From Anaerolineales bacterium UBA6092 (lineage in GTDB: Bacteria; Chloroflexota; Anaerolineae; Anaerolineales; UBA4823): 64,000 nucleotides of DNA. The notes below the pieces were generated by a model. The model was given only the letters and a program-made list of their open reading frames with translations, did no database searches and was not told the origin of the DNA. The translations under genes were made by a program, and so were the position numbers. Below, piece after piece: positions 1-64,000 of the stretch. The stretch is taken from assembly GCA_002428565.1 (NCBI GenBank), contig DIXA01000026.1, positions 5,435 through 69,434 of the forward strand, read 5' to 3'. Positions within the stretch are counted from its first letter, which is position 1. The number at the start of each line of letters is the position of its first letter.

Positions 1-106
1 TTCCTCCGGCGTGAAGACGCGCTCCAGCAGGCGCGCCCCATGGCGCTGGATGGCCTGGCGCAGGCGCTCAATCTCTAATAAATCTACCCCAGTAGACAGG
101 TTCATA
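1..106 (-). CDS. acpS: holo-[acyl-carrier-protein] synthase, N-terminal part; the gene runs off the window start
   Basis: Reverse translation from ATG at 104-106 gives MNLSTGVDLLEIERLRQAIQRHGARLLERVFTPEE. This fits the GxDxxEIxRI...RVFTxxE N-terminus typical of AcpS. Too short for the ORF track. Confidence 0.5.
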
Positions 107-121
107 CTGCTATTGTATCCG

Positions 122-164
122 AAATTTGATCTGTGGGCAGCTTCGCTGCCCACAGATCAAATTT
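122..164. terminator. perfect 19-bp stem hairpin downstream of the M16 gene
   Basis: aaatttgatctgtgggcag / cttcg / ctgcccacagatcaaattt, immediately after the stop at 171. A/T runs on both sides. Confidence 0.5.
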
Positions 165-170
165 CGAGAT

Positions 171-1445
171 CTACGGCCCGGCCACGGCCACGGCCAGCCG
201 CTGAGGGTGGAGGAAGCGCCGGGCGGTCTCCAGCACCTGCGCCGGGGTGACGGCCTGCACCAGCGCCGGGTAACGCTGGTAGTAGTCCAGGCCCAGGTCG
301 TAGCGCTCCATGTTCAGCATCGCCCCCACCACGCCCGCATTTGACTCAAGCGAAAGCGGCAGGCGGCCCAGGTAATGCGCCTGGCTGTCGGAAAGCTCCT
401 CGGCAGAGACCGGCCTGGCCACAAAGCGAGCGATCTCCTGCTGCAGCAAGTCCACGGCCTGCTCCACGTTGGCAGGGTCAACCCCCGCAGAAGCATACCA
501 GGCGCCCGGGCCAGGCCCGCCGCTGAGGTTGGAAGAAGCGTAATACGCCAGCCCGGCGCGCTCGCGCAGGCTCTTGCCGATGCGCCCAAACATGCCAAAC
601 TGGCCCAAAACCGAGTTGCCCAGCGAGGCCGCCAGGAAACCTGCATCCCTGCGGGAGGGGCCGGGCGCGCCCAGGATAATATCTGCCTGCGATTTGCCAG
701 CGATCTCCACCTTGCGGCGGAGCATCCCGGCGAGGGGCGGCGCAGGCGGCAGGGACGGCATCCCGGCCTGGGCAGGGTGGATCCAATCGCCCAGGGCCTC
801 GCCCACCAATTCTACGGCGCGGGCAGGCTCCACCGCCCCGGCAATGCCCAGCACCAGGCCGCGCGGCCCGTAATGGGCGGCATGGAAAGCCGCCAGGTCG
901 AGGCGGGTAATGGCCTGCACCGTCTCGGGGTAGCCATCATCGGGGCGGCTGTAGGGATGGCCCGGATAGGCCAACTGATCGAAGGCCAGGGAGGCCATGC
1001 TTTCGGTATCCTGAGCGCGGATCGCCAGCCCGGTGAGCAGTTGGGCGCGCAGCTGCTCCACCGGCGCCTCCGTGAAGACCGGATAGCGCAGGGCCTCTGC
1101 CAGCAGGCCCAGCAGCAGGGGCAGGTCTTCGCTCAATGCCCGCCCGCCGAAGCCGGTGAAGTGCGTGCCGCCGTCGAAGCCCAGGCTGGCCCCAGCCGAT
1201 TCCAGGGTATCGTAGATCTGCTGGAAATCATGCTGGCGGGTGCCGCGCAGCAGCGCCGCAGCAGTGAAATCCGCCAGGCCCAGGCGCTCATCCGGCTCGC
1301 ACAGCGCACCGGCGGGCAGGTAGCCGCTGATAAAGACGGAGGGGCTGTTGAAGTTGGCGCGCGCCAACACCACGATGCCGTTGGGCAGGGTGGTGCGGGT
1401 GATATCCGCGGGGCTGAGCAGCGAGTGGGCAGAGGTCAGGGGCAT
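171..1445 (-). CDS. M16 family peptidase, non-catalytic type subunit (no HxxEH)
   Basis: 424-aa ORF with M16 N- and C-domain-like sequence (LPNGIVVL..., GGTHFTGFGG...). Lies 15 nt downstream of a catalytic M16 paralog. Confidence 0.8.
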   Translation of the reverse strand: MPLTSAHSLLSPADITRTTLPNGIVVLARANFNSPSVFISGYLPAGALCEPDERLGLADFTAAALLRGTRQHDFQQIYDTLESAGASLGFDGGTHFTGFGGRALSEDLPLLLGLLAEALRYPVFTEAPVEQLRAQLLTGLAIRAQDTESMASLAFDQLAYPGHPYSRPDDGYPETVQAITRLDLAAFHAAHYGPRGLVLGIAGAVEPARAVELVGEALGDWIHPAQAGMPSLPPAPPLAGMLRRKVEIAGKSQADIILGAPGPSRRDAGFLAASLGNSVLGQFGMFGRIGKSLRERAGLAYYASSNLSGGPGPGAWYASAGVDPANVEQAVDLLQQEIARFVARPVSAEELSDSQAHYLGRLPLSLESNAGVVGAMLNMERYDLGLDYYQRYPALVQAVTPAQVLETARRFLHPQRLAVAVAGP

Positions 1446-1460
1446 AGGCTAAGGCGGGGG

Positions 1461-2765
1461 TCAGGCGGGCGGCTGCCCGTTGGGTTGGTACACGCCCAGG
1501 GTGCGGTTCTGCGGGCGCAGGTAGGTCTGGGCGGCGCGCTGCACCTCTGCGGGGGTCACCGCGGCCAGCCGCTCCAGGTAGGTGGTGAACCAATCGTAAT
1601 CGGCGAACATTTCGGCAAAGCCCAGCCAGAAGGCCTGGTTGGTAATGCTCTCGCTGCCGTAGGCGAAGAGGGCGCGCGCCTGCTTCACCGCCCGGGCCAC
1701 CTCGGCGGCGGGGGGCGGGGCATCTTGCAGGCGGCGGATCTCGGCTTCCAGCACCGCCAGGCAGGCATCCGCGCTGCTCTGCGGGTGGACGGTGACCAAC
1801 AGGGTGTACAGGTACGGGTCGATGGTAGCGCTGAGGCTGCCCGCCACGCCCACTGCCAGCCCGGCATCCACCAGGGCGCAGTACAGGCGGCAGGTTTTGT
1901 TGGAGAGGCCGCTGCCAAACATGTTCAACCCGCTGGGGCCAGCCAGCAGCGAATCCAGCACCGCCAGGGGCAGGAAATCTGCCTCCACCGCCGCCGGGGC
2001 GTGGTACGAAGCCTGGATGTAGGTGGTATCGCCGGGGCCGTTCACCACCAGGCGGCGCTCGCTGGTCTGAGGCGGCTCGGCAGGGGCAGATTGGCCCGGC
2101 GCCGCCCCCGCGGGGATGGCCTCGTACAGCTCGCGGATGCGCCCCAGCATGGCCTCAGTCTCGAAATCGCCCGCCACCGCCAGCACGGCGTTATTGGGCA
2201 CGTAGTAAGTGCGGTAATGGCGGTAGAGGTGCCGGCGCTGCATGGATTGCAGGTCGGGCAGGTTGCCGATCACCTCATGGCGGTAGGGATGCACTGTAAA
2301 AGCCGCCGCCTGCACCGCCTCGCTCAGCAGGAAGAGCGGCTCGTTCTGGCTGCCCTGGCGCTCGGAGATGATCACCGTGCGCTCAGAGGCCACGCTTTTG
2401 TAGTTGAACAACCCGCTCACCATGCGGTCGGCTTCCAGGCGCAGGGCCAGGTCGATGGTCTCGGCGGGCATGGTCTCGAAATAGGTGGTCCAATCCAGGT
2501 AGGTGGAGGCATTCCACACCCCGCCATGACGCGCCACCAGGCGATCTGGCACCCCGGCGGGGAACTGCGGCGAGCCTTTGAAGAGCATATGCTCCACCCA
2601 ATGTGAAACGCCCGTGATGCCGGGCGTTTCATTGCGGGAACCCACGCGGTACCAAACCCAATGGCTGATCAGAGGCGCAGTATGGATCTCCTTGAGGAAG
2701 ACGCTCAGCCCGTTTGCAAGGGTCAGGCGGGTCAGCAGGCCCTCCATGCGCCTAGTGCGTCCCAA
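1461..2765 (-). CDS. M16 family zinc peptidase (pitrilysin-like), catalytic
   Basis: 434-aa ORF with the inverted zinc motif HWVEH (HxxEH) followed by MLFKGS. Confidence 0.85.
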   Translation of the reverse strand: MGRTRRMEGLLTRLTLANGLSVFLKEIHTAPLISHWVWYRVGSRNETPGITGVSHWVEHMLFKGSPQFPAGVPDRLVARHGGVWNASTYLDWTTYFETMPAETIDLALRLEADRMVSGLFNYKSVASERTVIISERQGSQNEPLFLLSEAVQAAAFTVHPYRHEVIGNLPDLQSMQRRHLYRHYRTYYVPNNAVLAVAGDFETEAMLGRIRELYEAIPAGAAPGQSAPAEPPQTSERRLVVNGPGDTTYIQASYHAPAAVEADFLPLAVLDSLLAGPSGLNMFGSGLSNKTCRLYCALVDAGLAVGVAGSLSATIDPYLYTLLVTVHPQSSADACLAVLEAEIRRLQDAPPPAAEVARAVKQARALFAYGSESITNQAFWLGFAEMFADYDWFTTYLERLAAVTPAEVQRAAQTYLRPQNRTLGVYQPNGQPPA

Positions 2766-3588
2766 AGAGCAGGTCGCACAGCCAGTTGGTCAGCGGGCCG
2801 CACATGGGCGTCTCTTCCCAGGCGTTGGGCAGGGTCGAGAGCATGCTCTGGTACGGAGAGACAACATCCTGCAAGCCGGTGAAGGGGCCGTGCAGCTCGG
2901 TCTCGTTGAGTGGGATATCGATCGGCACCGACAGGTTGACCGGCACATTCAGCACCACCGGCACGGTCTGGCTGACCGGCACCACCAAGTCCAGGCGGAT
3001 ATCCAGTTCCGTGCCCTCCGGCAGGGTGATATCGGCGGGAGAGTCAATATGAAGGTAGATGCCCGTGCCGGTGGCTTCCAGGTCCACCCAGGTGCCGGGC
3101 ATAAACGTATCTTCGGTGAGCACAACGGTGGTGGACTGGGACAGCGGCAGATCGAACACCACAGGGATCGTATCCACCACCTGGATGGTGGTGGCAATGT
3201 CAACAGTGGTGATAATATGCGCCTCGTCCATCAGGGCGAAGTTATCATTCAGGCCGCCGAGCAGATCTTGCTCGACGATGCCTTTGAGGGTGAACAACTG
3301 CCGCCCCACCAGGATCAGCGCCACGATCAGGATCAAGTTGATCACCAGCGAGAGGATGCTGGCAATGGTCCAGAAAGCCGGGGCGACCTTGCGCTGCCAC
3401 ATGAAGCGCTGCAGGCGCGGCGAACGGTCGTAATAGTTGCGGGCGCGGGAATACACACCTTTAACACTTTCTTTAACGCGCCCAAAGCGCCCACCGCTGG
3501 ATCCCTGCCCCTCGGCTTCGGGCTCCAGGTTGGGATCGGGTGTCGGCTCAACGACAGGCGGACGGGGTTGAATGGGTCTGCGCACCAT
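2752..3588 (-). CDS. hypothetical single-pass membrane protein
   Basis: 278-aa ORF. GGAGG lies 7 nt upstream of the ATG. One TM helix (FWTIASILSLVINLILIVALILV). Overlaps the M16 gene by 14 nt. No family recognised. Confidence 0.55.
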   Translation of the reverse strand: MVRRPIQPRPPVVEPTPDPNLEPEAEGQGSSGGRFGRVKESVKGVYSRARNYYDRSPRLQRFMWQRKVAPAFWTIASILSLVINLILIVALILVGRQLFTLKGIVEQDLLGGLNDNFALMDEAHIITTVDIATTIQVVDTIPVVFDLPLSQSTTVVLTEDTFMPGTWVDLEATGTGIYLHIDSPADITLPEGTELDIRLDLVVPVSQTVPVVLNVPVNLSVPIDIPLNETELHGPFTGLQDVVSPYQSMLSTLPNAWEETPMCGPLTNWLCDLLFGTH

Positions 3589-3687
3589 ACAAATACCTCC
3601 TGAACAAATGGTCGGGCAATGTTAAAAATATAGCATAGAGGGCGGTTTTCGGATAGCGATTTTCGATGCTTTTCTTTCGAAACCCCT

Positions 3688-6600
3688 GTGTTACAATTTA
3701 TGCACATGAGCCTCGCCATCCACATCTTCGGCAAGCCCAGCCTGTTGATTGATGCCACCCCGGTGCGCTTTGCCGCCCCTCCAAAAACCTTTCCTTTGCT
3801 GGCTTACTTGCTGCTGCACCGCTCGCAGCCGGTGGATCGACAGCAGATCGCTTTTGCCCTGTGGCCGGATGACCCTGAAGCCAGCGGGCGCTCCAATTTG
3901 CGCCGCCACCTGCACCACCTGCAGCGCGCCTTGCCGCCGCCCGCGCCCGGGCGCCCCTGGCTGCTGCTGGAGGGGGCAACCGTACAGTGGAATCCGCAGG
4001 CAGATTACTGGCTGGATGTAGCCGAGTTCGAGCAGGGCATTGCCCAGCCCGAAACCCTGGCCCAGGCCGTTCCGCTCTACCGCGGCGACCTGCTCGAAAC
4101 CGTGTATGATGACTGGGTTTTCTTTGAGCGCGAGCGCCTGCGCGAAGCCTGCTTGAATGCGCTTTACCAGTTGGCGGTGCAGTGCCGCGCCCGCTGCCAG
4201 TACAGCGAGGCCGCCGCCTACGCACAGCAGATCCTGAACCACGAGCCGTTCCGCGAGGATGCCCTGCGCCAGCTGATGGCGGCGCGCTACCAGGCAGGCG
4301 ATCGCGCCGGGGCGATGGCCGAATACGAGCGTTTTACCCGCCAACTGAGCGATGAGATGGATGCCGAACCCATGCCGGAAACACGCTCGCTGCATGAGAT
4401 CGTGCTCCACAACGGCCGCCTGATGGGAGAGACCACCCCGCCGCCGGTTGAAAACGCACCTGCCCAAACCCAGCCCGCGCCACCCGCTTTCGTGGGGCGG
4501 CAACCCGAGATGGCCCGGCTGGCCACATTGTGGAACCGGGCCGCCCGCGGGCGCGGCGGGCTGGTATTGTTGAGCGGAGAAGCCGGGGTAGGGAAATCGC
4601 GCCTGGTGAGCGAGATGGCCTTGTCGGTTGAAAGCCAGGGGGCGCGCCTGCTTTACGGGGCTACCCCCCCGGATGGCGAGCATCCTTACCAGGCGGTGAG
4701 CGAAGCGCTGCAGACGGTTCTGCCTATGCTGGCAGACCCCGGCGAAGACATGCAGCAATTGGCCGCCCTGGCCGCGCTGCTGCCCGAGCTGCGCCAACGC
4801 CTGCGCCTGCCCACGCTGCCCGATCTGGAGCCAGACCGGGAGAAGCTGCGCCTCTTCGACGCCATTGCCACCAGCCTGGAGAGTTTGGCCGCGCCCCGCC
4901 CACTGCTCATCGTCCTGGAAGACTTGCACTGGGCCGGGGCCTCTACCCTGGAGCTGGTGGAATTCCTGGCCCGCCGCGCCGCCAACGGCCCCCTGCTGCT
5001 GATCGCCACTTACCGCGAGGAGGAAATCCCGCGCAGCCACCCCTTGCGCGGCCTGCGCCAACGGCTGCGGGCCGAAAAGATTGCCGAACACATCGCTTTA
5101 CACTGCCTGGATGTGGCTGCCGTGAGAGCGCTGGCAGAAGATACCCACCTGCCGGGCGCTGCCGAGATGGCCCAACGCCTGCACACCGCCAGCGAGGGCA
5201 ATCCCTTATTCTTGAGCCTGCTCTTGCGGCACTGGCAAGAAACCGGCTCGTTGGCAGAGGCGCACCTGCCCCAGGATATCCGGGCAGCCATCTCGCAGCG
5301 CCTGACGCACCTCAGCCCGCTGGGACGCGCCTATGCCGAGGTGGCGGCCATCCTGGGCCTGACCTATGACGCCGAGGCCGTGCGCGAAATCGGCGGCTGG
5401 GAAGAATGCCAGGCCCTGGATGCCCTGGGCGAACTGCTGGACCGGCGCGTCTCACGCGATGTGGGGCGGCAGGATGAATATATCTTTGCCCATCACCTGG
5501 TGCAGGCCACCCTGTACCATGAGATCCCTGCCAAGAAGCGCCGCCAGCGCCACCGTCGCGCCGCCGAGGTATTGGAAGAACTGTATCCCGAGCGAGGCGA
5601 CGAGCTGGCTGGGGCTTTGGCAAAACACTACGACCTGGGCGGCGCGGCGCAGCGCGCCATCCCCTATTATCGGCGCGAGGCCCAAGGGCGCCTGGCGCTC
5701 TTTGCCGACCCCGAAGCGCTGGCCGCGCTGGACCGCGCCCTGGCATTGGCCAGCCAGGGGGCCTTCACATCGCCGCGTGACACCCTGGAGCTGCTCTTGC
5801 TGCGCGAGAGCATTTACCGCCGCCACGGCGAGCGGCCGCAGCAGAAGGCCGATCTTGAGCAGATGGAAGGGTTGGCAGCCACCCTGCAAGATCCTGCGCT
5901 TACCTGCGAGATCTTAAAGCGCCGCATCCTCTACTATCGAGGCATCGATGATTACCTCGCCGTGAAGCAGGCGGTGGATGAACTAAAGCACCAGGCGCAG
6001 GCCCTGGGCAGCCCGCTCTGGCAGACCGAAGCAGCTCTGGCAGAAGGCAATTATTACAAGCTGATCCACGATATGCCTCAAGCAATTGCCCGGCTGCAAG
6101 ATGTCTTGGCAAGCTACCAGGCGCTGCACAATTCCCCACAGCAGGTGCTATGCTGCTGCCAGCTGAGCGAGATTTATATCAACCAACGCCAGGTCGACGA
6201 AGCCGAACGCTGGGCGCAAAAAGCGCTGGCGCTTTGCAGCGGCGAAGCGCCAATCTATCACCTGCTGAATACGTTGTGGAACCTAAGCGCCAACGGGTTG
6301 ATCGCGAATGACCTGGAACGCTGCCTGGAATATGCCGGGCAACTGCTCAGCGCCGCAGAAAGGGCCAGCGACCGCACCTGGCAAGCCGCTGCCCACCGCC
6401 TGATGGGCATGGCTTACCAGCGCCAGTTCCGCATTGCCCAAGCGCGCCAGCACCTGGAAGAAGCCCTGCGCCTGTACAGCTTGATCCAAAAAACCAAGGG
6501 CCGCAGCCTGACCCTGCAAAGCCTGGGACACCTGGCCTTATCGCTGGGGCACTACCCTGCGGCAAACAGCCTTTACCAGCAGGCCCTGGAGATCGAGGAA

Positions 6601-7188
6601 CGGATGGGCTATGTGGAAAACATGGCCAACGAATGCATCAACCTGAGCTACGCGGCTTCTTTCCAGGCAGATTATGCCGCCGAGCAGAAATATGCCCAGC
6701 GGGGGGTCACGCTGGCACGGCAGGTTTCAAACCGCTACCTGGAGGCCATGGCCCTGCAAAACCTGGGGGAAGCCGAGCGCGAGCTGGGTGACCTGGCGGC
6801 AGCCCGCCGGGATTTGCACGCCGCGCTGAGCATCCTGGAAGAGCTTGCCCTTACCAAGGATCGCATCAGCGTGCTCAGCGACCTGGCGCTGGCTCACTGG
6901 CAAGCCGGCGACCTGCCCCAGGCCCTGCAATGCGCCGCAGAGATCCTCGCCTGCTATCCTGAGGTGGAGGGCCGCGATGACAACACCCAGCGCTATTTGT
7001 GGTCCGCGGCGCGCATCTGGCATGCCGCCGGGCAGGCAGAGCAGGCCGGGCAAGCCCTGGCCCAGGCCTATCACACTTACCAGCAGGCCCTGGCTGCCAT
7101 CCCCGATCCCGAATCGCGCCAGGCGTTTGCCCAAATGCTGCACAACTGCCAGATCGTCGCCGCCCAAGAACGCGGCGTGTGGGCCTAA
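3688..7188 (+). CDS. SARP/BTAD - AAA(NB-ARC-like) ATPase - TPR transcriptional regulator (AfsR-like architecture), reg1
   Basis: N-terminal winged-helix plus BTAD (FPLLAYLLLHRSQPVDRQQIAFALWPD...YRGDLL...DWVFFERERL). Walker A is LLSGEAGVGKSRL. Long TPR-like C-terminus. The real start may be ATG 3700 or 3706, because a TACAAT hexamer sits at 3692-3697. Confidence 0.85.
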   Translation: MLQFMHMSLAIHIFGKPSLLIDATPVRFAAPPKTFPLLAYLLLHRSQPVDRQQIAFALWPDDPEASGRSNLRRHLHHLQRALPPPAPGRPWLLLEGATVQWNPQADYWLDVAEFEQGIAQPETLAQAVPLYRGDLLETVYDDWVFFERERLREACLNALYQLAVQCRARCQYSEAAAYAQQILNHEPFREDALRQLMAARYQAGDRAGAMAEYERFTRQLSDEMDAEPMPETRSLHEIVLHNGRLMGETTPPPVENAPAQTQPAPPAFVGRQPEMARLATLWNRAARGRGGLVLLSGEAGVGKSRLVSEMALSVESQGARLLYGATPPDGEHPYQAVSEALQTVLPMLADPGEDMQQLAALAALLPELRQRLRLPTLPDLEPDREKLRLFDAIATSLESLAAPRPLLIVLEDLHWAGASTLELVEFLARRAANGPLLLIATYREEEIPRSHPLRGLRQRLRAEKIAEHIALHCLDVAAVRALAEDTHLPGAAEMAQRLHTASEGNPLFLSLLLRHWQETGSLAEAHLPQDIRAAISQRLTHLSPLGRAYAEVAAILGLTYDAEAVREIGGWEECQALDALGELLDRRVSRDVGRQDEYIFAHHLVQATLYHEIPAKKRRQRHRRAAEVLEELYPERGDELAGALAKHYDLGGAAQRAIPYYRREAQGRLALFADPEALAALDRALALASQGAFTSPRDTLELLLLRESIYRRHGERPQQKADLEQMEGLAATLQDPALTCEILKRRILYYRGIDDYLAVKQAVDELKHQAQALGSPLWQTEAALAEGNYYKLIHDMPQAIARLQDVLASYQALHNSPQQVLCCCQLSEIYINQRQVDEAERWAQKALALCSGEAPIYHLLNTLWNLSANGLIANDLERCLEYAGQLLSAAERASDRTWQAAAHRLMGMAYQRQFRIAQARQHLEEALRLYSLIQKTKGRSLTLQSLGHLALSLGHYPAANSLYQQALEIEERMGYVENMANECINLSYAASFQADYAAEQKYAQRGVTLARQVSNRYLEAMALQNLGEAERELGDLAAARRDLHAALSILEELALTKDRISVLSDLALAHWQAGDLPQALQCAAEILACYPEVEGRDDNTQRYLWSAARIWHAAGQAEQAGQALAQAYHTYQQALAAIPDPESRQAFAQMLHNCQIVAAQERGVWA

Positions 7189-7211
7189 GGTAGCCCCACA
7201 GTAAAAATTGT

Positions 7212-7269
7212 CGCCAAAAATGGGTTATGTGGGGGTTGCTTTGCACCCCCACATAACCCATTTTTGGCG
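7212..7269 (+). terminator. 24-bp perfect-stem hairpin after reg1
   Basis: cgccaaaaatgggttatgtggggg ... cccccacataacccatttttggcg followed by tttt. Lies 24 nt after the reg1 stop. Confidence 0.45.
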
Positions 7270-7340
7270 TTTTCTAAACAGGCTTTTTTGCGGCTTTCGC
7301 GAAAAAAGGCCAAACTTGAGGGGAAATCAATCCAAAATTG

Positions 7341-7370
7341 GACGCTTTCTGGACGCGCCATCCGTACAAT
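7341..7370 (+). promoter_or_regulatory. SARP-box-like promoter of small ORF sp1
   Basis: tGGACGC-tttc-tGGACGC-gccatccg-TACAAT. Two heptamer direct repeats at 11-bp periodicity, with the proximal repeat 8 bp from a -10 hexamer. The ATG at 7382 is only 11 nt after the -10, so the mRNA would be nearly leaderless. Confidence 0.5.
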
Positions 7371-7381
7371 AGGGGCAACGT

Positions 7382-7612
7382 ATGGATGGCGCAAACATTA
7401 CCTCCCCGCAACACACTTTCATCGTCCGCCTGTGGGCCAACGCCCCAGCGGCCAACGCGCGGCAGTGGCGCGGTTCGGTAGAGCACGTCGCTTCGGGGCA
7501 GCGGTTCTACTTTACCTCGCTAGGAGACCTGGAGGGTTTCATTGCGCGGCAGTTGAAGTCTTCATCCGCTCATGCCAAAGATCCATTCCCCGTCCAAGGA
7601 GGCAGCCCCTAA
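7382..7612 (+). CDS. small conserved hypothetical protein sp1 (FIVRLW...WRG...SGQ...L..FI motif)
   Basis: 76-aa ORF. Aligns by eye with the ORFs at 58623-58841 and 50570-50680, which occupy the same position after a regulator. Its own SARP-box promoter lies upstream. Confidence 0.6.
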   Translation: MDGANITSPQHTFIVRLWANAPAANARQWRGSVEHVASGQRFYFTSLGDLEGFIARQLKSSSAHAKDPFPVQGGSP

Positions 7613-7706
7613 ACAACACATCCCAGACCTGACCCATGCCGGCCTCACCCCCGGCGCCCCACCCACCAACCCATTCATTATTCAAAGAAAGAAAGGATCA
7701 AAAACC

Positions 7707-8777
7707 ATGCAGCATAAAAAAATCACCCTCATCAGCACCCTGATCATCATCCTCTTCCTGGGCGTCACCGCAGCCGCCGCCCAAACCGGCAGCCAGCCCA
7801 ACAACCCGCAGGGCGCCTTGCACACCAACTTCACCTACCAGGGCTATGTGACCGACCAGGCCGGCGCACCGCTCCACGACGAATGCGACATCCGATTTGG
7901 CCTGTGGGATGCCATCTCGGACGGCACCCAGATTGGCGCGTACGATGATAACAACAATGGCGTTCAAATCAGCGACGGCTACTTCACCGTCTCGGTCAAC
8001 GATGGCAACGAGTTCGGCAGCACAGCCTTCAATGGCGATGCGCGCTACTTGAGCGTTAGCTTTTCTTGCACCGATTTCCAAGAGACGCTTTCGCCGCGCC
8101 AGGCGCTCACCGCGGTGCCGTATGCGGTATATGCCCTGAACATCCCCGAGCACAACCACCTGGGCGAGGTGTGGCAGGGTGCCGCCCCCGGCCTCACCGG
8201 GCTGTCCATCATCAACGAGAGCATTGCCGGAGTGGGTCTGTTTGTAGCCGGCCCCGGCGGTGAAACCGGCCGCGCCATCGCCGCTTCGGGCGGCATCTAC
8301 AGCAACGCGGACTCTGAGCTGTATCTCAGCCCGCACACAGCCGTGCAAATGATGAACAATGATCTGACCTTTACATTCACTTCTTATGGCAGAGTCAAGG
8401 CTGTGCCCCCCAGCTCGGATGGAGCCTCCCGGTACATTTCCATCCCAGTGTCTACCTTTGGCACGCTATATGGGACGGACGTGTACGTCAAATCCATGGA
8501 GATCTGCTACCAGATCACCAATACAGGCCCGGCTTTCATCACCAGCGTGGGCATGTACCAGAACAACAATACAAACGCGATTACTCTCCTGGAAGACAAC
8601 ACCGACCGCAGCAGCACCACGCTGGAATGCTTCACCGTCACCGCGGCTGACCGCCTGCCAATCGAGAACTCGAGCTTTGTGCAGATCGTGCTCGACTCGG
8701 ACGGGGCCGATGCCGGCGAAGACGGCGTGGTCATCGCCACCGTCAAGCTGACCCTGACCAATGCTTCGGGCCATTAA
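7707..8777 (+). CDS. secreted tail-fibre-like or adhesin-like protein
   Basis: ATG at 7707 follows gaaagga. Signal peptide MQHKKITLISTLIIILFLGVTAAAAQ. Motifs FTYQGYVTD...FGLWDA...LSPRQALTAVPYAVYA and EHNHLGEVWQG, as seen in fibre-like surface proteins (from memory). Confidence 0.7.
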   Translation: MQHKKITLISTLIIILFLGVTAAAAQTGSQPNNPQGALHTNFTYQGYVTDQAGAPLHDECDIRFGLWDAISDGTQIGAYDDNNNGVQISDGYFTVSVNDGNEFGSTAFNGDARYLSVSFSCTDFQETLSPRQALTAVPYAVYALNIPEHNHLGEVWQGAAPGLTGLSIINESIAGVGLFVAGPGGETGRAIAASGGIYSNADSELYLSPHTAVQMMNNDLTFTFTSYGRVKAVPPSSDGASRYISIPVSTFGTLYGTDVYVKSMEICYQITNTGPAFITSVGMYQNNNTNAITLLEDNTDRSSTTLECFTVTAADRLPIENSSFVQIVLDSDGADAGEDGVVIATVKLTLTNASGH

Positions 8778-8793
8778 CCCAAAGGAGCCCACC

Positions 8794-9093
8794 ATGAAAC
8801 AATTTCCCAGGCGAACGCTCTTGCTCCTCCTGCTGTGCATCTTCTTGCTGCTGCTGGGAACCGGTGCAGCCTATGCCGGAGTGACCGCAGCCGAGATCCC
8901 CTGGTGGACGGTTGACGGCGGCGGCGGGCGCAGCACTTCCACCCACCTTGTGCTGAACGGCAGCATCGGCCAGTTTGATGCCGGAAGCATGTCCAGCAGC
9001 CACACCTATCTCTATGGCGGCTACTGGGTGCCGGGCGGCGAGCCAGGCGAAACAATCTACCGGGTGTTCCTGCCGCTGACCACCAAGCAGTAG
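8794..9093 (+). CDS. small secreted protein with duplicated Gly/Ser motif and C-terminal FLPLTTKQ tail
   Basis: Signal peptide MKQFPRRTLLLLLLCIFLLLLGTGAAYA. Half-repeats are GGGGRSTSTHLVLNGSIGQFDAG and SMSSSHTYLYGGYW. Ends in VFLPLTTKQ. Confidence 0.7.
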   Translation: MKQFPRRTLLLLLLCIFLLLLGTGAAYAGVTAAEIPWWTVDGGGGRSTSTHLVLNGSIGQFDAGSMSSSHTYLYGGYWVPGGEPGETIYRVFLPLTTKQ

Positions 9094-9113
9094 AAAGCCC
9101 TACCCCCCAACCC

Positions 9114-9156
9114 AGGAGTTTTGGGTGCACAAAGCGCACCCAAAACTCCTGTTTTT
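9114..9156 (+). terminator. Rho-independent terminator
   Basis: aggagttttgggtgc / acaaagc / gcacccaaaactcct followed by gttttt. Confidence 0.6.
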
Positions 9157-9283
9157 GACGTTAAAGGTGCGCCACATCGTCCAGGGGGACGATTTCATCT
9201 CGAAAATCCCCAAGACACGTCAATGATCTGGCTAAGATAGTGTGGTATATTAAGCGGAACTAGATTCTCGAGAAGTCTTTTTC

Positions 9284-10120
9284 TTGAGCGTTGATGTCAA
9301 AGGGCAAATAAGTATTTCAGGATCAATGATCTCCGTGTCCATTCGAAAATACCCATACTACCTTGCTTCTATCTTATCCTTACTGACCGGTATAGAAGCG
9401 CCCCTCATGGTTGTACGCGTCTTTCTGGGTCTATCCGCGCCCCCAAACCCTGTCATCCGCCTGCGCAAAAGCGGCCTGCGCTTTCAGGTGCGCGGCGCGA
9501 TGGATATTTGGAGCATTAAAGAAGCTCTGTTGGATCAATTCTACAGAAAATTTGGTACAGAAATTGGCGATGGCTGGTCGATTGTCGATATCGGAGCCGG
9601 CATCGGAGAATTCACGATCTATGCTGCCCATGGCCATGCCAATAATACGGTGTACGCTTTCGAGCCGTTCCCTGAGTCGTTCGCCATTTTGCAGAATAAC
9701 CTCAGCCGCAACCACCTGACCGGGGTACAGGTATTCAATGAGGCCATTGGGGCTGAAACGGGCACCTTGATCTTATCTTTATCGAATGACGAACCGCTGC
9801 AATTCAGCACCGCGGCGTCTGCTGCCTCGTCCATTTCTGTGCCTGCCCTGAGCCTCAGGGATGCCTTTCAACGCCTGGGATTGCAACGCTGCCATTTACT
9901 CAAGCTAGACTGCGAAGGGGCCGAGTATTCCATCTTATTCAACGCGCCAGATTCGGTTCTTGAATCCATCGATCATATTGTGATGGAATATCACGATGGC
10001 ATTACCCAGTACAACCACGGCGATCTGGCTAAATTTCTCATCAGCAAGGGGTTCCAGGTGAACGTGCAAGGCAACTACGTGCATGCTGACCTGGGATACT
10101 TGCATGCCTATCGAGGATAA
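9284..10120 (+). CDS. FkbM family methyltransferase
   Basis: DIGAGIGEFTIYAA...VYAFEPFPESFAILQNNL...LKLDCEGAEYSIL. The start codon is uncertain; the ORF opens on TTG. Confidence 0.75.
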   Translation: MSVDVKGQISISGSMISVSIRKYPYYLASILSLLTGIEAPLMVVRVFLGLSAPPNPVIRLRKSGLRFQVRGAMDIWSIKEALLDQFYRKFGTEIGDGWSIVDIGAGIGEFTIYAAHGHANNTVYAFEPFPESFAILQNNLSRNHLTGVQVFNEAIGAETGTLILSLSNDEPLQFSTAASAASSISVPALSLRDAFQRLGLQRCHLLKLDCEGAEYSILFNAPDSVLESIDHIVMEYHDGITQYNHGDLAKFLISKGFQVNVQGNYVHADLGYLHAYRG

Positions 10121-10128
10121 ACCCACCA

Positions 10129-10917
10129 GTGAGCAACGATTTTCTCTGGCCGCAGCTAAAGGAACTACCTGCTTTTCGCGCCCTCATCCGCGCCAGCGAG
10201 GCGCGTTTACTGGCAGAACTGGGCCCTTTGCCCCAGCCCATCTTAGACTTGGGTTGTGGTGATGGTCATTTTGCACAGGTCACTTTGGGCCAGGTTGGTG
10301 TCGGCATCGACCTGGACGCTGCCAATTTGCTTGAGGCGCGGGAACGTAAGGTGTACGCTTCGCTGAGCCGCGCCAGCGCGACTACCCTGCCATTCGCTAA
10401 TCATACGTTCGCTTGCATTATCAGCAATTGCGTCATTGAGCATATTCCTGATAATGATGCGGTGATGCACGAGGTGGCGCGCGTGCTGCGCCCGGGAGGC
10501 CGATTTATCTTTTCGGTTCCCACCGACCGCCTGAACGCCAGCCTGTTTGTGCCCGCGTTTTTGAAGCGCTTCGGTGCACATGGCCTGGCCCGTAAATACA
10601 TAGATTGGTTTACACGAATGCAGGTGCACTTTCATATGTATAGCCCGAACGAGTGGCAGCGGCGCGTGGAAGCGGTTGGGCTGCGTGTTGTTCAACAAAC
10701 GGGGTATATATCGCCGCGCGCAGCCAGGGTGATGGAATTTGGCCATTATTGGGGCTTAGGCAACCTGATCTCCCGTAAACTGACGCGTCGTTGGGTGTTA
10801 TGGCCCTGGCGCCCGCGCTTTGCATTGGAAGAGGCTGTGCTCGGACCGATGGTGATGGAAAATGACCCTCCCGGTGCAACCTGCGTTTTCTTTGTAGCGA
10901 TCAAAGATCAACCCTAG
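10129..10917 (+). CDS. class I SAM-dependent methyltransferase (Methyltransf_11-like)
   Basis: ILDLGCGDGHF...VGIDLD...IISNCVIEHIPDNDAVMHEVARVLRPGGRFIFSVP. Confidence 0.8.
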   Translation: MSNDFLWPQLKELPAFRALIRASEARLLAELGPLPQPILDLGCGDGHFAQVTLGQVGVGIDLDAANLLEARERKVYASLSRASATTLPFANHTFACIISNCVIEHIPDNDAVMHEVARVLRPGGRFIFSVPTDRLNASLFVPAFLKRFGAHGLARKYIDWFTRMQVHFHMYSPNEWQRRVEAVGLRVVQQTGYISPRAARVMEFGHYWGLGNLISRKLTRRWVLWPWRPRFALEEAVLGPMVMENDPPGATCVFFVAIKDQP

Positions 10918-10946
10918 ATAACCACATTATTTCTCCCGAGAACTAT

Positions 10947-13172
10947 ATGGCTAATGAATCACCAACCGTTCTTGACTATGTAAAGTCCCTCCTGAAGGGC
11001 AAACCCATCCATATACCCCCTTTGCCGAGTCAACTAGAGGCATACGTTTCTCAAGAGGGGGGGGCATCCCCAGAACAGACTTTTACCCCCATCGCACCTG
11101 AACTTGCGGTTGTGGAACCAAAAGCCGATTTGACTGGCGCTTCAATTTCTAACGATATCATCATTCCGCCTCCGCCTGCACAGCCAGTGGAATTTCCCTG
11201 GCGCGCCCTGGGGGCGTTGGGGCTGGCGTTGGCGGCGCAAATTTCTCTCGAACCGCGCCCAGATCGCGGCTGGGCCATCGGGGCAATCTTGTATTTCCTG
11301 GCCGCGGTGTGTGTCCTTTGGGCCAACGCCAGGCATGAGTGGAAGACGAGCGCCCTGCCTGCTCACACCGAAGGCAGCGCGGATTACCGGGTGCGCCCGA
11401 TCGCTATCTACATTGGCCTGCCGTTCGTGCTGCTGGCCTTCCTGTCATTTAGCGACAACCGTTTCACGGGCATCAATGTCACCCTGTGGCTGTTAGCCAT
11501 TGCCTGCTTCCTGTGGGCATTCTGGCAGCCCCGCCTTGCCGCGTCGGCAGGCACTTCCAGCTGGGCGTGGGTCAAGAGCCTGCCCAGCCAGTTGCGTTTG
11601 CCCTGGAAGATCTCCTTCTCGGGTTGGGCGCTGCTGATCCTGGCGGCGAGCGCGCTGGTGATCTTTTTCCGCATCTACCGCCTGAGCCAGGTGCCGCCCG
11701 AAATGGTCAGCGACCAGGCCGAGAAGTTGTTGGATGTGTGGGATGTGCTGAATGGCCAGGCGAGCATCTTTTTCTCACGCAATACAGGCCGCGAGGCCTT
11801 TCAAATGTATTTGACCGCAGCGGTTATCAAGGTCTTTGGCACAGGATACTCGTTCCTTAGCCTAAAGATTGGTACGGTTTTGTGCGGCCTTCTCACGCTG
11901 CCTTTCATTTACGGGTTGGGAAAAGAAGCAGGCAACCGCCGTGCAGGGCTGTTTGCGATGGTGTTGGCTGGGGTTGCGTATTGGCCAAATGTGGTCTCGC
12001 GGGCAGGGCTGCGGTATACGCTTTATCCATTCTTTGCCGCCGCTACGCTCTACTTCCTGGTGCGAGGGCTTCGCTCACGTAAGCCCAATGATTTTCTGTT
12101 AGCGGGGTTATTCTTGGGAGCCGGGTTGCATGGCTACAGTCCCTTTCGCATTGTGCCATTTGTGGTCATAGCGGCCATACTTTTGTATGTGCTGCATCGC
12201 CAGTCGCAGGGTGCCCGGTGGCAAGCGTTCTGGTGGCTGGGAATCGTGACGGTAGTGTCCCTGGTTGTTTTCCTGCCCTTGCTGCGTTATATGGTTGACG
12301 ACCCGAACATGGTTGCCTACCGCGCCCTCACGCGTATCGGTTCATTGGAACGACCACTTCCCGGCCCAGCCTGGCAGATCTTCCTAAAAAACCTATGGAA
12401 CGCGTTGACTATGTTTGCATGGGATAATGGCGAGGTTTGGGTAATTTCGATTCCACACCGTCCGGCGTTGGATATCGTCTCGGGGGCGCTCTTCCACCTG
12501 GGCGTAGTGCTGGTATTGGTGCGCTACCTGCGCCAGCGTCACTGGCTGGATATTTTCCTGTTGGTTTCGATACCGCTGCTATTGTTGTCCTCGATCCTTT
12601 CGCTGGCTTTCCCCTCTGAGAATCCTATCCTGAACCGCACAGGGGCCGCCTTTGTGCCTGCTTTTGTGATGATTGGCTTGGCACTGGACGGTTTGTTGAC
12701 GGGGATTGAGCAGAAAATGGCGACCTGGGGGAAGTCACTGGGTTGGGGGCTGGCGCTGGTGCTGATTGCCTGGTCTTCATTTAACAATTATGATCTGCTA
12801 TTTATCCAATATCAGAACCTTTACAAGCAATCGGCCTGGAATACAAGCGAAATGGGCCAGGTCGTTCACGATTTCGGTGAAATTTTTGGGTCTACCGAAA
12901 CGGTCTGGTTGGTTGGTTATCCCTATTGGGTAGATAGCCGCCTGGTAGGTATCAACGCGGGCGTGGTAACGCGCGACATGGCCATCTGGCCGGAGCAATT
13001 CTCAACCACTTTGAGCGAACCACGCGCCAAGATGTTCCTGATCAATCCGCAAGATGAAGCTTCGGCCAATCTCTTGCAGCAGGTCTACCCCCAGGGGGCG
13101 TTAATCCTGTACGACTCACGCGTGGACAAGGATTTTTATATCTACCTGGTTCCACCACAGATATCAAAGTAG
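10947..13172 (+). CDS. GT-C fold glycosyltransferase, ArnT/PMT (GT39/GT83)-like, polytopic membrane protein
   Basis: 741 aa with many TM helices. Contains LKIGTVLCGLLTLPFIYGLGKEAGNRRAGLFAMVLAGVAYW...YTLYPFF...LGAGLHGYSPFR, typical of PMT_2-type enzymes. Confidence 0.7.
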   Translation: MANESPTVLDYVKSLLKGKPIHIPPLPSQLEAYVSQEGGASPEQTFTPIAPELAVVEPKADLTGASISNDIIIPPPPAQPVEFPWRALGALGLALAAQISLEPRPDRGWAIGAILYFLAAVCVLWANARHEWKTSALPAHTEGSADYRVRPIAIYIGLPFVLLAFLSFSDNRFTGINVTLWLLAIACFLWAFWQPRLAASAGTSSWAWVKSLPSQLRLPWKISFSGWALLILAASALVIFFRIYRLSQVPPEMVSDQAEKLLDVWDVLNGQASIFFSRNTGREAFQMYLTAAVIKVFGTGYSFLSLKIGTVLCGLLTLPFIYGLGKEAGNRRAGLFAMVLAGVAYWPNVVSRAGLRYTLYPFFAAATLYFLVRGLRSRKPNDFLLAGLFLGAGLHGYSPFRIVPFVVIAAILLYVLHRQSQGARWQAFWWLGIVTVVSLVVFLPLLRYMVDDPNMVAYRALTRIGSLERPLPGPAWQIFLKNLWNALTMFAWDNGEVWVISIPHRPALDIVSGALFHLGVVLVLVRYLRQRHWLDIFLLVSIPLLLLSSILSLAFPSENPILNRTGAAFVPAFVMIGLALDGLLTGIEQKMATWGKSLGWGLALVLIAWSSFNNYDLLFIQYQNLYKQSAWNTSEMGQVVHDFGEIFGSTETVWLVGYPYWVDSRLVGINAGVVTRDMAIWPEQFSTTLSEPRAKMFLINPQDEASANLLQQVYPQGALILYDSRVDKDFYIYLVPPQISK

Positions 13173-13280
13173 ATCAATCTATGTATGAATGTAACACCGC
13201 TCCACTTATAGTGCCCTAACCCCATGCACACCGCTGCGGCCCAGGTGGGGATGCCTGGGGCGCAGCGATTGATTGTTTTG

Positions 13281-13321
13281 AACATCTGGAGCATCTCTGG
13301 TACCGGGATGCTCCAGATGTT
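13281..13321. terminator. 15-bp stem hairpin between convergent genes
   Basis: aacatctggagcatc ... gatgctccagatgtt, between the GT gene (+) and the rhomboid gene (-). Confidence 0.5.
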
Positions 13322-13337
13322 CGTAGATCGCAGAAAG

Positions 13338-13991
13338 TTAACCGGTAGTCAGTCGGGGCGACGAACCACCTCTCAACAAAAAGGTCAGTGCAAACCCTGC
13401 GATAAATCCGCCGATGTGGGCCATGTAAGCCACACCACCTGTCTGCGCTGGGCCGACAATCGAACCGATGCCGCTAAATAACTGCAGAACGATCCAGAAC
13501 CCAATCACGATCAGCGCGGGCACCGGGATGACTCGTTGTCCCTGCAATACTTTTACGCTTCCCTTAGGGAACAGTAAAATGTAAGCGCCAAGCACCCCCG
13601 CAACCGCCCCCGATGCTCCCAAATTGGGCACATCTGAGTTGAGGCTAAACGCCAACTGGGCAAAAGTTGCCGCAAGCCCACAGAGCAGGTAGAAGATGGT
13701 GAACTTAACATGCCCGAAACGATCTTCCACATTGTCGCCGAAGATCCATAAGTAGAGCATGTTGCCTCCCAGATGAACCAATCCGGCGTGCATGAACATG
13801 GACGTGAAAAGCGTGGGGAAATCACCGATGGGATTGGCAAGGAAGCGGCTGGGAACGAAAGCCCATTTCATAATAAAATCGTCACCGCCAGCCAGCTCCA
13901 CCAAGAAAAACAGGATGTTCAGAGCGATCAGCGCATACGTGACCAGCGGAATAGTTTTGCGAGAGCTATTATCATCACCAATTGGGAGCAT
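13338..13991 (-). CDS. rhomboid family intramembrane serine protease
   Basis: FMHAGLVHLGGNMLYLWIFG, GASGAVAGVLGAY (catalytic Ser) and HIGGFIAGF (catalytic His). Confidence 0.85.
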   Translation of the reverse strand: MLPIGDDNSSRKTIPLVTYALIALNILFFLVELAGGDDFIMKWAFVPSRFLANPIGDFPTLFTSMFMHAGLVHLGGNMLYLWIFGDNVEDRFGHVKFTIFYLLCGLAATFAQLAFSLNSDVPNLGASGAVAGVLGAYILLFPKGSVKVLQGQRVIPVPALIVIGFWIVLQLFSGIGSIVGPAQTGGVAYMAHIGGFIAGFALTFLLRGGSSPRLTTG

Positions 13992-14123
13992 AGGATTTAC
14001 CTCCTGATATGCTTGTGTGGATCATTTTTAAGCCAAAAAATGTTCTTGAACCTTCGCCGCAATCTGGCGATCGGTCATCTGTCAGCGGTTTCAACCCAAT
14101 TTCTTTTTTGATGATCAATCTCC

Positions 14124-15656
14124 TTATCGGTGTTGGGACGGGTTAACTTTCTTGAAGTCAATAAATCCCTGCTCAATATCTGTTTCGATCAACTGCACAC
14201 GCAGCCGGTCGCCAACATCCACGCCAGCGAACCCCTGCACCAATTTGCCTTCCACCGGCAAGCTGAGAATCCGGACCCAGGTGCCTTTCTCTGAAGCGCC
14301 CGTGACAATCGCATCGAACTGCTCCCCGATTCTCGATTCGAGCAGCAGCGCAGCCGCGGATTTTTCGACCTGACGTTCAACTTTGGTGGCGACATCTTCT
14401 GCTGCGGTGCAATGCGCTGCCAGCACATCCAACTCATCTTTGGTGTATGGCACTGGCTGACCTGCTATGGCTGCTTTCAGCAATCGTTGGGTGAGCAGGT
14501 CAGGATAGCGCCGATTAGGGGCTGTCGAGTGACTATAGTCTTTGACTGCCAGGCCAAAATGGCCGGGGGCATTCCCTTCAGGGAGTTCTGCCACATATTC
14601 GCCGTTTCCCAGAAGTTTGATCACTGCCAGGGATAAGTCGGGGAAACGCAGGGGATCAGCAGCTTTCTCCTGAATGAGAAACTTCTCCAGCGCTTTTGAA
14701 TCAGGGGTCCCGGGAAGCTTGATCCCATGCTCCCTGGCAATTTCAATAATCCGCTCCCAGCGTTTTGGCTTGCGTACCACGCGACGGATCGAGGGGAATT
14801 TCTTGGCGGAGAGATAGCGAGCAGTCACGCCGTTCGCCGCGATCATAATATCTTCGATAATCTCCTTGGCACGGTTCTTTTTCTCTATTTCCAGCGCGCG
14901 GATTTGGTCGCCATCAAATGCCGGCTTGGCCTGGATGGTCTCCAGGCTAAGCGCCCCGTGAATGTGCCGTACATTTTTCATCTTTTGGGTTGCCTGCTCT
15001 TGCAGGCGCAGATTCTCCTCCAGCCCAGTCACGGCTGCCACCGCCTCGGGAAGCGCTCCCCTCCCTTCCAGCCAGGCAGCCAGGCTGTTATAGGCCAGCC
15101 TGGCGTGGTTACAGACCCATGCCTGATAGATGTTCGAATCTTGCAAAGCTCCGTCCGCACCAATCACCATTTCGATCACAATGGCAAGGCGCTCCTGCTC
15201 AAAATTCAAGGATGTGATGTCCGTCGAAATTTTTTCGGGCAGCATCGGAAAAATCTCGGCCGCGGTATAAACTGAGGTGGTGTTCTGACGGGCGTGTTGG
15301 TCAATCGCGGAATTAGATTTCACCACCGCGTCCACATCCGCGATGGCGACTAAAATCTTCACCTGGCCTGCAGGCATGGCCTCGGCAACCGTCAATTGAT
15401 CCAGGTCACGCGAGTCATCGTTGTCGATGGAAGCCCATAAAAGGCTCCGCAGGTCACGAATCTGGCGCTCGGGCGGTTTCTGCCCGCCAGCACCGTCTGC
15501 CCCAACTCTCTTCATCGCGGGCGCCTGCATTCTATCTAGTTCAGCGAGTGCTGCGGCAGAAAAATCGGGGAGCAAACCGTGCTCAAGCATTGCCCGGCGG
15601 GCGATGCTCTGTAAAAGCGTGCGGTGCTGTCGATCATCGTGCGCTGTATATGTCAT
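14124..15656 (-). CDS. RNB domain ribonuclease (RNase II/R family) with C-terminal S1-like domain
   Basis: SIDNDDSRDLDQLTVAE...TSVYT...ERLAIV...HFGLAVKDYSHSTAPNRRYPDLLTQRLL. The ORF extends to 15701, but ATG 15656 (MTYTAHDD) is the more likely start. Confidence 0.8.
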   Translation of the reverse strand: MTYTAHDDRQHRTLLQSIARRAMLEHGLLPDFSAAALAELDRMQAPAMKRVGADGAGGQKPPERQIRDLRSLLWASIDNDDSRDLDQLTVAEAMPAGQVKILVAIADVDAVVKSNSAIDQHARQNTTSVYTAAEIFPMLPEKISTDITSLNFEQERLAIVIEMVIGADGALQDSNIYQAWVCNHARLAYNSLAAWLEGRGALPEAVAAVTGLEENLRLQEQATQKMKNVRHIHGALSLETIQAKPAFDGDQIRALEIEKKNRAKEIIEDIMIAANGVTARYLSAKKFPSIRRVVRKPKRWERIIEIAREHGIKLPGTPDSKALEKFLIQEKAADPLRFPDLSLAVIKLLGNGEYVAELPEGNAPGHFGLAVKDYSHSTAPNRRYPDLLTQRLLKAAIAGQPVPYTKDELDVLAAHCTAAEDVATKVERQVEKSAAALLLESRIGEQFDAIVTGASEKGTWVRILSLPVEGKLVQGFAGVDVGDRLRVQLIETDIEQGFIDFKKVNPSQHR

Positions 15657-15737
15657 AATAATATCTCCGATTAGGAACACTAAGCGAGCGCCGTGCGGCA
15701 AGAGAAGCCGGCTCGGTCACCGAACCGGAAGTATCCG

Positions 15738-15826
15738 TCCGAAAATTATGGGGGTGTGGGTGTTTGGCGGGGCGCAGCCCCGCCAAACACCCACCTCTCC
15801 CCCAATTTCCGGATAGGTTCTAAGGG
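15738..15826. repeat. about 85-bp quasi-palindromic repeat, copy 1
   Basis: tccgaaaattatgggggtgtgggtgtttggcggggcgcagccccgccaaacacccacctctcccccaatttccggataggttct. The inverted near-identical copy is at 16863-16951. Confidence 0.7.
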
Positions 15827-15839
15827 AAATCTGGTTCGG

Positions 15840-16094
15840 TTAGCGTCTGCGGCGGATCAGGCGGACGATCACCAGCAGGATGATGGCCCCAAGCAAAGTG
15901 ACCAGCATGGTTGGAATGGTGATCGCATCGTTGATCGTCCCAATATTGAACAGGGGGCTAAGCAAGAAGCCCGCCAGGAATGCGCCTACGATAGCCACAA
16001 CGATGTTGATCAGCAGGTTAGAGCGGTCGTGCATGATTTCGGTTGCAATCCAGCCGATTACTGCAGCAGCGATCAGGTAAATGATAATGTTCAT
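15840..16094 (-). CDS. GlsB/YeaQ/YmgE family (transglycosylase-associated) small membrane protein
   Basis: MNIIIYLIAAAVIGWIATEIM...IVVAIVGAFLAGFL. 84 aa. Confidence 0.8.
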   Translation of the reverse strand: MNIIIYLIAAAVIGWIATEIMHDRSNLLINIVVAIVGAFLAGFLLSPLFNIGTINDAITIPTMLVTLLGAIILLVIVRLIRRRR

Positions 16095-16159
16095 CTCTAT
16101 CTCCTATGTGAATGTTTGAATTACACGGAATACTGTTTGCCAAAGCAAAGACGGAAATT

Positions 16160-16801
16160 TTATAGATGCATCTCCTTCTCCAGGCGAAAGGCAGCTGGTA
16201 AAAGTTCACCATATCCCTGCAGACTTTCTCGCAGGCGCAGGCGGGCGCGAGCCAGGCGGCTCTTGACCGTGCCCAACGGCACGCGCACAACACTGGCCGC
16301 TTCACGGTAGTTCATGCCTAAAACATCCACCAGCACAACCATAGTGCGGAAGTCTATGGGCAGGGCGTTCAGGCAGCGCTGGATGGCGCGTTCGAGTTCA
16401 GCCGCCTCAAATTGATCTTCCGGCAATAAACCCGGATCGGCCAACCAGGGCGGAGTTTCTATTTCCTCGCCATCATCATTGGCAGGCTCAAGCGCCACCA
16501 TAGGATGGCGCTTTTGGCGGCGCAGTTCATCGTAACAGGCATTGGTAACAATGCGCATCAGCCAGGCTCTGAGGGAGCCGCCGCGAAAATGATGCATGCT
16601 GCGATAGGCCGAACAGAAAGCCTCTTGTGTGGCGTCGTCGGCAAGTTCATGGTTGCCGAGAATACGCAGGGCAACGTTGAAAAGAGAATCCTGATGGGTT
16701 AAGACAAGATGGTTGAAAGAGTCCAGGTCGCCGGGCTGGGCATCAAGGATAAGCATCGGATTTGTGGAGAGTACCTGTTCTTGATAGATTAACTGATCCA
16801 T
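16160..16801 (-). CDS. ECF-type RNA polymerase sigma-70 family factor
   Basis: Region 2 is FNHLVLTHQDSLFNVALRILGNHELADDATQEAF...LRAWLMRIVTNACYDELRR. Region 4 is NYREAASVVRVPLGTVKSRLARARLRL. ATG 16801 (MDQLIYQ) is preferred, because the upstream ORF extension runs through the palindromic repeat. Confidence 0.85.
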   Translation of the reverse strand: MDQLIYQEQVLSTNPMLILDAQPGDLDSFNHLVLTHQDSLFNVALRILGNHELADDATQEAFCSAYRSMHHFRGGSLRAWLMRIVTNACYDELRRQKRHPMVALEPANDDGEEIETPPWLADPGLLPEDQFEAAELERAIQRCLNALPIDFRTMVVLVDVLGMNYREAASVVRVPLGTVKSRLARARLRLRESLQGYGELLPAAFRLEKEMHL

Positions 16802-16862
16802 TTTGTGACCATTTTGCTGAGTCGATATGGAGTTCCTCACAACTGCAGCAGCACTTGTTGGA

Positions 16863-16951
16863 ACTTTAGAACCAATCCGGAAATTGAGGGAGAGGTGGGT
16901 GTTTGGCCGGGCGTAGCCCGGCCAAACACCCACACCCCCAGAATTTTCGGA
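16863..16951. repeat. about 85-bp quasi-palindromic repeat, copy 2 (inverted), in the sigma-gene leader
   Basis: By eye, the reverse complement matches 15738-15826 at most positions. Lies between the SARP-box promoter (16967-16996) and the sigma start codon. Confidence 0.7.
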
Positions 16952-16966
16952 TAGATACTTAGTTTA

Positions 16967-16996
16967 AGTATAAGGATCTAACGTCTCAAAAGCGTC
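16967..16996 (-). promoter_or_regulatory. SARP-box-like promoter upstream of the ECF sigma gene
   Basis: Minus strand reads GTGACGC-tttt-GAGACGT-tagatcct-TATACT. Spacing is the same as in the other four boxes. Confidence 0.45.
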
Positions 16997-17051
16997 ACAT
17001 ACGCCACAATACCGATTCTCGTCAGGGCAATTGCATCTTTTCGATCGTCTC

Positions 17052-18731
17052 TCACCGGAAAATCAAAGGCAAGAGAACAGTGTGGGTGTACACAGGTGGT
17101 TCAGTCTCTAGCGCCAGAATGCTGGCCGCCCATAAGATGCAATCGGGCGAGTTATTGTCTCCGAGCGGATCGTTGGAGATGGTGGTGGTAGCGTCGGGTT
17201 CGACAATCAAGCCGCTCACATCGAATCTCAATGTGGCCCAAAAATCGCCGTCCACCCCATTGAATACACCGTTGGCGATATTCTGACCCTCAAAGGAAAT
17301 GCTGCCATCGTCCCACTGCGTCTGCCCGTCTCCAATGAGATAAGTGATGTGGACCTGTGCAACAGGCTGATCGGCCGTAAAGGGGCCCAGGAGATCTGAA
17401 AAGGTACTGGTCACCAGGTCAAGGGTCACCGCGCCATCATGAATGATCACGGTGCGGAAAAGACCAGGAGCTCTGTAAATCACTACCAGTGATGCACCTT
17501 GCGAGTCGTTGCCACCCGCCAGGTAACTCGGCAGTCCGCTGATCGTGTAATCTCCATTGCCGTCTACCAGGCTGGTTACCTCAGCCCGGTAAACAAAGTT
17601 GGCTGGCGCACCCCAGCAGGTATCTCCTGAGGTGCCAATACGCTGCCCGCTCACGGTATTCCCATCGAACTGCACGTTGGTATACACGTCCGAGCCGCCC
17701 AGAGTGGCCCAGTAAAGGAAGGCTCGCTCCACTTTGCTGTTAACAGGGACACCCGAGAGGTTGATCGTCCCCTGCCCGATTCCGCGCAGGCCCACGCCGG
17801 CTGAGGTCACGTCTCCAAACAGTGTTTGATGGAAGGATTCGGACATCTGGTTGCTCGTTTGCGGGGCGGCAGCCGTTACGGAAAAAATAGTGGCGACCCA
17901 CAACAGGCAGTCTGTCTGGCTGGGGTCGCTCGGATCGCTGTTGCTCAACGTGGTCGCCGCGCTGCTGCCGCTCGTCAGGCTGGTCACATCAAATGTGGGC
18001 GAATCCCAATACAATCCATCTTCTTCGGAGAATGCCCCGCTCGCCAGTAGCGTTTCGTTGAAGGTGGCGTTGTCTCCATCCCACTCGGCCTGCCCATCGC
18101 CCACCAGATAGGTGACCTGCGCATTGTCTACGGGAGAACTGGCTGTAAACCCGCGGATGGTGTTGGTATAACTTGTGGGATCAAAATTGAGGGCCACCGC
18201 GCCATCATTGATCACAATGGTGGTCAGCGGGGCAGTGCTCTGACGGTAGACCACTACCAGGGATGCCCCCTGAGAGTCATTGCCTCCAGCCAGGTTGCCT
18301 GGCAGCCCGGCTATTGTATAGATTCCGTTACCGCCCACCAGATTGGTTACATTGGCGCGGTACACAAAATTATTCTGTACACCCCAACAAGTGTCACCCG
18401 TAGTGCCGATTAACTGTCCGGCAGCGGGCTGGCCGTTCAGGGTTGGCTGCATGTACGTGTTGGCGAAGCCCAGCGTTGCCCAATAAAGATAGGCCTGGTA
18501 AATGCTGGCTCCGATCGGAACGCCGGTCAGGTTGATCTGCCCGCTGCCAACCCCGCGCAGGCCCACCCCTGCATCCGTTACACCGCCATACAGGGTAAAT
18601 ACCTGAAACTGCCCCAGAGCGTTATTTCCGCTTGAAATCTGCTGTGCTGCTGCCAAAGGCGCATGCCCAAGCAGGGCAATCAACAGAGATAGCCCTGCAA
18701 CAATCGTTAGCCAATGATTTAATCGTTTCAT
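17052..18731 (-). CDS. secreted protein made of two tandem ~270-aa homologous modules (possibly DUF3344-like); C-terminal LLPLIFR tail
   Basis: Signal peptide MKRLNHWLTIVAGLSLLIALLGHAPLAAAQ. Both halves carry GVGLRG.G.G.INL.GVP...YLYWATLG...GDTCWG...NFVYRA.VT.LV.GNG.YTI.GLP..LAGGNDSQGASLVV.YR. Ends in VLLPLIFR. Confidence 0.75.
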   Translation of the reverse strand: MKRLNHWLTIVAGLSLLIALLGHAPLAAAQQISSGNNALGQFQVFTLYGGVTDAGVGLRGVGSGQINLTGVPIGASIYQAYLYWATLGFANTYMQPTLNGQPAAGQLIGTTGDTCWGVQNNFVYRANVTNLVGGNGIYTIAGLPGNLAGGNDSQGASLVVVYRQSTAPLTTIVINDGAVALNFDPTSYTNTIRGFTASSPVDNAQVTYLVGDGQAEWDGDNATFNETLLASGAFSEEDGLYWDSPTFDVTSLTSGSSAATTLSNSDPSDPSQTDCLLWVATIFSVTAAAPQTSNQMSESFHQTLFGDVTSAGVGLRGIGQGTINLSGVPVNSKVERAFLYWATLGGSDVYTNVQFDGNTVSGQRIGTSGDTCWGAPANFVYRAEVTSLVDGNGDYTISGLPSYLAGGNDSQGASLVVIYRAPGLFRTVIIHDGAVTLDLVTSTFSDLLGPFTADQPVAQVHITYLIGDGQTQWDDGSISFEGQNIANGVFNGVDGDFWATLRFDVSGLIVEPDATTTISNDPLGDNNSPDCILWAASILALETEPPVYTHTVLLPLIFR

Positions 18732-18783
18732 CTCATTTTCTCCTTATGCTTGGGGGTGCTGTTAGAGCCAGATAGATGTTTAT

Positions 18784-19620
18784 CTACTTATCAATGAGGG
18801 AAAGGTCAGGGGGTGATGAAGAAACAGGTCGGGCGATAATGATCAGGCGGTATGCATTGCCGTCCGGCGGCCAGCACGTTACCAGGGTTAACCGTTCGTC
18901 AGCCGTGGGGTAGATGTACTGTGCATTCGCCTGGCGGATCTCTACCGTTTGGCCGTAATCTTCCAGGATCAATTTTTGTTCCACGCGATAGACACGCTCT
19001 TGGCTGGCAGTATACAGCGTGATCAGATCCCCCACTGCAAGGTCGATTAGATTCTCAAATACTCTGCCACGGATATTATGATGACCATCCAGCACCGTGT
19101 TTCCCGCCACGCCCACAGGCGCCGAGGTCTTGAGCCAACCGGCGGCAAAATGATCGGGCACATCCCAGATGTTCACCGGCTGACCATTGCGGGTTTCGGT
19201 GTGCCAGCCCACTGTTTCTACCGGCGCATCCAGCCCGATCGCCTCGATCACCAGGCGCGTTGGCGTTCTGTCTTCATCGGGCTGGGCCGTCTCAACAGGT
19301 TCGCTGATCTGGCTGGTAGGGTTACTGCTGATAGCTGTGCTGGCGACCTCCAGGACAAAAGCGAGTGTCTCAGGTGTGCTGGTGGGTGATGGAACCACAA
19401 ATACCGTTGGAGCGGGTTCGAAACTATCAGAACCATCAGATTCTCCGGTAGCTAACAAAAATTCGACCATCTCGGGAGAAACGAGCAGGACAGGTTGCGT
19501 ACTTGCCGGTGTTTCACTGGGTTTAAGGCTGGCTGAAGAAACGTAGCTCACGATGGATATCGCCAGCAATAACCCAACCACCAGGGTTACGTTTGCAGCA
19601 TGGCGTAGATTCGTGTGCAT
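18784..19620 (-). CDS. sortase family transpeptidase (membrane-anchored)
   Basis: N-terminal TM helix. Sortase fold motifs are NTVLDGHHN (His), LTLVTCWP (TLxTC Cys) and YRLIIIARP (Arg). Confidence 0.8.
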   Translation of the reverse strand: MHTNLRHAANVTLVVGLLLAISIVSYVSSASLKPSETPASTQPVLLVSPEMVEFLLATGESDGSDSFEPAPTVFVVPSPTSTPETLAFVLEVASTAISSNPTSQISEPVETAQPDEDRTPTRLVIEAIGLDAPVETVGWHTETRNGQPVNIWDVPDHFAAGWLKTSAPVGVAGNTVLDGHHNIRGRVFENLIDLAVGDLITLYTASQERVYRVEQKLILEDYGQTVEIRQANAQYIYPTADERLTLVTCWPPDGNAYRLIIIARPVSSSPPDLSLIDK

Positions 19621-19626
19621 GCGGTA

Positions 19627-22578
19627 TCACCTTTCAGGTGTGTTCTGAATGACGATTGGCAGATAGATCTGGCTGGCCCACGGCAGGATGTTCCGGTTTA
19701 GCCTGAGGGCCGGGTCTCCTAAAAGCGTAAAGGTATCCAGCAAGTCGAGATGCTGGCCGGTAGCAGCCAGAGACAATTTGCCGCCCCAGGCAGCCTGCCC
19801 CACAGTGAGCGTCGTAGCACTCAGCGGGTCGCTGAAAACAACTTGAAAGAAACCCTCGTCTAAGCTGTTGTGACCGGTGCTGACTCCCAGGCCGGTTGCG
19901 CCCCAGGTAGCGACAGCGCCTGCGCCATCCAGGGTAAGCAATCCTTCATCCAGGGTAGGCTCAGGCCTGTGGAACGCGCTGGTAAAGCAAGTCATCTCGA
20001 TCACGATCGGCCAGCGGCGGTCATTGTGCAGCACGGGCAAATCGCCCAGGTCAAGAAATCGCTCCAGGGCCCATTGTTGCCACGATGAATGACCGGCATA
20101 GTGGATCAGCAATGCGCCGGTGTTCCAACTATTCAACACGGCCTGGCGGGTGGTCGTAATCGTTGTGGTGGATGGTGTGAAATAAATCCGCTGTGCTATG
20201 AAAGGCGGAGTCACATAAGCCGTAGCCAGCATCTCTGACGCAGCCGCAAAGTTACCCGCCTCATCGGCGTTGTCGGCCACAAAAGTCACCTTCTGGTTCC
20301 AACCACCCAGAACAGGATTGGTTTCATATTGCACAATTTTATCTACCACGGCTTGCGTCTCGGTCAATGTTTTGACCGGCAGGCGGCCGATCAGCATATC
20401 GGGCAGCGCGTCTTGCCCGTCCACCGTCACATAGCGATTATCGGCAGCCGTTTCGCCTGCCCATGGATCTACGTTGGCCAGGTAAGGCGGGATGAGCGTG
20501 GGCGGCGATTCGATGCGGTATTGCCTGGGGTCAAAGCTCCCATCGCCGACCAGCACCACATAGACGGGAGGTAAAGTCCAGGCGGCGTAAGCATACGCCA
20601 GGTAAGCGCGGATGGCTGCCGGGTCAGGCCGCCCATCGCCGTAGGCAGCATAGATGGCTTGTACATCTTCAACCGCCACGGTCAGCCCTTGCGCCTGGCG
20701 CAGACTGATCAAACTGTCCAGTGCAGGCATGAAATCTGCCGGTGCGATCAAAACATAGTCAGCGCCGGCAAAGTCGCCGCCCGTTTGCAACGCTTGCGCC
20801 GGGCGCATTGCAACCGGGTACAGCAATCCACTTTCCGTTGTCAGCATGTAGCGATGGGACCGGCCATCCCACTCGCCCCCCAATGGATCGCCGAATGTAA
20901 TCGTGTTCTCGGTCGTAACCACGCCGGTCAGGCGCAGTGGAAGACCAGGGTCCGTGATGTCGTAAACGCGCAGTCCAATGGTGGAACTGAATGCCAGCGT
21001 ATACGCGTGCGGCGCCGGCTGACCGCTGAAGGTGACCGAGTGACCAAAAGGAGCACTTCCACGCGCCGCGCGGATTGAAAAGGCATCCAGCCAGGCGCCC
21101 TCAATGCTCACACCCGGTATGCCGGGCAGCGTCAGGGTGAGGGTGTTGGCGCCACCGTGCAAGGTACCGGGGAGGATGGGCAGCGTGGCTGTGGTCGGTT
21201 GCTTACCATCCCAAACCAGGCTGCCTACCGACACGCCGTTGAGATCTACGTCCACTCGATGGTCGGGGGCAGCGGCGAGGTCGGTGTAGCCAATCAGCCA
21301 CACGGTCAGGGTAGCCGGCTGCGTCGCCTCCAGCGGGGGCAGGTTGATCGAATAGGAGGCGGTTGAGTGGCCAGGGCGTTTCAGATCATCCCATGTCCAG
21401 TGGTCGCCATCGCGCCCTGGAGGAATGAACCCACAAAAACAATCCGGGGTATACCACCGATTTTCCTCGGCCGTCTCTTCGATCCAGGCAATCCCGGCCG
21501 GTAGACCGAGCGGGGCGGCCGGGCGGTCTTGGATACGCAGGCCGGGCGTATCACCTTGCCAAAGGAAGTAGATGTCGGTAGACGTCCACCGGCTGAAGCG
21601 CGGTTCGGCATAAAAAAGCAGGCGTTCACCCGGCTCAAAGCGGTTATCCTCATCGCCGTCCCATTCGGTCGCTATCTCGGTTCCGGCGCGAGATAGATGT
21701 AAAGCGTGCGGGTCGGTACTCGCCACAGGAAAACCCATCTCCGTCAGGGCTGCATACGTGATCGCAGTTAAGCCAGGCGAAGCGACCTCAATGATCCAGG
21801 CCGATCCGACCTCGTTAGGATTTGATGTTGGGATTATGGGCCTTACAGGCCGAACTTGCTCTGGGTTGATGACCATCGAGCGCAGCACGGTTAACATTGG
21901 GTCGGTCGACACAGCCCAAGGCTGGCTGGCAACCTCTCCTGCAAAAGTCAGCGCCACGCGCACATAGGTCGTCAGGCGCAGGTGAGTCTGGGGAGAGTCG
22001 CCGACCAGGCGGGCCGGGTAGAACACCAACCGTGCCAGGGTTACGCCGCGCACCACGCCAGCAGGCTCAAGTCTGACAGGACTATCTACGCTGCTTTGAG
22101 CCAGTTGAACCGAGGCGGTGGCTGAAAGGTCGCCCGCTGCCGAAAAGGCGCCTCCCACGGGAAGGCCGGACGAATCCCGTTGGATGCCTTCAGGGAACGG
22201 TGCAAGCGCCAACGGGCCGGGCACAGATCGATCTGTCTCTTCGACCAAAACCACATGCAGGGTTGGAAGCGCCCCAGGCGGCACAGCCACCAACACGGAA
22301 GTGAACGGCAGCCGCGGCGCGCCAGGCTGGGCGGTTTGCGAAGTACCGGGCAGCCGCACATCCGTGCTCCCATCAGAGAGCAGCACCATGTTCGCCTCAG
22401 GGACGCGCCAATCTACCAGCAGGCCATCGGGTGTGACGACCACAACCGGGTCCACAGAGAGTGCTGGCGGCAAAGCCGATGCTTTGCCGCCAGCGATACC
22501 AGTAAGCGCGCTTCCCAAAACGATCAGGCAGGCTAACAACCGGTTCAGGGTTGAGCGCGTCCTCTTTTGCTTGGCCAT
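19627..22578 (-). CDS. peptidase C25 (gingipain-like) family protein; secreted; C-terminal IYLPIVIQNTPER tail
   Basis: ADYVLIAP..F...L..L...R..QGLTV..V....IY...GDGRPD..AIR.YL, LLIHYAGHSSWQQW (His) and IVIEMTCFTSAF (Cys). Has a signal peptide. Confidence 0.8.
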   Translation of the reverse strand: MAKQKRTRSTLNRLLACLIVLGSALTGIAGGKASALPPALSVDPVVVVTPDGLLVDWRVPEANMVLLSDGSTDVRLPGTSQTAQPGAPRLPFTSVLVAVPPGALPTLHVVLVEETDRSVPGPLALAPFPEGIQRDSSGLPVGGAFSAAGDLSATASVQLAQSSVDSPVRLEPAGVVRGVTLARLVFYPARLVGDSPQTHLRLTTYVRVALTFAGEVASQPWAVSTDPMLTVLRSMVINPEQVRPVRPIIPTSNPNEVGSAWIIEVASPGLTAITYAALTEMGFPVASTDPHALHLSRAGTEIATEWDGDEDNRFEPGERLLFYAEPRFSRWTSTDIYFLWQGDTPGLRIQDRPAAPLGLPAGIAWIEETAEENRWYTPDCFCGFIPPGRDGDHWTWDDLKRPGHSTASYSINLPPLEATQPATLTVWLIGYTDLAAAPDHRVDVDLNGVSVGSLVWDGKQPTTATLPILPGTLHGGANTLTLTLPGIPGVSIEGAWLDAFSIRAARGSAPFGHSVTFSGQPAPHAYTLAFSSTIGLRVYDITDPGLPLRLTGVVTTENTITFGDPLGGEWDGRSHRYMLTTESGLLYPVAMRPAQALQTGGDFAGADYVLIAPADFMPALDSLISLRQAQGLTVAVEDVQAIYAAYGDGRPDPAAIRAYLAYAYAAWTLPPVYVVLVGDGSFDPRQYRIESPPTLIPPYLANVDPWAGETAADNRYVTVDGQDALPDMLIGRLPVKTLTETQAVVDKIVQYETNPVLGGWNQKVTFVADNADEAGNFAAASEMLATAYVTPPFIAQRIYFTPSTTTITTTRQAVLNSWNTGALLIHYAGHSSWQQWALERFLDLGDLPVLHNDRRWPIVIEMTCFTSAFHRPEPTLDEGLLTLDGAGAVATWGATGLGVSTGHNSLDEGFFQVVFSDPLSATTLTVGQAAWGGKLSLAATGQHLDLLDTFTLLGDPALRLNRNILPWASQIYLPIVIQNTPER

Positions 22579-22640
22579 TCAGCACACACTTTTCATAAGC
22601 TATCCAACTGCCCAAAGCCTGCCCGACATTGACTGAACCT

Positions 22641-23753
22641 TTACTTTCCCAAGAGGGGAAGATAAAGCTGGTACAGGTAAGGTTGCATCAGAGCAGTAAC
22701 CGACACATTGTGAATCTGTTCCTGCCCTTGGGTATCCACATCGACCAGCCAGTAATACCATGAACCAGGGTACGGCACGGTGTCCATGTAGGCGTAAGTC
22801 GCGCCCGTGCTGCCCTGAGGGGCTGCCGGCTCAAAGTGGATCAGGCTGGCCTGCCCCAGATCATCCACACTGGCGCGGTAGAGGTTGAAGCCAAAGTTAT
22901 CCACCTCTAGCGCAGTGGCCCACTCTAAGTTCACCTGTGGGTTGATCCAGCGGACGGCCCGGAAGTAAAGCAATTCCACCGCGGTGGGGATGCAGATGGG
23001 ACGGGTGATAGTGTTTTGGTCCATCGTCACGGCAGCATCTTGCACCAGGGCCCGGCCAGTCAAGTTTGCACCGGTCGCCAGGCTGATGCTCGTCTGCGCC
23101 AGAATATTGCCTGCAAACAAACTGTTCGTGGCAAGAGTCGCAGAGCTGCCAACCCGCCACCACACATAGCAGGGTTCACCACCACTGGAAAGAACGACAT
23201 TGGCACCGCCTGTGGTGATGAGTGTGCCCGCCGATTTGAAAATCCACACATCTTCGGCGGCGCCATTGAGGGTGAGTACTCCCGACAACTCAAAGTTATC
23301 TGCACAATAGACGCCTGGCACGAGGGTTAAGGTTGCCAGATCCTGAGTCCCGATATAGGTCGTAGTGCACGCCTGGCTGCTAAGCACACCGAACGCGCCG
23401 ACCAGGTCGGTTTTCGCTGTGGTCAGCAGGGTGGGTGAAACTACTGAACCGGCTGGCCCGGTCGCATCCACGGCGTAGATCGTGCCCGTGACGATATCGG
23501 TGAGCCCTAAACCGGTGTAGTTGCTGCCGGCGGCTGGACTCAAGCCAACATCCCCGCTGATGGCAGAAGGATTGAGGTTTGTGATGGCCGTTGCGGCTAG
23601 AATCGCAAAGCTATCTGCCTTACCGAGCGGCGGCGAGAAGGCTGCAGGTGCGGCTGTTGCAGGAACGGGTCCAGAAAACAAGGCGATGATGATGAGTAGG
23701 CTGGCAAGTCGAGTGACATGCCGGGGAAGGATCGTATTAAGCATGCGGAACAT
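22641..23753 (-). CDS. DUF3494 (ice-binding-like fold) secreted protein with a C-terminal beta-sandwich-like domain and LYLPLLGK tail
   Basis: FAILAATAITNLNPSAISGDVGLSP...LVPGVYCADNFELSGVLTLNGAAEDVWIFKSAGTLITT...VWWRVGSSATLATNSLFAGNILAQTSISLATGANLTGRAL. This is the classic DUF3494 pattern, recalled from memory. Confidence 0.75.
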   Translation of the reverse strand: MFRMLNTILPRHVTRLASLLIIIALFSGPVPATAAPAAFSPPLGKADSFAILAATAITNLNPSAISGDVGLSPAAGSNYTGLGLTDIVTGTIYAVDATGPAGSVVSPTLLTTAKTDLVGAFGVLSSQACTTTYIGTQDLATLTLVPGVYCADNFELSGVLTLNGAAEDVWIFKSAGTLITTGGANVVLSSGGEPCYVWWRVGSSATLATNSLFAGNILAQTSISLATGANLTGRALVQDAAVTMDQNTITRPICIPTAVELLYFRAVRWINPQVNLEWATALEVDNFGFNLYRASVDDLGQASLIHFEPAAPQGSTGATYAYMDTVPYPGSWYYWLVDVDTQGQEQIHNVSVTALMQPYLYQLYLPLLGK

Positions 23754-23764
23754 GAGACACCTCC

Positions 23765-24208
23765 TTATACTTTCGTTTTTGTTTTGTCCACCTGGTAGGT
23801 GACCAAGATGGTGACGAGGATCAAAAGAGCCATCGCTCCCAAGAGCAATACAGTGCCCATTCCATTGCTCAAACCACTTGCCTGCCCGCCGGTGACCGGC
23901 ATTTCAGGCGTGTTTTCGGGCGTTGACTGCGTTGGTTGCGTGGGCGCTGCCGTAGCCGTGGTGGTAGGCAGCCCAGCCGTGGCGGTAGAAGTGGCTGTAG
24001 CCGTAGCAACGACCGCAGCCGTAGAAGTGGCTGTAGCCGTAGGCGGTACAGCGGTGGCGGTGGCAGTAGACGTGGCCGTAGGCAGCTCAACAGTAGGCGT
24101 CGGCGTAAAACCGGCTAATGCTGGCGAAACCTGCCAGGCCATGGTGACTAAGACCACAAGCAAAGTCCAGACACCCAATATTTTGATAGCGATCCGTTTT
24201 GGTAACAT
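23765..24208 (-). CDS. small Thr/Ala/Pro-rich surface protein with an LPXTG-like sorting signal (MPVTG + TM + basic tail)
   Basis: Signal peptide, then a low-complexity TATATS region, then EMPVTGG (23888-23902), the hydrophobic stretch GTVLLLGAMALLILVTILV and KTKTKV. Confidence 0.75.
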   Translation of the reverse strand: MLPKRIAIKILGVWTLLVVLVTMAWQVSPALAGFTPTPTVELPTATSTATATAVPPTATATSTAAVVATATATSTATAGLPTTTATAAPTQPTQSTPENTPEMPVTGGQASGLSNGMGTVLLLGAMALLILVTILVTYQVDKTKTKV

Positions 24209-24436
24209 AGAGAACCTCCTTTTACTTCTTACTTCCTATTGTGATGGGCAGGGGTAATTACCTGCCCAGGATCAGTTGATTTGACCTTGGTTGTTATGCA
24301 ATCGGCTGAAAGCAACTTTACAAAAAAGAGCTATATCTCAGCCGATTGCTTCAGGGATTAGCCGATGTTCGCCATCATGTTCAGTTAAAACACTTTCGGC
24401 CAATCACATATTGCCTTCTCAATTGACTCTAACTTA

Positions 24437-24466
24437 AGTATAGTAAGCAAGCGTCTCAAAAGCGTC
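24437..24466 (-). promoter_or_regulatory. SARP-box-like promoter of the sortase/C25 operon
   Basis: Minus strand reads GAGACGC-tttt-GAGACGC-ttgcttac-TATACT, about 229 nt upstream of the start codon at 24208. Confidence 0.45.
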
Positions 24467-24498
24467 TCAAACACCCCAGGCTGTATTTGGCAGATCAG

Positions 24499-25293
24499 CT
24501 ACCCGCTTCCGTTCAGCACATACCCATCCACCAGTGCCGCGAGCAGTCCCCAGGCGCTGCCCAGGATCGCCCCCGCCAATACATCGCGCGGGTAGTGCGC
24601 TCCGACATACATGCGCGTGATGCCAACCAACAAAGCAATAACATACAGCAAAAACACCACCCAGATACCGACCTGGAAATGTGAGGCCAGCAGCGTCGCC
24701 ATGAAGAAGGCCTGACTGGTATGCCCGCTCGGAAAAGATCGCCCCGCTGCCCGGTAGCCGACAATGCGCGCCTGCGTCACCCGGATGAAAGGTCGTGAGC
24801 GCCGCACGAGGGCTTTCACCAATTCCACCACGATCCACAATGTTAGCGTCCCCAGGATGAATTCATTTGCCGCCAGGCGATGACCGGCTAAAAACAAAAT
24901 CAACCCAAGCGCCAGGGCAGCAATCCCGCTGCCGATCTGGGTGAAACCCAACATCACTCTATCCAACCAAAGCGGGCGTGGCCCGCGCAGGTTAAAGAAC
25001 AGGAAGGCCCACACGTCCAGGCGCTGGCCAGCAGACCACACCAGCGAGAGCGCCAAGATGATAAACACCAGCAGCATACCCGATAGCATGCCCCGGGCCG
25101 CCAGGCCGCGCCAAATCATCATCCGCATCTGAACCGGCATCCATGCCAGGAACAAAACCAGGCTGGCAATAAGGAACACCAGCCAGGCAGCCGGGCGAAC
25201 CTTCTTGGTTGCCTGGGCCAGGCGTGCCCAGATGTCGGGAACGGTCGCTTCAGGCAAGCCATTGCCGTTGTGTGGGTCCACCGGTTGGCTCAT
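24499..25293 (-). CDS. PAP2 family phosphatase (membrane)
   Basis: KALVRRSRPF, SFPSGHTS and TRMYVGAHYPRDVLAG, i.e. the three PAP2 motifs. Confidence 0.85.
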   Translation of the reverse strand: MSQPVDPHNGNGLPEATVPDIWARLAQATKKVRPAAWLVFLIASLVLFLAWMPVQMRMMIWRGLAARGMLSGMLLVFIILALSLVWSAGQRLDVWAFLFFNLRGPRPLWLDRVMLGFTQIGSGIAALALGLILFLAGHRLAANEFILGTLTLWIVVELVKALVRRSRPFIRVTQARIVGYRAAGRSFPSGHTSQAFFMATLLASHFQVGIWVVFLLYVIALLVGITRMYVGAHYPRDVLAGAILGSAWGLLAALVDGYVLNGSG

Positions 25294-25299
25294 TCAGGA

Positions 25300-26262
25300 T
25301 CATCCCGGGGCAGGCAGCGCCTCTGCCGCCTGCTCGCCGACCATCACAGCCAGGGCATGCTTCCGCACTTCGATACGCACCCGCCCTTCTCCTAACGCGT
25401 CCCCATCTGCCATCACCGGCATAGCCGGTTGGGTCTCAATTTCCACCCGGCGCACGTGGAAGTGCTGGATGCGCGGGTCTTCCGGCTTATCTAAACCTAC
25501 CCCCTGGAGAACGTAACCCACCAGGTCCAGCTTGGACAGGTCGGCAAAGAACAGCACATCCAACAAACCATCTTTGAACGAGGCTGCCGCGCCAACCTGG
25601 TAATGGATGCCGATAAAGGGCATATTGGAAACCAGCACCACGTGACCCAGGTTGCGGATCTCCTGCTTGTCATCCAGAGTCAGGTGGATCTCGGCTGGCG
25701 GAGTAGCAGCCAATGCCGTCACGAAATCGCCAACCCGCGCCAGGTTGCCGTGCTGGATATCGTCGGCAAACGGGAACAGAGTCGAGACCAGGCCTACCGA
25801 GCAAACCTCCAAAAAAGGTGTGCTGCGATTACCGCAGGTAGCCATGCCAACATCCACTTTGATGCGCCGGCCGTTGCGCAGGATGGCAATGGCAGCCGGA
25901 ATATCGTTAGGAATACCCAGGCTGAGAGCGGTGTTATTCTGCGTGCCGATGGGGACGATCCCCAGGGTGGCGCGTGTGCCAGCCAGGCTTCTGGCCACAG
26001 CCGAAATGGTGCCGTCGCCGCCGCAGACCACGAACATACGGATCCCCTGCGCAATGGCCTCTTGAATTACCTCTGGCAGGTTGCAGCCCGGCTCGATCAA
26101 GTAGGCTTCTGGCACGAGCTTCCAGGCTTGCATCTCATGGATCACATCCACGATTTCTATAGGCCATGTTCTGGCGGCCCCAGCACTGGGGTTGAAGATC
26201 AACTTAACCCGCATGCGGCGTTTGTTGGTAGTGCGAGGTTTCTTACCAGGGGATTCTTCCAT
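25300..26262 (-). CDS. diacylglycerol/lipid kinase family protein (YegS/BmrU-like)
   Basis: LIFNPSAG...VVCGGDGTISAV...LGIVPIGTQNNTA. Confidence 0.85.
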   Translation of the reverse strand: MEESPGKKPRTTNKRRMRVKLIFNPSAGAARTWPIEIVDVIHEMQAWKLVPEAYLIEPGCNLPEVIQEAIAQGIRMFVVCGGDGTISAVARSLAGTRATLGIVPIGTQNNTALSLGIPNDIPAAIAILRNGRRIKVDVGMATCGNRSTPFLEVCSVGLVSTLFPFADDIQHGNLARVGDFVTALAATPPAEIHLTLDDKQEIRNLGHVVLVSNMPFIGIHYQVGAAASFKDGLLDVLFFADLSKLDLVGYVLQGVGLDKPEDPRIQHFHVRRVEIETQPAMPVMADGDALGEGRVRIEVRKHALAVMVGEQAAEALPAPG

Positions 26263-26291
26263 ACAACTCTACCCTTTTAATTTCTGATCGA

Positions 26292-26897
26292 TCATTGAAT
26301 CTCTAAAAATCGCTGAAGGGGGTGTGCATCCGATTCATGTAAAGGAACGAAAATACCCTCTGTGTTGAACAAGTACTCAGTTCCAATCTCGGGCACGTCC
26401 CAGCCTCGATTGATGCAATATGCAGTAACCGTATCTTGCCCGTCGGAGCGCGTAAATGTTGCTAAGTCGTAGTACTGACCATCCAATTCGTACCCCAAAC
26501 GGACAATATTGGTTACCTCCCAGATCTGCTCGGATACGGACTCAGACAGATCGGGGGCGGCAACAGACACGGGCAGGTCAGGTGCGGGAACGGACACAGG
26601 CAGGTCAGGTGCGATAACAGGTCCAGGCAGGCCAGGTAAAGTAACAGAAACAGACCGGGACAGGAAAGGTAAATGCACCCCAAAAAGGTTGGCTGGGATT
26701 GCCGACGGCACAAATATAGTCGATCGATTTTGCAGCGGTGTGGATTGGGCTTCCTTCTTTTGGGTCAGCGAGAGCACACCCCAGATACAGAGCGACCCAA
26801 GAATAGCCACAATCAATACCACGCCCAGGATTAGAACTGCCCCTTTTCTCATGCGGATCGATTTCTCTTCGTTTTCGCTTAACATCGCTGCCTCCAT
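26292..26897 (-). CDS. hypothetical membrane-anchored protein with APDLPVSV tandem repeats
   Basis: 201-aa ORF with an N-terminal TM helix and three octapeptide repeats. No family recognised. Confidence 0.5.
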   Translation of the reverse strand: MEAAMLSENEEKSIRMRKGAVLILGVVLIVAILGSLCIWGVLSLTQKKEAQSTPLQNRSTIFVPSAIPANLFGVHLPFLSRSVSVTLPGLPGPVIAPDLPVSVPAPDLPVSVAAPDLSESVSEQIWEVTNIVRLGYELDGQYYDLATFTRSDGQDTVTAYCINRGWDVPEIGTEYLFNTEGIFVPLHESDAHPLQRFLEIQ

Positions 26898-26913
26898 TTC
26901 ATTTTTAGGAACT

Positions 26914-27834
26914 TCACTGCTGCGCTTGGCCTGCCGCCTCTTTTTGCTGCTGCTTTAACTGGTAATAAGAGACGCTCAAAAAAGCGCCAAAGAGAAAGAT
27001 GAGCCCGCTCAGATAGGCCCAGGCCAGGAAGGCGATGATGGCTGCCACGGAACCATAGACCAGGTTCGAGACGGAGATGTAGGTGGTAACGAAAAGCAAA
27101 AAGGCTTTCTTGGCCAGCTCCCAAAGCAGGCCGGCCCCCACCGCACCGGGTAAAATCTCGCGCCAGGTAGCTGCTCCGTGTGGAAGCAGGGTGTAGAGCA
27201 CCATGAACAAGGCCACATCGATCAGGATTGCCAACAGAAAACTGACCCCGTTCCCAATCGGAATGGCCTGGTCGGGCAGCCAGGAATTCAAATTAGCAAT
27301 CGAACTGCTGGCAAATGAAGCCAGGAAGAGAGCCGGGCCAACCAGCGCCAGAACAAACAGGATGGACAGGCCGCGCCGTTTCCAAACCGGGCGATGTCGC
27401 TTATGGCCCCAAATCTTGTTCAGGGTTTGGGTCAGGGCGTAAAAAATGGTTGAAGCAGACCAAACCAGACCAACAAAAGCAACACCGGTAATCGGCCCGC
27501 GCGCCCGGATGATCTCATCAATGTTTTGGCCCAACAACTGGCCCAGGGCCGGTGCAATGAACTCCAGCTTTTGTACGATCGCCTGCTGCTCCGCCAACGG
27601 GCCAAGGGTAAAGCTGGCAATGGAAATACTCAAAAGGATCAAGGGAAACAGGGAAAAGAGGGCAAAGTAAGCAATTGCGGCAGCCGGGATCGATGAGTCG
27701 GGCTTGAAGGTTTCCCCGGCTGCACCCGCCAACACCCCCAGCCAGCCGTGTGAACGCTGGTTCAGCCCATTCGCTCTGAGGGCGCCCCGCTGCCGAAGCA
27801 GGGCGATCTTTCTATTAATTTTCGGTACGAGCAT
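26914..27834 (-). CDS. YihY/BrkB family membrane protein
   Basis: IPAAAIAYFALFSLFPLILL plus multiple TM helices. ATG 27834 follows GGAGGA. The ORF as tracked runs on to 28050. Confidence 0.75.
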   Translation of the reverse strand: MLVPKINRKIALLRQRGALRANGLNQRSHGWLGVLAGAAGETFKPDSSIPAAAIAYFALFSLFPLILLSISIASFTLGPLAEQQAIVQKLEFIAPALGQLLGQNIDEIIRARGPITGVAFVGLVWSASTIFYALTQTLNKIWGHKRHRPVWKRRGLSILFVLALVGPALFLASFASSSIANLNSWLPDQAIPIGNGVSFLLAILIDVALFMVLYTLLPHGAATWREILPGAVGAGLLWELAKKAFLLFVTTYISVSNLVYGSVAAIIAFLAWAYLSGLIFLFGAFLSVSYYQLKQQQKEAAGQAQQ

Positions 27835-28145
27835 GGTCGGTTTCCTCCGGGCTTGTGGATCCAGGTGGTTCATCTTCAGTGCTGGCGGGCTTGGGCCAGC
27901 GGAACGGGTCGGCAGGCTCAGCCGGCAGATCGGCCCCCAGCAAACTGGGCAGCAGACCGGGCGACTCCACAAGATTTGGCCTACCACGGATAGAGACGCT
28001 GCGATGATGATGCCCACCAGGCCAAAAGCATCTGCCAGGACAAATGACAAGTGCCCAGAACTGGTCGTTGCTTGCCACGATTACTTTCAGTGTAATGATG
28101 AAGAGTCTCAACAGCGTCACAAGGGAACAAGCGATGGTTGCTCAA

Positions 28146-28396
28146 ATGCTGCCTTTGCGGCTCTCTGCACTGGGCCTCCTGAAGTGCGCCTGAGAGGTAA
28201 ACCGCCAGCGTTCCCGACGCGCAAAATATTAGCGCCGCTGATCGACCTGGCCACCTTGCTGTGGCCGGAAGCCAGCCCCGAGCGCAGCTATGCCAGCCTG
28301 GGCAACACGCTTAACCGCCTGCAAACAGCCCTACGCCAGACAAGCGACCAGGCCCCCTGCCTCACCACCCTCACAGAGCGGGCGCGGATCGTATGA
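28146..28396 (+). pseudogene. decayed N-terminal fragment of a SARP/BTAD regulator paralog
   Basis: MLPLRLSALG (one frame), then PEVRLRGKPPAFPTRKILAPL...LLWPEASPERSYASLGNTLNRLQTAL. This resembles the winged-helix N-termini of reg1 and reg2. It is frameshifted and truncated. Confidence 0.45.
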
Positions 28397-28427
28397 AACA
28401 TACAGGAATAAATTTAGGCCAGCAGGC

Positions 28428-28592
28428 TACGAGCGCTACACCACCCCCCTCAGCGCCTCCTTCAACCGCCCCACCTCCTCCAACGTATTGTAATGCACCG
28501 GCCCCACGCGCACCATGCCGCCGGATTCCTCCAGCCCCAGGCGCTCGGTGACGCTGATGGCATAGTAGTTGCCGTCCCACAGGTTGATGTTC
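28428..28592 (-). pseudogene. class V aminotransferase (cysteine-desulfurase-like) 3'-end fragment, copy A
   Basis: Encodes ...NINLWDGNYYAISVTERLGLEESGGMVRVGPVHYNTLEEVGRLKEALRGVV*. DNA is near-identical to 63165-63320. No N-terminal part is present. Confidence 0.75.
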
Positions 28593-28711
28593 AAGAAATC
28601 AACGATGCCAGATGACATTACCTGTCCAACTGGCCAAGTACAAACTCTCCTTTCAACGGGGAAGTTTTTTGTTCTCACAGACTATACTGACTATTGAAAG
28701 GAACTTCTACC

Positions 28712-29653
28712 ATGAAAAAAACCATCCTGCTGTTCACCTTGTTCGTCCTGCTCACCTCGGCCTGCGATCCCATCGTATCGGTCGAGCCAACCATCGTTGC
28801 GGAGGCCACAGCCACCAACGCCGCGCCCCCCGCAACGGACATCCCCTCCCCAACCCCAGAACCAGCCACCCCCACCCCAGAGATTTTTATTTCCCTGACC
28901 CAGGCTGTTCCGGGCGAACTCCAGCCTACTCAGGCCCCTGTCGGAACAACCGCCACCTACTCTCCCCTGACCCTGACCATCCCACAGGCCATCGCCAACG
29001 GGGCCAGTGGCAGTAACATGCCTCGCCTGGATGGAGATGATGCCGCCTGGTGGGAAAAGACCCCGGGGCACCTTGAAGTTAGCCTGGCTGATTACTATGT
29101 TTTGCTGGGCAAAACCCACCAACCGGTCATCTACATTTACCCCGCTTCAGCGTACGTTGAACTCTCTTCTTCGGCCTTCGAGAGCATCCACCGTCTGAAC
29201 AACTACCTGTATGCCCCCAACAACATCCCGGCGCTTGCCGAACTACCTGGGGTACCGTTCCTCAATGCCCAAATCCAGTTCGCGGCGCAAATCCAACAGG
29301 TATCGTTCCAGAATGGCAGCGGCATTCGCTACATCACTCAGTATGATCAATACGCCGCCCCGGTCAACAACGCCGACCTATTCTACAACTACATCGGCAT
29401 CACCAATGATGGTGCGTATTATGTGGTAGCAATTTTCCCGCTCACCAATTCCCGGTTGGCCGAAACCAGCGATGCCAACGCCCCCCTGCCTTCGGGTGGC
29501 ATCCCCTACCCAGGCATGGGCTCACCCCAGAATCAAATGGAGCCTTACTACATCGCTGTGACCGAAATGCTCAATGTTCAACTGCCCGCCAGCTTTTTCC
29601 CCGGCCTCGCAGAACTGGATAGTCTCATCCAGTCCATGCAGATCAGCCAGTAA
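28712..29653 (+). CDS. putative lipoprotein, function unknown
   Basis: MKKTILLFTLFVLLTSAC (lipobox-like LTSAC), then a Pro/Thr-rich linker. GAAAGGA lies upstream of ATG 28712. Confidence 0.65.
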   Translation: MKKTILLFTLFVLLTSACDPIVSVEPTIVAEATATNAAPPATDIPSPTPEPATPTPEIFISLTQAVPGELQPTQAPVGTTATYSPLTLTIPQAIANGASGSNMPRLDGDDAAWWEKTPGHLEVSLADYYVLLGKTHQPVIYIYPASAYVELSSSAFESIHRLNNYLYAPNNIPALAELPGVPFLNAQIQFAAQIQQVSFQNGSGIRYITQYDQYAAPVNNADLFYNYIGITNDGAYYVVAIFPLTNSRLAETSDANAPLPSGGIPYPGMGSPQNQMEPYYIAVTEMLNVQLPASFFPGLAELDSLIQSMQISQ

Positions 29654-29661
29654 TTTCCTTG

Positions 29662-29696
29662 CCTGGGAGACCGTCTTTGAAAGACGGTCTCCCAGG
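29662..29696 (+). terminator. 17-bp stem hairpin
   Basis: cctgggagaccgtcttt g aaagacggtctcccagg, 9 nt after the stop at 29653. No T-run. Confidence 0.4.
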
Positions 29697-29734
29697 CCAC
29701 TTTGCAATTTCAAACCCTGATAAGGAAAACTTCG

Positions 29735-30577
29735 ATGCACACGAAACTCAAACGCTTTTTCTCTGGGGCCGCGATTGCCCTGCTGACGCTGACGATTGGT
29801 TACAGCCTGCTGCGCCCGCTGCACCTGCGCTGGGGCGCCAGTGAAGCCGACCTGCAGCGTGCCATGCCGGGCGACCTGGGCGGTTCTCGTTGGACACGCG
29901 CCATCCTGATCGAGGCCGTGCCGGAGCAAATCTGGCCTTGGCTGGTGCAGTTTGGGCAAGGACGCGGCGGATGGTACAGTTACGACTGGCTGGAAAACCT
30001 GCTGGGCTTCGACATTCACACCGCTGATCAGATATCACCCGAATACCAGAACCCGCAAATTGGCACACCGATTTGCATGTCGGGCAGTTTTTGCCCCAGC
30101 AAAGTGCATGTGATGGAACCCTACCAGTGGTTTGGCTGGCAAGCCACCGATGAAAGCGGCCAACCGGTCTGGACTTTTGTGTTCGGTTTGTTTCCCGAGG
30201 GTGCAAACCAAACACGGCTGGTGGTGCGCGAGAGTTTCGACCCGGCCTTTATGCCCCCGGCAGCGGTACTCGCCCTGGAAATCCCGGATGTGGTCATGGA
30301 ATTGAAAATGCTGGATACGCTCAAGGCTCGCGCCGAAGGCCGCTCCGCATCCGGGCTGGTCACAGCCGCCGAAATCAGCCTTTGGTTGGCAGCCCTGGTC
30401 GCCAGCCTGTGGGCTGGCTGGCTGTTTCTCACTCGCCCCGCATGGCAACGCCCACTGGCTTTTTTCGCGGCCGGGCTGGTTGTGATCCTGCTCATCACCT
30501 TCATCTTCCTGCCCTTATGGCTGCGCGGATTACTGGTCGCGCCGCTGTTTGCAGGACTCGCCTGGAGAAAGTTATGA
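29735..30577 (+). CDS. SRPBCC-superfamily-like protein with N- and C-terminal TM segments
   Basis: WGASEADLQRAMPGD...AVPEQIWPWLVQFGQGRGGWYSYDWLEN. This pattern is common in proteins annotated SRPBCC (from memory). Confidence 0.6.
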   Translation: MHTKLKRFFSGAAIALLTLTIGYSLLRPLHLRWGASEADLQRAMPGDLGGSRWTRAILIEAVPEQIWPWLVQFGQGRGGWYSYDWLENLLGFDIHTADQISPEYQNPQIGTPICMSGSFCPSKVHVMEPYQWFGWQATDESGQPVWTFVFGLFPEGANQTRLVVRESFDPAFMPPAAVLALEIPDVVMELKMLDTLKARAEGRSASGLVTAAEISLWLAALVASLWAGWLFLTRPAWQRPLAFFAAGLVVILLITFIFLPLWLRGLLVAPLFAGLAWRKL

Positions 30578-31371
30578 ATATCCCCCTGCCCAACTTCCCC
30601 GAAAGCCTGGCGGCAAAAGTCGCCAACGGACAAATCCCCCTGCGCCGCGCCTGGGTGATGCTCGTGCTGCGCTCGTCCGTTAGTTTTGCACTACTGCTGA
30701 TGGTGACAGTGATTTACCAACTCGCCGGCAGCGCCTCACCCATCGCAGACTCGGCGGCCTGGTGGCTGTGGTTTGTCACTGCCGCAAATATTGTCTGCAT
30801 TGGCCTGCTGGTTTATTTTGGTCGGCTTGAAGGCTTGCGCCTGCGCGAAATTTATTTCGCCAACCGCGCTACCTGGAAAGGCGACCTGGCCTGGTTCTTG
30901 CTGGCAGGGGTTGTTTCGGTTTTCGTCGCCATGCCGCCCGGCACGCTGCTCGCCCAGGCGTTGTGGGGCAACGCCAATTTCCCCAACGATCTACTCTTCC
31001 AGCCGCTGCCGCTATGGGCCGTTTACCCACTGTTCCTGCTCATGCCCACCACCCAGGCTCTTGCCGAACTACCCACCTATTGGGGCTATGTTGCGCCGCG
31101 CCTGCGCGCCGCCGGTATAAACCGCTGGCTGGTGATTGGCATTGTCGGTTTCTGGCTGTCCATCCAGCATATGTTCTTCTCGTTTCAATTGGATTGGCGG
31201 TACAATTTGTGGTTGGCAGTCAAATTCTTCCCTTTTGCGCTATGGACAGGCTTTCTCATGGATCGCCGCCCCACCACCCTGCCCTACCTGATGATCCTGC
31301 ACTTCCTGCTGGATGCCACTCTGCCGCTCCTGACACTAATGGTCTCGCAGGGGATGGCCATTACGCCGTAA
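30574..31371 (+). CDS. polytopic membrane protein, possibly CPBP (CAAX protease-like) family
   Basis: ATGA start/stop overlap with the upstream gene. Has 6-8 TM helices. Weak CPBP-like motifs are AELPTYWGYVAPR, SIQHMFF and ILHFLLD. Confidence 0.4.
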   Translation: MNIPLPNFPESLAAKVANGQIPLRRAWVMLVLRSSVSFALLLMVTVIYQLAGSASPIADSAAWWLWFVTAANIVCIGLLVYFGRLEGLRLREIYFANRATWKGDLAWFLLAGVVSVFVAMPPGTLLAQALWGNANFPNDLLFQPLPLWAVYPLFLLMPTTQALAELPTYWGYVAPRLRAAGINRWLVIGIVGFWLSIQHMFFSFQLDWRYNLWLAVKFFPFALWTGFLMDRRPTTLPYLMILHFLLDATLPLLTLMVSQGMAITP

Positions 31372-31487
31372 TCTCGTGCTGATGACATACACCGGCAACC
31401 TGTCCACTTGAACAGCCCAAGACTCCCTCAGCGGCGGGGGCGCTTTGGTTTCGTTGCTGTATAATCAACCCATCAGGAGCAACAAAC

Positions 31488-32054
31488 ATGTCCGCACAAC
31501 AAGAAATTCACACCCTGCTGCAAACCTTCCAAAGCGGTTACACTCGCCGAGACTTGAGCCAGGTGGATGCTTTCATGGCATTGTTCACCCCCGAAGCCGA
31601 AGTCATTGGCACCAACGGCGTCAAACCGGGTGCGGGCGAGTGGTATCAGAACCGCGCCGCCGCCCGCGAACTGGTTCATGGCGACTGGGAAGGCTGGGGC
31701 GATTTCTGCCTCAACCTGGATTCTGCCTCCATACATGTTATCGGTGAGGTCGGTTGGGTGGCCGCTACCGCCACCGTCACCCAGACCATTGGCGAAGAGA
31801 ACTACGCGTCGTATTTGAACTTCGTCAAGGAGTATCTCGACCAGCCCGGCATCAGCGCGGAGCAAAAACTGCATTCCATCTTGCGTGGCGGGACGAACAC
31901 GGTTTACGAACTGCGGCGCGGCGAAAAATTTATCTGGCCGCTGCGTTTCACCGCCGTCGTGGTGTACACGCCCGAGGGCTGGAAATTCGCCCAGATGAAC
32001 TTCTCCTTCCCCACCATCTACTTTCCTGATGTGCGCATCATTGAAGAGGTTTGA
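31488..32054 (+). CDS. NTF2-like (SnoaL/DUF4440-like) protein
   Basis: IHTLLQTFQSGYTRRDLSQVDAFMALFTPEAEVIGT...ASIHVIGEVGWVAATATV. Confidence 0.6.
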   Translation: MSAQQEIHTLLQTFQSGYTRRDLSQVDAFMALFTPEAEVIGTNGVKPGAGEWYQNRAAARELVHGDWEGWGDFCLNLDSASIHVIGEVGWVAATATVTQTIGEENYASYLNFVKEYLDQPGISAEQKLHSILRGGTNTVYELRRGEKFIWPLRFTAVVVYTPEGWKFAQMNFSFPTIYFPDVRIIEEV

Positions 32055-32211
32055 TCGCTGTGCTGAATACACGCTTGATCCTGGTTGAAGGGTCTCCCGC
32101 TTCCGGCAAAACCACCACCGCCGGAAAATTGGCCGAAAATATCGCCCGCGCCGGGCTGGACTGCCGGCGCTTATCGAACTGCCAGCACAACTGGACTGAC
32201 CTGCCCACTTG
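32050..32211 (+). pseudogene. truncated P-loop kinase-like ORF (53 aa)
   Basis: VLNTRLILVEGSPASGKTTTAGKLAENIARAGLDCRRL... It has a Walker A but stops after about 50 residues. Below the ORF-track threshold. Confidence 0.3.
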
Positions 32212-32220
32212 ACCAGGGCA

Positions 32221-32249
32221 AACCTCCCCCACCGACGGGGGAGGTTTTG
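32221..32249 (+). terminator. Rho-independent-like terminator
   Basis: aacctccccc accgac gggggaggtt ttgg. Confidence 0.5.
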
Positions 32250-32258
32250 GTTACCGCG

Positions 32259-33203
32259 ATGTATGATTTAGTTATGAAACTCATCCTGCGCAAATATCGC
32301 ACCGAGTCCGATGGCGAAAAAATCCGCCAGTTCCTGCGCGAAGTCTTCCTGGCGAACGACCGCCGCGAAATCAGTTGGCCGCTTTACCGCTGGGATTACT
32401 GGCGTTGGCACGTCAACGAGAATATCTTCAAATTTGATCTTTCGGCTGCGATTTTCCTGTGGGAAACGCCAGATGGCCGCCTGGCCGCTGTGCTTAACCC
32501 CGATGGGCCAGGTGAAGCCTTTTTGCAGGTGCATCCTGAATTTCACACCCCAGAACTCGAAGTGGAAATGCTTTCAACAGCAGAAACACAATTCGCGACC
32601 ACCCAGGCGGAGGGACGCCAACGCCTGGTGGTTTGGGCGCACGAGAACGACCTGCTGCGGCAAGATGTGCTGAAGCGGCGCGGTTACGCAAAGAGTCAGT
32701 GGCTTCCCGAACACCAGCGCCGCCGAGCGATGAGCCAGCCCATCCCCGAAATCCCCACGCCTGATGGTTACATCCTGCGCACCCTGGGCGGTGTGGACGA
32801 GCATCCTGCGCGCAGTTGGGTCTCGTGGAAAGCCTTCCATCCAGACGAACCAGACGAGAAATATGAGGGCTGGGACTGGTACGCCAACGTCCAGCGCGCC
32901 CCGCTCTACCGCCGCGACCTGGATCTGGTGGCTGCCGCCCCCAACGGTGAGTTTGCCGCCTTTGGCACGCTCTGGTTCGACGAGGTCACCCGCGCCGCCG
33001 CCTTTGAGCCGGTTGGCACGCACCCCAACCACCAGCGCAAGGGGTTGGGCAAAGCCCTTATGGCAGAGGGGCTGCGCCGTGTGCGCGATCTGGGGGCGAC
33101 ACTCTGCACGGTTGTTTCCTATTCCCAGGCCGCCGGGGCGCTCTACGCTTCACTCGGTTTTACTAAATATGACTTATCCGAACCCTGGGTCAAAGAGTGG
33201 TAA
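32259..33203 (+). CDS. GNAT family N-acetyltransferase
   Basis: HPNHQRKGLGKALMAEGLRRVRDLGATLCTVVSYSQAAGALYASLGF (acetyl-CoA binding motif A). The upstream ORF extension is Pro-rich and non-coding in appearance. Confidence 0.75.
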   Translation: MYDLVMKLILRKYRTESDGEKIRQFLREVFLANDRREISWPLYRWDYWRWHVNENIFKFDLSAAIFLWETPDGRLAAVLNPDGPGEAFLQVHPEFHTPELEVEMLSTAETQFATTQAEGRQRLVVWAHENDLLRQDVLKRRGYAKSQWLPEHQRRRAMSQPIPEIPTPDGYILRTLGGVDEHPARSWVSWKAFHPDEPDEKYEGWDWYANVQRAPLYRRDLDLVAAAPNGEFAAFGTLWFDEVTRAAAFEPVGTHPNHQRKGLGKALMAEGLRRVRDLGATLCTVVSYSQAAGALYASLGFTKYDLSEPWVKEW

Positions 33204-33225
33204 GATTAGAACCTTGAGGCCCACC

Positions 33226-36200
33226 ATGCGCCGGACCCTATCCCTGATTGTTCTCAGCCTGCTGTTTTTCGCCACCTTCTACCCCGCTGCCGCCCAAAGC
33301 GCTGGCCCCACCTTCGCCCCCGGCGCCCACCTGCGTTTTGAACACATCACCATTGATGATGGTCTCTCGCAAAACGCCGGGCTGGCTCTGCTGCAAGACC
33401 GCCAGGGTTACCTGTGGATTGGCACACAAGACGGCCTGAACCGCTACAACGGCTATACCCTCACTCAGTTCAAACACGATCCCGACAACCCCACCAGCCT
33501 CAGCCACAGCAGCATCATCGCTCTCTACGAGGACCGCGCTGGCTTCTTGTGGATTGGCACCTGGGGCGGCGGCCTGAACCGCTACGATCCTGCCAGCGGA
33601 CAATTCACCCGCTACACCCCCGACCCCGCCAGCATCAGCCACCCCATCGTTACCGATATTGTCCAGGATGGGCAGGGCGTGTACTGGGTTGCCACGCTCG
33701 GCGGACTGGAACGCTTCGACCCGACCACCAACGTGTTCACCCATTTCCGCCACAGCCCTGATAATATCACCAGCCTGAGCAGCGACGTCATCTCGGTCCT
33801 GCTGCCTGCCCCCGGCGGCAAATTATGGGTCGGTACGGGCGCCTTCAGCGCCCCCGGCGCGGGGCTGAACCTGTTCGACCCAACCACCGGTAACGCTCAG
33901 CGCCTTGCCCAAACCGGCGACTGCCTGGCCTCTGCGAACATCGCCGATCTCCTGCCCGCCCCGGACGGCGGCCTGTGGATCGCCTACGGCGGCTACGGTG
34001 TTGCCGGCGGCGGCATCGATCACTACAACCCCCAAACCGGCGCCTGTTCCCACTTCGACAACGCGCAGGCCTTCGGCAACCAGATTGCCGACAACAACTT
34101 CACCGACCTGGCCTTTGACCGCGACGGCGCGCTCTGGATGGCCGGTTGGTCGGGTGGTTTGTGGCGTATGGCCCCCGATGGACAGTTCACCGGCATCCAC
34201 CACAACCCTGCCGACCCCGAAAGCCTGTCCAGCGACAACACCTTCACCGTGCTGCCCGACCGCTCCGGCGTCATCTGGATTGGCACGCTCAGCGCGGGGA
34301 TCAACAAACTCAACCTCGACACCCTGCAATTTCGCACCTACCGCCACGACGCATCGAACCCCAAAAGCCTGCCCAGCAACCATGTCAGCGCCTTTGCCGA
34401 AACCAGCGATGGCATGATCTGGCTGGGGAGCATCGAAAACGGCCTGGTGCGCTTCGACCCGGCCAGCGGCGAATTCAGCGCCTACCGTTCTGACCCGGCC
34501 AACCCGGCCAGTATTTCCGGCGACATGGTGCTGACCATCTACGCGGACTCCGGCGATACACTCTGGGTAGGCACCCTCGGCAGCGGACTGAACCACTTTG
34601 ACCCACGCACCCAAACTTTCACCCGTTACCAGAACGACCCCGCCGACCCCCAGAGTCTGCTCGAAAACCAGGTAACGAACCTGATCCGCGACCGGGCCGG
34701 GCGGCTGTGGGTGGGCACTTTTGCTGGTCTCTCGCGCCTCGATCCCGGCGCGACGGGTTTTATCAACTACCCCATGCCCGCGCCGCCCGTCTCTTTTGGC
34801 CTGGTGGGGGATGAACTGTGGGCGGGAACCTGGGGCGGCGGCATCTACCGCCTTGACCTTGTCGACCCTGCCAGCCTGGACCCTGCCACAGCGGTATTTT
34901 CCTCCCTTAAAAACGACCCTGCTAACCCCAACTCGCTCAGCAATGACGGCGTCTGGACAATTCTGCAAACCCCGGATGGCATGGTTTGGCTGGGCACCCA
35001 GGCCGGGCTCAATCGCTACGACCCCCAAACCGGTCAGTTCAAAATCTATACCGAGAAAACCGGCCTGCCCAACACCTCCATCATGGGTATTTTGCGCGAT
35101 GCGCAGGGCTTCCTCTGGCTAACCACCAATCATGGCGTGGCGCGCTTCGACCCGCAGGCCGAGACCTTCCAGGTCTACGAGAAAAGCGACGGCTTGCAGG
35201 GCAACGAGTTCAACTCCAATGCCTACTTCCAGGCCAGGAATGGCAATTTTTACGTTGGCGGCGTGAATGGGTTCAGTATTTTTGATCCGCTCAACCTGCG
35301 CCAGAACGAACTCCCGCCTCCGGTGGTGATTACCGATTTCTCGGTTTTCAACACGCCCCAGCCCTTCAACCCGACTGAATCCATCCGCCTGAACTACGAC
35401 CAAAACTTTATCTCGTTTGAGTTCGCCGCCCTCGATTTCCACGACCCACACCGCAATCAGTACGCCTACAAGCTGGAAGGTTTCGACAAAGATTGGGTGC
35501 AGGCCGGCACGCGCAACTACGTCAGCTACACCAACCTGCCCGGCGGCGACTACACCTTCCGCGTGCGCGCCGCCAACAGCGATGGAATCTGGAATGAAAG
35601 CGGGGCCACTCTCAATCTGACGGTCACGCCCCCCCTCTGGCAAACCAGGCCTTTTCAGTTGGGCCTGCTCTTGGGCGTGGTCGCCCTCGTCACCGTGGCA
35701 TTCCAGTGGCGGGTGCGGGCGGTGCGCCAGCAAAATGCCCATCTGCAAAAAATGGTGGGTGAGCAGCGGCGGGTTGAGGCCGAGTTGCGCCAATCCGAAG
35801 CGCGTTTCAAAGCCATGTTTGATAATGCCGCTGTCGGCGTGACGCTCATGTCACTTGACCGGCGCATCGTCCAAATCAACCCAAAAGTAACTGAAATCAC
35901 TGGTTATTCTGCTGAGGAAATGTACACCATCAACCCATCGGATATGGTACTGGAGCCCGATCGCTATCTCGATCGCGATTTGTTCCTGGAATTGGCGGCT
36001 GGCAAACGTGACCAATACCTGATGGAAAAGCGTTATGTTCGTAAAGATGGCTCCATTTTCTGGGGAAGGGTTAACTTTGCGCTGGTGCGCGGCGAAAATG
36101 AACAGCCGCTCTACATCGTCGGCATTATCGAGGATATTACAGATGAGAAAGAATCCGCCCGCATCCTGGCCGAATCGGAGGAGCGATTCCGCACCCTTTA

Positions 36201-37347
36201 TAACTCGGCCGAGATGGGCATTGTGCTGGTCGACCTGGGTAGCGACGGTTACCAACTTTTAGATGAAAACCGTTTTAACCGGCTGGTGGAAAACCAACAG
36301 CTCAACCCTGCCATGCAACACATGTTCGGGTATTCGGCTGAAGAATTGCAGCAGATCTCCATCACCGATCTGATTTATCCCGATGATCAAGGCATAGACC
36401 GCCAGGAGTTTCGCCAAGTCCTGACCGGCGAAATCGATTCGTTTCACAGTGAAAAACGCTTCGTGCGCAAGGATGGCAGTGTTTTCTGGGGCCGCCTGAC
36501 TGATTCGCTGGCGCGCACCGTGGATGGCACACCACGCATGGTGATTGGGATTATCGAAGATATTACAGAGGAAAGGCTTTCTGCCGAGCGTTTGGCCGCT
36601 CAGGAAGCCGAACACCGCAAGCAACTGGAACAGCGCATTGCCGAGCGTACCGATGATTTGAATCTCGCTAACGAACGCCTGCGTGAAAAAGCCGCCCAGG
36701 ATGCTGTGACCGCTGAGCGCACCCGCCTGGCGCGCGACCTGCACGACGCCGTGACGCAGACCCTGTTCTCGACCACCCTGATTGCCGATGTACTGCCCGA
36801 TATTTGGGCGATGAACCCCGACGAAGGCCGCCGCCGCCTGGAAGAAGTGCGCCAACTGACGCGCGGCGCCCTGGCCGAAATGCGCACCCTGCTGGTCGAA
36901 CTGCGCCCCAATGCCCTGGTGGAAGTGCCACTGCCGACCCTTTTACGCCAACTGACCGAAGCCCTGGCCGGGCGCTCACGCATAAACATCCAACTCAGCG
37001 CTGAGGGCGACGCTGGCAGTGCCAGCGCACGCAAACTCCCCCCCGATGTGCAGGTGGGCCTGTACCGCCTGGCGCAAGAAGCGCTGAACAATATCGTCAA
37101 ACACGCCAAAGCTAGCCAGGCTGTCGTTACCCTGCGCTACAACCCAGAATCCGTGCGTCTGACGGTAATCGACAACGGCACTGGCTTCGACCCATCCACC
37201 GTCACCGCCGACCACCTCGGCCTGAAAATCATGCGCGAGCGCGCCGAAACGATTGGCGCGAAATTGAACATTTACAGCGAACCCGGCGAGGGAACACAAA
37301 TCTCGGTCATTTGGGAACACAAACCTTCTGACCGGCAAGGTTCTTAG
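33226..37347 (+). CDS. hybrid-architecture sensor histidine kinase: signal peptide, Reg_prop beta-propeller repeats, Y_Y_Y domain, TM, 2 PAS, HisKA_3, HATPase_c
   Basis: Many G.LWIGT..GLNRYD repeats. Y_Y_Y-like YAYKLEGFDKDWV...YTNLPGGDYTFRVRA. HisKA_3 box ERTRLARDLHDAVTQTLF. ATPase region NIVKHAKAS...DNGTGF...GLKIMRERA. Confidence 0.85.
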   Translation: MRRTLSLIVLSLLFFATFYPAAAQSAGPTFAPGAHLRFEHITIDDGLSQNAGLALLQDRQGYLWIGTQDGLNRYNGYTLTQFKHDPDNPTSLSHSSIIALYEDRAGFLWIGTWGGGLNRYDPASGQFTRYTPDPASISHPIVTDIVQDGQGVYWVATLGGLERFDPTTNVFTHFRHSPDNITSLSSDVISVLLPAPGGKLWVGTGAFSAPGAGLNLFDPTTGNAQRLAQTGDCLASANIADLLPAPDGGLWIAYGGYGVAGGGIDHYNPQTGACSHFDNAQAFGNQIADNNFTDLAFDRDGALWMAGWSGGLWRMAPDGQFTGIHHNPADPESLSSDNTFTVLPDRSGVIWIGTLSAGINKLNLDTLQFRTYRHDASNPKSLPSNHVSAFAETSDGMIWLGSIENGLVRFDPASGEFSAYRSDPANPASISGDMVLTIYADSGDTLWVGTLGSGLNHFDPRTQTFTRYQNDPADPQSLLENQVTNLIRDRAGRLWVGTFAGLSRLDPGATGFINYPMPAPPVSFGLVGDELWAGTWGGGIYRLDLVDPASLDPATAVFSSLKNDPANPNSLSNDGVWTILQTPDGMVWLGTQAGLNRYDPQTGQFKIYTEKTGLPNTSIMGILRDAQGFLWLTTNHGVARFDPQAETFQVYEKSDGLQGNEFNSNAYFQARNGNFYVGGVNGFSIFDPLNLRQNELPPPVVITDFSVFNTPQPFNPTESIRLNYDQNFISFEFAALDFHDPHRNQYAYKLEGFDKDWVQAGTRNYVSYTNLPGGDYTFRVRAANSDGIWNESGATLNLTVTPPLWQTRPFQLGLLLGVVALVTVAFQWRVRAVRQQNAHLQKMVGEQRRVEAELRQSEARFKAMFDNAAVGVTLMSLDRRIVQINPKVTEITGYSAEEMYTINPSDMVLEPDRYLDRDLFLELAAGKRDQYLMEKRYVRKDGSIFWGRVNFALVRGENEQPLYIVGIIEDITDEKESARILAESEERFRTLYNSAEMGIVLVDLGSDGYQLLDENRFNRLVENQQLNPAMQHMFGYSAEELQQISITDLIYPDDQGIDRQEFRQVLTGEIDSFHSEKRFVRKDGSVFWGRLTDSLARTVDGTPRMVIGIIEDITEERLSAERLAAQEAEHRKQLEQRIAERTDDLNLANERLREKAAQDAVTAERTRLARDLHDAVTQTLFSTTLIADVLPDIWAMNPDEGRRRLEEVRQLTRGALAEMRTLLVELRPNALVEVPLPTLLRQLTEALAGRSRINIQLSAEGDAGSASARKLPPDVQVGLYRLAQEALNNIVKHAKASQAVVTLRYNPESVRLTVIDNGTGFDPSTVTADHLGLKIMRERAETIGAKLNIYSEPGEGTQISVIWEHKPSDRQGS

Positions 37348-37388
37348 CAGCCTGCCGCACTTTGTAGAGACAATATTGGAGAACGATT

Positions 37389-38018
37389 ATGGATAACAAA
37401 ATCCGCATCATGCTCGTAGATGATCATGCCGTCGTACGCTCAGGCCTGGGCGCGTTCCTGAGCGTCAACCCCGATTTGGAACTGGTGGGCGAGGCCGAAA
37501 ACGGGGAGCAAGCCGTTGTGCGCGCCGGGATTCTTCAGCCGGATGTCATTCTGATGGATTTGATGATGCCGGTGATGGACGGGGTGGCTGCCACCGCCGC
37601 CATTAAAAAGCAGCATCCGGGCATCCAAATTATTGCCTTGACCAGTTTTCAGGAAGATGAACTGGTGCAGAACGTGCTCAAAGCCGGAGCAATTGGCTAC
37701 TTGATGAAGAATGTCAGCGCCCGCGAACTTTCGGCAGCTATCAAAGCCGCCCGGGAGGGCAAGATGACGCTTTCTCCTGAAGCGGCTCAAGCGCTGGTCC
37801 ATGCCAGCCAGCAAGCCCAGGAAACCGAAACCCTGACCGAGCGCGAGCGTGATGTGCTGAAGCTGATGGTGGAGGGATTAAATAACGCTGAGATTGCCGA
37901 GCGGCTGGTGGTCAGTCTGTCTACCGTGAAATACCATATCAGTAACATATTAATGAAGCTGGGCGTGGATAACCGCGTGGCAGCCGTGACAACGGCCATC
38001 CAAAAACGCTTAGTCTGA
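37389..38018 (+). CDS. NarL/LuxR family response regulator
   Basis: REC domain (IRIMLVDDH...DVILMDLMMP...ALTS) plus LuxR HTH (LTERERDVLKLMVEGLNNAEIAERLVVSLSTVKYHISNILMKLG). Confidence 0.9.
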   Translation: MDNKIRIMLVDDHAVVRSGLGAFLSVNPDLELVGEAENGEQAVVRAGILQPDVILMDLMMPVMDGVAATAAIKKQHPGIQIIALTSFQEDELVQNVLKAGAIGYLMKNVSARELSAAIKAAREGKMTLSPEAAQALVHASQQAQETETLTERERDVLKLMVEGLNNAEIAERLVVSLSTVKYHISNILMKLGVDNRVAAVTTAIQKRLV

Positions 38019-38040
38019 ACATTCCTGTTAAATCCTATTC

Positions 38041-38085
38041 AACCATAACACACCCCGAAAATGAGATTCGGGGTGTGTTATGGTT
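38041..38085 (+). terminator. 19-bp perfect-stem hairpin
   Basis: aaccataacacaccccgaa / aatgaga / ttcggggtgtgttatggtt. Confidence 0.45.
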
Positions 38086-38321
38086 AAAAACGCCCCCACC
38101 CCCGGCCCCGCCCCCCAGGCGGCGGGGAGAAAGCGCAAAAATGGGTTCCGTGAGGGGGATGGGAGAAATGGATTAAAGCACACGCCTCGCCCCAGCAGGT
38201 GCGATTGCTCCAGTTTTCATTCGAACCTATCCTTTCAGCCAGTGCAATACTCCCCTGATGGTTGGGGCGGGCAAAGGGCAGGCGGCGTAAACTAAGAGCA
38301 GAAAGAGAGGAAATTTCAGCC

Positions 38322-38885
38322 ATGTTTGAGATCCATTCCACCTTTTCCTTTTGCGGTTACAATGGTCATCCCGTTCCTGTTGTTTCTCGTCACGCTCAAT
38401 TGTTTGATCAGGCCATCAGCCTGTTCAACAAGGCGCGGCGTAACAGCATATTCGTACGCATCCGGGCGGCCTTGCTGCGCCGGACCACAGCACTGCTCGA
38501 CCTCTCCATCTTGCCGCAGAATCGCGTGCTTAACCAATGCTACGGCGGCACTAAGACCGTCAATCTCGACCAGATCATCGGCACACTGGGGCGCGTGGGT
38601 GATTTCGATAACCATTTTTACCCGCTCTCTCTACGCACCCAGAGCCGCTGGATCAGTGTGGCGATGGCGCGCAGCCTGTGCCTTCCGCTGGAACCGGTCA
38701 AATTGATACAAGTGGGTGAACACTACTTTGTAGAAGATGGGCACCATCGTATTTCGGTTGCCCGGACGCGCGGCGAAACCGCTATCGATGCAGAAATCAT
38801 CATTTGGAAAGTGAGCGGCTCACTCCCGTGGGAAACTCGGCCCGCTTCCGATGCTCACCCTGTATTAGAACACCTGTCCATCTGA
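38322..38885 (+). CDS. ParB/sulfiredoxin-like domain protein
   Basis: IQVGEHYFVEDGHHRISVARTRGETAIDAEI (DGHHR-type motif). Confidence 0.55.
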   Translation: MFEIHSTFSFCGYNGHPVPVVSRHAQLFDQAISLFNKARRNSIFVRIRAALLRRTTALLDLSILPQNRVLNQCYGGTKTVNLDQIIGTLGRVGDFDNHFYPLSLRTQSRWISVAMARSLCLPLEPVKLIQVGEHYFVEDGHHRISVARTRGETAIDAEIIIWKVSGSLPWETRPASDAHPVLEHLSI

Positions 38886-38894
38886 CCAGTCTCT

Positions 38895-38926
38895 AACTCC
38901 CCTCCAGAGGGGGGAGTTTTTGTTTT
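38895..38926 (+). terminator. Rho-independent terminator
   Basis: aactcccc tccagagg ggggagtt followed by tttgtttt. Confidence 0.6.
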
Positions 38927-38979
38927 CTGCCTGGTATCCTGACTTCATCAGCTACTCAATTTTTTCAGAAAGGTGCGCC

Positions 38980-40422
38980 ATGAAAACCAGCTTGCCATGC
39001 TTCATCCTTGTCCTTTGCCTGCTCACCGCCCTTACCCCCGCTGCTGCCGCGCCGGCCATCTCTGGCGAAATCAATTTTGCCGCCCTCGATGATTTCATCA
39101 GTGCCCAAATGTCTAAACACGGCCTGCCTGGCGTCGCCATCGCCGTCATCGAAGATGATAAGATTGCCTACCTCAACGGCTATGGTGTGGATGGCGCCGG
39201 CCGGCCCATGACCGCCCAGACGCAAATGCTGATTGGTTCGCAGAGCAAATCGTTCACCGCCCTGGCGATTGCTCAATTGGTCGAGCAAGGCCAACTCAAC
39301 CTGAATGATCCTGTCCAGGTTTATATTCCCGAGTTTCGGGTGGCCGACGAAAGCGCCTCGGCGCAGATCACCATCAACCATCTGCTGCACCACACCAGTG
39401 GCCTGTCCGATTCTGGTTTTGGCGTTGTGATCCCGCTCGATGCCACCCCGGAGCAAGTCGTCCGAGCACTGGCCCAGGCCCGACTGACTGCCCCCGTCGG
39501 TTCCAGTCACCAATATTTCAACCTGGGCTACAGCATGCTGGCGTATATTGTTGAACTCGTCAGCGGCCAGACCTATGCCGAATATATCCAGGAACACATC
39601 CTGATTCCGCTCGACATGGGCGCATCCACCGCCGACCCCTTCCATGCGGCCGATTTGGCGCCGGGTTACACCCGCTTGTTTGGTTTTCCCGTTCGCATGC
39701 GCGAGGAAATCCCGGCTTATGGCGTGGGTGAAGGCTTCATCGTCTCCACGGCTGAGGACATGGCGCGCTATGCCATTGCCTTTCAAACCGGCGGAGCGGG
39801 CCTGGTATCGCCCGAAATGCTCAAACGCATCCTCACCCCTGGCATCGGTTCCTATGGGATGGGTTGGTATATTTACGATGGCGGCGCAAAAATCGTGCAT
39901 GGCGGCGCCAACCAGACCTTCCGCACCAAGGTCAACCTCTACCCACGCCAAAATCGCGCTTTCGTTCTGCTCACCAACCAGGGCTATCAGGTGGATCATT
40001 TCATCTCCGCCGGACAGCTCACTGCCGGCGTCGAAGCCATCGTCCTCGGGCGCACCCCGCCGCCGGTAAGCCAGGGCTGGTCGGTGCAGCAGATGGGTTG
40101 GGGGCTGGGAGTTTTCGTGCTGGCCCTGACCGCTCTGCACACCCGCAATTTCATCTCCCTGCGGGGCTGGAGCGAACGCAGCCGACAGTGGACCCTTAGC
40201 AAACGAGCCTGGGATGTAGCGATCAGTTTCCTTATCCCTACCTTGATCCTGACGATCGTTTTGTGGCAGGTCAGCAACTTCTATGGCAACCGCTTCAACT
40301 TATGGACGAGTCTGGTTTATATGCGCCTGGGTTTGTCGGATATCTTTATCTTGATGCTGGTGGGCTCGCTGCCCGATTACATCCAGGGTCTGATCAAGAT
40401 TTTCCTGTGGCGGCACAACTAA
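38980..40422 (+). CDS. serine hydrolase (beta-lactamase/transpeptidase-like) with C-terminal TM region
   Basis: Signal peptide. SxxK motif is IGSQSKSFTALAI. Also HLLHHTSGL. Two or three TM helices at the C-terminus. Confidence 0.75.
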   Translation: MKTSLPCFILVLCLLTALTPAAAAPAISGEINFAALDDFISAQMSKHGLPGVAIAVIEDDKIAYLNGYGVDGAGRPMTAQTQMLIGSQSKSFTALAIAQLVEQGQLNLNDPVQVYIPEFRVADESASAQITINHLLHHTSGLSDSGFGVVIPLDATPEQVVRALAQARLTAPVGSSHQYFNLGYSMLAYIVELVSGQTYAEYIQEHILIPLDMGASTADPFHAADLAPGYTRLFGFPVRMREEIPAYGVGEGFIVSTAEDMARYAIAFQTGGAGLVSPEMLKRILTPGIGSYGMGWYIYDGGAKIVHGGANQTFRTKVNLYPRQNRAFVLLTNQGYQVDHFISAGQLTAGVEAIVLGRTPPPVSQGWSVQQMGWGLGVFVLALTALHTRNFISLRGWSERSRQWTLSKRAWDVAISFLIPTLILTIVLWQVSNFYGNRFNLWTSLVYMRLGLSDIFILMLVGSLPDYIQGLIKIFLWRHN

Positions 40423-40436
40423 CCGCTCCACCTGCC

Positions 40437-40658
40437 AGCCCCAACCGCTCGGTGACGCTGATGGCATAGTAATTGCCGTCCCACAGGTTGATGTTCTGCG
40501 CGGCCAGCACACCCGCCAGGGCCTCGTGGTTCTGCGTGCCGGTCTCGAAGCGCCCCGGCAGCGAGTCTGGTGCGGGGCGCACTTTGTAGGCGAAGAGGTC
40601 GTCCAGCAGGTCATAGCGGCCGTAGAGGATGCCGCAATGAGGACCGAAAAATTTGTGT
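40437..40658 (-). pseudogene. class V aminotransferase 3'-end fragment, copy B (internally deleted)
   Basis: HKFFGPHCGILYGRYDLLDDLFAYKVRPAPDSLPGRFETGTQNHEALAGVL joined directly to AAQNINLWDGNYYAISVTERLGL. Its 5' breakpoint is the same as copy D's. Confidence 0.7.
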
Positions 40659-40754
40659 TGTAAGACACATTACACAAACCGGCCTGAGGCTGACCGCCCG
40701 GCTGGTGGTGGGGGTGTAGGCGAGGTGCGATGACGTAAGAACCCAACGGATATT

Positions 40755-40784
40755 AAAAGAACCTGTCAGGCGGCAGGCTCTTTT
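40755..40784 (-). terminator. hairpin with flanking A/T runs downstream of kdpE
   Basis: aaaagaacctg tcaggcgg caggctctttt. Confidence 0.45.
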
Positions 40785-40883
40785 AATTGACAACCTGTAA
40801 GTATAGAATACACCCTCCAAGTCAGTTTGGCCCGGAGGGTGCGCTTTGCTAAAACGACTCCATCTCCCGATTCCCGAGGCTGG

Positions 40884-41579
40884 CTACAATTGTATGCGCA
40901 GGCGGTAACCTACACCCGGCTCAGTGATGATCAGCTCGGGGCGACCGGGGTCAGCCTCGATCTTGCGCCGCAGGTTGCTGATGTTGACCCGCAACAGGTG
41001 CGCCTCTTCAGCGTATCCGCCCCCCCATACCTTGAGGATGATATGCTGATGGGTCAGCACCTTCCCAGCATTCTGCACCAGGATTTTTAAGATGTCGTAT
41101 TCGGTGGGGGTCAGGTTGATCTCCTGGCCATCTTTGGTCACCTGGCGGCAAGCCAGGTCAACCGTCAGGCTGCCAGCGGTGAATACCGGCTCGCCGGTGC
41201 CACTTTGCAGGCTGCGCCGCAGCACGCCGCGCAAGCGCGCCATCAGTTCGCCCATGCCAAAGGGCTTGGTGAGGTAATCATCGGCCCCGGCATCCAGCGC
41301 CTGAATCTTATCCGATTCGCGGTCGCGCACCGACAGGATGATGATGGGGGTATCCGTCCATTCGCGCAGCTGCTGCGTGACCTGGATGCCGTCCATATCC
41401 GGCAGCCCCAGGTCCAGGAAGATAATATCGGGGCGCTGCTCGGCGGTGATGGCCAGCGCTTCGCTGCCGTTAGCCGCCTCCAGCACGGTATAGCCATGGG
41501 TAGAGAGCGAGGCGCGCAAAAAGCGTCGAATGGCGCGCTCATCATCCACCACTAATATCCGCAAACCATCTTCTGTCAT
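40884..41579 (-). CDS. kdpE: OmpR-family response regulator, KdpE-like
   Basis: ILVVDDE...LDLGLPDMDG...IIILSVRDRESDKIQALDAGADDYLTKPFGMGELMARLR plus a winged-helix C-terminus. Overlaps the kinase gene by 4 nt. Confidence 0.8.
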   Translation of the reverse strand: MTEDGLRILVVDDERAIRRFLRASLSTHGYTVLEAANGSEALAITAEQRPDIIFLDLGLPDMDGIQVTQQLREWTDTPIIILSVRDRESDKIQALDAGADDYLTKPFGMGELMARLRGVLRRSLQSGTGEPVFTAGSLTVDLACRQVTKDGQEINLTPTEYDILKILVQNAGKVLTHQHIILKVWGGGYAEEAHLLRVNISNLRRKIEADPGRPELIITEPGVGYRLRIQL

Positions 41580-43114
41580 GTTCCATTCACTCCCTGCCTG
41601 GCAGGCAGGCAAATGCTAATCGTCAGGCCGCCTGCGGGGCGGTTGTGGGCCTGGATATGCCCGCCATGGGCTTCCACAATGCCCTTGCTGATGGATAACC
41701 CCAGCCCCAGCCCAGCCACATGCTGCATGTGCGGCGAGCGGTAGAACTTGTTAAAAACGCGCTCCAAATCTTCTGCTGGGATGCCTGGGCCTTGATCGCT
41801 GACCTCAATGCAGGCCGATTCACCAGCCATGCTGCAGGCGATCTCAATGGTGCTGGCCTCAGGGGAGTACTTGGCGGCATTTTCCAGCAGGTTCACCAAC
41901 ACTTCCACCATCAGGTTCACATCCATCTCAATCAGAGGCAGGTCGGGGGCAAAGCTGGTCTGCACGGTGCGGTTATGGCGGCGCTCACCGAAGCGCGCAA
42001 TGGCGATGCCAGCCAGGTCTTCCAGGTCGCAAGGCTCAAGCGAAAGGCGCAGCGCGCCCGATTCCAGGCGGCTCATATCCAGCAGGTTGCCCACCAGCAG
42101 GTTCATGTGCCGGGCTTCTTCGTAGGCGGTTTCCACCAGTTCCTCTCGAGCCGATTGCTGATCTGGAGAGTTGATCGCGCCGGTCTCCAGCAAGGTGCTC
42201 AACGCGCCGGTGATGGAAACCAACGGCGTGCGCAGCTCGTGCGAGATGCTGCTGAGCAGGGCGTGCTGCAGGCGCTCTGTGTTTTGCAGCACCTGGGCCT
42301 GGCTGGCCTGCTCTGCCAGGCGGGCGCGCTCGATGGCCAGGGCAGCCAGGTTGGCAAAGCCGCGCAGCAGGCTGCGCTGGGTCGTACTGACCAGCGCCTT
42401 TTTTTCCTCTCCGGGGTCAATCCCCAAGATGCCCACCAACCCGTAACTGGTGCGCAACGGCAGGTATTCCAACTGGCCTGGCTCGCCTGGATCGGAGGTG
42501 CCGGGCAGACTATGGAACATGTCTTCGGCCCTGGAGAGGTCAACCGGGCGCAGCGCATCGTCCGGGCTGGAATCGGCTGCCAGGCTCAGGCCTTCTTGAT
42601 CAGGCAAGAACACCACCACGCGGGTACTGAAAGATTGGTGGATGTGCTGCACCACCGAGCGCAGCATATCGCTGAGCAATACAGCGCTGGTGAGATCCTG
42701 GCTGAGCGAATTCAGGGCCGCGGTGTGCGCCTCGCGCTGGCGCACGATCTCCACCTGGGTGCGCAGTTGGGTCACGGTGGTGCTGATCACCAGCCCCACT
42801 GCCAGCAGACCAAAGAAGGTCAGCAGGTATTGGGTATCGGCCACGCTCAGGCTCAGGCGCGGCTCTACCAGGAAAAAGTCGAAGGTCAGCACGCTGAGCA
42901 ATGAGGCCAGGATAGCCGGGCCGCGTCCCAGGAAGACCGCCGCCAGCACCACAGCCGCCAGGTACAGCATCACCAGGTTCTCTGCGGCAATGACAAAATG
43001 CAGCGGGAAGCTGATGGCTGAGGCCAGCAAGACCAGCAGGAGGCTCCAGGTATAGCGCCACAGGGCATTCCAGCGCTGGCTGCGAAAAGGCGAGGACAGG
43101 TCGATGGCATTCAT
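41576..43114 (-). CDS. KdpD-type sensor histidine kinase lacking the N-terminal KdpD/Usp domains (DUF4118 TM, GAF-like, HisKA, HATPase_c)
   Basis: DUF4118-like TM block (LYLAAVVLAAVFLGRGPAILASLLSVLTFDFFLVEP). H-box is SISHELRTPL. ATPase region NLLENAAKYSP...DQGPGIP...GLGLSI. Confidence 0.8.
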   Translation of the reverse strand: MNAIDLSSPFRSQRWNALWRYTWSLLLVLLASAISFPLHFVIAAENLVMLYLAAVVLAAVFLGRGPAILASLLSVLTFDFFLVEPRLSLSVADTQYLLTFFGLLAVGLVISTTVTQLRTQVEIVRQREAHTAALNSLSQDLTSAVLLSDMLRSVVQHIHQSFSTRVVVFLPDQEGLSLAADSSPDDALRPVDLSRAEDMFHSLPGTSDPGEPGQLEYLPLRTSYGLVGILGIDPGEEKKALVSTTQRSLLRGFANLAALAIERARLAEQASQAQVLQNTERLQHALLSSISHELRTPLVSITGALSTLLETGAINSPDQQSAREELVETAYEEARHMNLLVGNLLDMSRLESGALRLSLEPCDLEDLAGIAIARFGERRHNRTVQTSFAPDLPLIEMDVNLMVEVLVNLLENAAKYSPEASTIEIACSMAGESACIEVSDQGPGIPAEDLERVFNKFYRSPHMQHVAGLGLGLSISKGIVEAHGGHIQAHNRPAGGLTISICLPARQGVNGT

Positions 43115-43125
43115 CCTACCTGATT

Positions 43126-45075
43126 CTAATGCACTTGGTAGGGAACTTCAATGATCACCAGGTTTTCTTTGCGGCGCAGCACTTTCTGCAAGGTTTGGGC
43201 CGTGCGCATGTGCAACAGGTTGGCCATCCCCGACTCGGGGACGAAGGTGGGCACGATGATCGTGATGATCTCGTTCTCTTTCTTGTGCGCTTCCACGTAA
43301 GCCAGGTATTCGAGCAGCGGCTCGATCATCAGGCGGTAGGGTGACTGTAAGATGACCAGGCGGTGGCCCTCCCCGTAGATCTGCCATTTCTTTTCCAGTT
43401 TCTCCGCCTCGGTTGGCTCAATGGAGACATGCACGGCGGTGATATCGTGCGACAGGCGTTTGGCGTAGTGCAGGGCAGCCAGCGAACCCTGATGCAGCCC
43501 GCTGACGAGCAGGATAACCCGGTTGCGTTGGATGGCGAGCGGGGCAAGCTGGGTATCGAGCGAGAGTTGGCGGGCCAGGTTCTTATAATGGCGGTGGATG
43601 AGAAAGAAGATTGTTACCAGCACAGGCAAAATGAACACAATGATCCATGCGCCTTCGGTGAACTTGGTCATGCCAAAGACACCCATCACGATGACAGTAC
43701 ACACCGCGCCAAAGCCGTTGACAACCATCTTGAACGTCCAGTTGCGGTCGTGCTTTAATACAGAGCCTGGCTCTTTGACCTCCAAACCTGGTTGGAGATG
43801 CCCGGATTTCCACCAGCGGCGGGCCATGCCGGCCTGTGACAGGGTGAAGGACAAGAACACACCGATGGCATACAGCGGGATCAGGCGGCTGACGCTGGCC
43901 TGGAACAGGACGATGAGCAGACAGGCGATGAAGGCCAGCAAGACGATGCCATTGGAATACACCAGGCGGCTGCCGCGGTAGGTCAGTTGGCGGGGCAGGT
44001 AGCCATCCCCGGCTTGCAGCGCTCCCAGGCGGGGAAAATCGGCAAAGGCGGTGTTGGCTGCCAGAACCAGGATCAAGGCGGTTCCCGCAATAATGGCCAG
44101 GTAAAAGATATTTTGCCCGCCGTAGATGGTACGGGCAAGCTGCGAGATCACCGTTTCCGTTTCGGAGGGTACAGCCTGGATGCGGTTGGCCAGGATGGTG
44201 ATGCTCAGGAACAGGGTACCTAAAATGGAGGACATCCAGATCAGGGTGATGCCCGCATTGCGGCTGCGCGGCTCTTTGAAAGCCGTGATGCCGTTGGAGA
44301 TGGCCTCGATGCCGGTGAGGGCGGCGGTACCATTGGCAAAGGCGTGCAGCAGCAGGAAGGGGGTCACAGCAGCCAGCGCCTCCCCAGCGTGCATTTCCAG
44401 TTCGGGCGGGTTCACCACGGCGCCCAAGCTCCCAGTCAGGTAGCGGAACAGACCAACTCCTACCGTGATGAACATGGTGGCGACAAAGAAGTAGGTGGGG
44501 ATGGCAAAGGTAACCCCCGATTCTTTGACCCCGCGCAGGTTAATCAGCATCACAAACGCCACCAGACACACTGCGATCCAGACCCGATACTCATACAGCG
44601 CAGGAAATGCAGAGGTGATTTGTGCTACACCTGATGAGACCGACACCGCCACGGTCAGGATATAATCCGTCAGCAGGGCCGCCCCAGCAGCCTGGGCAGG
44701 CAGCTCGCCCAGGTTATCGCGGGCTACGATGTAGGCGCCGCCGCCGCCCGGGTAAGCATGGATGGTTTGCTCATACGAGATGGTGACGATCAGCATTAAC
44801 ACAGTAATGGCGATGGCGATGGGGATGGAGTACTTAAAAGCGCCTGCCCCAGCGATGGCCAGCACCATTAAGATTTCCTGCGTGGCATAAGCCGTGGAGG
44901 ATAAGGCATCCGAAGCAAAAACGGCCAGGCCCACCATCTTACCAATGGTCTGGTGCGGCGCATCGGCGGTGGCCAGGGGGCGGCCGATGAGGGCAGAGCG
45001 CCAGGAGCGCGGCGTCTTGGCGTCAGTTTCAATTTCAAAGATATTGGTTTGCTCTTCATGAGCGACAACATTCAT
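43126..45075 (-). CDS. kimA: APC-superfamily K+ transporter, KimA(YdaO)-like, with C-terminal cytoplasmic domain
   Basis: LAVFASDALSSTAYATQEIL...AYPGGGGAYIVARDNLGE...LTDYILTVAVS...AANTAFADFP...IPLYAIGVF.SFTLSQ.GM closely follows my recollection of B. subtilis KimA. The ORF extends to 45111. Confidence 0.65.
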   Translation of the reverse strand: MNVVAHEEQTNIFEIETDAKTPRSWRSALIGRPLATADAPHQTIGKMVGLAVFASDALSSTAYATQEILMVLAIAGAGAFKYSIPIAIAITVLMLIVTISYEQTIHAYPGGGGAYIVARDNLGELPAQAAGAALLTDYILTVAVSVSSGVAQITSAFPALYEYRVWIAVCLVAFVMLINLRGVKESGVTFAIPTYFFVATMFITVGVGLFRYLTGSLGAVVNPPELEMHAGEALAAVTPFLLLHAFANGTAALTGIEAISNGITAFKEPRSRNAGITLIWMSSILGTLFLSITILANRIQAVPSETETVISQLARTIYGGQNIFYLAIIAGTALILVLAANTAFADFPRLGALQAGDGYLPRQLTYRGSRLVYSNGIVLLAFIACLLIVLFQASVSRLIPLYAIGVFLSFTLSQAGMARRWWKSGHLQPGLEVKEPGSVLKHDRNWTFKMVVNGFGAVCTVIVMGVFGMTKFTEGAWIIVFILPVLVTIFFLIHRHYKNLARQLSLDTQLAPLAIQRNRVILLVSGLHQGSLAALHYAKRLSHDITAVHVSIEPTEAEKLEKKWQIYGEGHRLVILQSPYRLMIEPLLEYLAYVEAHKKENEIITIIVPTFVPESGMANLLHMRTAQTLQKVLRRKENLVIIEVPYQVH

Positions 45076-45163
45076 AAAATAAAAATCCTTCCGTTGGTAG
45101 ATCAGTGACAAAACGACCTGATCTTACCCCCTTTCGGGTCAAAATCCGGTCAATAATCCACCT

Positions 45164-45195
45164 GGCGGTGTCAAGAAAGCGTCAAGACGAAGACC
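45164..45195 (-). promoter_or_regulatory. weak SARP-box-like candidate upstream of kimA
   Basis: Minus strand reads TTGACGC-tttc-TTGACAC-cgccaggt-GGATTA. Repeat spacing is correct but the -10 is poor. Confidence 0.2.
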
Positions 45196-45479
45196 CTGTT
45201 CCCCTGCCTGAAACCATGGATAAACTTTCCACCCATCCTCCCAAACGCTGCGCCCCTCCCTCCATGAACACCGCCACAGGCGTGGGCGATCATATCCCAA
45301 GCGAACACGAACTATGGCGTCGGCAAGACTAAAACTGGCGCATGCCCCCATCTGCGAGGGTGCGTGGGTGGTTGGCGTGGCGGTGGAGAGGGGAGAGGGT
45401 AGCCCTGGTTGTATGCTCCTACCCTTCCACCCACACCCTGAGCGCGCGGTGTGAGTTGATGCAGCCCCCGTATAACAAA

Positions 45480-45508
45480 GAAAACTCGGATGTAAGCTCC
45501 GAGTTTTC
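45480..45508. terminator. hairpin with A-run and T-run (bidirectional terminator-like)
   Basis: gaaaactcgga tgtaagc tccgagttttc, immediately 3' of fragment copy C on the minus strand. Confidence 0.5.
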
Positions 45509-45520
45509 AAATACAGTAAG

Positions 45521-45751
45521 CGCTACGAGCGCTACACCAACCCCCTCAACGCCTCCCGCAACCGCCCCGCCTCCTCCAGCGTGTTGTAATGCACGGGACC
45601 CACGCGCAGCATGCCGCCGGATTCTTCCAGCCCCAACCGCTCGGTGACGCTGATGGCATAGTAATTGCCGTCCCACAGGTTGATGTTCTGCGCGGCCATC
45701 TTCTCCGCCACAGCACGCGGATGCCAGCCTTCCAGCGTGAAGGCGAAGGTA
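45521..45751 (-). pseudogene. class V aminotransferase 3'-end fragment, copy C
   Basis: ...TFAFTLEGWHPRAVAEKMAAQNINLWDGNYYAISVTERLGLEESGGMLRVGPVHYNTLEEAGRLREALRGLV*. Shares about 15 nt beyond the stop codon with copy A. Confidence 0.75.
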
Positions 45752-45782
45752 CGACACAATGATATTGCGGCAAACCAAACCT

Positions 45783-45819
45783 TTGCCGGTCTGCACCCTG
45801 GTGGCGCAGACCGGCAAAA
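45783..45819 (-). terminator. 13-bp stem hairpin downstream of the PbH1 gene
   Basis: tttgccggtctgc ... gcagaccggcaaa, with flanking A/T runs. Confidence 0.5.
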
Positions 45820-45836
45820 ATATTCTCCTGTTTCGG

Positions 45837-47291
45837 CTACTTTTTCACCATCATCGGCAGATAAATAATCTCCACCGGTATCTGCGGCCCAAAGGTACAA
45901 GGCAGCGAGAATTCGGAAGTGTTGCCGCCTGCGTCAATGGTGATAGCCGTCACTTTGGGACCAGTGATATCACCATAATAATTCCAATTACCATCGCCAT
46001 CCGCAGAGGTGAAACCGTGATAGGTTTGGCCCTGATTGCTAGAGTCTGAGAACACCTCTACGGTGCAAAAAGCACAGGCGGTACCCCATGCGCCAGCGGT
46101 GTCAGCAGCAAAGATGTCCGGTGCAGCCCGATTGGCATTTCCTCCATCCCTCAGATCAATACCGCCCAAGCTATTGCCGTAGATACTGTTCTTACTGATT
46201 ACGTTGCCCGTAGCACTCGTTCCGGAAATAGTAATCCCCTTACGAACATTCTCTGCAATCGTGTTCGACAGGATGGTGTTCCCGCTTCCGTCCAGGATAT
46301 AGATACCGTCATCTCCATTCTGGCGGATGGTGTTCGCTTCCACAATGTTATTGTGGCTATTATTGATGGATATGCCTCGCAGACCGTTCATAGAAATGGT
46401 GTTGCCCGCCAATACGTCCCCGCCCACGCGATTGCTCTGTGCGCCACTTGCAATCATGATCCCGTGCTCACCATTACCGATCTTCTGCGAACCCACGGCA
46501 GGCGGGCCAATGAAGTTGCCTCCCAGCAGGTTGCCATTTGAGCCGCTGCCCGCAATGTAAACGCCAGCGTTCGTATTGCCCGAGATGTAGTTCCCCTGCC
46601 AGGACTGGTAGCCGCCGATGATGTTGTCATGGGCGCCAGCGACAATATAAATGCCAATTTTATTTGGAACTGCGTCGCTCCCAGCAATGCCTAAGCCAAT
46701 CCAATTGCACTGAATCAGGTTATGATGTGCATCGGCATTGCCAATGTAGATACCATAGTCCGCATTGTTGGAAATCACATTACGAGCGCCCACTGGCTGA
46801 TCGCCGATGATGCTATAAGAAGAGTATATCGTGATCGCTGTATCACAATTGTAAATGTAAAACCCATAGATATGGGCGTAGTCCGCTAGGATTGTAAAAC
46901 AGGATATGCTCTGGTCCACACCATTGATATTGACACCAGGTCGATCCTCAGCGTCATTCCAAACCCCGCTGGCATTCAAGATCGTTGCAGCTTCGATGGT
47001 CAGGGTTCCTTCCCCAGAATCCAGGTAGATGGTCATGGGAGAGGCAAAGGTGATCGTGTTTTCGCCGCCTAACGCATTGGTTTCTTCAATCGCTGCCCGC
47101 AGGGTACACTCATCCAGCGTGCTTAAGCAGTTGCCATCGCCAGGGTTTTTATCGTGCGCCGAGCTATCATCCAAACTGCTGTCCACCACGAAGGAGACCG
47201 TTTGCCGGGCGGCCGCGGGCTGAAAGTTTGCCAGGGAGACCAGCATGGCCAGGAGTAAAAAGAGAACCATGAATTTATGGTAGGTTTTCAT
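45837..47291 (-). CDS. secreted right-handed parallel beta-helix (PbH1) repeat protein; C-terminal IYLPMMVKK tail
   Basis: ATG 47291 follows GAAAGGTG. Has a signal peptide. Motifs CTLRAAIEETN...NTITFA. Many NN.I.GN-type helix turns. Paralog of 47413-49188. Confidence 0.8.
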   Translation of the reverse strand: MKTYHKFMVLFLLLAMLVSLANFQPAAARQTVSFVVDSSLDDSSAHDKNPGDGNCLSTLDECTLRAAIEETNALGGENTITFASPMTIYLDSGEGTLTIEAATILNASGVWNDAEDRPGVNINGVDQSISCFTILADYAHIYGFYIYNCDTAITIYSSYSIIGDQPVGARNVISNNADYGIYIGNADAHHNLIQCNWIGLGIAGSDAVPNKIGIYIVAGAHDNIIGGYQSWQGNYISGNTNAGVYIAGSGSNGNLLGGNFIGPPAVGSQKIGNGEHGIMIASGAQSNRVGGDVLAGNTISMNGLRGISINNSHNNIVEANTIRQNGDDGIYILDGSGNTILSNTIAENVRKGITISGTSATGNVISKNSIYGNSLGGIDLRDGGNANRAAPDIFAADTAGAWGTACAFCTVEVFSDSSNQGQTYHGFTSADGDGNWNYYGDITGPKVTAITIDAGGNTSEFSLPCTFGPQIPVEIIYLPMMVKK

Positions 47292-47357
47292 CTCATTCAC
47301 CTTTCTCATTGCTGATTTTTGGGGTTGATAGGCAGATACCGTGGCAGCCTGTAAATT

Positions 47358-47394
47358 GGGGGTATTTTTCGGGCAAAGCCCGAAAAATACCCCC
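47358..47394 (-). terminator. 17-bp perfect-stem hairpin between the two PbH1 genes
   Basis: gggggtatttttcgggc aaa gcccgaaaaataccccc. Confidence 0.4.
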
Positions 47395-47412
47395 ACAGAA
47401 CTCTCATAGAGC

Positions 47413-49188
47413 CTATTTTTTGACCGTCATCGGCAGGTAAATTGCATAACCGCTGAAGGTATCGCCGGTGGTGAAGCGCCACACCGGACCACTGGTCACA
47501 CCGCCATTGCCGTCATCGGCGGTTACCTGCCACTCGTAAGTGGTAAAAGTCTGCAAACGCCCCAACTGACAGTAGGTGTTGGTTGTGCTGCACCACTGTA
47601 TCCAGGTAGATGATCCCTGTACCCGGCCATACACCTTGTAGGTTACCGTATCGCCGTCTGGGTCGTCACCGCACCAACTGACCATGGGATTGATGAAAAT
47701 TTGCGTGTCGTTGTCAATGGGGCTGGGGCAACCAGGGGCATTCGGCGCCTGGTTGCCGCCGCCGCCCAGGGTGTACGGCGCAGAGAACTCAGAGGTGCTC
47801 AAAACGCTGTTTGTGGCGGTGGCAGTGATCTTTGGCCCCGCCAGCGCACCGATATAAGACCAGTTGCCGCTGGCATCGGCATTGACCATACCATGATAGG
47901 TTTCGCCCTCATCAACATCATCGGAGAAGATTTGAACGATGCAGTTGGCGCAAGCAGTTCCCGAAGCGCCGCCAATCGTGGCGCTGGTGATCGTGGGCGC
48001 GGCAAGCTCGCTATTGCCGCCATCTGTCAGGTCGATGCCCTGATCCAAGTTGTTATAAATGCTGTTCTGCGAAATCCAGTTGCCCAGCGAGGCGGCACCA
48101 CCCACCCGAACCCCATCTGTAACGTTGGAGGCAATGGTATTATCAATAATGGAGTTTTCGGCGCCGTCCTGGATATAAACGCCAAAGTTATTGTCGCTAA
48201 TGGTATTGCGCTCCATGTTGGTGAAATTTGCGCCCAAAACGACGATCCCGGGTCCGGTATGGTAGCGGATGGTATTGGCCTCTAACGCTCCCCCGCCGCC
48301 AATATAGTTATATTGAGCCCCATCAGTCAGCTGCACCCCTCCTGCACCATTTGGCAGGGCCGCACCGACAATGGTTGTGCCAATCAGATTGCCGCCCAGG
48401 GCATTGCCATCAGAGCCAGCGCCGAAGATCACCACGCCGTAATTGGTGTTGCCAGAGATGAGGTTGCCCTCAGCAGCCGTGCTGCCTCCGATCGTGTTGT
48501 AAGATGCATGGTCCGTGATCATGATGCCACTCTCATTGGAGTGTGCCAATGTCCCCGATGGATTGGTGCCAATGTAATTGTTCTGCACCAGGTTGTATTG
48601 TGCCGTGCTGCCAAAGATTAGAATGCCACAATTCGCGTTGCCAGAGATCACGTTTCTGTGACCTTGGGTTGTACCGCCGATCTGGTTGTTGGCAGACGAG
48701 ATAACAAGCCCATTGAAGCCAAAGTTGTCGATATGCAAACCTCGAATCACGCATCCACCGGCAAAGAGCTGCAAACCACTGAAACTGCCGCCGCCCCCAT
48801 TCAGGATCACCCCTGGCTTGTTGTTGGTGGTATCCCATACGCTGCTGGCATCGATGGTCACCGGGTTAGAGATGGCAGGCAAGTATCCTTCGCCGACATC
48901 AATCTGGATGGTCATGGCAGAGGCAAAGGTGATCGTATCGGAATCGGAGGAGGAATTGGCCTCTTCAATAGCGGCGCGCAGCGTGCAGCGCATGCCGTTA
49001 TCCATGCAGGTTCCATCGCCCAGCATGTTATCGTGCGCGCTGGCATCATCGGCATCGCTTGTGACTACCAGAGAATCTTTGGTTGGCTGCGCAGCCGCAT
49101 CTCGCGCCGGGGCAAATACGCCCATCCAGCCGCTTGCAAGCAAGGCCGCCACAAGAAACAGGTTCAAGAAATTTCGTCGAGTTTTCAT
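47413..49188 (-). CDS. secreted PbH1 repeat protein with an extra C-terminal domain; C-terminal IYLPMTVKK tail
   Basis: ATG 49188 (MKTRRNFLNLFLVAALLASGW...). Motifs CTLRAAIEEAN...DTITFA and beta-helix repeats. The C-terminal ~90 aa include NQAPNAPGCPSP...YEWQVTADDGNGG. Confidence 0.8.
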   Translation of the reverse strand: MKTRRNFLNLFLVAALLASGWMGVFAPARDAAAQPTKDSLVVTSDADDASAHDNMLGDGTCMDNGMRCTLRAAIEEANSSSDSDTITFASAMTIQIDVGEGYLPAISNPVTIDASSVWDTTNNKPGVILNGGGGSFSGLQLFAGGCVIRGLHIDNFGFNGLVISSANNQIGGTTQGHRNVISGNANCGILIFGSTAQYNLVQNNYIGTNPSGTLAHSNESGIMITDHASYNTIGGSTAAEGNLISGNTNYGVVIFGAGSDGNALGGNLIGTTIVGAALPNGAGGVQLTDGAQYNYIGGGGALEANTIRYHTGPGIVVLGANFTNMERNTISDNNFGVYIQDGAENSIIDNTIASNVTDGVRVGGAASLGNWISQNSIYNNLDQGIDLTDGGNSELAAPTITSATIGGASGTACANCIVQIFSDDVDEGETYHGMVNADASGNWSYIGALAGPKITATATNSVLSTSEFSAPYTLGGGGNQAPNAPGCPSPIDNDTQIFINPMVSWCGDDPDGDTVTYKVYGRVQGSSTWIQWCSTTNTYCQLGRLQTFTTYEWQVTADDGNGGVTSGPVWRFTTGDTFSGYAIYLPMTVKK

Positions 49189-49274
49189 TTGATTTTCTCC
49201 TTGGTTTGTTTTTGAGATAGTTTTTTTGTACGCACTCTGTGCGAAGAACCGCCAACTTGCTCGCAAAACCTGCC

Positions 49275-50513
49275 TCAGCGCCTGCCCACATACGGGATCC
49301 AAACCCGGAGGTAAGCCGGGCTGCCGGTCACAGGCTGGTCACTTTTGGCGTAGCAGATATCCATATCTGTACCGTCGTCATCGTAGTAAACCACATGCAC
49401 ATATCCGGCCCCATCCAGCGCAACGGCAGCATCGTTCCATGCCAGCAGCGCTTCCTGATTCGTGGCCGAAGCAACCATATGCTGGCTCCATGATCCGCCC
49501 AGATTATTGGCGTAATAGATGTAGTACTTCGAATCAAAATATTCATAGACGATGTGCGCCTTACCGCTGCGATCGACCAGGATGGATGGATTGGAATTGA
49601 TCATATCGCTCGCCACCACAGTAAACGCCCACGCGCCGCTCGCATTTGTGGCATAACCGATCCGGTAACCTTCCATACTCGTGATGCCCATGGCAATATG
49701 CGCCTTGCCGTTCTCATCCAGGGCCAGCGAGGGGTGTTCGTGGCTGGCGCTCATATCGGCAGCCACCTGGCTGAAATACCAGTTGCCGCCGCTGTACAAC
49801 GCGATCCAAACGTCTTCCACATACGTGGATGCGTTGCTGCGCTGAAAAGCAACCTGGATCTGCCCGGCTTTGCTGATCTGCAACGAGGGATAACGATCAT
49901 AGGTAGCATCATCGTCTGCTACAATCAGAGTGACCCAACCACCGCTGATCGACTGGGTAAGGCTGCCCTCCTGGTAACGGATCTGGAGATCATAATCCCC
50001 GCCGCCATCCAAAGTGTCATGGTAAGTGTGGTAAGCGATGTACGCATGACCGGTGCCATCCAGTGCCATACTGAGGTGCAAAGCCCAGGTAGCAGGGATG
50101 TACCCATTCCCCGCCAACTCACCCACCCACGCGCCGCTGGCATTGGTTGCGTAGTAGATATTCATCGTCAGAGGAGGGGTTGAAGAGTCGGGCACATGCA
50201 AATACGCCACATGCGCCGCACCGCTGCTATCCACCAGAATGGTGGGGCGGTAGTTATCATCTGCAGGAATGGAAATCAACGTTGCAGACCAGGAGCCGCT
50301 GGCGTTGGTGGTATAGTAGATATCGCCGCCACTCTCGTAAGCCACATGCGCATGGCCAGCGTTGTCTACGGCGATCGTGGGCGATGTGTCATCGATAAGA
50401 TTGTTCGTCACCCGCACCGGCAAGAACGATACGCCATTTTGCGCCCAAGCCTCTGGTAAGGTTGGCACCAGGGTCAATACAAGAATACATGCCATGATCA
50501 CAATCGATTTCAT
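49275..50513 (-). CDS. secreted beta-propeller-like repeat protein; C-terminal VWIPYVGRR tail
   Basis: Signal peptide. About 7-8 repeats of the form P.i.vD..G.AHvaY......iyYATNASG.W. Confidence 0.75.
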   Translation of the reverse strand: MKSIVIMACILVLTLVPTLPEAWAQNGVSFLPVRVTNNLIDDTSPTIAVDNAGHAHVAYESGGDIYYTTNASGSWSATLISIPADDNYRPTILVDSSGAAHVAYLHVPDSSTPPLTMNIYYATNASGAWVGELAGNGYIPATWALHLSMALDGTGHAYIAYHTYHDTLDGGGDYDLQIRYQEGSLTQSISGGWVTLIVADDDATYDRYPSLQISKAGQIQVAFQRSNASTYVEDVWIALYSGGNWYFSQVAADMSASHEHPSLALDENGKAHIAMGITSMEGYRIGYATNASGAWAFTVVASDMINSNPSILVDRSGKAHIVYEYFDSKYYIYYANNLGGSWSQHMVASATNQEALLAWNDAAVALDGAGYVHVVYYDDDGTDMDICYAKSDQPVTGSPAYLRVWIPYVGRR

Positions 50514-50569
50514 CAGTTTCTCTCCCTTTATATTTTTATTTCAGCACCCAAACATCGGGTTACTCTAAA

Positions 50570-50680
50570 CCGTCTGTCCACTTCTCCATAAACGCCAGCA
50601 GTTCATCCACCCGCCGCACCCAGATCATCTCTCCACTGCTGGCATGCTGCACCCATCCCTGCCATCCAATCTAGATAGCA
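50570..50680 (-). pseudogene. 5'-truncated third copy of the small conserved ORF (sp3)
   Basis: Reads WQGWVQHASSGEMIWVRRVDELLAFMEKWTDGLE*, which aligns with WRGSVEHVASGQRFYFTSLGDLEGFIARQL of sp1. The FIVRLW N-terminal part is missing. An in-frame TAG lies at 50681-50683. Confidence 0.55.
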
Positions 50681-50689
50681 GTTTATCAA

Positions 50690-50721
50690 AGGCCTGTCTC
50701 TCAAATGTCTCAACGGATAAG
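50690..50721 (-). promoter_or_regulatory. SARP-box-like promoter retained in front of truncated sp3
   Basis: Minus strand reads GAGACAT-ttga-GAGACAG-gcctttga-TAAACT. Spacing and -10 are the same as the sp2 box. Confidence 0.45.
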
Positions 50722-50751
50722 TGGAAATCGCTACCTTGGGCTCATTTTCTG

Positions 50752-50835
50752 CTCTCGCGCGCGTGTACATCAGAAACGACTTCCTGCAGCGCCGCCAGGT
50801 CGCACTTGACCGTTGCCCGAGAGAAAATCGATGAA
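50752..50835 (-). pseudogene. remnant homologous to the 3' end (DeoR-like HTH) of reg2
   Basis: Reads ...SRATVKCDLAALQEVVS..., compared with reg2 ...SQATVKRDLAALRAAG. The DNA stretch gccaggtcgcacttgaccgttgcc matches gccaggtcgcgtttgaccgttgcc at about 58994-59017. Confidence 0.5.
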
Positions 50836-50840
50836 TCACC

Positions 50841-50871
50841 ACGCATCCCGAATCTAATGTTCGGGATGCGT
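50841..50871 (-). terminator. 12-bp stem hairpin downstream of the giant gene
   Basis: acgcatcccgaa tctaatg ttcgggatgcgt. Confidence 0.4.
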
Positions 50872-50933
50872 TTGTGTGAAACCGATCCCCTGCCCCCTTC
50901 CTGCAGTGATGAAAAGGGTAGGGGAAAGGTATC

Positions 50934-53900
50934 TTATCCGCGCTGTTTGGCCCGCCTCCGCCACAGTAGCCCGGCCCCTGCCAGGGCAGCCACGCAGATC
51001 GCTGCCAGTCCATACGACGGGAGAGGCGCAGCGCTGGCCCGGAATGCCACCAATGTCACCGCCGTCGGAACAGAGGTTGCAATGCCCCACTCCGAGAAGG
51101 CCGTCACATTGCCGGCACACACCAGGTTGTCTGTGGTCGAGCTGCTGGCTGAGCGCTCCAGGCATTCCCATTGCGTGCCCGTCCAGCGGCACAGGCGCAA
51201 TTCGCTCTCGTTCAGGCTACCCACCTGTCTCTGGTCGTAGTACAGGCACATCTCGCTCAGCGTCCAACCTGTTCCCACCGCCTCCAACTCGTAGTAACGG
51301 CCCAGCATCGTGCTGGGGGCGTTGGGGTGCGGGGCGTTGGGATGCCCGGTGATCCAGATCTCGCTCAAGCTGCCCCGCGTTCCCACGTTGCCCTTATTAG
51401 CCGATTCGCCCAGTTGGTGCCAGCCCAGCCCAGGGATGGGCTGGCGGGCCTGGCTGGCTGCGCGCAGATCGTTCTCGCTGCGTGCGTTGAAGGGCGGCGA
51501 GAACCAGCGGCCCGTCCAGGGCAGCGGGTCGCGGCCCACCAGGCGCACGCGCCAGTGATAGACCTGCCCCAGGTCCAGGCGGATCGGCTGGGCGAACATC
51601 TCAGCCCCGTTGAGCGTGGTATCCCCCCACACCGCGCTGGTTACCAACCCCGTGCCATCGAAAGGCTGGTAGAAAGGCTTGATCTCCCATTGCAGCATCA
51701 CCTGGCCGCGCCCAAAAGGCGACCGCCCCAGCAGATTGATACGGAAGGCCCCAGCAGGCGGAGTGGTCATTCCCATCGGGCCGATCGGCTCGCTGCCATC
51801 GTAGGTATACTGGCGTGGCTTCACATCGGGATGCTCACCGCCGTTGCCGTAATACAGGTAAATGGCTCCCTGGTCTGTTCCCTCGCCGTCCCATAGCGGC
51901 ACCGCTGCCAGCACATCGCTGTAGCCATCGCCGTTCACATCCCCCGCGCTGCCCACGCTGAAGCCGTATTGCGCATTGGTCTCACCGCCGCTGCCGGCCT
52001 GCCAGTCGGGCTGGATCTGCCCGTACCCCAGCCCGGCGCCTTTGAGGCCCTTGGCCGAGCCGTAGTACACGTAGGCCTGACCGCTGTCGTTATAGCCTGC
52101 ATCATCATAGAGCCGCGCCCCGATGAGCACGTCTGAGAACCCGTCCCCGTTCACATCCCCGGCGCTGCTCACCGCATTGCCCAGTTTGGCATTCACCTGG
52201 TCGGCGGGGTCGGCGTACCAGTTGGCGCTGGCTGCCAGCCCACTGGCCGAGCCGTGGAAGACATACGCCCGGCCTTCGTCGGCCCCCAGCCCGGTATCAT
52301 AGTCTGGTGCGCCAACGATCACGTCCGAGTAACCGTCCCCGTTCACATCCCCCGCTGTGTCCACCGACCAACCGGTGTGAGCGTGATCCTGATCGGCCGT
52401 AGCCCCCCAGTTCGGGCTGGTCCAGGCGCTCAGCCCCATGGAGCTGCCATAGTACGCCAGTACGGCTCCCGCATCGGTGGCTGCCGGGCTGGTATTGTCG
52501 GCATAGGGGATGCCGACGAGGATGTCTGCATAGCTATCGCCGTTGACATCGCCGGCGCTGCCCACTGCATAACCGTAAGCGGCACCGGCCTGGGTGTAGA
52601 GGCCAAACCAATCGGCGCCGCTGGCTTGCGGGGTCAGGCCGGTGGCCGAACCGTGGTACACAACCGCTGCGCCGCTGTCTGCCAGGCTCATATCCACGAA
52701 ATCGTAGTAAGGTGCCCCGATGATCACCTCGCTGTACCCGTCGCCGTTGACATCCCCCGCGCTGCCCACCGACCAGCCCCATTGTGCATTCGTCTGGTCA
52801 GGCGAGGCCGGGTCGAGCATCCAATCGGCGCTTGTGCTCAGCCCACTGGCTGAGCCGTGATAGACGTAGACGCGGCCGGTTTGGTTGCCAGCTGACCCGT
52901 AGCCCGGTGCCCCAATGATCACATCGCTGTACCCGTCGCCGTTCACATCCCCCGCTGTACCCACCGACCAGCCCAATTTGGCGCCGTTATTGTTGATGGG
53001 CGCGGTCTCCCAATCAGGCGTTGCGCTCAACCCGCTGTCTGAGCCGTGGAAAACGTAGGCCTTGCCCTCCGGCTCGATGCCGGGGTTGTAATTGTATGCC
53101 CCGATGATCACATCCGAGTAGCCGTCGCCGTTCACATCCCCTGCGCTGGCGACCGAGAAGCCAAAGTAAGCAAAATTTTGGAAATCGGGATTGAAGAGCA
53201 GCTCGGAGGTGGTGGAAAGCCCCCCCGGCGCCCCGTAGAACAGGTAGGCGCGGCCATCATAATCAAACTCAGCATGGTAATCGGGCGCGCCTGCGATCAC
53301 ATCCGAGAATCCGTCGCCATTCACATCGCCCGCAAAGCCCACTGCCACGCCAAAGTGCGCATTGTCTTGCTCGGCGGGGTCAGCGATCCAATCCGGGTGA
53401 GCCCCCAGCCCGCTGGATGAGCCGTAGTAGAGATACGCCCGGCCCTCATCGGGGTGCTGGAGGTCCAACCAGGGCGCGCTGATGAGCACATCGGCATAAC
53501 CATCGCCGTTGACATCCCCGGCTGTGCTGCTCGACCAGCCGAAGTTAGCGCCGTAAACCCCGGATTCCGTTGTGGGGTGGGCAAACCAGCTGGGCGAGCC
53601 AAAGGAGGCTGGCCCACTGGCCGAGCCGTGAAAAACATAGGCGATTCCCTCGCCGCCGAACATGCCCGGCGAGCCGATCAGCACATCACTGTAGCCGTCG
53701 CCGTTCACATCGCCGGCTGTGCCCACGCTCAGCTCGCGGCTGCCCGTCGGTGAGCCATACCAGCCCCACAGCGCCGTGTAAACCAATCCGCTGGCCGAGC
53801 CCTGGTAGAGGATCGCCGCGCTGGTATAGGTAGAAAAGCCGCCTCCCGGTGCACTGGCGATCACATCGGCGTAACCGTCACCGTTCACATCGCCCGCGCC

Positions 53901-56900
53901 GCCCACGGCTCTGCCTAGCGCGGCGCTGCTCTTGTTGTAAGGGTCATCGAAAGAGGGCTGCGATTCAAAGCCTGTGGCGTTGCCGTAGAAGATATAGATG
54001 CGCCCTTCCTCGTAGTATCCCCCGCCCGAATAAGCCGGCGCGCCCACAATGATATCGCCATACCCGTCGCCATCCACATCGCCCGCTCCGCTCACTGCAT
54101 AGCCAAATTGCGCCCGCGCCCCCGGCCCGGCCGGGTCGGTCTTGACCCAATTCGGCGTGGCGGAGAGGCCGCTGGCTGAACCAAAGTACACGTACACGGC
54201 CCCATCTCCCAGGGAATCTCCGTTATCATCATAGTTGAGCGCGCCCACCACCAGATCACTATAACCGTCGCCGTTCACGTCTCCGGCGGTGCTGGCCGAA
54301 TGCCCGAAGCATTCACTGTCATATTCGGGTGAGCCTGTGCCGTGCCAGGCGGGGATCAGGCCAGGCCCGCCTGCCCCACCATGATAGACGTATACTCCCA
54401 CGCCGCAGGTGACGTGATATTGGTTCCATGCACTCACAAACACATCCGCGTAACCGTCGCCGTTCACATCGCCTGCTGTGCCCACCGCATAACCGTTGCC
54501 CGAGAGATCGCCGTTGGCCGGGTCACCAACCCATACCGGTGATGCCTCTGCGGTCAGGCCGTTGGGAGCGCCGTAGTACAGGTAAATGCGCCCCTCATTG
54601 CCATAGCCTGAGCCAACCCGATCGAAATAGGGCGCGCCGATAAGCACATCTGTGTACCCATCTGCGTTGAGATCCCCCGCCATGGACACCCCCATGCCAA
54701 ATGCAGCCAGGTTCTGGTTGGTTGGGTCGGCCTGCCACGCTGGAGTGACCGAAAGCCCTCCCGGCGCGCCCATGTAGACGTAAGCCCGCCCCTCATAGAC
54801 ATCGCCGCTTTCGTCTCGGTAACCGTAAGCATCTGAAGAGCCCACGATGACATCGTCATACCCATCGCCGTTCACATCGCCGGCCCCGTCGATGGAAAAA
54901 CCCACATGTGCGTAGTTCTGCGGCTCGGGTGAGACAGCCCAGGCTGGCATGGTGGGGGCGCTGCTGCCGCCATGGAAGACGAAGACCCGCCCCATTTCCG
55001 TGTGGCTGCCACCATAATACGGTGCGCTGACGATCACATCCGCGTAGGAGTCGCCGTTCACATCTCCCGCGGAGGCCACCACATAGCCAAAGTTGGCATG
55101 CGCCTGTTGCGGGTTGGCCACCAGGATCACCCATTGGCTGTTGGCGGGGCCAGAGGCTGAGCCGCGATAGATATAGCCTGCTCCCTGCAAGATTTGCCCG
55201 GCCAGATCCTTATAAGGCGCACTCACGATGATATCATCATAGCCATCGTGATCCATATCTCCTGCGTTGCTCACCGACCAGCCAAAGCGCGCCCCGGCCT
55301 GGTCAGTAGGGTCGAGTTCCCAATTGGGAACAACGGATAAACCCAGCGCCGAGCCAAAATAGACCAGCGCTTTGCCTTCGGTCGCCGCGGCATCGCTGTA
55401 ACCCGGCGCGCCGATGAGGATATCCGCAAAGCCATCGTCGTTCACATCCCCGGCTGTGCTGGCTGAGCGCCCAAACTCAAGCAGATCCTGGTCGATGGGG
55501 CTGTTTCCCCAGGCCGGCTTCCAGGTCAGGCCGCTGGGCGAGCCATAATACACCATCGCCATGCCCTGGTCCGTGTGCAAGGCGGTATCAAAGCCCGGCG
55601 CGCCCACGATCAGGTCGTCATAGCCGTCGCCGTTCACATCCCCGGCGCTTTCCGCCGCGCCCCCAAAGTAGGCGTAATCCTGGTCGCTGGGGTCCACATA
55701 CCAGGTTTCGCCGGCTGGAGGAAGCAGGCCGTGGGGTGAGCCATAGTATGCGAAGACGCGCCCCTCATCGCTGACGCTGGCATCGTAGCTGTAAGCGCCG
55801 CCCACCACATCAACATAGCCATCGCCGTTGAAGTCGCCGGCGGAGGCCGACAAGCCAAAGCCAGAATCATCCTGATCGCTGGGGTGGAGTTGGGCCTCGG
55901 CGGTTAGCTCGCACCACGGCCCGTGGGTATAGATCGTGACCTCCAGCACAGACAAGAAACCCTCCTGAGGCATGAAACCGGCCAGGTTTGTGCGGTAACC
56001 GCCCACTAAGATTTCGCCATCCCCGTCGCCATCAGTATCGCCTGCCGGAGAGACCCACTGCCCCATCTGGCTGCCGGCCTGTTCGTAGGGGTTCAGCGCG
56101 CAGAACTGCACTTCGTCGAGACCTCCCAGGGAGGGGAACACATAAAGGCGGCCTTCATCCCAGTAAATGCTGTCATCATATTTGGGCGCGCCAACCACCA
56201 CGCCTAAGTGGGTTGCCGGATCGATGGCGCTAACCGTCGCGCCGAACTGCGCATCGTCCTGATTGGTGGGGTCTGCCCACCAGTAAGGCGTTGTTTCCAG
56301 GCCGCTGTTGCTCCCGCTGTACACATACACCCGGCCTTCGCCGCTGTTTTCGCCCGAGTAGCCCGGCGCGCCGATGATCACATCCGGGCGCCCTGCATCT
56401 GGGGCTGCTGTCTGGCCGTACACGCGGATATCGTCCAGGCCAAAACTGTCTCCATCCAGGCCGTGGTACTCCCAGGCCAGGCGGATGGATTGGCCCGCGT
56501 AGGCCGAGAGATCGACGGATACCATGCGATACGCAAAGGAGGACCAATTTTCATCCGCAATCATATCCCACAGCGTATCGGTGTAAGCCTCACTGGCCTC
56601 GATCGCATAGAGCGTCACCGTCGCGCCAGGGTATAGCGTATCGCCTTTCGCCCAAAATTCGAGCGTGGTGGATAGAACGTCCGTTGTTACGGTAAAAGCC
56701 GGGCTGAGCAGCCATTCACTTTGCGTAATGACCGCGTCATAGTTCACCCAACCGGCAAAACTACCCGAATGGGCATCTCCTGCACCAGCAAGCATCCACT
56801 TTTTCAGTGAGGCGCTGAAGCTGCGCGTTTCCCATGCGCTGGGGGGCATCAGCCCTGCCTCGAAGCCCTGCTCCCACAGCGCAATGGTGCGGGGGAGGTC

Positions 56901-58601
56901 CTGGTCTGCGTTCCCCGCCGCCGCCAGCGAGGCGCCAAAGGCCGCGTTCGCCTGGTCGGTGGGGTCGGCTTGCCAATCTGGCGCGGCGTCTGGCGCGCCC
57001 AGCCCGCCCAGGAACAGGTAAGCCGCCCCTTCCCCGGTGTAATACGGCCCATAACCCGGCGCGCCGACCATGAAGTCGTCGAATGTGTCGCCATCCACAT
57101 CGCCCACCCCGGCTACCGCCTCGCCAAAATGCCCATCCGACTGATCGGTTGGGTGCGCCGGCCACCCAGAGGCGAGGCTTGGCCCAGTCGAGCTGCCAAG
57201 ATAAAGATACGCTGCTCCTTCTCCAATAGAGGTATCGCTGAACCCCGGCGCGCCGACCAGAAAATCGGCAAAGCCATCCTTGTTGGTGTCGCCGGCTCCG
57301 GCCACCGCCCAGCCAAACTGTGCCCCGTCCTGGTCGGTGGGGTCGAGTTCCTGGTAAGGCGGCGAGACAATGCCGGTCGCGCCGCCCCGGTACAGGAAAA
57401 CGCGCCCTTCTACAATGGCTCCTGTATCAAATAAGGGCGCCCCCACGAGCACATCATCGTAGCCATCCCCGTCCACATCGCCGGCGCTGGCGACCGAGGC
57501 GCCAAACCAGGCGCCAGAATGGCCGTAACCATCCACCTGCCAGTCATGGCTTTGATTGAGCGCTGGCGTAGGCCCGCTGGCCGAGCCGTGGTAGACGTAA
57601 ACCCGCCCCTCATCGACATGGCCGTTATCGTAACCGGATGCGCTGACGGTCATATCATCGTAGCCATCGCCGTTGACATCTCCGGCCCTGTTGACCACCA
57701 TCCCAAAATAGGCATCGGTCTGCTCGGTGGGATCGATCGCCCAGGGCCAGGTGAAAATGGGATCGACGGTGATCGGCAGGCTGGCTGATGCGGTCTCGAC
57801 CGTGATGCGCAGGATGTAACCTCCGCCTTCTGCCTCGAGTTCCAGCCAGGCAGGCAGCGTCATCCCATTGGCGTCGAAAGCCTGCAAGCCCTCGTAACGG
57901 ATGGGGATGGCGCTTTCTGGCGCATAGAATTCCAGTATCTGGCTGCTCGCCAACCGCGGGCTCAGTGCGGTGGTCAGCGCCAATTCCAACGTGAGCGCCG
58001 TTGCCTCGGCTGTGGCACCCTGGGGCAGCTCACTGATCGTAAAACCTTGCTCCAGCCCTGCCGCATCGTTGATATACCACTCACTGATCCCAGCCGGGTA
58101 GGTGTATTCGATGCGGTTCTCGTTCACGATCGTATGCGTTGGCTTTCCGATGGGCTGGATTGCCCCCTGCAAGCCAAAACCTGCCAGCGCAAGGTTGACT
58201 TCCCAGGCGTTCGCATGTATTTCCGCAACGCGCGGGGTCAGCCGCAGGCCCTGCGGCCCGAAAGTTGCGCGCAGGTTCTGCGCCCGATTGGGCGCGGCAT
58301 AGCTGCTCGGCTCGATTTGCGTAAAGCGATATTCAGAGGCCTCGATATACGCTGTGGCTTGGGCATACCAATCCGATTGTTCGAGCGCAGCCGGGTCAAG
58401 GACACCATCTCCAGCCACGGCTGGGGTGGCTGGAGCAGCCTTGACCAGCCTGCCCGGCTTGTATGCGCTGCTTTGCCACCGCGCGGGTGCGGCCCCCGCC
58501 AGGCCAGCCGGAACCAGGCTGGTCAGCACCAGCGCCAATAGCACGGCTGCTCGGATCACAAAGGCAATAGCTTGTTGATAACGTCGAATCGATGTATACA
58601 T
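50934..58601 (-). CDS. giant (2555 aa) FG-GAP/integrin-alpha-like repeat surface protein with an inserted lectin-like (choice-of-anchor-J-like) domain and a C-terminal LPSYG + TM + RRR anchor
   Basis: Signal peptide. Roughly 30 repeats (hand count) of AGDVNGDGY.DV..GAP......G.ayv..Gs..Gl. The insert is WEQGFE...SEWLLSPAF...VDLSAYAGQSIRLAWEYHG...LDDIRVYG. C-terminus is PLPSYGLAAICVAALAGAGLLWRRRAKQRG. Confidence 0.9.
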   Translation of the reverse strand: MYTSIRRYQQAIAFVIRAAVLLALVLTSLVPAGLAGAAPARWQSSAYKPGRLVKAAPATPAVAGDGVLDPAALEQSDWYAQATAYIEASEYRFTQIEPSSYAAPNRAQNLRATFGPQGLRLTPRVAEIHANAWEVNLALAGFGLQGAIQPIGKPTHTIVNENRIEYTYPAGISEWYINDAAGLEQGFTISELPQGATAEATALTLELALTTALSPRLASSQILEFYAPESAIPIRYEGLQAFDANGMTLPAWLELEAEGGGYILRITVETASASLPITVDPIFTWPWAIDPTEQTDAYFGMVVNRAGDVNGDGYDDMTVSASGYDNGHVDEGRVYVYHGSASGPTPALNQSHDWQVDGYGHSGAWFGASVASAGDVDGDGYDDVLVGAPLFDTGAIVEGRVFLYRGGATGIVSPPYQELDPTDQDGAQFGWAVAGAGDTNKDGFADFLVGAPGFSDTSIGEGAAYLYLGSSTGPSLASGWPAHPTDQSDGHFGEAVAGVGDVDGDTFDDFMVGAPGYGPYYTGEGAAYLFLGGLGAPDAAPDWQADPTDQANAAFGASLAAAGNADQDLPRTIALWEQGFEAGLMPPSAWETRSFSASLKKWMLAGAGDAHSGSFAGWVNYDAVITQSEWLLSPAFTVTTDVLSTTLEFWAKGDTLYPGATVTLYAIEASEAYTDTLWDMIADENWSSFAYRMVSVDLSAYAGQSIRLAWEYHGLDGDSFGLDDIRVYGQTAAPDAGRPDVIIGAPGYSGENSGEGRVYVYSGSNSGLETTPYWWADPTNQDDAQFGATVSAIDPATHLGVVVGAPKYDDSIYWDEGRLYVFPSLGGLDEVQFCALNPYEQAGSQMGQWVSPAGDTDGDGDGEILVGGYRTNLAGFMPQEGFLSVLEVTIYTHGPWCELTAEAQLHPSDQDDSGFGLSASAGDFNGDGYVDVVGGAYSYDASVSDEGRVFAYYGSPHGLLPPAGETWYVDPSDQDYAYFGGAAESAGDVNGDGYDDLIVGAPGFDTALHTDQGMAMVYYGSPSGLTWKPAWGNSPIDQDLLEFGRSASTAGDVNDDGFADILIGAPGYSDAAATEGKALVYFGSALGLSVVPNWELDPTDQAGARFGWSVSNAGDMDHDGYDDIIVSAPYKDLAGQILQGAGYIYRGSASGPANSQWVILVANPQQAHANFGYVVASAGDVNGDSYADVIVSAPYYGGSHTEMGRVFVFHGGSSAPTMPAWAVSPEPQNYAHVGFSIDGAGDVNGDGYDDVIVGSSDAYGYRDESGDVYEGRAYVYMGAPGGLSVTPAWQADPTNQNLAAFGMGVSMAGDLNADGYTDVLIGAPYFDRVGSGYGNEGRIYLYYGAPNGLTAEASPVWVGDPANGDLSGNGYAVGTAGDVNGDGYADVFVSAWNQYHVTCGVGVYVYHGGAGGPGLIPAWHGTGSPEYDSECFGHSASTAGDVNGDGYSDLVVGALNYDDNGDSLGDGAVYVYFGSASGLSATPNWVKTDPAGPGARAQFGYAVSGAGDVDGDGYGDIIVGAPAYSGGGYYEEGRIYIFYGNATGFESQPSFDDPYNKSSAALGRAVGGAGDVNGDGYADVIASAPGGGFSTYTSAAILYQGSASGLVYTALWGWYGSPTGSRELSVGTAGDVNGDGYSDVLIGSPGMFGGEGIAYVFHGSASGPASFGSPSWFAHPTTESGVYGANFGWSSSTAGDVNGDGYADVLISAPWLDLQHPDEGRAYLYYGSSSGLGAHPDWIADPAEQDNAHFGVAVGFAGDVNGDGFSDVIAGAPDYHAEFDYDGRAYLFYGAPGGLSTTSELLFNPDFQNFAYFGFSVASAGDVNGDGYSDVIIGAYNYNPGIEPEGKAYVFHGSDSGLSATPDWETAPINNNGAKLGWSVGTAGDVNGDGYSDVIIGAPGYGSAGNQTGRVYVYHGSASGLSTSADWMLDPASPDQTNAQWGWSVGSAGDVNGDGYSEVIIGAPYYDFVDMSLADSGAAVVYHGSATGLTPQASGADWFGLYTQAGAAYGYAVGSAGDVNGDSYADILVGIPYADNTSPAATDAGAVLAYYGSSMGLSAWTSPNWGATADQDHAHTGWSVDTAGDVNGDGYSDVIVGAPDYDTGLGADEGRAYVFHGSASGLAASANWYADPADQVNAKLGNAVSSAGDVNGDGFSDVLIGARLYDDAGYNDSGQAYVYYGSAKGLKGAGLGYGQIQPDWQAGSGGETNAQYGFSVGSAGDVNGDGYSDVLAAVPLWDGEGTDQGAIYLYYGNGGEHPDVKPRQYTYDGSEPIGPMGMTTPPAGAFRINLLGRSPFGRGQVMLQWEIKPFYQPFDGTGLVTSAVWGDTTLNGAEMFAQPIRLDLGQVYHWRVRLVGRDPLPWTGRWFSPPFNARSENDLRAASQARQPIPGLGWHQLGESANKGNVGTRGSLSEIWITGHPNAPHPNAPSTMLGRYYELEAVGTGWTLSEMCLYYDQRQVGSLNESELRLCRWTGTQWECLERSASSSTTDNLVCAGNVTAFSEWGIATSVPTAVTLVAFRASAAPLPSYGLAAICVAALAGAGLLWRRRAKQRG

Positions 58602-58622
58602 CTTATCCTCCGAATGATGGTT

Positions 58623-58841
58623 TTACTTCAATCCCGGGCGTTTTTCCCCGGACGGATTGTCTCGCTGGCTTTGATTTTGAATGTATTCCAATAATTCCGC
58701 GGCATCCAGGATGGCCACGGTTTGCCCGTTAAGCACATCCTGGATCTGGCCGCGCCACTCGGTGCCGCCCGGCCTTTCTTGCCACACCCGTAAGATAAAA
58801 ACCCTGCGCTCTGGCGTCACTTGAGTCAATGAACCGGTCAA
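58623..58841 (-). CDS. small conserved hypothetical protein sp2 (FILRVW...WRG motif)
   Basis: TTG at 58841 lies 5 nt after GGAGG. Reads LTGSLTQVTPERRVFILRVWQERPGGTEWRGQIQDVLNGQTVAILDAAELLEYIQNQ... It is 21 nt upstream of the giant gene. The 251-aa tracked ORF upstream of this point overlaps reg2 out of frame. Confidence 0.6.
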   Translation of the reverse strand: MTGSLTQVTPERRVFILRVWQERPGGTEWRGQIQDVLNGQTVAILDAAELLEYIQNQSQRDNPSGEKRPGLK

Positions 58842-58882
58842 ATTGGCCTCCAATAAACAAAAACTGGTACCGTATCGATACC

Positions 58883-58914
58883 AGTTTAGCAAATGGCTGT
58901 CTTTGGATTGTCTC
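58883..58914 (-). promoter_or_regulatory. SARP-box-like promoter of the sp2 / giant-gene operon
   Basis: Minus strand reads GAGACAA-tcca-AAGACAG-ccatttgc-TAAACT, between the reg2 stop (58945) and the sp2 start. Confidence 0.45.
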
Positions 58915-58944
58915 AGAATGGCCTGCGCCGGGCGAACCCGCGGC

Positions 58945-61900
58945 TCAACTGCTGCCTCGTGTTTTGGTGGCCTGGCCGGCCGCCCTGAGCGCTGCCAGGT
59001 CGCGTTTGACCGTTGCCTGGCTGCTGGCGGTCGCATTTGCCAGGTCTGCAATGGTTGGCGCTGCGCCTTGCGCCTCTGCCTCCTGCAGAAGGCGCTGCAG
59101 GCAGTGCTGGCGGCGTGCGGCTGCTCCGGCGATCTCCTCATCTTCTGGGTCGGACACCGTCCACGTGACTTGCACCCACTCATCCTCCCGCAAGGCGCGG
59201 CCACCGGGCGCCGTGCGGCCTGGCAGGCGCAAGGTGATCTGGCGGGGGCCCTGTGCTGCCCAGGCCGCCAGGATTTCCTTGTGCAGTGGGATGCCCTGGC
59301 GGATATTGTCGCGGCAATCTTCATCCGGAGCAACGCGCAGGCGCTCCTGGATGAGATCGACAGACTTTTTGAACGCATGGCGGGCTGCTTGCGCTTCTCC
59401 AGCCGCGCACATGATCTGGTAATGGTAGAAGCATACCTCCAGCACCGATTCGCCCAGCCCCTCTATGGCGGCCTTGGAGAGTTGCATAGCTTCCGTCAAA
59501 TCCCCTTGCTTGAGGTGGCCGACGGCTGCGAACGATTCCATCAGGTGGATATAATCGGGCCAGCCTGCCTCGCCGTACATTTCTTTAGCCTTTTCGAACT
59601 GCGCCAGCGCCGCGGGCAGGTCTGCTCTGGCTAAGTCTAATTGTCCTTGCCGGTAAGCCAGGTTTGCGTACAGCGCCGGGTATTTGAGCTGCTCGGCGAT
59701 GGCCGCCGCCTGCTGGAGATGCTCCTGGGCCTGGTCGAATTTCTTCCCCCAGGTCAGCAGCTCAGCATAGCTCAGGTGCATGCGGGCGGCTTCATCGGCA
59801 AAGCTCATTGCTCCAGCCACTGCCAACCCATCTTTGAGCACGCCTTCCGCCTGGGCAAAGCGCCCGGTTTCCTTGTAACGCGAGCTCAGGTTGAGCAGTT
59901 GGATGGTTTGCCCACGCTTATGCTCCAGATTGCAAAAAACGCTCAGCGCCTTTTCGGAAGCCTGGATGGCACGCTCATAATCAGCCAGAGCGCTGTGGGC
60001 CAGGCTGAGGTTGTTCAGCGCCACCCCCTCGTAATAGAGATAGCCGATGGTATGCATTTGTTCGTACATCGCCTGGCAGTGTTCAGCTTCTTCCTGGTGT
60101 TTTCCCTGGCTGCGGCTGATCCAGGCCAGGGCGTTGTGCGCCATTGCCAGATTCAAGATATCGCCGTCTTGGCGAGATAGCTCAAGCGCCTCTTCGGCAT
60201 TTGCCCTGGCTTTGTCCATATTCCCCAGGTCACGGTAGACGAACACCAGGCGCAGCAGGATATCGACAATGACCTGCCTCTCGCAGCCCGTCTCGCGGTA
60301 CAACGCCAACGCTTTGAGCAGCGCTGTTTCGGCGGCCAGGTTTTGCATTTGTTCTTTGCGGATCAGGCCAGTTCGCCACCAGGCTTCTGCCTCGAAGCAC
60401 GCCAATCGGTGTGCTTGTGCCAGGGAAACAGCTTTCTGGGCCGCCTCATGCCCCGCCTCATCCTGGCTGGCGATCTCGAACAAATAAGCGGCTTGTTGGA
60501 GCAGGGCTTTTGCCTGATATTCTGGCTTGCCCAGCCAGTCGGCGAGCTTCAGCATTGCCGCCACAGCCTGAGCGCAACCATCGGGCTCGCCGCGCATCTT
60601 CAGACAGGGATAGCTGGCTGCCCAGGTATCGAAGATCAAAGCCTGGTTTTGCGCTTCGTCGAAGGGTTGCTGCTGCTCGAGGATTTGCCTGGCCTGGCGA
60701 TAGGCGCTCAATGCCGCCTCTGCCAGGTACTGCCCGGCTGCTTTTTCCCCTTGCGCCATGAGCGCCTGCACCGCTCGATCCCACACCTCGCCTCGCACCA
60801 GGTGATGCGCCAGCAAGTCGACCCGCTCTGGATCGCGTGTTTCGAGCGCTGCCCCCGCCTGGCGATGCAACCTGACGCGTTCGTTGGGGTCAAGGTTGTC
60901 ATAAACCACCTGGCGGATCTTATCGTGGCTGAAGCAGTATGCCTGTGCTGTCTCTTGCAAGAAGTGCCGTTGCCTCAGTTCTTGGATGGATTTCAACACC
61001 GCAGGGCTTTCCAGGCCGCTGCTGCTGTTCAGCAAAGCCAAATCGAAATCGCTGCCCAGCACCGCGGCGCTGTTCAACACAGCCCTCAGAGGGGGTATTA
61101 GCCGCGCCAGGCGGCGCTTGATCACCTGCTCAACTGCTGGCGGAACCGGCAGCTCGGCATAGTCATCGGTCAATTCATCCCAGGGTGTGCTCCACTGCCC
61201 GCTTTCATTGCAGTTCAGCAAGCCTTCATCGTAGAGCACTTGCAGGGTTTCCAACACGAACAAGGGGTTGCCCTCGGTCTCTTGGTAAAGCCGTGCTTCG
61301 AAGAGCGGCGCAGCCTGTTTCGTTCCCAAAGAGCTACGGATCAGTTCGCCGGTAGCCCGCTGGTTCAGCCTCTCCAGCTTCATTCGCCCGCGCAGGCCAG
61401 CTCGATCGATGGCTTGCAGCTTCTCCCACAGCGCCGGATAACTGCGCGCCTCTTCGCTGCGCTGCGTGCCGATGACCACCACCGCCAGATCTTCAAGCCG
61501 GCGCGGCAGTGCCGCCAGCAAGTCCAGGGTCTGGCTGTCGGCCCATTGCAGATCTTCCAGGATGAGGGCGCATGGGCTGATCTGCGCCCAGCCCCGCAAC
61601 GCCTGTACAAACGCCTCGACCAGGCGGATTTGCTCCTGCTCGGACTTCAATGCCGGTGCGGGCGGCAGGTCTGGTTTTAAGGCCGCCAGTTCGAGGATGA
61701 ACGGTTTCAAAACTTGCATCCAGATGGGCTCGATCACCTGCGCCAGTTGGTTCATTCGTAAGGGCGTCAAGCTGCTGCCCAGAGCTTGGGCCAGCGGCCC
61801 GTAAGGTGGGGTGATCTCCATTGGGCTGGCGCTTCCCCAGAGCACCTGTGCGCCGCGCCATTCCAGGTCACGCGCCACCTCTTGCACCAGGCGCGTTTTT

Positions 61901-62817
61901 CCTACCCCAGCTTCCCCCTCCACCAGGATCACCCCACCCAGATCATCAAAAATGCCCTCAACTGAGGCGAGCAGCTCGCTGCGCTCGCTGGCGCGCCCCA
62001 CCAGGCTGAGCAGCCTGGTGCGCTCGCTGCTGATGGCTGGCCGCGTGGGCTGCAAAGTCTGCGGCAGGTAGGGGGCCGCTTCTGGCGTGTTGCTGCGGGT
62101 GATTTCATTGGCCAGGGCCTGGATTTCTGGCCCCGGTGTGGTACCCAGTTCGTTTTGCAAGATCTGCCGACAGGTTTCATATTGTCGCCGCGCCGCCTCG
62201 GGACGGTCAAGGATGAAATAAAGCCGCATCACCTCGCAGTGGACGGCCTCCCGCAACGGGTCGGCCCCCACCAGCGCCAGCGCCAGATCCAGAGCCTGGT
62301 GGTAGCGCCCGGCTGCTTTTTCCAGCACCAATAAGCTCTCAAGCGCGCTGAAGTAGTTTTCTCGCAGCCGTTCGCGTTCTTGCAACGCCCAATCTTCGTA
62401 AAAACCCTCCATCAAGTCACCCTTGTAGAGTTGGACAGCCCGCCAGAGCGCCTCGCGCCGCTCTGGGGCTGGTCTTTCTGCTGCCAGGCCGGCTGCCAGC
62501 CCTGCGCGGAAGACTTCTACATCAATACATAGCAGAAGGTTATTTGCAATATAAATGCTCTCAGCCTCTGTCTCGATCCATCCGGGCAGGCTCTGGCGCA
62601 GTTGCCACAGGGCCTGCGTCAGATAGCGGCGGGCGCGTGGCTCCGGATAATCCGGCCACAGTACCCCCACCAGCACTGCGCGCGGCTGCGGCTGTTCTCG
62701 GTGTAGCAAGAGATAGGCTAACAAAGCCCGGGCGTTTGCCGTTGGCGGCAGTGACAGCGATTCGTCCCCCTCCCAAAGCCTCATATTACCGAATAATGTG
62801 GCGCGCAGGTTCAACAT
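58945..62817 (-). CDS. SARP/BTAD - AAA ATPase - TPR regulator with an extra C-terminal DeoR-like HTH, reg2
   Basis: ARALLAYLLLHREQPQPRAVLVGVLWPD...YKGDLMEGFYEDWALQERERL. Walker A is LVEGEAGVGKTRL. Long TPR region. C-terminus is TIADLANATASSQATVKRDLAALRAAG. Confidence 0.85.
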   Translation of the reverse strand: MLNLRATLFGNMRLWEGDESLSLPPTANARALLAYLLLHREQPQPRAVLVGVLWPDYPEPRARRYLTQALWQLRQSLPGWIETEAESIYIANNLLLCIDVEVFRAGLAAGLAAERPAPERREALWRAVQLYKGDLMEGFYEDWALQERERLRENYFSALESLLVLEKAAGRYHQALDLALALVGADPLREAVHCEVMRLYFILDRPEAARRQYETCRQILQNELGTTPGPEIQALANEITRSNTPEAAPYLPQTLQPTRPAISSERTRLLSLVGRASERSELLASVEGIFDDLGGVILVEGEAGVGKTRLVQEVARDLEWRGAQVLWGSASPMEITPPYGPLAQALGSSLTPLRMNQLAQVIEPIWMQVLKPFILELAALKPDLPPAPALKSEQEQIRLVEAFVQALRGWAQISPCALILEDLQWADSQTLDLLAALPRRLEDLAVVVIGTQRSEEARSYPALWEKLQAIDRAGLRGRMKLERLNQRATGELIRSSLGTKQAAPLFEARLYQETEGNPLFVLETLQVLYDEGLLNCNESGQWSTPWDELTDDYAELPVPPAVEQVIKRRLARLIPPLRAVLNSAAVLGSDFDLALLNSSSGLESPAVLKSIQELRQRHFLQETAQAYCFSHDKIRQVVYDNLDPNERVRLHRQAGAALETRDPERVDLLAHHLVRGEVWDRAVQALMAQGEKAAGQYLAEAALSAYRQARQILEQQQPFDEAQNQALIFDTWAASYPCLKMRGEPDGCAQAVAAMLKLADWLGKPEYQAKALLQQAAYLFEIASQDEAGHEAAQKAVSLAQAHRLACFEAEAWWRTGLIRKEQMQNLAAETALLKALALYRETGCERQVIVDILLRLVFVYRDLGNMDKARANAEEALELSRQDGDILNLAMAHNALAWISRSQGKHQEEAEHCQAMYEQMHTIGYLYYEGVALNNLSLAHSALADYERAIQASEKALSVFCNLEHKRGQTIQLLNLSSRYKETGRFAQAEGVLKDGLAVAGAMSFADEAARMHLSYAELLTWGKKFDQAQEHLQQAAAIAEQLKYPALYANLAYRQGQLDLARADLPAALAQFEKAKEMYGEAGWPDYIHLMESFAAVGHLKQGDLTEAMQLSKAAIEGLGESVLEVCFYHYQIMCAAGEAQAARHAFKKSVDLIQERLRVAPDEDCRDNIRQGIPLHKEILAAWAAQGPRQITLRLPGRTAPGGRALREDEWVQVTWTVSDPEDEEIAGAAARRQHCLQRLLQEAEAQGAAPTIADLANATASSQATVKRDLAALRAAGQATKTRGSS

Positions 62818-63164
62818 TCTTGGTCGCTCCCTACCCCAGCACCATCCTTGGACGGTACCGCAAGGCCTCCGCCAGGTGACCGGGGCCCATCAGAACACAC
62901 CAGACATACCACTTTTGGGCGGATCACTTTACAGAAATGAGTTTACACTAACTTCTCTGCAAACGCCATCGCTTTTCCCGTCTTAAGTGTAAGGATACCA
63001 CTTCATGGAAGAATAGTTGGAAAGGCTCATCGCCCAAGCCAGAATCACCTGGCGCAAATCACCCAAGAATCGGTCACCGCCAAACAAATCGCTGCTAACA
63101 GCCCGGCAACCTTGTCAGATGAACTTGGATATCCCGTCCCTACCTCACCACCCTCATGCAGACG

Positions 63165-63764
63165 CTACACCAACCCCCTCAGCGCCTCCTTCAACCGCCC
63201 CACCTCCTCCAGCGTATTGTAATGCACCGGACCCACGCGCACCATGCCGCCGCTCTCCTCCAACCCCAACCCCTCGGTGACGCTGATGGCATAATAGTTG
63301 CCGTCCCACAGGTTGATATTCTGCTCGGCCATTTTTTCGGCCACCTGGCGGGGATGCCAGCCCTTTAGCGTGAAGGCGAAGGTGGGTACGCGCTCTTCCA
63401 GGCGGCGCGGGTCGTCCAGCCCGTACAGGCGCAGGCCGGGCACATCGCCCAGCGCGGCCAGCACGGCGCGGCTGATCTCGAACTCGTAGGCGCGCACGGC
63501 TGCCAACGCCTGCTTGAGGTGCAGCCTGCGCCCGCTGAAGCGCTCGGCATACTTCTCCTGGTAGGTCTGCCCAAAGGTCTGCCCCAACCAATCGAAGTAC
63601 TCCACCGCGCCCAGCACACCCGCCAGGCCTTCGTGATTCTGCGTGCCGGTCTCGAAGCGGCCCGGCAGGGCGTCCGGCGCGGGGCGCACTTTGTAGGCGA
63701 AGAGCTCGTTGAGGAGGTCATAGCGGCCGTAGAGGATGCCGCAATGAGGGCCAAAAATTTTGTG
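63165..63764 (-). pseudogene. class V aminotransferase (cysteine-desulfurase-like) 3' half, copy D (longest, 5'-truncated)
   Basis: HKIFGPHCGILYGRYDLLNELFAYKVRPAPDALPGRFETGTQNHEGLAGVLGAVEYF...NINLWDGNYYAISVTEGLGLEESGGMVRVGPVHYNTLEEVGRLKEALRGLV*. Homology ends at the HK codons, 9 nt from the stop of the neighbouring ABC gene. No N-terminal half is present. Confidence 0.7.
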
Positions 63765-63772
63765 CGGAGGGG

Positions 63773-64000
63773 TTACAGCCCCAACTGAAACAGCCGCTCT
63801 ACCGTTTGCTGCATATCAGGGGCACCTTCCAGGTGCGTCTCACCGCGGAGGCGCCCGTCGCGCAGCAATATCACCCGGTCGGCGTAACTGGCGGCGCGGA
63901 AGTCATGCGTCACCATCACCACGGTCTGACCACCCTCGGCGATGACGCGCAGCATCTTCATGATGTCGGTGCCGTTCTGCGAGTCAAGGTTGCCAGTAGG
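63773..64000 (-). CDS. ABC transporter ATP-binding protein, C-terminal part; the gene runs off the window end
   Basis: PTGNLDSQNGTDIMKMLRVIAEGGQTVVMVTHDFRAASYADRVILLRDGRL (D-loop and H-loop region). Confidence 0.8.
   Translation of the reverse strand, partial: PTGNLDSQNGTDIMKMLRVIAEGGQTVVMVTHDFRAASYADRVILLRDGRLRGETHLEGAPDMQQTVERLFQLGL

Follow-up and report, generated by a model that had tools for sequence, protein, structure and literature searches.

The 64-kb window, by which we mean the whole stretch of DNA analysed, carries two genes for large SARP-type regulators, each followed by a gene for a small protein that we call sp. Our leading explanation, put forward tentatively, is that sp1 and sp2 belong to paralogous copies of one SARP-promoter-sp cassette, in which sp would bind back on its own SARP and form a feedback loop. 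The best reading of sp is as the conserved first target of its SARP, on which, we infer, it probably acts back. The cassettes point to a regulator-plus-small-partner module, undescribed so far, that is found in several phyla and resembles AfsR/AfsS. The features are listed in Table 1.

Table 1. Features of the two cassettes and their surroundings, in window coordinates
Feature	Position	Strand	Description
reg1	3688..7188	+	Large SARP-type regulator, 1166 aa; BTAD, AAA_16 ATPase and TPR (Pfam), putative N-terminal winged helix for DNA binding
Hairpin after reg1	7212..7269	+	Followed by GUUUUC, likely terminator; RNA fold -48.9 kcal/mol, z -10, 0/200 shuffles as stable
SARP-box-like operator of sp1	7339..7356	+	Two TGGACGC heptamers 11 nt apart; from sequence and conservation
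-10 hexamer of sp1	7365..7370	+	TACAAT, read from sequence, conserved in orthologues
sp1	7382..7612	+	76 aa, ATG at 7382; unnamed RxW...WRG...SGQ small-protein family; family HMM E 3e-29
Downstream gene 1, sp1 operon	7707..8777	+	356 aa, hydrophobic and signal-like at the N-terminus, without Pfam family
Downstream gene 2, sp1 operon	8761..9093	+	110 aa, signal-like N-terminus, conserved small secreted protein
Intrinsic terminator closing sp1 operon	9113..9151	+	16-bp stem and T run; -30 kcal/mol, z -7.1
Giant FG-GAP repeat surface protein	50934..58601	-	2555 aa; starts 21 nt past sp2 stop, own GGAGG
sp2	58623..58841	-	72 aa, TTG at 58841, stop 58623-58625; family HMM E 2.5e-15
Hairpin after reg2	58861..58887	-	12 bp and T run, likely reg2 terminator; -15.2 kcal/mol, z -4.7
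Putative -10 hexamer of sp2	58883..58888	-	TAAACT, 8 nt past proximal repeat; inferred, read from sequence
Putative SARP box of sp2	58897..58914	-	GAGACAA-N4-AAGACAG (AGACA at 11-nt spacing); conserved in L086
reg2	58945..62817	-	Large SARP-type regulator, 1290 aa; BTAD, AAA_16, TPR_12 (Pfam); extra C-terminal HTH-like segment

Regulators and their pairing with sp

By their predicted BTAD and ATPase plus TPR content, both regulators fall in the large (AfsR-like) SARP class. BTAD (PF03704) was matched with 80.7 bits in reg1 (1.9e-22) and 95.0 bits in reg2 (7.2e-27), the cut-off being 22.1, and AAA_16 with 102.7 bits (4.1e-29) and 89.9 bits (3.4e-25), respectively. Several TPR families were found in reg1 and TPR_12 in reg2; TPR_12, TPR_2 and TPR_10 pass the cut-off. 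Trans_reg_C reaches 26.2 bits in reg1, exactly at the cut-off of 26.2, and 18.0 bits in reg2, below it, and the N-terminal Trans_reg_C regions of the two proteins align with each other. A Walker A motif (GEAGVGKS/T) is seen in both, the NB-ARC model gives a faint match only, and the HD switch motif reads FSHD in reg2 and FAHH in reg1. Residues 1206-1289 of reg2 match DUF1670 and a DeoR-type HTH below cut-off. The two regulators are paralogous along their whole length (27% identity, E 7e-70), and phmmer detected exactly two BTAD regulators in the window, matching the two sp genes. Each sp lies directly 3' of its paralogous regulator, as claimed in the initial annotation, with 193 nt between the reg1 stop and the sp1 start and 103 nt between the reg2 stop and the sp2 start. 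The span given in that annotation, 3688-7612, takes in the first regulator/sp pair only.

An anti-phage STAND/Avs-type system was considered because of the ATPase-TPR architecture of the regulators. PADLOC argues against it, since the regulators gave only generic TPR matches and a marginal mad8 match (E 0.005-0.009) among its defence models, and sp and the downstream genes gave none.

The occurrence of sp homologues next to BTAD regulators in other genomes, which had been named as the point to check, was found in many genomes. The sample consists of 88 related sp loci with sufficient upstream DNA from Chloroflexota, Eremiobacterota, Pseudomonadota and Verrucomicrobiota, and has phylogenetic redundancy, with about 50 orthologous loci from Lysobacterales; a BTAD N-terminal ORF on the same strand ends less than 1.5 kb upstream of sp in 62 of these 88 loci and within 5 kb in 16 more, and no SARP is within reach in the other 10. 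The background for such ORFs is 3 matches in 460 kb. The genome scan for sp was limited to the pattern WRGSVEH[VI]x[ST], and loci picked without this restriction have the same regulator-sp pairing. In L001-L006, L012, L014, L016 and others, the gene next to sp on its 5' side is a reg1 orthologue. In Chloroflexota, Eremiobacterota and some other groups the partner is a large SARP of ~1,170 aa, and in Lysobacterales it is the small form, a Trans_reg_C+BTAD protein of 310-440 aa without ATPase and TPR. A divergent sp subfamily, KRKVFILRLWARGKDEPVWIGE, has neither the WRG motif nor a SARP within 2-3 kb.

Promoters and terminators

The sp1 promoter reads TGGACGC TTTC TGGACGC, then GCCATCCG (8 nt), TACAAT and, 11 nt on, the ATG. 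Its box is the sole match in the window with two mismatches allowed and is invariant in L001-L004 though the flanks diverge; in the form YGGACG-N5-YGGACG it precedes sp in ~25 loci and seldom occurs in the remainder of 1.55 Mb. The sp1 transcript, with a start at ~7377, is predicted to be leaderless or nearly so. The hairpin after reg1, which was missed by a simple terminator scan because its T tail is short, likely parts reg1 from sp1 transcription. Scans of the sp1 and sp2 promoter regions gave no sigma-70-type -35/-10 pair.

At the sp2 locus, both copies of the box read AGATAA in L088, a concerted change, and the putative -10 reads TACACT there. This hexamer overlaps the 5' arm of the reg2 hairpin, which has a compensatory A-U to C-G change in L088, and an sp2 transcript starting at ~58876 would be without that arm. 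The initial claim that each sp has its own SARP-box promoter is strongly borne out for sp1, where the repeats, the 8-nt spacer and TACAAT are conserved in orthologues, and holds tentatively for sp2, because three sequences, two of them near-identical, stand behind the AGACA repeats.

Across the family, exact 7-mer repeats at 11-nt spacing were found no more than 150 nt upstream of sp in 67/114 loci, the control rate being 1.3% (1,672 windows), and at other spacings in 0-4 of the 114 loci. The repeat sequence varies with the sp/regulator subfamily (TGGACGC, GTGATGN x4, AGACA, GAAACGC or CTGAGAG). The geometry of a heptamer, 8 nt and the -10 matches that of published SARP sites (PMC10972967; PMC11301090), and with 11-bp repeats, 8 bp to the -10 and no -35 the sp promoters appear to be SARP-dependent, that of sp2 tentatively. 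In some loci (L008, L010 and L089) sp is not the first gene behind the box.

The sp family and known SARP systems

The sp family comprises at least 3,814 clusters (50% identity) at E <= 1e-3 in a profile search. Its proteins are 60-110 aa long, nearly all of the 150 matches listed being 58-110 aa, and residues F13, R16, W18, E20, W29, R30, G31 and F53 are near-invariant. The AF2 model of sp1, built from 115 sequences, has a pLDDT of 78.7 overall and > 90 across the core, and the predicted fold is beta-beta-beta-alpha, with strands at 13-20, 28-35 and 40-44 and a helix at 47-65. Neither sp1 nor sp2 has a match in Pfam, NCBIfam, PADLOC, PHROGs or PDB, in agreement with the initial view that sp belongs to no named family. 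The protein has no signal peptide and is expected to be cytoplasmic.

The analogy with AfsR/AfsS made in the initial annotation is apt as architecture, since here too a small gene adjoins a SARP gene and carries its operator. Both systems have a large SARP (BTAD, NB-ARC-type ATPase, TPR and, putatively in reg1 and reg2, a winged helix) beside a small gene some 60-80 codons long (PMC10832544; PMC11301090; PMC10972967), a small-gene promoter with two direct repeats 8 bp 5' of the -10 hexamer, and a small protein without recognisable DNA-binding domain. AfsR directly switches on the neighbouring gene for AfsS, and AfsS in turn binds AfsR and increases the affinity of AfsR for promoters; this binding depends on a 12-residue repeat that AfsS has in two to five copies (PMC10832544). 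Such repeats are absent from sp: aligned with the C-part, the N-part scores at best 23 in sp1 and 21 in sp2, no different from the 22 of shuffled sequences. With no internal repeats, sp does not appear to be an AfsS homologue or a member of the AfsS family, and a single folded beta-beta-beta-alpha domain is predicted for it instead. As AfsS is repeat-built and apparently unrelated in sequence to sp, the analogy is functional only. Unlike AfsS, sp also pairs with small SARPs without ATPase and TPR, and usually heads a secreted-protein operon, its hosts being Chloroflexota, Eremiobacterota, Pseudomonadota and Verrucomicrobiota rather than the actinomycete sets of published surveys.

The pathway-specific SARPs ActII-ORF4, DnrI, RedD and the large PolY and PimR are similar in domain architecture and in their operators, where heptamers in 11-bp units take the place of the -35 and the nearest one lies 8 bp from the -10. 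However, the targets here are a conserved small protein and surface or secreted proteins rather than biosynthetic gene clusters, and the subfamily repeats given above differ from the Streptomyces type TCGAGXX.

Proposed feedback on the SARP or possible relay to other targets

The proposed cassette would have three parts: (i) a SARP-type activator in the large (winged helix-BTAD + ATPase + TPR) or small form; (ii) a promoter without usable -35, in which heptamers of the activator recur every 11 nt and stop 8 nt short of the -10; and (iii) sp as first product, often from a leaderless mRNA, followed by variable, dispensable and mostly secreted proteins. The SARP would bind the repeats and turn on sp, which in turn would bind its own SARP at the winged-helix-BTAD module, tuning promoter occupancy and closing the loop. 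This module is proposed as the docking site because it is the only part common to large and small partners. In this loop sp may act as a co-activator or as an anti-activator. PspA for PspF and TraM for TraR are target-encoded feedback partners of this general kind, inhibitors whose expression depends on the activator that they bind. They would be comparable to sp in the proposed scheme, with no known sequence or fold relationship, and the sign of any sp effect may differ from inhibition. Alternatively to binding back, adjacency could come from cis-regulatory dependence alone, a target lying beside its regulator.

A different role for sp, which we regard as rather unlikely, is that of a downstream relay, induced by the SARP and acting on a non-SARP target (RNA polymerase or a sigma factor, a transcription factor, nucleic acid), with affected genes elsewhere. 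AfsS was itself long viewed as a relay (PMC10972967). In some loci sp is the sole SARP-proximal target, and fusions of sp with a sensor globin exist directly 3' of a large SARP, both of which would fit an effector in its own right. The conserved Arg and Trp residues R16, W18, W29 and R30 lie on the exposed beta-sheet of the model, and Foldseek gives weak, non-significant resemblances (E ~1-3) to small beta-sheet nucleic-acid binders, among them Cren7, MBD and dsRBD. However, the sp core as read from the sequences is near-neutral in charge, not basic, and structure and sequence comparisons gave no significant match. In addition, two strongly diverged sp (26% identity) within a single genome, each with its own diverged SARP, fit pair-specific partners better than a generic target, and AfsS, the one experimentally resolved precedent, works through its SARP.

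Downstream genes

The description of sp as the first gene of a secreted-protein operon fits both loci of the window, where sp is not separated by a terminator from the gene that follows, and the terminator at 9113-9151 closes operon 1. Homologues of downstream gene 1 follow sp in L001-L003, L005, L016 and L018, and those of gene 2 were found in L002-L005, L013 and L016. FG-GAP and FG-GAP_3 matches are recorded for a product identical to the giant protein of the sp2 locus. In other loci the products vary: 32 first-downstream proteins form 22 unrelated clusters with diverse Pfam content. Various loci have FG-GAP proteins or a thermolysin-like peptidase, Lysobacterales have a trypsin + Amidase_2 + Peptidase_C70 protein of 1,400-1,900 aa, and cytoplasmic-type enzymes (GNAT, glycosyltransferases, BrnT) also occur. 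Some loci have sp alone, and in L122, where an sp-globin fusion follows a large SARP, there is no co-directional gene 3'. The constant neighbour of sp is the regulator, and the downstream genes are variable and at times absent.

This distribution makes it improbable that sp serves the downstream products as a chaperone, secretion adaptor or immunity factor. Secreted or surface proteins do follow sp in the window and in many loci, and in several the stop codon of sp overlaps or directly adjoins the start of the following gene, but the regulator is the conserved neighbour, and the downstream proteins of the window have ordinary N-terminal signal sequences. Among the functions suggested initially, a regulator-linked adaptor fits best, and a secretion chaperone is disfavoured because the downstream genes are unrelated between loci or absent.

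The same stop/start overlaps, together with an ATG 6-11 nt past the -10 hexamer in at least 10 loci, would suit a mainly cis-acting sp, a short, efficiently initiated leaderless first ORF that loads ribosomes and stabilises or couples the long operon mRNA, its protein being unimportant. We consider this very improbable, since a specific fold and near-invariant residues are kept over thousands of clusters and divergence biased to third positions indicates selection on the protein. Moreover, the Lysobacterales copies are preceded by a 5' UTR of ~25-40 nt and carry an additional conserved helix, and monocistronic and fused forms occur.

Coding nature of sp1 and sp2

Both genes are real and homologous, and their ORFs have the coordinates and sequences initially reported. 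They align over ~52 residues with 28% identity (BLASTP E 3e-9), and the Smith-Waterman score of 77 lies far above the shuffle mean of 22 (sd 4; Gumbel p ~1e-8), none of 20,000 shuffles scoring as high, so that the alignment passes the comparison with shuffled sequences set by the initial annotation. Between sp and its orthologues, divergence is highest at third, then first, then second codon positions, the pattern expected of a coding sequence under purifying selection. A GGAGG lies five nt 5' of the TTG of sp2, the public gene call on the same sequence has the identical start, and P0011 and P0149 are sp2 orthologues. Chance likeness, or ORFs that are not genes, has in its favour only the small ORF size and the non-ATG start of sp2; its probability is negligible, since the size of the family and the comparison with shuffles refute it, with the BLASTP likeness, the public sp2 call and the codon-position pattern also against it. 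Both a motif scan in six frames and a scan of the window with an HMM detected exactly two sp copies, sp1 and sp2.

Two sp genes in the window and the family they represent

Coordinates and sequences of sp1 and sp2, two small homologous genes each lying 3' of a large SARP regulator (reg1 and reg2, respectively), were re-read from the window and agree with the initial annotation (see table). The TTG start of sp2 is also the start in the public gene call on an identical sequence. The proteins align with an E value of 3e-9, and the proposed alignment stands against shuffled sequences: the Smith-Waterman score is 77, compared with 22 +/- 4 for shuffles, and 0 of 20,000 shuffles scored as high. In comparisons of sp1 and sp2 with their orthologues, differences are greatest at third codon positions. 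A six-frame motif scan and the family HMM detected only these two sp copies in the window, phmmer detected only two BTAD regulators, and the window therefore holds two 1:1 pairs.

Features of the two sp cassettes and of other genes in the window
Feature	Position (nt)	Strand	Description
reg1	3688-7188	+	large SARP regulator
Hairpin after reg1	7212-7269		before sp1 promoter; ~25 bp, near-perfect, very long, -48.9 kcal/mol
sp1 SARP box	7339-7356	+	TGGACGC TTTC TGGACGC
sp1 -10 hexamer	7365-7370	+	TACAAT, after spacer GCCATCCG; ATG 11 nt on
sp1	7382-7612	+	ATG start, 76 aa
Small protein of the sp1 unit	8761-9093		signal peptide, no family
Terminator closing sp1 unit	9113-9151		clean
ECF-type sigma factor	16160-16933	-
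Sortase	18784-19620	-
Ice-binding-like protein	22641-23753
Hybrid sensor kinase	32764-37347		1527 aa; Reg_prop, Y_Y_Y, PAS, HisKA_3
LuxR-type response regulator	37389-38018		after hybrid sensor kinase
Giant FG-GAP protein	50934-58601	-	3' of sp2
sp2	58623-58841	-	TTG start, 72 aa; GGAGG 5 nt upstream
sp2 hairpin	58887-58861	-	12 bp plus T run; 5' arm overlapped by putative -10
Candidate sp2 box	58914-58897	-	GAGACAA-N4-AAGACAG; TAAACT 8 nt on
reg2	58945-62817	-	large SARP regulator
reg2 C-terminal segment	58945-59200	-	residues ~1206-1289

The small proteins had not been placed in any named family, and scans of Pfam, NCBIfam, PADLOC and PHROGs agree, with no model matched. The sp profile found no match among PDB sequences (best E 0.16), tblastn with sp1 and one Lysobacter sp found none in plasmids, and a literature search found no paper describing the family. 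A profile of six sequences, run against 1.84 billion representative proteins, retrieved 3,814 clusters at E <= 1e-3, of which 214 reach E <= 1e-10. With sp1 alone, a word-index homologue search gave 4 matches, and a metagenome scan with sp2 alone confirmed no locus. Members measure 58-110 aa in almost all of the 150 clusters listed, and every source naming one calls it 'hypothetical protein'. The consensus is (Q/E)HLF(I/V)VR(I/L)WxE...WRGSVEHVxSGQRxYFxSLxDLxDFI, with F13, R16, W18, E20, W29, R30, G31 and F53 each conserved in at least 90% of the family.

The protein lacks a signal peptide and is predicted to fold. The AF2 model (115 sequences) has beta-strands at 13-20, 28-35 and 40-44 and a helix at 47-65, with block pLDDT of 93-96 in the core and a disordered tail. 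Foldseek returned nothing significant for this model (best E 0.9 in PDB and 0.13 in BFVD), and resemblances to Cren7, MBD, dsRBD, RF2 and DUF2188 were set aside because their scores were not significant. DUF6504, a faint match on an unrelated neighbour gene in locus L089, was discarded as an identity. A RiPP precursor was rejected because the C-tails are unconserved and disordered, maturase genes do not follow sp and the core folds confidently; a defence system was rejected on the PADLOC scan.

Several variants of the family were found. The proteobacterial form carries an extra conserved helix, GIDAQQRFWERIS. Three clusters (P0053, P0065 and P0094) have a C-terminal globin domain, and sp-globin genes lie directly 3' of a large SARP (e.g. 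L119 4616-5305 and L122 8001-8666). Two sp domains occur in tandem in proteins P0033 and P0143 and in loci L090 and L103, a hint that sp functions as a dimer; AF2 without an alignment modelled P0033 poorly (pLDDT 67, pTM 0.48) and was uninformative on dimer packing. A divergent subfamily, KRKVFILRLWARGKDEPVWIGE / KRKVFILRLWARGKDEPVWIGEVQDV, has no WRG (L092, L095, L096, L098, L101, L104 and L112); the KRKVFILRLWARGKDEPVWIGEVQDV genes come after a 472-aa protein of no assigned function and a small membrane protein, and showed no SARP and no 11-nt repeats in the 2-3 kb available.

Association with SARP regulators

SARPs have been studied almost only in actinomycetes, as switches of antibiotic gene clusters. 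Paralogous over their full length (27% identity, E 7e-70), reg1 and reg2 are large SARPs by their BTAD, AAA_16 and TPR domains, all of which score over the Pfam cut-offs; their OmpR-type winged helix is marginal. A scan of species-representative genomes, limited to the pattern WRGSVEH[VI]x[ST], gave 80 loci in Chloroflexota (Anaerolineales, Chloroflexia, Ardenticatenaceae and Thermoflexales), Eremiobacterota/Vulcanimicrobiota, Verrucomicrobiia, Lysobacterales and Burkholderiales. A metagenome scan with a different pattern added 29 sp loci, and exact-protein look-ups added more. The pairing proposed for the window recurs in these genomes: an ORF with an N-terminal BTAD lies on the same strand and ends less than 1.5 kb upstream of sp in 62 of the 88 loci with enough upstream DNA, 16 have a BTAD ORF in another arrangement within 5 kb, and none was found near sp in the other 10. 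The background is 3 BTAD ORFs in 460 kb of DNA more than 6 kb from sp in the same loci. The Lysobacterales loci are mutually orthologous, and locus counts thus overstate the independent events. A large SARP of ~1,170 aa takes this place in Chloroflexota and several other groups, and the Lysobacterales partner is a protein of 310-440 aa with Trans_reg_C and BTAD only; therefore, the winged-helix-BTAD is the sole module common to all.

The two regulators differ in detail. According to a 2026 preprint, 'HD' is the activation-switch motif in the nucleotide-binding domain of AfsR, and AfsR with a mutated HD motif is autoactive. The switch motif of reg2, YCFSHDKIR, has the canonical form (FSHD), and that of reg1, YIFAHHLVQ, reads F-x-H-H. 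Of 22 related large SARPs whose motif could be located (L001-L005 and others), 18 share the reg1 form. Because mutation of HD makes AfsR autoactive, the HH form may confer different switching behaviour. The C-terminal segment of reg2, absent from reg1, has below-cut-off matches to the HTH families DUF1670, DeoR, HTH_11 and LexA_DNA_bind, and on this basis may be a second domain that binds DNA.

Promoters and terminators

A SARP-box promoter had been proposed for each sp gene. For sp1 this is strongly supported: the box fits the SARP-box definition, is the sole match within the 64-kb window and is unchanged in four orthologous loci despite diverged flanks. The pattern YGGACG-N5-YGGACG occurs upstream of sp in ~25 loci, which represent several phyla; elsewhere in 1.55 Mb it is rare. 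More generally, in 67 of 114 loci the 150 nt upstream of sp contain an exact 7-mer repeated at 11-nt spacing (1.3% in control windows), and other spacings occur in 0-4 of 114. The repeat is TGGACGC in the reg1-type subfamily, GTGATGN in four copies in Lysobacterales (GTGATG at 11-nt spacing before their multi-peptidase operon), GAAACGC in two or three copies in the WRGQVQH-type subfamily, CTGAGAG in L109 and L113, and AGACA in sp2. Published SARP sites are laid out in the same way: their heptamers recur in 11-bp units that overlap the -35 region, and 8 bp separate the proximal one from the -10 downstream of it (PMC10972967; PMC11301090). The ATG lies 6-11 nt after the -10 hexamer in at least 10 sp loci, and the sp mRNA is therefore probably leaderless or nearly so. 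For sp1 the predicted transcription start is ~7377. In some loci TGGACG boxes stand back to back on both strands or 5' of the regulator gene (L082 8042-8066, L083 7995-8018, L066 and L067 near 5660-6370), which suggests divergent SARP-dependent promoters.

For sp2 the support is tentative: candidate 11-nt repeats and a hexamer are present, with three sequences compared. The more distant locus L088 has AGATAA in both sp2-type repeats and the hexamer TACACT, and keeps the sp2 hairpin via a compensatory change. The objection that this hairpin leaves no room for a promoter is countered, tentatively, by the AGACA repeats just upstream. From the same three sequences we hypothesize that the hairpin would end reg2 transcripts, and that sp2 transcripts would start inside it and escape. 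The predicted sp2 start is ~58876, which would give a 35-nt leader containing only part of the hairpin. The hairpin after reg1 exceeds an ordinary terminator in strength and may be a repeat element.

Proposed role of sp

We hold with high confidence that the SARP gene, the 11-nt repeat promoter and sp form a conserved triad; the repeat sequence co-varies with the sp subfamily. The SARP would activate sp from the 11-nt repeats and, in our tentative interpretation, sp would act back on its own SARP, as a feedback partner. Four points favor an action on the SARP: the two genes stay next to each other in different phyla and with either regulator architecture, one genome contains two diverged pairs, fusions of sp with a sensor domain occur, and the AfsR/AfsS precedent fits. 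A more specific version, which we consider doubtful, describes a two-protein transcription switch with sp as its obligate small subunit. Bound to the winged-helix-BTAD of its cognate SARP on the 11-bp repeats, sp would determine the gain or sign of activation. Co-divergence of sp, SARP and operator would insulate paralogous cassettes from one another, and sensor fusions of the sp-globin type would pass signals straight into the switch. We consider it less likely that sp is instead a relay acting on targets other than the SARP; the two diverged pairs fit a pair-specific partner better.

The precedent is one of architecture. AfsS, whose mechanism was long unknown, binds AfsR and raises its promoter affinity, and the defining feature of AfsS proteins is a 12-residue repeat, present two to five times and required for binding to AfsR (PMC10832544). 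In contrast, sp has no such repeats and its predicted structure is a compact domain; on these grounds sp does not appear to be a member of the AfsS family. No such small partner is mentioned in a 2026 survey of AfsR-like regulators, whose scope is Actinomycetota only, and in one recent structural paper the global SARPs are described as exclusive to Streptomyces (PMC11301090). Regulation by SARPs is known; because sp lacks the AfsS repeats, the survey is silent and no description of the family was found, we regard as new a widely conserved small SARP partner outside actinomycetes with predicted surface or secreted targets. The module of SARP-type activator, 11-bp-repeat operator and sp is conserved in at least four non-actinomycete phyla, where surface and secreted proteins would be its targets. 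With at least 3,814 clusters, all 'hypothetical', the family is large enough that a context-based function would affect many genomes. The operators predicted for five subfamilies are directly testable, and genetics is feasible in cultured strains of Lysobacter, Luteimonas, Pseudoxanthomonas and Marilutibacter that carry the cassette before a giant multi-peptidase gene (among them Lysobacter sp. Root76, Luteimonas aquatica and Pseudoxanthomonas wuyuanensis). If sp binds the SARP, the recently discovered AfsS-AfsR interaction would exemplify a general principle at which unrelated small proteins have arrived. If sp is a switch subunit, AfsR/AfsS-like logic would be general to SARPs across phyla and no peculiarity of Streptomyces.

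Genes downstream of sp

It is unlikely that the role of sp is tied to downstream proteins or exerted in cis only. The first co-directional genes after sp encode 32 proteins that fall into 22 unrelated BLAST clusters, including FG-GAP proteins, an M4 peptidase with TSP3 repeats, glycosyltransferases, beta-propellers, DUF4352, a papain-like peptidase, GNAT and BrnT. Several loci have no co-directional gene after sp, and in L122 the gene next to sp-globin is on the opposite strand. The downstream genes of the cassette are dispensable, and their variety or absence argues against a chaperone or immunity role linked to any one downstream protein; the secretion chaperone first suggested is disfavored. 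In Lysobacterales and some Burkholderiales the operon order is small SARP, sp, multi-peptidase, two proteins of no assigned function (~325 and ~280 aa) and S8 subtilase (L027-L081; e.g. L040 8454-17454). The multi-peptidase is conserved, with 1,400-1,900 aa and the domains trypsin, Amidase_2, trypsin and Peptidase_C70.

The small protein closing the sp1 unit belongs to a type of 96-110 aa that recurs in reg1-type sp operons (L002 11420-11710, L003 11405-11695, L004 4127-4417, L005 15332-15655 and L016 9400-9708). At its C-terminus the giant FG-GAP protein has a hydrophobic, basic tail after PLPSYG, which might be a sorting signal.

Other genes in the window

The region 16160-22578 on the minus strand encodes the ECF-type sigma factor, a DUF3344 protein, the sortase and a 983-aa Peptidase_C25 protein, and looks like a separate surface-protein cluster. 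The ice-binding-like protein, the hybrid sensor kinase and the LuxR-type response regulator are also encoded in the window.

Follow-up and report, generated by a model that had tools for sequence, protein, structure and literature searches.

Tandem heptamer boxes as candidate binding sites of SARP-family regulators in an Anaerolineales genome

Background

A stretch of 64,000 nucleotides from Anaerolineales bacterium UBA6092, here called the window, contains several promoter-like boxes of closely similar layout. Which regulators would read these boxes, and which genes would depend on them? For Chloroflexota, almost no transcription-factor sites have been defined experimentally. The layout recalls that of SARPs, which are usually treated as antibiotic regulators of Streptomyces and other actinobacteria, and which a 2024 review described as 'exclusively found in actinobacteria' (PMC10972967). 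SARP sites are heptamer repeats in classical 11-bp units, and they extend over the -35 of the target promoter (PMC10972967). In the case of AfsR, the sites are direct repeats, the proximal one being 8 bp from the -10, and they overlap a mis-spaced -35 (PMC11301090). An earlier note on the window had listed five promoters of this architecture, and had proposed that they form two sequence classes, which may correspond to two large SARP-domain regulators, reg1 and reg2. We report here an analysis of the boxes, of their genomic neighbours, and of their counterparts in other genomes.

Results

Six boxes of identical geometry

All five boxes of the earlier note, each made of two heptamers 4 bp apart and a -10 hexamer 8 bp further on, are present in the window sequence, although site 5 had been placed 10 nt off, at 50690-50721 instead of 50680-50711. 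A sixth box with the same geometry had been overlooked, at 28089-28120 on the minus strand. The layout 7-4-7-8-hexamer is exact at the six sites (Table 1).

Using a search pattern built post hoc from the sites themselves (GACR-N7-GACR-N9-TAHAMT), five exact matches were obtained in the 64-kb window, compared to 0.01 expected from 100 dinucleotide shuffles; with a looser -10, TANNNT, the same five matches were found, compared to 0.04 expected. A relaxed expression, GAC-N8-GAC-N9-12-TANNNT, gave only seven matches in 128 kb (both strands), all of which were intergenic and oriented toward the next gene; non-coding DNA makes up 9% of the window. The motif is thus restricted to non-coding DNA in the window, a point on which the earlier note had wished its proposal to be judged.

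No canonical -35 accompanies the boxes: with spacers of 16-18 nt, 0 to 1 of the 6 positions of TTGACA were matched at every site, and the best -35-like hexamers were 20-22 nt from the -10 at all six. A sigma-70 consensus scan called no promoter at sites 1 and 4. The repeats and the 8-bp gap to the -10 agree with the published SARP-site architecture, as had been claimed (PMC11301090, PMC10972967).

The additional, weaker box that had been suggested upstream of kimA does not share this geometry, and it was rejected as a member of the classes A to C described below. TTGAC is repeated four times there, at offsets 0/11/32/43, and N9 separates the last heptamer from TAAGAT (10 nt counted from TTGACC). 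The KdpE-like response regulator of that operon may bind these repeats, or else they may form a SARP box of the TTGACGA type, such as those found in L101, L105 and L106.

Table 1. Boxes, regulators and neighbouring features, numbered from the first nucleotide of the window
Feature	Position	Strand	Description	Basis
reg1	3688..7188	+	large SARP-type regulator	Pfam, PDB sequence matches, orthologues
Hairpin	7212..7269	+	perfect 25-bp stem, between reg1 stop and box 1	inverted repeat, 100% complementary
Site 1 (class A)	7339..7370	+	TGGACGC (7339-7345) tttc TGGACGC (7350-7356) N8 TACAAT (7365-7370)	pattern match
sp1	7382..7612	+	76-aa small protein	ORF and family profile
ECF sigma factor gene	16160..16801	-	predicted target of site 2	Pfam Sigma70_r2, r4_2; NCBIfam sigma70-ECF
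Site 2 (class B)	16967..16998	-	GTGACGC tttt GAGACGT N8 TATACT, 5' of ECF sigma gene	pattern match
Site 3 predicted target operon	17052-24208		LPXTG protein, Ice_binding-like, Peptidase_C25, sortase, DUF3344	
Site 3 (class B)	24437..24468	-	GAGACGC tttt GAGACGC N8 TATACT	pattern match
Site 6 (class B, new)	28089..28120	-	GTGACGC tgtt GAGACTC N8 TACACT	pattern match
reg3 pseudogene	28134..28396	+	5' remnant of third SARP-family regulator, divergent from site 6	tblastx
Remnant module	50560..50846	-	last codons of reg2 paralogue and truncated sp3	
Site 5 (class C)	50680..50711	-	GAGACAT ttga GAGACAG N8 TAAACT	pattern match
FG-GAP protein gene	50934-58601		2555 aa, 21 nt after sp2	
sp2	58623..58841	-	72-aa sp-family protein, TTG start, GGAGG ribosome-binding site	
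Hairpin	58861..58887	-	terminator-like, followed by T-run	terminator scan, 12 pairs
Site 4 (class C)	58883..58914	-	GAGACAA tcca AAGACAG N8 TAAACT	pattern match
reg2	58945..62817	-	large SARP-type regulator with additional C-terminal HTH	Pfam, NCBIfam

Regulators of the large-SARP type

Domain and PDB searches bore out the proposal that two SARP-domain regulators are encoded in the window, both being of the large-SARP type. BTAD (PF03704) was recognised with 80.7 bits in reg1 and 95.0 bits in reg2 (cut-off 22.1), and C-terminal TPR matches were found in the two proteins (TPR_12, TPR_2 and TPR_MalT; TPR_12 in reg2). The ATPase was called as AAA_16 (102.7 bits in reg1, 89.9 bits in reg2), NB-ARC giving no match at an E-value of 0.01 or less in either protein. 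Response_reg had no match in reg1 or reg2, and the receiver domain is absent. Trans_reg_C scored 26.2 bits in reg1, which equals the cut-off, and a weak 18.0 bits in reg2, below the cut-off, so that by Pfam alone it is marginal in reg2. The additional HTH of reg2, at 1206-1289, is DUF1670/DeoR-like.

The best PDB sequence matches of reg1 were AfsR (8k60/8jke) and EmbR (2fez), to which its residues 11-311 aligned in a phmmer search with E-values of about 1e-10. For reg2, a partial match was obtained between positions 28-342 of the NCBIfam AfsR model and residues 3-316. Scores with the AfsR equivalog model NF053617 were 85.6 bits (reg1) and 94.4 bits (reg2), compared to a cut-off of 1430 bits. 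Both proteins are homologous to AfsR by domain and are not AfsR orthologues. The reg1 ORF is open from 3688, its conserved start being probably the ATG at 3706. The recognition helix reads 'SNLRRHLHQLQ' in the class A clade, 'ASLRNTLDHLQ' in the class B clade and 'RRYLTQALWQL' in reg2.

Class A and reg1

The boxes fall into three classes. The earlier assignment to two classes is not supported, nor is the placing of the ECF sigma and sortase sites with reg1.

Class A is represented in the window by site 1. At 17 sites in other genomes, TGGACGC-ttty-TGGACGC was invariable except for one site ending in TGGACGG, while the N8 spacer varied. Orthologues of reg1 (40-77% identity) are found upstream of class A boxes in at least 12 genomes, and the boxes lie 23-131 bp 3' of the reg1 orthologue and/or directly 5' of a gene of the small-protein family sp. 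The hairpin that precedes site 1 is probably the reg1 terminator. The ATG of sp1 is 11 nt past the -10, so its mRNA would be essentially leaderless. In most genomes the ATG of sp orthologues is likewise 6-13 nt past the -10, which supports TAnAAT as the working -10. We propose that class A (two copies of TGGACGC, -10 TAnAAT) is read by reg1, and that its promoter would drive the leaderless sp1 together with the secreted-protein genes behind it.

Class C and reg2

Sites 4 and 5 make up class C, whose basis is one locus, its decayed duplicate, and three relatives with differing heptamers. At site 4, the -10 TAAACT is part of the 5' arm of the terminator-like hairpin that is the probable terminator of reg2, so the conservation of this hexamer could have another cause. 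The predicted transcription start of sp2 falls within the same hairpin. In L059, a hairpin of other sequence occupies the equivalent position.

Sites 4 and 5 agree at 31 of 39 aligned positions, and the flanking sequence has diverged. The two are not independent, site 5 being what is left of a duplicated module 'reg2 3' end, box, sp'. The end of the reg2 paralogue ('..ATVKCDLAALQ..') is recognisable at 50742-50846 and the truncated sp3 at 50560-50652, the whole lying upstream of BNR and beta-helix secreted-protein genes (45837-50513).

Relatives of the reg2 clade have the same geometry, with GAGACGC twice in L006/L056, GAGAGAG twice in L057/L058, and AAGATAG/AAGATAC in L059. The loci of close sp2 homologues, L051-L053, were discarded as a conservation test, their DNA being nearly identical to that of the window and hence uninformative for class C. 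From these data, class C (GAGACAn/RAGACAG, -10 TAAACT) would be read by reg2 and would drive sp2 and the giant FG-GAP gene; its decayed duplicate would drive sp3 and the BNR and beta-helix protein genes.

Class B and a third regulator

Class B groups sites 2, 3 and 6. The conservation of boxes in orthologous loci, which had been put forward as a check, was observed here: the ECF genes of L113 (88% identity) and L114/L115 (74%) are preceded by boxes orthologous to site 2, and boxes orthologous to site 3 are found in L113, after PAP2, and in L047, between DAGK and Ice_binding homologues. The ECF sigma homologue of a more distant genome, L117 (70% identity), is without a box, which confines the association of class B with the ECF gene to the closer lineage.

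Site 6 faces a PerM-like gene remnant and a BrkB/YihY gene (26914-28050), and its N8 (ttcatcat) is the same as in the reg3-adjacent box of L037. This region also bears a rearrangement scar, within which site 6 is located. On the other side of site 6, the reg3 remnant is frameshifted, has lost about 11 internal codons and breaks off at about 90 aa; by tblastx it is 70-80% identical to the 5' ends of reg3 in L008, L018, L025, L031, L037, L041 and L050. An intact reg3 was found neither in the window nor in the next 4.8 kb on its right along the source contig (JGI 3300002498 TOLCLC_10005968, 109,872 bp), whose content is limited over that length to aminotransferase fragments, an ABC transporter, PadR and an MFS gene.

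Elsewhere, class B boxes (GWGACGC-tttt-GAGACKC) adjoin reg3, which forms a distinct clade with a different recognition helix. They are 28-55 bp from divergent reg3 gene starts in six loci, and 371 bp in L029. In L116, an intact reg3, encoding 802 aa, lies between two class B boxes, and three further class B boxes are close by. The class B targets near these boxes look stress-related (SOD, HSP70, Usp).

The link from reg1 to the ECF sigma gene and the sortase operon, as drawn in the earlier note, thus appears unlikely, the boxes there differing from the reg1 class and matching the reg3-associated consensus. We propose instead that class B (-10 TATACT/TACACT) belongs to the regulon of the reg3 clade, and that its promoters would drive the ECF sigma gene, the LPXTG/C25/sortase operon and the BrkB/YihY operon. 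Because the local reg3 is a pseudogene, the regulator acting at sites 2, 3 and 6 would have to be an intact copy of reg3 outside the window, somewhere else in the genome, or else reg2.

The latter case, in which reg2 would have taken over the class B sites once the local reg3 had decayed, is in our view unlikely. The sites of the window fit the reg3-associated consensus in detail, with the tttt spacer, an N8 like 'ttcatcat' and TATACT, whereas the box proximal to reg2 differs in heptamer positions 6-7, in the spacer and in the -10; the recognition helix of reg2 is also unlike that of the reg3 clade. A take-over would nevertheless be in keeping with the state of reg3 in the window and with a core shared by its class B and C sites, GAC in the first heptamer and AGAC in the second. 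Moreover, in L006/L056 a full-length reg2 orthologue (38-41% identity) is followed by GAGACGC tttc GAGACGC N8 TAAACT, which suggests that proteins of the reg2 clade can pair with GAGACGC heptamers.

Boxes in other genomes

A scan of 185,579 species genomes with a box pattern built from the window sites (information 36 bits) yielded 46 sites in 45 loci, about 29 from Chloroflexota, compared to some 17 chance matches estimated by arithmetic. A homologue of reg1 or reg2 was present inside the 8-kb locus at 28 of the 46 sites. The box-bearing relatives are Chloroflexota MAGs (Anaerolineae/Anaerolineales) whose proteins are 66-88% identical to those of the window; boxes beside SARP-like genes were also found in Lachnospiraceae, Oscillospiraceae, Trueperaceae and Ca. 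Velthaea. Among 57 loci selected by regulator homology alone, the generic pattern 7-4-7-N8-TANNNT occurred 25 times, compared to 9.3 +/- 3.1 in shuffles, and eleven of these occurrences were perfect repeats. Most of the 25 adjoin a regulator gene, and the heptamers vary from one regulator to another. The comparative data support the view that SARPs would bind the boxes.

Could the repeats rather be sites of a classical response regulator of the OmpR/PhoB family, for instance the KdpE-like protein encoded at 40884-41612? Regulators of the OmpR family bind tandem repeats that recur about every 11 bp and can replace the -35, Pho-box-like sites show the same 7+4 periodicity, and a gene of this family is present in the window. 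The side-by-side binding of AfsR is, besides, similar to that of GlnR and PhoP (PMC11301090). We nonetheless consider this reading very improbable: at the 28 sites mentioned above, spread over several phyla, the box partners are BTAD-AAA proteins and not receiver-domain proteins, often at 23-131 bp, and the heptamer co-varies with the SARP clade. A KdpE-like match was found beside a box in L023 alone, and the repeats next to two-component genes, upstream of kimA, have another motif (TTGAC) and another spacing.

A slightly less probable reading still takes class B as an autoregulated ECF sigma promoter, the repeats being its -35 and -10 and the other class B genes its regulon. ECF sigma factors are commonly autoregulated, and the ECF sigma genes of the window, L113 and L114 each have a class B box upstream; none of the five class B boxes of L116, however, is before its ECF gene, even if the stress-like targets in that locus would suit such a regulon. 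The distances do not fit, the repeats being 4 nt apart and about 10-11 or 19-22 nt from TATACT, not 16-17 nt, and TATACT is what we take to be a -10 of the housekeeping type, not of the CGTC type typical of ECF promoters. The proximity of class B boxes to divergent reg3 genes (28-55 bp, six loci) also speaks against it. Both this reading and the response-regulator one were rejected on the geometry and the co-occurrence with SARP genes.

Finally, that the boxes have no regulatory function and owe their resemblance to duplication or to a mobile promoter cassette, as the decayed duplicate around site 5, the scar around site 6 and the repeated palindromic elements near boxes might suggest, is the least probable reading, given that heptamers are kept where spacers and flanks diverged, that unrelated SARP genes have the same geometry with unrelated heptamers, that genomes whose proteins are 66-88% identical still carry boxes in orthologous places, and that coding DNA has none.

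Discussion

We conclude, with a probability of roughly 0.78, that SARP-family STAND regulators bind the boxes in tandem through their OmpR-type winged-helix domains. As in AfsR, two DNA-binding domains would lie side by side on the two heptamers, and the 11-bp period would put both on the same face of the helix. With the proximal heptamer ending 8 bp before a -10 of presumed housekeeping type, the bound activator would substitute for the absent -35 and recruit the RNA polymerase holoenzyme. The AAA/TPR part would probably gate the activity of the regulator in response to a signal.

The AfsR-afsS system of Streptomyces coelicolor resembles the present one in the domains of its regulator (OmpR-type DNA-binding domain, BTAD, STAND ATPase and TPR) and in its tandem repeats 8 bp from the -10, the -35-like spacer being 20 bp for afsS and 20-22 nt here (PMC11301090). 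It differs in several respects: the host here belongs to Chloroflexota (Anaerolineae-like) and not to Actinobacteria, sp1 would be leaderless, the heptamers are not the same, and the downstream genes encode giant surface or secreted proteins, not antibiotic pathways. The first target, known for AfsR and predicted here, is in both systems a small ORF (about 60-80 aa) that follows the regulator gene directly on its 3' side, as afsS does afsR; the sp family is presumably unrelated to the afsS product, and the likeness is one of gene layout only.

In class II activation by PhoB/OmpR, two winged-helix domains bind in tandem to 7-bp repeats with a 4-bp spacer and replace the -35. By comparison, reg1 and reg2 have BTAD, STAND ATPase and TPR instead of a receiver domain or phosphorylation switch, and the proximal repeat is here 8 bp from the -10. 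EmbR of Mycobacterium tuberculosis, the second-best solved relative of reg1 (2fez, E = 1e-10), shares wHTH and BTAD with it, but is controlled through an FHA domain and a Ser/Thr kinase, where reg1 and reg2 have AAA and TPR. Heptameric direct repeats in 11-bp units are also the sites of ActII-ORF4, DnrI, RedD and PimR-type SARP-LAL (PMC10972967). Pathway-specific SARPs are mostly small and located within biosynthetic gene clusters, whereas no such cluster is involved here.

Pairing with a SARP gene is routine in the sp family, which is uncharacterised and large (over 4000 clusters at 50% identity). In some cases sp is joined to a globin sensor domain, and among the metagenomic relatives many of its SARP partners are small ones. 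No Pfam or NCBIfam family matched sp. The AF2 model shows a beta3-alpha fold of moderate quality (pLDDT 72), for which Foldseek returned no PDB match with E <= 0.001. We raise, tentatively, the possibility that 'SARP domain plus sp' is an ancient and widespread two-gene regulatory module across several phyla, and not peculiar to actinobacteria. If this were true, the regulator would activate the (often leaderless) sp promoter adjoining its own gene, sp would act back on the regulator, or link it to a signal, in an AfsS-like manner, and clade-specific heptamers would connect to the module whole regulons made up of surface- or secreted-protein genes and of stress genes.

Conclusions

SARP-like regulators are not confined to actinobacteria, box-bearing loci of this kind being found in Chloroflexota MAGs and in other phyla; the exclusivity given in reviews describes a distribution and is not a structural trait of the family. 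No paper joining 'SARP family' with Chloroflexota terms was found among the top-ranked literature matches. Judging from the genomes scanned, the box promoter layout is much more widespread outside Actinobacteria than reviews state. The analysis indicates that a SARP promoter grammar may operate in uncultured Anaerolineae, and probably also in Deinococcota and Firmicutes. There, surface-protein operons and an ECF sigma factor are the predicted targets, to which relatives add stress genes. The clade-specific heptamer 'codes' and the concrete cis-elements described here could be used for regulon prediction in Chloroflexota MAGs, and the analysis brings to attention a large unannotated family of small proteins, sp, as a conserved partner of SARP regulators.

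Boxes in the window

All five boxes of heptamer-4-heptamer-8-minus10 layout that the earlier note had read as SARP-type sites are present in the sequence; the one before the small ORF sp3 (site 5) lies at 50680-50711, 10 nt away from the position first assigned to it. In the window, GACR-N7-GACR-N9-TAHAMT occurred exactly 5 times (0.01 expected in dinucleotide-shuffled sequence), and relaxing the -10 to TANNNT returned the same 5 (0.04 expected). With the repeat of site 3 as query and 3 mismatches tolerated, a further box was found, site 6. A still looser expression, GAC-N8-GAC-N9-12-TANNNT, yielded the six sites, one match near kimA and nothing else in the window; all of these are intergenic and oriented to the next gene, and the non-coding share of the window is 9%.

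The six sites have at most one of six positions in common with TTGACA at the canonical 16-18-nt spacing, and their best -35-like hexamers are found 20-22 nt from the -10, within the distal heptamer; neither site 1 nor site 4 gave a promoter in a consensus sigma-70 scan. The -35/-10 spacer of afsS is likewise over-long, at 20 bp (PMC11301090), and reviews describe SARP sites as heptameric direct repeats, classically in 11-bp units (PMC10972967). AfsR binds direct repeats of which the proximal one is 8 bp from the -10 (PMC11301090). The boxes of the window show all these geometric features.

Two sequence classes had been proposed, and three are required: A (TGGACGC, site 1), B (GWGACGC, sites 2, 3 and 6) and C (GAGACA, sites 4 and 5). 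The weaker candidate suggested before kimA belongs to none of them. There, 45121-45185 (-) holds four TTGAC repeats at offsets 0, 11, 32 and 43 (TTGACGC, TTGACAC, TTGACCG, TTGACCC), then N9 and TAAGAT, ahead of an operon for a kimA-like K+ transporter, a KdpD-like kinase and an OmpR-family regulator; they are possibly this operon's own response-regulator site.

Regulators, sites and remnants in the window
Feature	Position	Strand	Description
reg1	3688-7188		OmpR-type wHTH, BTAD, AAA_16, TPR
reg3 pseudogene	28134-28396	+	decayed 5' remnant, immediately divergent from site 6
Site 6	28089-28120	-	GTGACGC tgtt GAGACTC N8 TACACT; not in the first list of boxes
Decayed second SARP module	50560-50846		about 30 last codons of a reg2 paralogue, intact class C box, truncated sp3 (30 aa)
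Terminator-like hairpin	58861-58887	-	12 pairs and T-run; terminator scan
reg2	58945-62817		domain order as reg1, plus extra C-terminal HTH

Regulator clades and box types

The wHTH domains of the large regulators reg1 and reg2 have marginal Pfam scores, and the best solved sequence relatives of the two proteins are AfsR (8k60, 8jke, 8hvr) and EmbR (2fez). Because they score only 85-94 bits with the AfsR equivalog, far under its cut-off of 1430, they are, judged from their sequences, large-SARP-type proteins and not AfsR orthologues. When N-terminal domains were aligned, regulator clades corresponded to box type, with recognition helices 'SNLRRHLHQLQ' in the class A clade, 'ASLRNTLDHLQ' in the class B clade and 'RRYLTQALWQL' in reg2.

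The pattern GACGCTTTYKRGACG-N9-TANAMT was scanned against 185,579 species, one genome each; it carries 36 bits of information, from which we calculate about 17 chance matches. The yield was 46 sites at 45 loci, about 29 from Chloroflexota, splitting cleanly into two sub-classes, A and B. For 28 of the 46 sites, among them sites from Lachnospiraceae, Oscillospiraceae, Trueperaceae and Ca. Velthaea, tblastn detected a reg1 or reg2 homologue within the 8-kb locus.

The class A consensus is tt TGGACGC ttty TGGACGC N8 TAnAAT. Over 17 distinct sites the heptamers are invariant (one ends TGGACGG) and the N8 spacer is variable. In every locus that shows a reg1 orthologue (40-77% identity), the box follows it by 23-131 bp on the same strand, and mostly it directly precedes an sp gene whose ATG comes 6-13 nt past the -10, so that the sp mRNA is predicted to be leaderless. 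All homologues of sp1 (56-92% identity) have a box upstream. That of L001 (TGGACGC tttt TGGACGC N8 TAGAAT, ATG 6 nt further) has a reg1 orthologue directly upstream and FG-GAP genes downstream; L003 and L004 have the same box with TACAAT as -10, and L002 has CGGACG repeats of 11-bp period with one additional nucleotide before TACAAT. Two more class A boxes stand ahead of large secreted proteins in HGW-Chloroflexi-10 (L007, L026).

More distant matches were also seen. Lachnospiraceae (L015, L016, L022, L034) have a SARP-like gene with a box on either side, one of them TTGACGC tttt TGGACGT N8 TATAAT; one box precedes a 510-aa gene, the product of which we take to resemble histidine ammonia-lyase at its N-terminus. 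Deinococcales (L010, L013, L027, L046) have boxes of exact class B sequence (ttGAGACGC tttt GAGACGC) ahead of a small, secreted, cytochrome-c-like protein, and none has a regulator within 8 kb.

Loci chosen by their regulator

A second sample of 57 loci (286 kb), from a metagenome scan with a reg2 alignment, was selected by regulator and not by box. Behind full-length reg2-clade genes the 7-4-7-8-hexamer layout recurs, with other heptamers: GAGACGC twice and TAAACT in L056 (same sequence as L006), GAGAGAG twice and TATACT in L057 and L058, and AAGATAG/AAGATAC and CAAACT, then an sp2-like ORF, in L059. A generic detector (heptamer repeat matching at 6/7 positions or more at 11-bp period, then N8 and TANNNT) found 25 sites over all 57 loci, compared with 9.3 +/- 3.1 in shuffles (maximum 16). 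Perfect repeats made up 11 of the 25, and most sites adjoin the regulator gene. Heptamers differ by regulator (GTCACGT, TAGGCGA, GTGATGC, TTGACGA and others) in a constant layout; the geometry has therefore been kept, and the sequence has evolved together with the protein. No other in-silico evidence argues as strongly that the boxes would be bound by SARP-type proteins. The proposal that they are sites of an OmpR-type response regulator is disfavoured, since the boxes co-occur with SARP genes and the heptamer co-varies with the SARP clade.

Class B boxes and a decayed regulator

Sites 2 (before the ECF sigma gene), 3 (before the sortase/C25 operon) and 6 fit in detail the class B consensus, tt GWGACGC tttt GAGACGC (T..tcat) TATACT. 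A divergent gene for reg3, a third type of SARP-like protein, roughly 30% identical, starts 28-55 bp away from the class B box in 6 loci (371 bp in L029); in other loci the box is downstream of a reg3-type gene. Class B boxes are kept in orthologous loci at four places: before the ECF gene of the fully syntenic L113 (ECF sigma 88% identical), between PAP2 and the surface-protein operon of the same locus, before the ECF gene in L114/L115, and between DAGK and Ice_binding homologues in L047. L116 encodes an intact reg3 of 802 aa (BTAD and AAA_16) with one box 33 bp off its start, divergent and also heading toward a Usp gene, and another 162 bp past its stop; three further boxes, all within 20 kb, stand before genes for SOD, HSP70 and glycogen branching, which suggests a stress-type regulon. 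Autoregulation of an ECF promoter would be another explanation of class B, disfavoured by the unsuitable spacing, a -10 of housekeeping type and the tight pairing of these boxes with reg3.

The window has no intact regulator for this class. Its reg3 remnant carries a frameshift and an 11-codon deletion, is truncated at about 90 aa, and is flanked by an aminotransferase 3'-end remnant and a PerM-like C-terminal remnant; the N8 of site 6 is that of the reg3-adjacent box of L037. Control of the ECF and sortase sites by reg1, as first proposed, is thus unlikely. If active in this organism, the class B sites would have to be served by reg2 or by an intact reg3 encoded elsewhere in the genome; reg2 is a plausible candidate, given that GAGACGC heptamers accompany its orthologue in L006.

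The surroundings of site 6 (27960-28600) form a rearrangement scar of four pieces: a PerM/AI-2E-like membrane protein C-terminal remnant (28050 to about 27960) fused in frame to a BrkB/YihY ORF, site 6, the reg3 pseudogene, and a 159-bp Aminotran_5 3'-end copy (28435-28593), which matches 63163-63321 and a third copy, some 3.6 kb past the window end, at 92% identity. Both L037 and L047 have the PerM/AI-2E-like gene in full length.

In L114, a class B box and then the ECF sigma gene come directly after the DAGK-PAP2 pair. In the window (16.1-24.5 kb) and L113, an LPXTG/Ice_binding/C25/sortase/DUF3344 operon with its own class B box stands between PAP2 and ECF, an arrangement suggesting that the operon may have been inserted, or lost, along with a duplicated box. 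The ECF gene is flanked by two opposite copies (15741-15809, 16880-16948) of a palindromic element of about 70 bp (GAAAATT.TGGGGGTGTGGGTGTTTGGC.GGGC / inverse) that looks like a MITE or is REP-like. One copy, that in the ECF 5' UTR, lies within about 93 nt of inserted sequence that L113 lacks and that has short CTAA(A)GT repeats at its ends.

Six or seven predicted secreted proteins (8761-9093, 17052-18731, 19627-22578, 22641-23753, 45837-47396, 47413-49302, possibly 49275-50513), several encoded in the sortase and Peptidase_C25 operon or close to it, have a common C-terminal motif, [ILV][YFL]LP[LIM]x2-7[KR]-COOH (IYLPMMVKK, IYLPMTVKK, LYLPLLGK, LLPLIFR, VFLPLTTKQ, IYLPIVIQNTPER). This LP-containing motif could be a sorting tag. 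The sole classical LPXTG-like substrate is 23765-24208 (MPVTGG, transmembrane segment, basic tail).

Class C boxes and module turnover

Site 4 precedes sp2 and the FG-GAP gene, and its -10 falls within the 5' arm of the terminator-like hairpin, which also overlaps the predicted sp2 transcription start. L059 has a hairpin of different sequence (CTGGCGT..ACGCCAG and T6) at the same position, just past the regulator stop. On the simplest reading, the hairpin is the terminator of reg2 and overlaps the promoter of sp2; RNA initiated at that promoter would begin within the hairpin and for this reason would not be terminated there. As TAAACT is also part of the hairpin arm, it is under two constraints and is weaker as independent evidence of a -10.

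The module 'reg2 3' end, box, sp' is present a second time in decayed form, directly behind the stop codon of the 2555-aa FG-GAP gene, and site 5 is the box of this duplicate. Comparison of the two copies shows the box with its -10 as the stretch that has changed least (31/39 positions). Together with the reg3 remnant, this duplicate suggests birth-and-death turnover of SARP-sp modules in the region. Non-functional duplication as the origin of the boxes is disfavoured: heptamers are kept and spacers have diverged, and the same geometry occurs elsewhere with unrelated heptamers.

The sp family as a partner of SARPs

The products of sp1 and sp2 are about 23% identical, with a common motif W..(x)WRG..(x)V..GQ. 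The AF2 prediction consists of three strands and a helix (pLDDT 72) and matched no PDB fold. An exhaustive profile search gave 4078 representative clusters at E <= 1e-3, almost all of 60-110 aa; neither Pfam nor NCBIfam has a model of the family. In a few members (P0167, P0177, P0219; about 220-230 aa in total) sp is the N-terminal domain, fused to a C-terminal Pfam Globin domain (E = 1e-10 to 1e-14), which hints at a signalling or adaptor module. In the protein collection sp2 and the ECF sigma protein had self-matches and sp1 (7382-7612) had none; its leaderless ORF was therefore seemingly missed by the gene caller of the source contig.

An sp-like ORF is present in 23 of the 57 regulator-selected loci, in many cases just downstream of a small SARP gene (about 260 aa). 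SARP and sp are therefore, on this gene-order evidence, a conserved two-gene module. The layout is like that of AfsR-afsS; there is no evidence for homology between sp and AfsS.

The SARP-type interpretation of the six boxes is thus well supported in silico. SARP activation is already known as a kind of system, and reviews hold SARPs to be exclusive to Actinobacteria (PMC10972967). What would be new is that a SARP system occurs beyond the Actinobacteria, that its boxes are conserved and specific to regulator clades, and that it has a small protein as conserved partner.

Follow-up and report, generated by a model that had tools for sequence, protein, structure and literature searches.

A short conserved C-terminal tail on secreted proteins of Anaerolineae

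Results

Secreted proteins with a shared C-terminal tail

The 64,000-nucleotide stretch of DNA analysed here (the window; Anaerolineales bacterium UBA6092, assembly GCA_002428565.1, contig DIXA01000026.1, positions 5,435 to 69,434 of the forward strand) encodes seven exported proteins that end in a short, similar tail, together with a membrane-anchored sortase and two proteins that carry C-terminal membrane anchors (Table 1). Translation reproduced all seven C-termini exactly at the positions given in a preliminary description of the locus, and that observation is confirmed. Each of the seven proteins has an N-terminal signal-peptide-like region, and none has a C-terminal membrane helix; the maximum 19-residue Kyte-Doolittle hydrophobicity in their last 49 residues is at most 1.02, compared with 2.71 for the protein ending in MPVTG and 1.74 for that ending in LPSYG, the two membrane-anchored proteins named in the same description. 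Domain searches confirmed the assignments of DUF3344, sortase, Peptidase_C25, Ice_binding/DUF3494, Beta_helix/NosD (two proteins) and BNR.

Table 1. Features of the window, with positions counted from its first nucleotide. PSSM, position-specific scoring matrix built from the tails of homologues.
Position (strand)	Protein	Features	C-terminus (position)	PSSM score
8794-9093 (+)	Small secreted protein	99 aa from MKQF; ORF also open from 8761; no Pfam hit	Tail VFLPLTTKQ (9064-9090)	15.6 bits
13338-13991	Generic Rhomboid-domain protein			
17052-18731 (-)	DUF3344 secreted protein		Tail VLLPLIFR (17055-17078)	12.7 bits
18784-19620 (-)	Membrane-anchored sortase	TLVTC at residues 245-249; below the cut-off of every sortase class model	No tail	
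19627-22578 (-)	PorU-like multidomain C25 cysteine peptidase	Signal peptide; gingipain-like prodomain (about residues 72-220); Ig-like domains; catalytic domain, residues 608-960, with His830 (20089-20091) and Cys864 (19987-19989)	Tail IYLPIVIQNTPER (19630-19668)	
22641-23753 (-)	DUF3494/ice-binding-like beta-helix protein	C-terminal FN3-like beta-sandwich (residues 259-356, 22686-22979), then a variable linker	Tail LYLPLLGK (22644-22667)	
23765-24208 (-)	Small Thr/Pro/Ala-rich protein, probable substrate of the neighbouring sortase	Similar proteins recur in C25 loci; no NCBIfam hit for its anchor	No tail; MPVTG, membrane helix and KTKTK (23768-23902)	
45837-47291 (-)	Parallel beta-helix (NosD/Beta_helix) secreted protein	CSLREA-like N-terminus; likely start at MKTYHKF (47291)	Tail IYLPMMVKK (45840-45866)	14.4 bits
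47413-49188 (-)	Second parallel beta-helix secreted protein	591 aa from MKTRRNF	Tail IYLPMTVKK (47416-47442)	13.5 bits
49275-50513 (-)	BNR/propeller-type secreted protein		Weak variant tail VWIPYVGRR (49278-49304)	Below 8 bits
50934-58601 (-)	Giant FG-GAP repeat protein	2555 aa	No tail; LPSYG, membrane helix and RRRAKQRG (50937-51023)	

The pattern first proposed for the tail, [YFLW]-[LI]-P-x-x-x-[KR], can be refined by comparison with homologues to [R/Q/H]-hydrophobic-[Y/F]-[L>F,I,V]-P-hydrophobic-hydrophobic-x-[K/R, sometimes N/Q], followed by 0-4 residues in about 95% of cases. The C25 peptidase of the window has Gln at the K/R position, while its homologues have Arg there.

In order to determine whether these endings could arise by chance, we first applied a strict regular expression to the 1215 stop-to-stop open reading frames of at least 30 aa in the window; six were matched, all of them real long genes. 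A 9-residue PSSM built from the tails of homologues was then used to score proteins outside the C25 and FN3-module families, where it reached at least 12 bits seven times within the last five residues of a protein, but only five times anywhere 35 or more residues from the end, in roughly 330,000 positions. In a separate scan of 10,511 stop-to-stop open reading frames of at least 60 codons from 81 sources, every C-terminal hit of at least 12 bits was a tail-type ending of a real gene, one of these being a 90-codon fragment of a C25 gene (12502-12774 of L072, one of the sources scanned), and no unrelated short open reading frame reached this score. Outside the same two families the tail is found on 5 of 162 predicted soluble signal-peptide proteins and on 0 of 399 predicted cytoplasmic proteins (Fisher p = 0.002). 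Codons differ between the tails and all three stop codons are used; the tail is not a DNA repeat, and selection acts on the protein.

Conservation and distribution of the tail in Anaerolineae

The tail is conserved across class Anaerolineae (Chloroflexota). Counting PSSM hits together with variant tails, it is carried by 110 of 120 homologues of the C25 peptidase, 70 of 120 DUF3494 homologues, 79 of 120 beta-helix homologues and 127 of 144 proteins that share a new FN3-like C-terminal module. In alignments of 23 C25 and 30 DUF3494 homologues, which share only 50-78% identity, Leu and Pro of the tail are invariant or at least 90% conserved, while the linker that precedes the tail is not conserved. 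Of the tails examined, 132 end exactly at the K/R; 59, 68, 26 and 15 have one, two, three and four residues after it, and 17 have five or more, the distance to the true C-terminus varying from 0 to 9 residues. An N-terminal hydrophobic signal region is present in 219 of 261 full-length carriers. At least ten unrelated families carry the tail, namely C25, DUF3494, DUF3344, beta-helix, BNR, FG-GAP, cadherin-like, LVIVD, subtilisin S8 and giant proteins of up to 5891 aa. The density of tail genes is uneven, with about 7 of 40 genes in the window compared with about 5 of 750 in the flanks of other loci. The tail has pLDDT below 50 in both AlphaFold2 models, and is thus predicted to be disordered and not part of a fold.

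Comparison with more distant homologues shows that the position of the tail is occupied by known surface-anchoring signals in other phyla. Distant DUF3494 homologues end in membrane-helix-plus-basic anchors in 29 of 120 cases, and distant beta-helix homologues end either in membrane-helix-plus-RRRW anchors or in type IX secretion system (T9SS) C-terminal domains (PF18962; the ending of one such homologue, P0480, hits TIGR04183). While the FG-GAP giant of the window ends in LPSYG and a membrane helix, FG-GAP giants of L083, from another Anaerolineae MAG, carry the tail. The tail therefore behaves as a modular sorting tag. It matched no NCBIfam or Pfam model, and full-text literature searches found nothing on it.

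The C25 peptidase and the neighbouring sortase

The best sequence and fold match of the C25 peptidase is PorU. The best PDB fold hit is PorU 6za2 (E = 3.7e-25 over about 807 columns), ahead of the gingipains, and the catalytic His830 and Cys864 are invariant. The enzyme nevertheless falls below the cut-offs of both PorU models (243 against 420 bits for NCBIfam T9SS_sortase, and 141 against 450 bits), and Arg722 of PorU, a conserved residue proposed to underlie its sortase-like chemistry (PMC4560394), aligns to a conserved Gly896. AlphaFold2 does not dock the tail of the enzyme into its own active site.

In at least 44 of 78 species-level loci the gene immediately upstream of C25 encodes a tail-bearing protein, with a gap of -135 to about +130 nt and often with overlap of the two genes; these loci span Anaerolineales, Thermoflexales, Caldilineales, Promineifilaceae and Ardenticatenaceae, and often have a sortase and a small LPXTG-like protein nearby. 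The sortase lies next to C25 in only about 20-25 of the 78 loci, where it has its own plausible substrates, small Thr/Pro-rich proteins that end in LP(V/N/Q/A)TG, a membrane helix and Arg residues. Tail-bearing gene clusters also occur with no C25 within 10 kb (loci L083-L085).

Discussion

The preliminary description held that the tail is a candidate undescribed sorting or processing tag, distinct from LPXTG, PEP-CTERM, GlyGly-CTERM and similar tripartite signals, and that either the sortase or the C25 peptidase encoded among the tagged genes could process it. Our data support this interpretation in part. That the tail is a real, modular C-terminal tag on otherwise unrelated Sec-exported proteins is supported, as is its distinction from those tripartite signals, since it has no membrane helix; the suggested link to C25 gains real support, while that to the sortase is weakened.

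One of the closest known arrangements is the C-terminal domain signal of the T9SS and its C25 sortase PorU in Bacteroidota. In both cases the signal lacks a membrane helix and is found on Sec-exported proteins of many unrelated folds, and here a PorU-like enzyme is encoded next to tagged cargo and carries the tag itself, as PorU carries the T9SS C-terminal domain (PMC5445135). Many of the tagged cargos have a beta-sandwich as their last folded domain. However, the tail is an 8-residue linear motif and not a folded domain of 70-100 aa, it also occurs on proteins without the beta-sandwich, and it hits neither TIGR04183 nor PF18962. Chloroflexota are generally regarded as lacking an outer membrane, and no T9SS outer-membrane component lies in the window.

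Like LPXTG-type cell-wall sorting signals, the tail sits at the C-terminus of signal-peptide proteins, occurs many times per genome, contains Leu-Pro, ends in basic residue(s), often shares its locus with a sortase and replaces LPXTG-like anchors in homologues. It differs from them in having no Thr-Gly, no hydrophobic membrane segment and usually one basic residue rather than a cluster, and it is not hit by the LPXTG_anchor model. The tail also resembles a drastically shortened form of the tripartite signals read by intramembrane enzymes (PEP-CTERM/exosortase, PGF-CTERM/archaeosortase, GlyGly-CTERM/rhombosortase and MYXO-CTERM/myxosortase), in that a Pro-containing signature motif is followed by hydrophobic and then basic residue(s). 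Of the seven attributes used by Haft to recognise C-terminal sorting signals, it meets five, those of location, multiplicity, invariant residues, signal peptides and diversity of carriers; it fails that of the membrane helix and only partly meets that of the basic cluster (10.1101/2023.06.07.544157). Only 2-3 hydrophobic residues stand in place of a helix of about 20, so it cannot reach an intramembrane active site, and no exosortase, archaeosortase or CPBP-family gene lies in the window. With respect to the passengers rather than the tag, DUF3494 and beta-helix proteins resemble the "choice-of-anchor" families of Haft (DUF3494 may be related to "choice-of-anchor A") in that they appear with different C-terminal anchors in different lineages, and the tail is one more alternative in that slot.

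Among the alternatives to a tag that is processed, the best surviving is a non-covalent docking peptide, which would bind a conserved surface receptor, wall polymer or sheath component, for example by beta-strand addition, and hold proteins at the surface without being cleaved. The tail is short, disordered and on a flexible linker, its varying distance from the C-terminus fits linear-motif recognition, the C25 carries the tail as a cargo would, and tail-gene clusters occur without a nearby C25. We consider this less likely, as no candidate receptor was found and known short C-terminal sorting motifs are, as a rule, cleaved (10.1101/2023.06.07.544157). Our sum of Wimley-White interfacial free energies for a consensus such as IYLPLVIR is only about -1.4 kcal/mol; simple membrane partitioning therefore cannot hold a 3000-aa protein, and a specific high-affinity receptor would be needed.

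It is also unlikely that the tail is not a sorting signal but a removable pro-peptide, or a quality-control or degradation tag, which might control folding, latency or turnover of exported proteins, or slow their release from the Sec translocon. The tail is terminal, disordered and hydrophobic-plus-basic, and is genetically linked to a protease with a gingipain-like prodomain. Against this, the same slot in homologues from other phyla holds membrane-helix anchors or the T9SS domain rather than nothing, which argues for a localisation role, and a folding or latency function is hard to reconcile with at least ten unrelated folds.

Slightly less likely still is recognition of the tail by the neighbouring sortase as a degenerate LPXTG-like signal for attachment to the wall. 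A sortase gene follows C25 in about 20-25 of 78 loci and in the window, the tail shares the Leu-Pro dipeptide with LPXTG, and in the window a tail-bearing DUF3344 gene follows the sortase. However, the tail has no conserved Thr or Gly after the Pro, where hydrophobic residues are preferred, it has no membrane helix to hold the substrate, the same loci encode proper sortase-type substrates, and most C25 loci have no adjacent sortase. Although the motif is short and the pattern first proposed for it was loose, chance, a DNA-level repeat or an artefact of ORF calling is refuted by the enrichment at protein ends, the differing codons and stop codons, and conservation across hundreds of homologues from independent metagenomes.

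The analysis itself establishes the motif, its restriction to protein ends and to secreted proteins, its conservation, its interchange with known anchors and its synteny with C25; that the tail is recognised and processed, and by which enzyme, is inferred from sequence and predicted structure alone. We regard it as somewhat more likely than not that the tail is a sorting, retention or processing tag read by dedicated machinery. The PorU-like C25 peptidase is the best candidate for that machinery, although this remains a hypothesis and is possible rather than likely. It would cleave in or before the tail, and might also transfer the protein to a wall component, possibly one linked to the neighbouring sortase and its small LPXTG-like stalk protein; transpeptidation chemistry of this kind is unlikely on present evidence. 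Clusters without a nearby C25 indicate that its adjacency to tagged genes could reflect a specific enzyme-substrate pair among proteins that all simply share a general tag read by something else, and the absence of a membrane helix offers no evident means of holding a Sec-released protein for processing.

Taken together, these results suggest, at a confidence no better than even for the model as a whole, that the tail is a lineage-specific, modular sorting or processing tag for Sec-exported proteins of class Anaerolineae. In this view it is a disordered peptide with a core of about 8 residues, hydrophobic-[Y/F]-L-P-hydrophobic-hydrophobic-x-[K/R], on a variable linker of 6-15 residues behind the last folded domain. 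Once the N-terminal signal peptide has taken the protein across the membrane, a dedicated extracytoplasmic partner would read the tail and retain or mature the protein at the cell surface, and the tail would thus fill the role played by LPXTG, PEP-CTERM-type anchors or the T9SS C-terminal domain in homologues from other phyla.

The C-terminal tail in the window and its statistical support

Translation of the window reproduced all seven C-termini at the coordinates reported in the preliminary description, so its observation holds. Each of the seven proteins begins with a signal-peptide-like segment and none has a hydrophobic stretch near its end; the maximum 19-residue Kyte-Doolittle value in the last 49 residues is at most 1.02. 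By comparison, the two membrane-anchored proteins that the same description had set apart as carrying classical tripartite signals score 2.71 (MPVTG...KTKTK) and 1.74 (LPSYG...RRR). These two anchors are themselves not recognized above cut-off by any NCBIfam sorting model: MPVTG gives no hit, while LPSYG gives LPXTG_anchor at 13.6 bits (cut-off 15.9) and GVDTG_CTERM at 15.4 bits (cut-off 29), and sortase signals of the Anaerolineae may therefore also be poorly modeled. The domain assignments were confirmed as DUF3344, sortase, Peptidase_C25, Ice_binding/DUF3494, two NosD/beta-helix proteins and a BNR protein. Among roughly 40 real genes in the window about a dozen are exported; seven of these carry the tail, two carry membrane-helix anchors, one is a lipoprotein and one or two have nothing. 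The G+C content drops at about 8 kb, where the genes for exported proteins begin, and the high-G+C regions carry many long spurious antisense ORFs. A 401-residue exported protein with no Pfam hit and no tail lies immediately upstream of the small tail protein and overlaps the longer ORF form of that gene by 17 nt, so the two may be a co-transcribed pair. Just downstream of the small tail protein lie two methyltransferases and a PMT_2-family glycosyltransferase, followed by a rhomboid protease on the other strand; any role of these in the modification of surface proteins would be conjecture.

Features of the window and of two comparison contigs, L083 and L085 (each from an unrelated metagenome-assembled genome, MAG)
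Feature	Sequence	Coordinates	Strand
Region with G+C of 0.63-0.65	window	1-8000	
Region with G+C of 0.54-0.56	window	8001-20000	
Long spurious antisense ORF (example)	window	375-2606	+
M16-peptidase-like ORFs opposite it	window	171-1445 and 1461-2765	-
Large BTAD-AAA-TPR (SARP/MalT-like) regulator	window	3688-7188	+
Exported protein, 401 aa, no Pfam hit, no tail	window	7572-8777	+
Two methyltransferases (FkbM-type and class I SAM) and a 741-aa PMT_2-family glycosyltransferase	window	9284-13172	+
Rhomboid protease	window	13338-13991	-
Operon-like group around the C25 gene	window	17052-24208	
PorU-like C25 peptidase	window	19627-22578	-
FN3-like module of the DUF3494 protein (residues 259-356)	window	22686-22979	-
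MPVTG anchor with membrane helix and KTKTK	window	23768-23902	-
Cluster of tail genes behind a BTAD-AAA-TPR regulator	window	45.8-62.8 kb	
LPSYG anchor with membrane helix and RRR	window	50937-51023	-
Large BTAD-AAA-TPR (SARP/MalT-like) regulator	window	58945-62817	-
Large BTAD-AAA-TPR (SARP/MalT-like) regulator	L083	1961-5602	
Large BTAD-AAA-TPR (SARP/MalT-like) regulator	L085	6125-9874	

A strict regular expression for the tail matched 6 of 1215 stop-to-stop ORFs of at least 30 residues in the window, and all six are the long real genes. To extend this analysis, we built a 9-residue position-specific scoring matrix (PSSM) from 165 homologue tails, with the consensus [Q/H/R]-[I/V/L]-[Y/F]-L-P-[W/I/L/F/V]-[I/M/V]-x-[K/R]. 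Outside the two families used to build it, the C25 and FN3-module families, the PSSM scored at least 12 bits seven times within the last five residues of a protein, but only five times anywhere 35 or more residues from the end, in roughly 330,000 positions. In a separate scan of 10,511 six-frame ORFs of at least 60 codons from 81 sources, every C-terminal hit of at least 12 bits was a tail-type ending of a real gene, one of them a 90-codon fragment of a C25 gene, and no unrelated short ORF reached this score. Outside the C25 and FN3-module families the tail is found on 5 of 162 predicted soluble signal-peptide proteins and on 0 of 399 predicted cytoplasmic proteins (Fisher p = 0.002); equal frequency on cytoplasmic proteins had been named beforehand as an outcome that would count against the tag. 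The seven tails use different codons and all three stop codons, indicating that the peptide is conserved and not a DNA element; a DNA repeat or terminator encoding the tail was rejected on these grounds. Read-through into a hidden membrane helix was likewise rejected, as all three stop codons are used and the next genes begin within 16-60 nt or overlap. A translational arrest motif is considered unlikely, given that the distance from the proline to the stop codon varies and that the tail is restricted to exported proteins of many families.

Conservation of the tail in the Anaerolineae

The homologues are from MAGs named as Anaerolineae, Anaerolineales, Thermoflexales or Chloroflexi. A scan of one genome per GTDB species with an alignment of the C25 peptidase returned 80 loci from Anaerolineales, Thermoflexales, Caldilineales, Ardenticatenaceae, Promineifilaceae, Ca. 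Leptofilum, Ca. Amarolinea and Litorilinea. Counting PSSM hits together with variant tails, the tail is present in 110 of the best 120 C25 homologues, typically as ...DTFTLLGDPAxRxNxTxVPWxxxxYLP[LIV][IV]x[RK]; in 70 of 120 DUF3494 homologues; and in 79 of 120 beta-helix homologues, typically as ...GNTSEFSAP-(6-12 residues)-YLPLVxR. In alignments whose members share only 50-78% identity with the window protein the leucine and proline are invariant or nearly so, while the preceding linker is not conserved. In the DUF3494 alignment both Leu365 and Pro366 are invariant; in the C25 alignment Pro974 is invariant and Leu973 is at least 90% conserved. The PSSM gives 4.8 bits for the tyrosine, 3.1 for the leucine and 3.8 for the proline of the [Y/F]-L-P motif. 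The basic position is usually a single lysine or arginine (3.3 and 3.0 bits), sometimes two, and is sometimes replaced by asparagine or glutamine. It is the last residue of the protein in 132 cases and is followed by one to four residues in 168 cases and by five or more in 17, such that zero to four residues follow it in 300 of 317 tails. By a crude hydrophobicity test, 219 of 261 full-length carriers have an N-terminal signal region. We also examined whether tail variants co-vary between the C25 and its upstream neighbor within a genome; a few shared oddities exist, such as FVP in both proteins of L031, one of the C25 loci, but there is no consistent pattern.

The tail occupies a position that in other homologues is taken by known anchors. 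The more distant DUF3494 homologues end in a membrane helix plus basic residues in 29 of 120 cases, some of these following LPxTG-like or PEP-CTERM-like motifs. Distant beta-helix homologues end with nothing, with membrane-helix-plus-RRRW anchors, or with type IX secretion system (T9SS) C-terminal domains; the latter carry PF18962, and the ending of one such homologue, P0480, hits TIGR04183. The giant FG-GAP protein of the window uses LPSYG plus a membrane helix, while FG-GAP and cadherin-like giants of another Anaerolineae MAG end in VYLPLTLRQ and VYLPLALKNR. Elsewhere the tail is found on an LVIVD protein, on a 1350-residue subtilisin and on proteins of 3000-5900 residues, and at least ten passenger families carry it. 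This is the behavior of a sorting tag that can be swapped for other tags.

AlphaFold2 models give pLDDT values below 50 for the tails of both the DUF3494 protein (mean pLDDT 83) and the C25 peptidase (mean pLDDT 74). The tail is thus predicted to be a disordered peptide on a linker and not the last strand of a domain. In the DUF3494 protein it follows an FN3-like beta-sandwich of roughly 100 residues (ELLYF...W.TA.E.DN.GFNLYRA...WWYWL.DVDT.G.E..HGPVS), which has no Pfam, NCBIfam or PDB sequence match. An exhaustive phmmer search nevertheless finds this module in 6399 representative proteins at E ≤ 0.001, including giants of up to 5891 residues, and it looks like an uncatalogued domain family. 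It is almost always at the extreme C-terminus, and in 127 of 144 listed proteins (P0241-P0384) the tail follows it; a few multi-repeat proteins with this module end instead in T9SS-type domains. We considered whether the module might be a disguised T9SS domain, but the lack of a PDB sequence hit and fold hits limited to generic FN3 domains with weak E-values led us to reject this reading.

Genomic linkage to a PorU-like C25 peptidase

ORFs from the 80 C25 loci (L003-L082) were clustered. In at least 44 loci the gene immediately upstream of C25 encodes a tail-bearing protein with the FN3-like module, the passenger being either DUF3494 or a giant of over 3000 residues; gaps run from overlapping to about 130 nt, which suggests an operon. 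A sortase follows C25 in about 20-25 loci, and often a small Thr/Pro-rich protein ending in LP(V/N/Q/A)TG, a membrane helix and arginine residues lies between them. The window and a 6.8-Mb contig show the same order. A conserved operon-like arrangement of FN3-module tail protein, C25 with tail, small Thr/Pro-rich LP(V/N/Q/A)TG protein and sortase recurs across orders of the Anaerolineae (the window, L003-L082 and a further locus, L086), whereas Promineifilaceae and Leptofilum instead have a protein of about 480 residues with a C-terminal membrane helix, a Ser/Thr kinase-like gene and others after C25. Tail genes also cluster away from any C25, with none within 10 kb. Contigs L083 and L085 have 3-4 such genes in a row (3-4 in L083 and 3 in L085) behind large BTAD-AAA-TPR regulators, and the window has the same arrangement. 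The position of these regulators at the head of clusters of tail-bearing surface-protein genes suggests dedicated regulation of these gene sets.

The C25 enzyme of the window is a full multidomain relative of PorU. The public gene call for it (P0121, 920 residues) starts 63 codons too late and removes the signal peptide; homologues and another public call (983 residues, L001) support the longer form. PorU (PDB 6za2) is the best fold hit (E = 3.7e-25, about 807 columns), whereas gingipains match only the catalytic and pro-domains. PorU is also the best sequence hit (E = 1e-20), Peptidase_C25 matches at E = 1.6e-85, and the catalytic His830 and Cys864 are invariant. PorU removes the T9SS C-terminal domain and attaches cargo to anionic LPS by a sortase-like mechanism, and it carries such a domain itself (PMC5445135; PMC4560394). 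The parallel is suggestive, because here too the enzyme carries the tag and sits next to tagged cargo. However, the enzyme does not qualify as PorU: it scores 243.5 bits against the T9SS_sortase model (NF033707; cut-off 420) and 140.9 bits against the PorU2 model (cut-off 450), and it has no T9SS domain. The conserved arginine found 32 residues after the catalytic cysteine of PorU (Arg722; PMC4560394) is also missing, since in the phmmer alignment ...FSTTR of PorU aligns to ...WGATG, and the arginine column is Gly896, which is at least 90% conserved in the C25 alignment. The hosts, moreover, are Chloroflexota and not Bacteroidota. In the AlphaFold2 model of the C25 its own tail was disordered (pLDDT below 50) and not docked in the active site, a result that is uninformative as to recognition.

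Comparison with described C-terminal sorting signals

Whole proteins and isolated tails of 23-29 residues were scanned against NCBIfam release 20 and Pfam. No sorting-signal model matched, among them LPXTG_anchor, PEP-CTERM, GlyGly-CTERM, MYXO-CTERM, GVDTG_CTERM and Por_Secre_tail, and the tails gave no NCBIfam hit even at E up to 10; a positive control showed that short T9SS and membrane-anchor endings are detected in this way. Full-text literature searches found nothing on this tail or on C25 enzymes in Anaerolineae, although absence from the literature searched is not proof of absence. Measured against the published criteria for small C-terminal sorting signals (Haft, bioRxiv 10.1101/2023.06.07.544157), the tail agrees in its location, its multiple occurrence in one genome, its invariant residues, the signal peptides of its carriers and their diversity. 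It lacks a hydrophobic segment long enough for a transmembrane helix, as only two to three hydrophobic residues follow the proline, and it usually ends in one basic residue, sometimes in two, where the published signals have a cluster of two to five. With regard to LPXTG signals, the positions one and two after the proline prefer W/I/L/F/V and I/M/V, and no threonine or glycine is conserved. With regard to the T9SS cargo signal, five of the seven window proteins have no folded beta-sandwich C-terminal domain of 70-100 residues, and the FN3-like module on DUF3494 hits neither TIGR04183 nor PF18962. The window proteins that were scanned include none of the T9SS outer-membrane translocon and attachment components (SprA, PorV, PorZ, PorK-N and others). 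The tail is a putative new C-terminal sorting signal with no membrane helix and no folded domain, its function and machinery both being inferred.

Taken together, our analysis establishes a conserved motif, almost exclusively C-terminal and predicted to be disordered, on proteins with Sec-type signal peptides, which is interchangeable with known anchors and linked to a PorU-like C25 peptidase; that a dedicated extracytoplasmic partner reads this motif, leading to surface retention or maturation, is inferred. The interpretation offered in the preliminary description, in which the tail is an undescribed sorting or processing tag with either the sortase or the C25 as a plausible processing enzyme, is thus partly supported. 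The C25 is the best candidate for such a partner, but only tentatively so, and transpeptidation is less likely than cleavage because the arginine is missing. A non-covalent docking peptide is a less likely alternative. A manual sum of Wimley-White interfacial energies for IYLPLVIR comes to only about -1.4 kcal/mol; simple membrane partitioning is therefore too weak, and the invariant Leu-Pro argues for specific recognition. A pro-peptide or quality-control tail is improbable, and recognition by the sortase is more doubtful still.

In an unlikely but permissible reading, the 8-residue tail is the recognition tag of a sorting pathway that is independent of T9SS. A PorU-like C25 peptidase of the Chloroflexota, a phylum generally regarded as single-membraned, would cleave the tail and then covalently attach dozens of proteins per genome, including adhesin-like giants of 3000-5900 residues, to a wall component, which may be the small sortase-anchored Thr/Pro-rich stalk protein encoded in the same operon. 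This would be the first C25-type 'sortase' outside the Bacteroidota, and the first short linear sorting signal that lacks a membrane helix.

Anaerolineae are abundant in sediments, hot springs, anaerobic digesters and activated sludge, yet the means by which they display surface proteins are essentially unknown. All catalogued short C-terminal sorting signals need a membrane helix, and the T9SS signal needs a folded domain. If confirmed, a short linear tag without a helix, on at least hundreds of proteins, would add a new rule to bacterial protein sorting; the FN3-like module, which usually precedes the tail, has 6399 representative sequences at E ≤ 0.001. It would give a simple predictor of the surface proteome of a whole class, and would point to a PorU-like C25 enzyme working outside type IX secretion.
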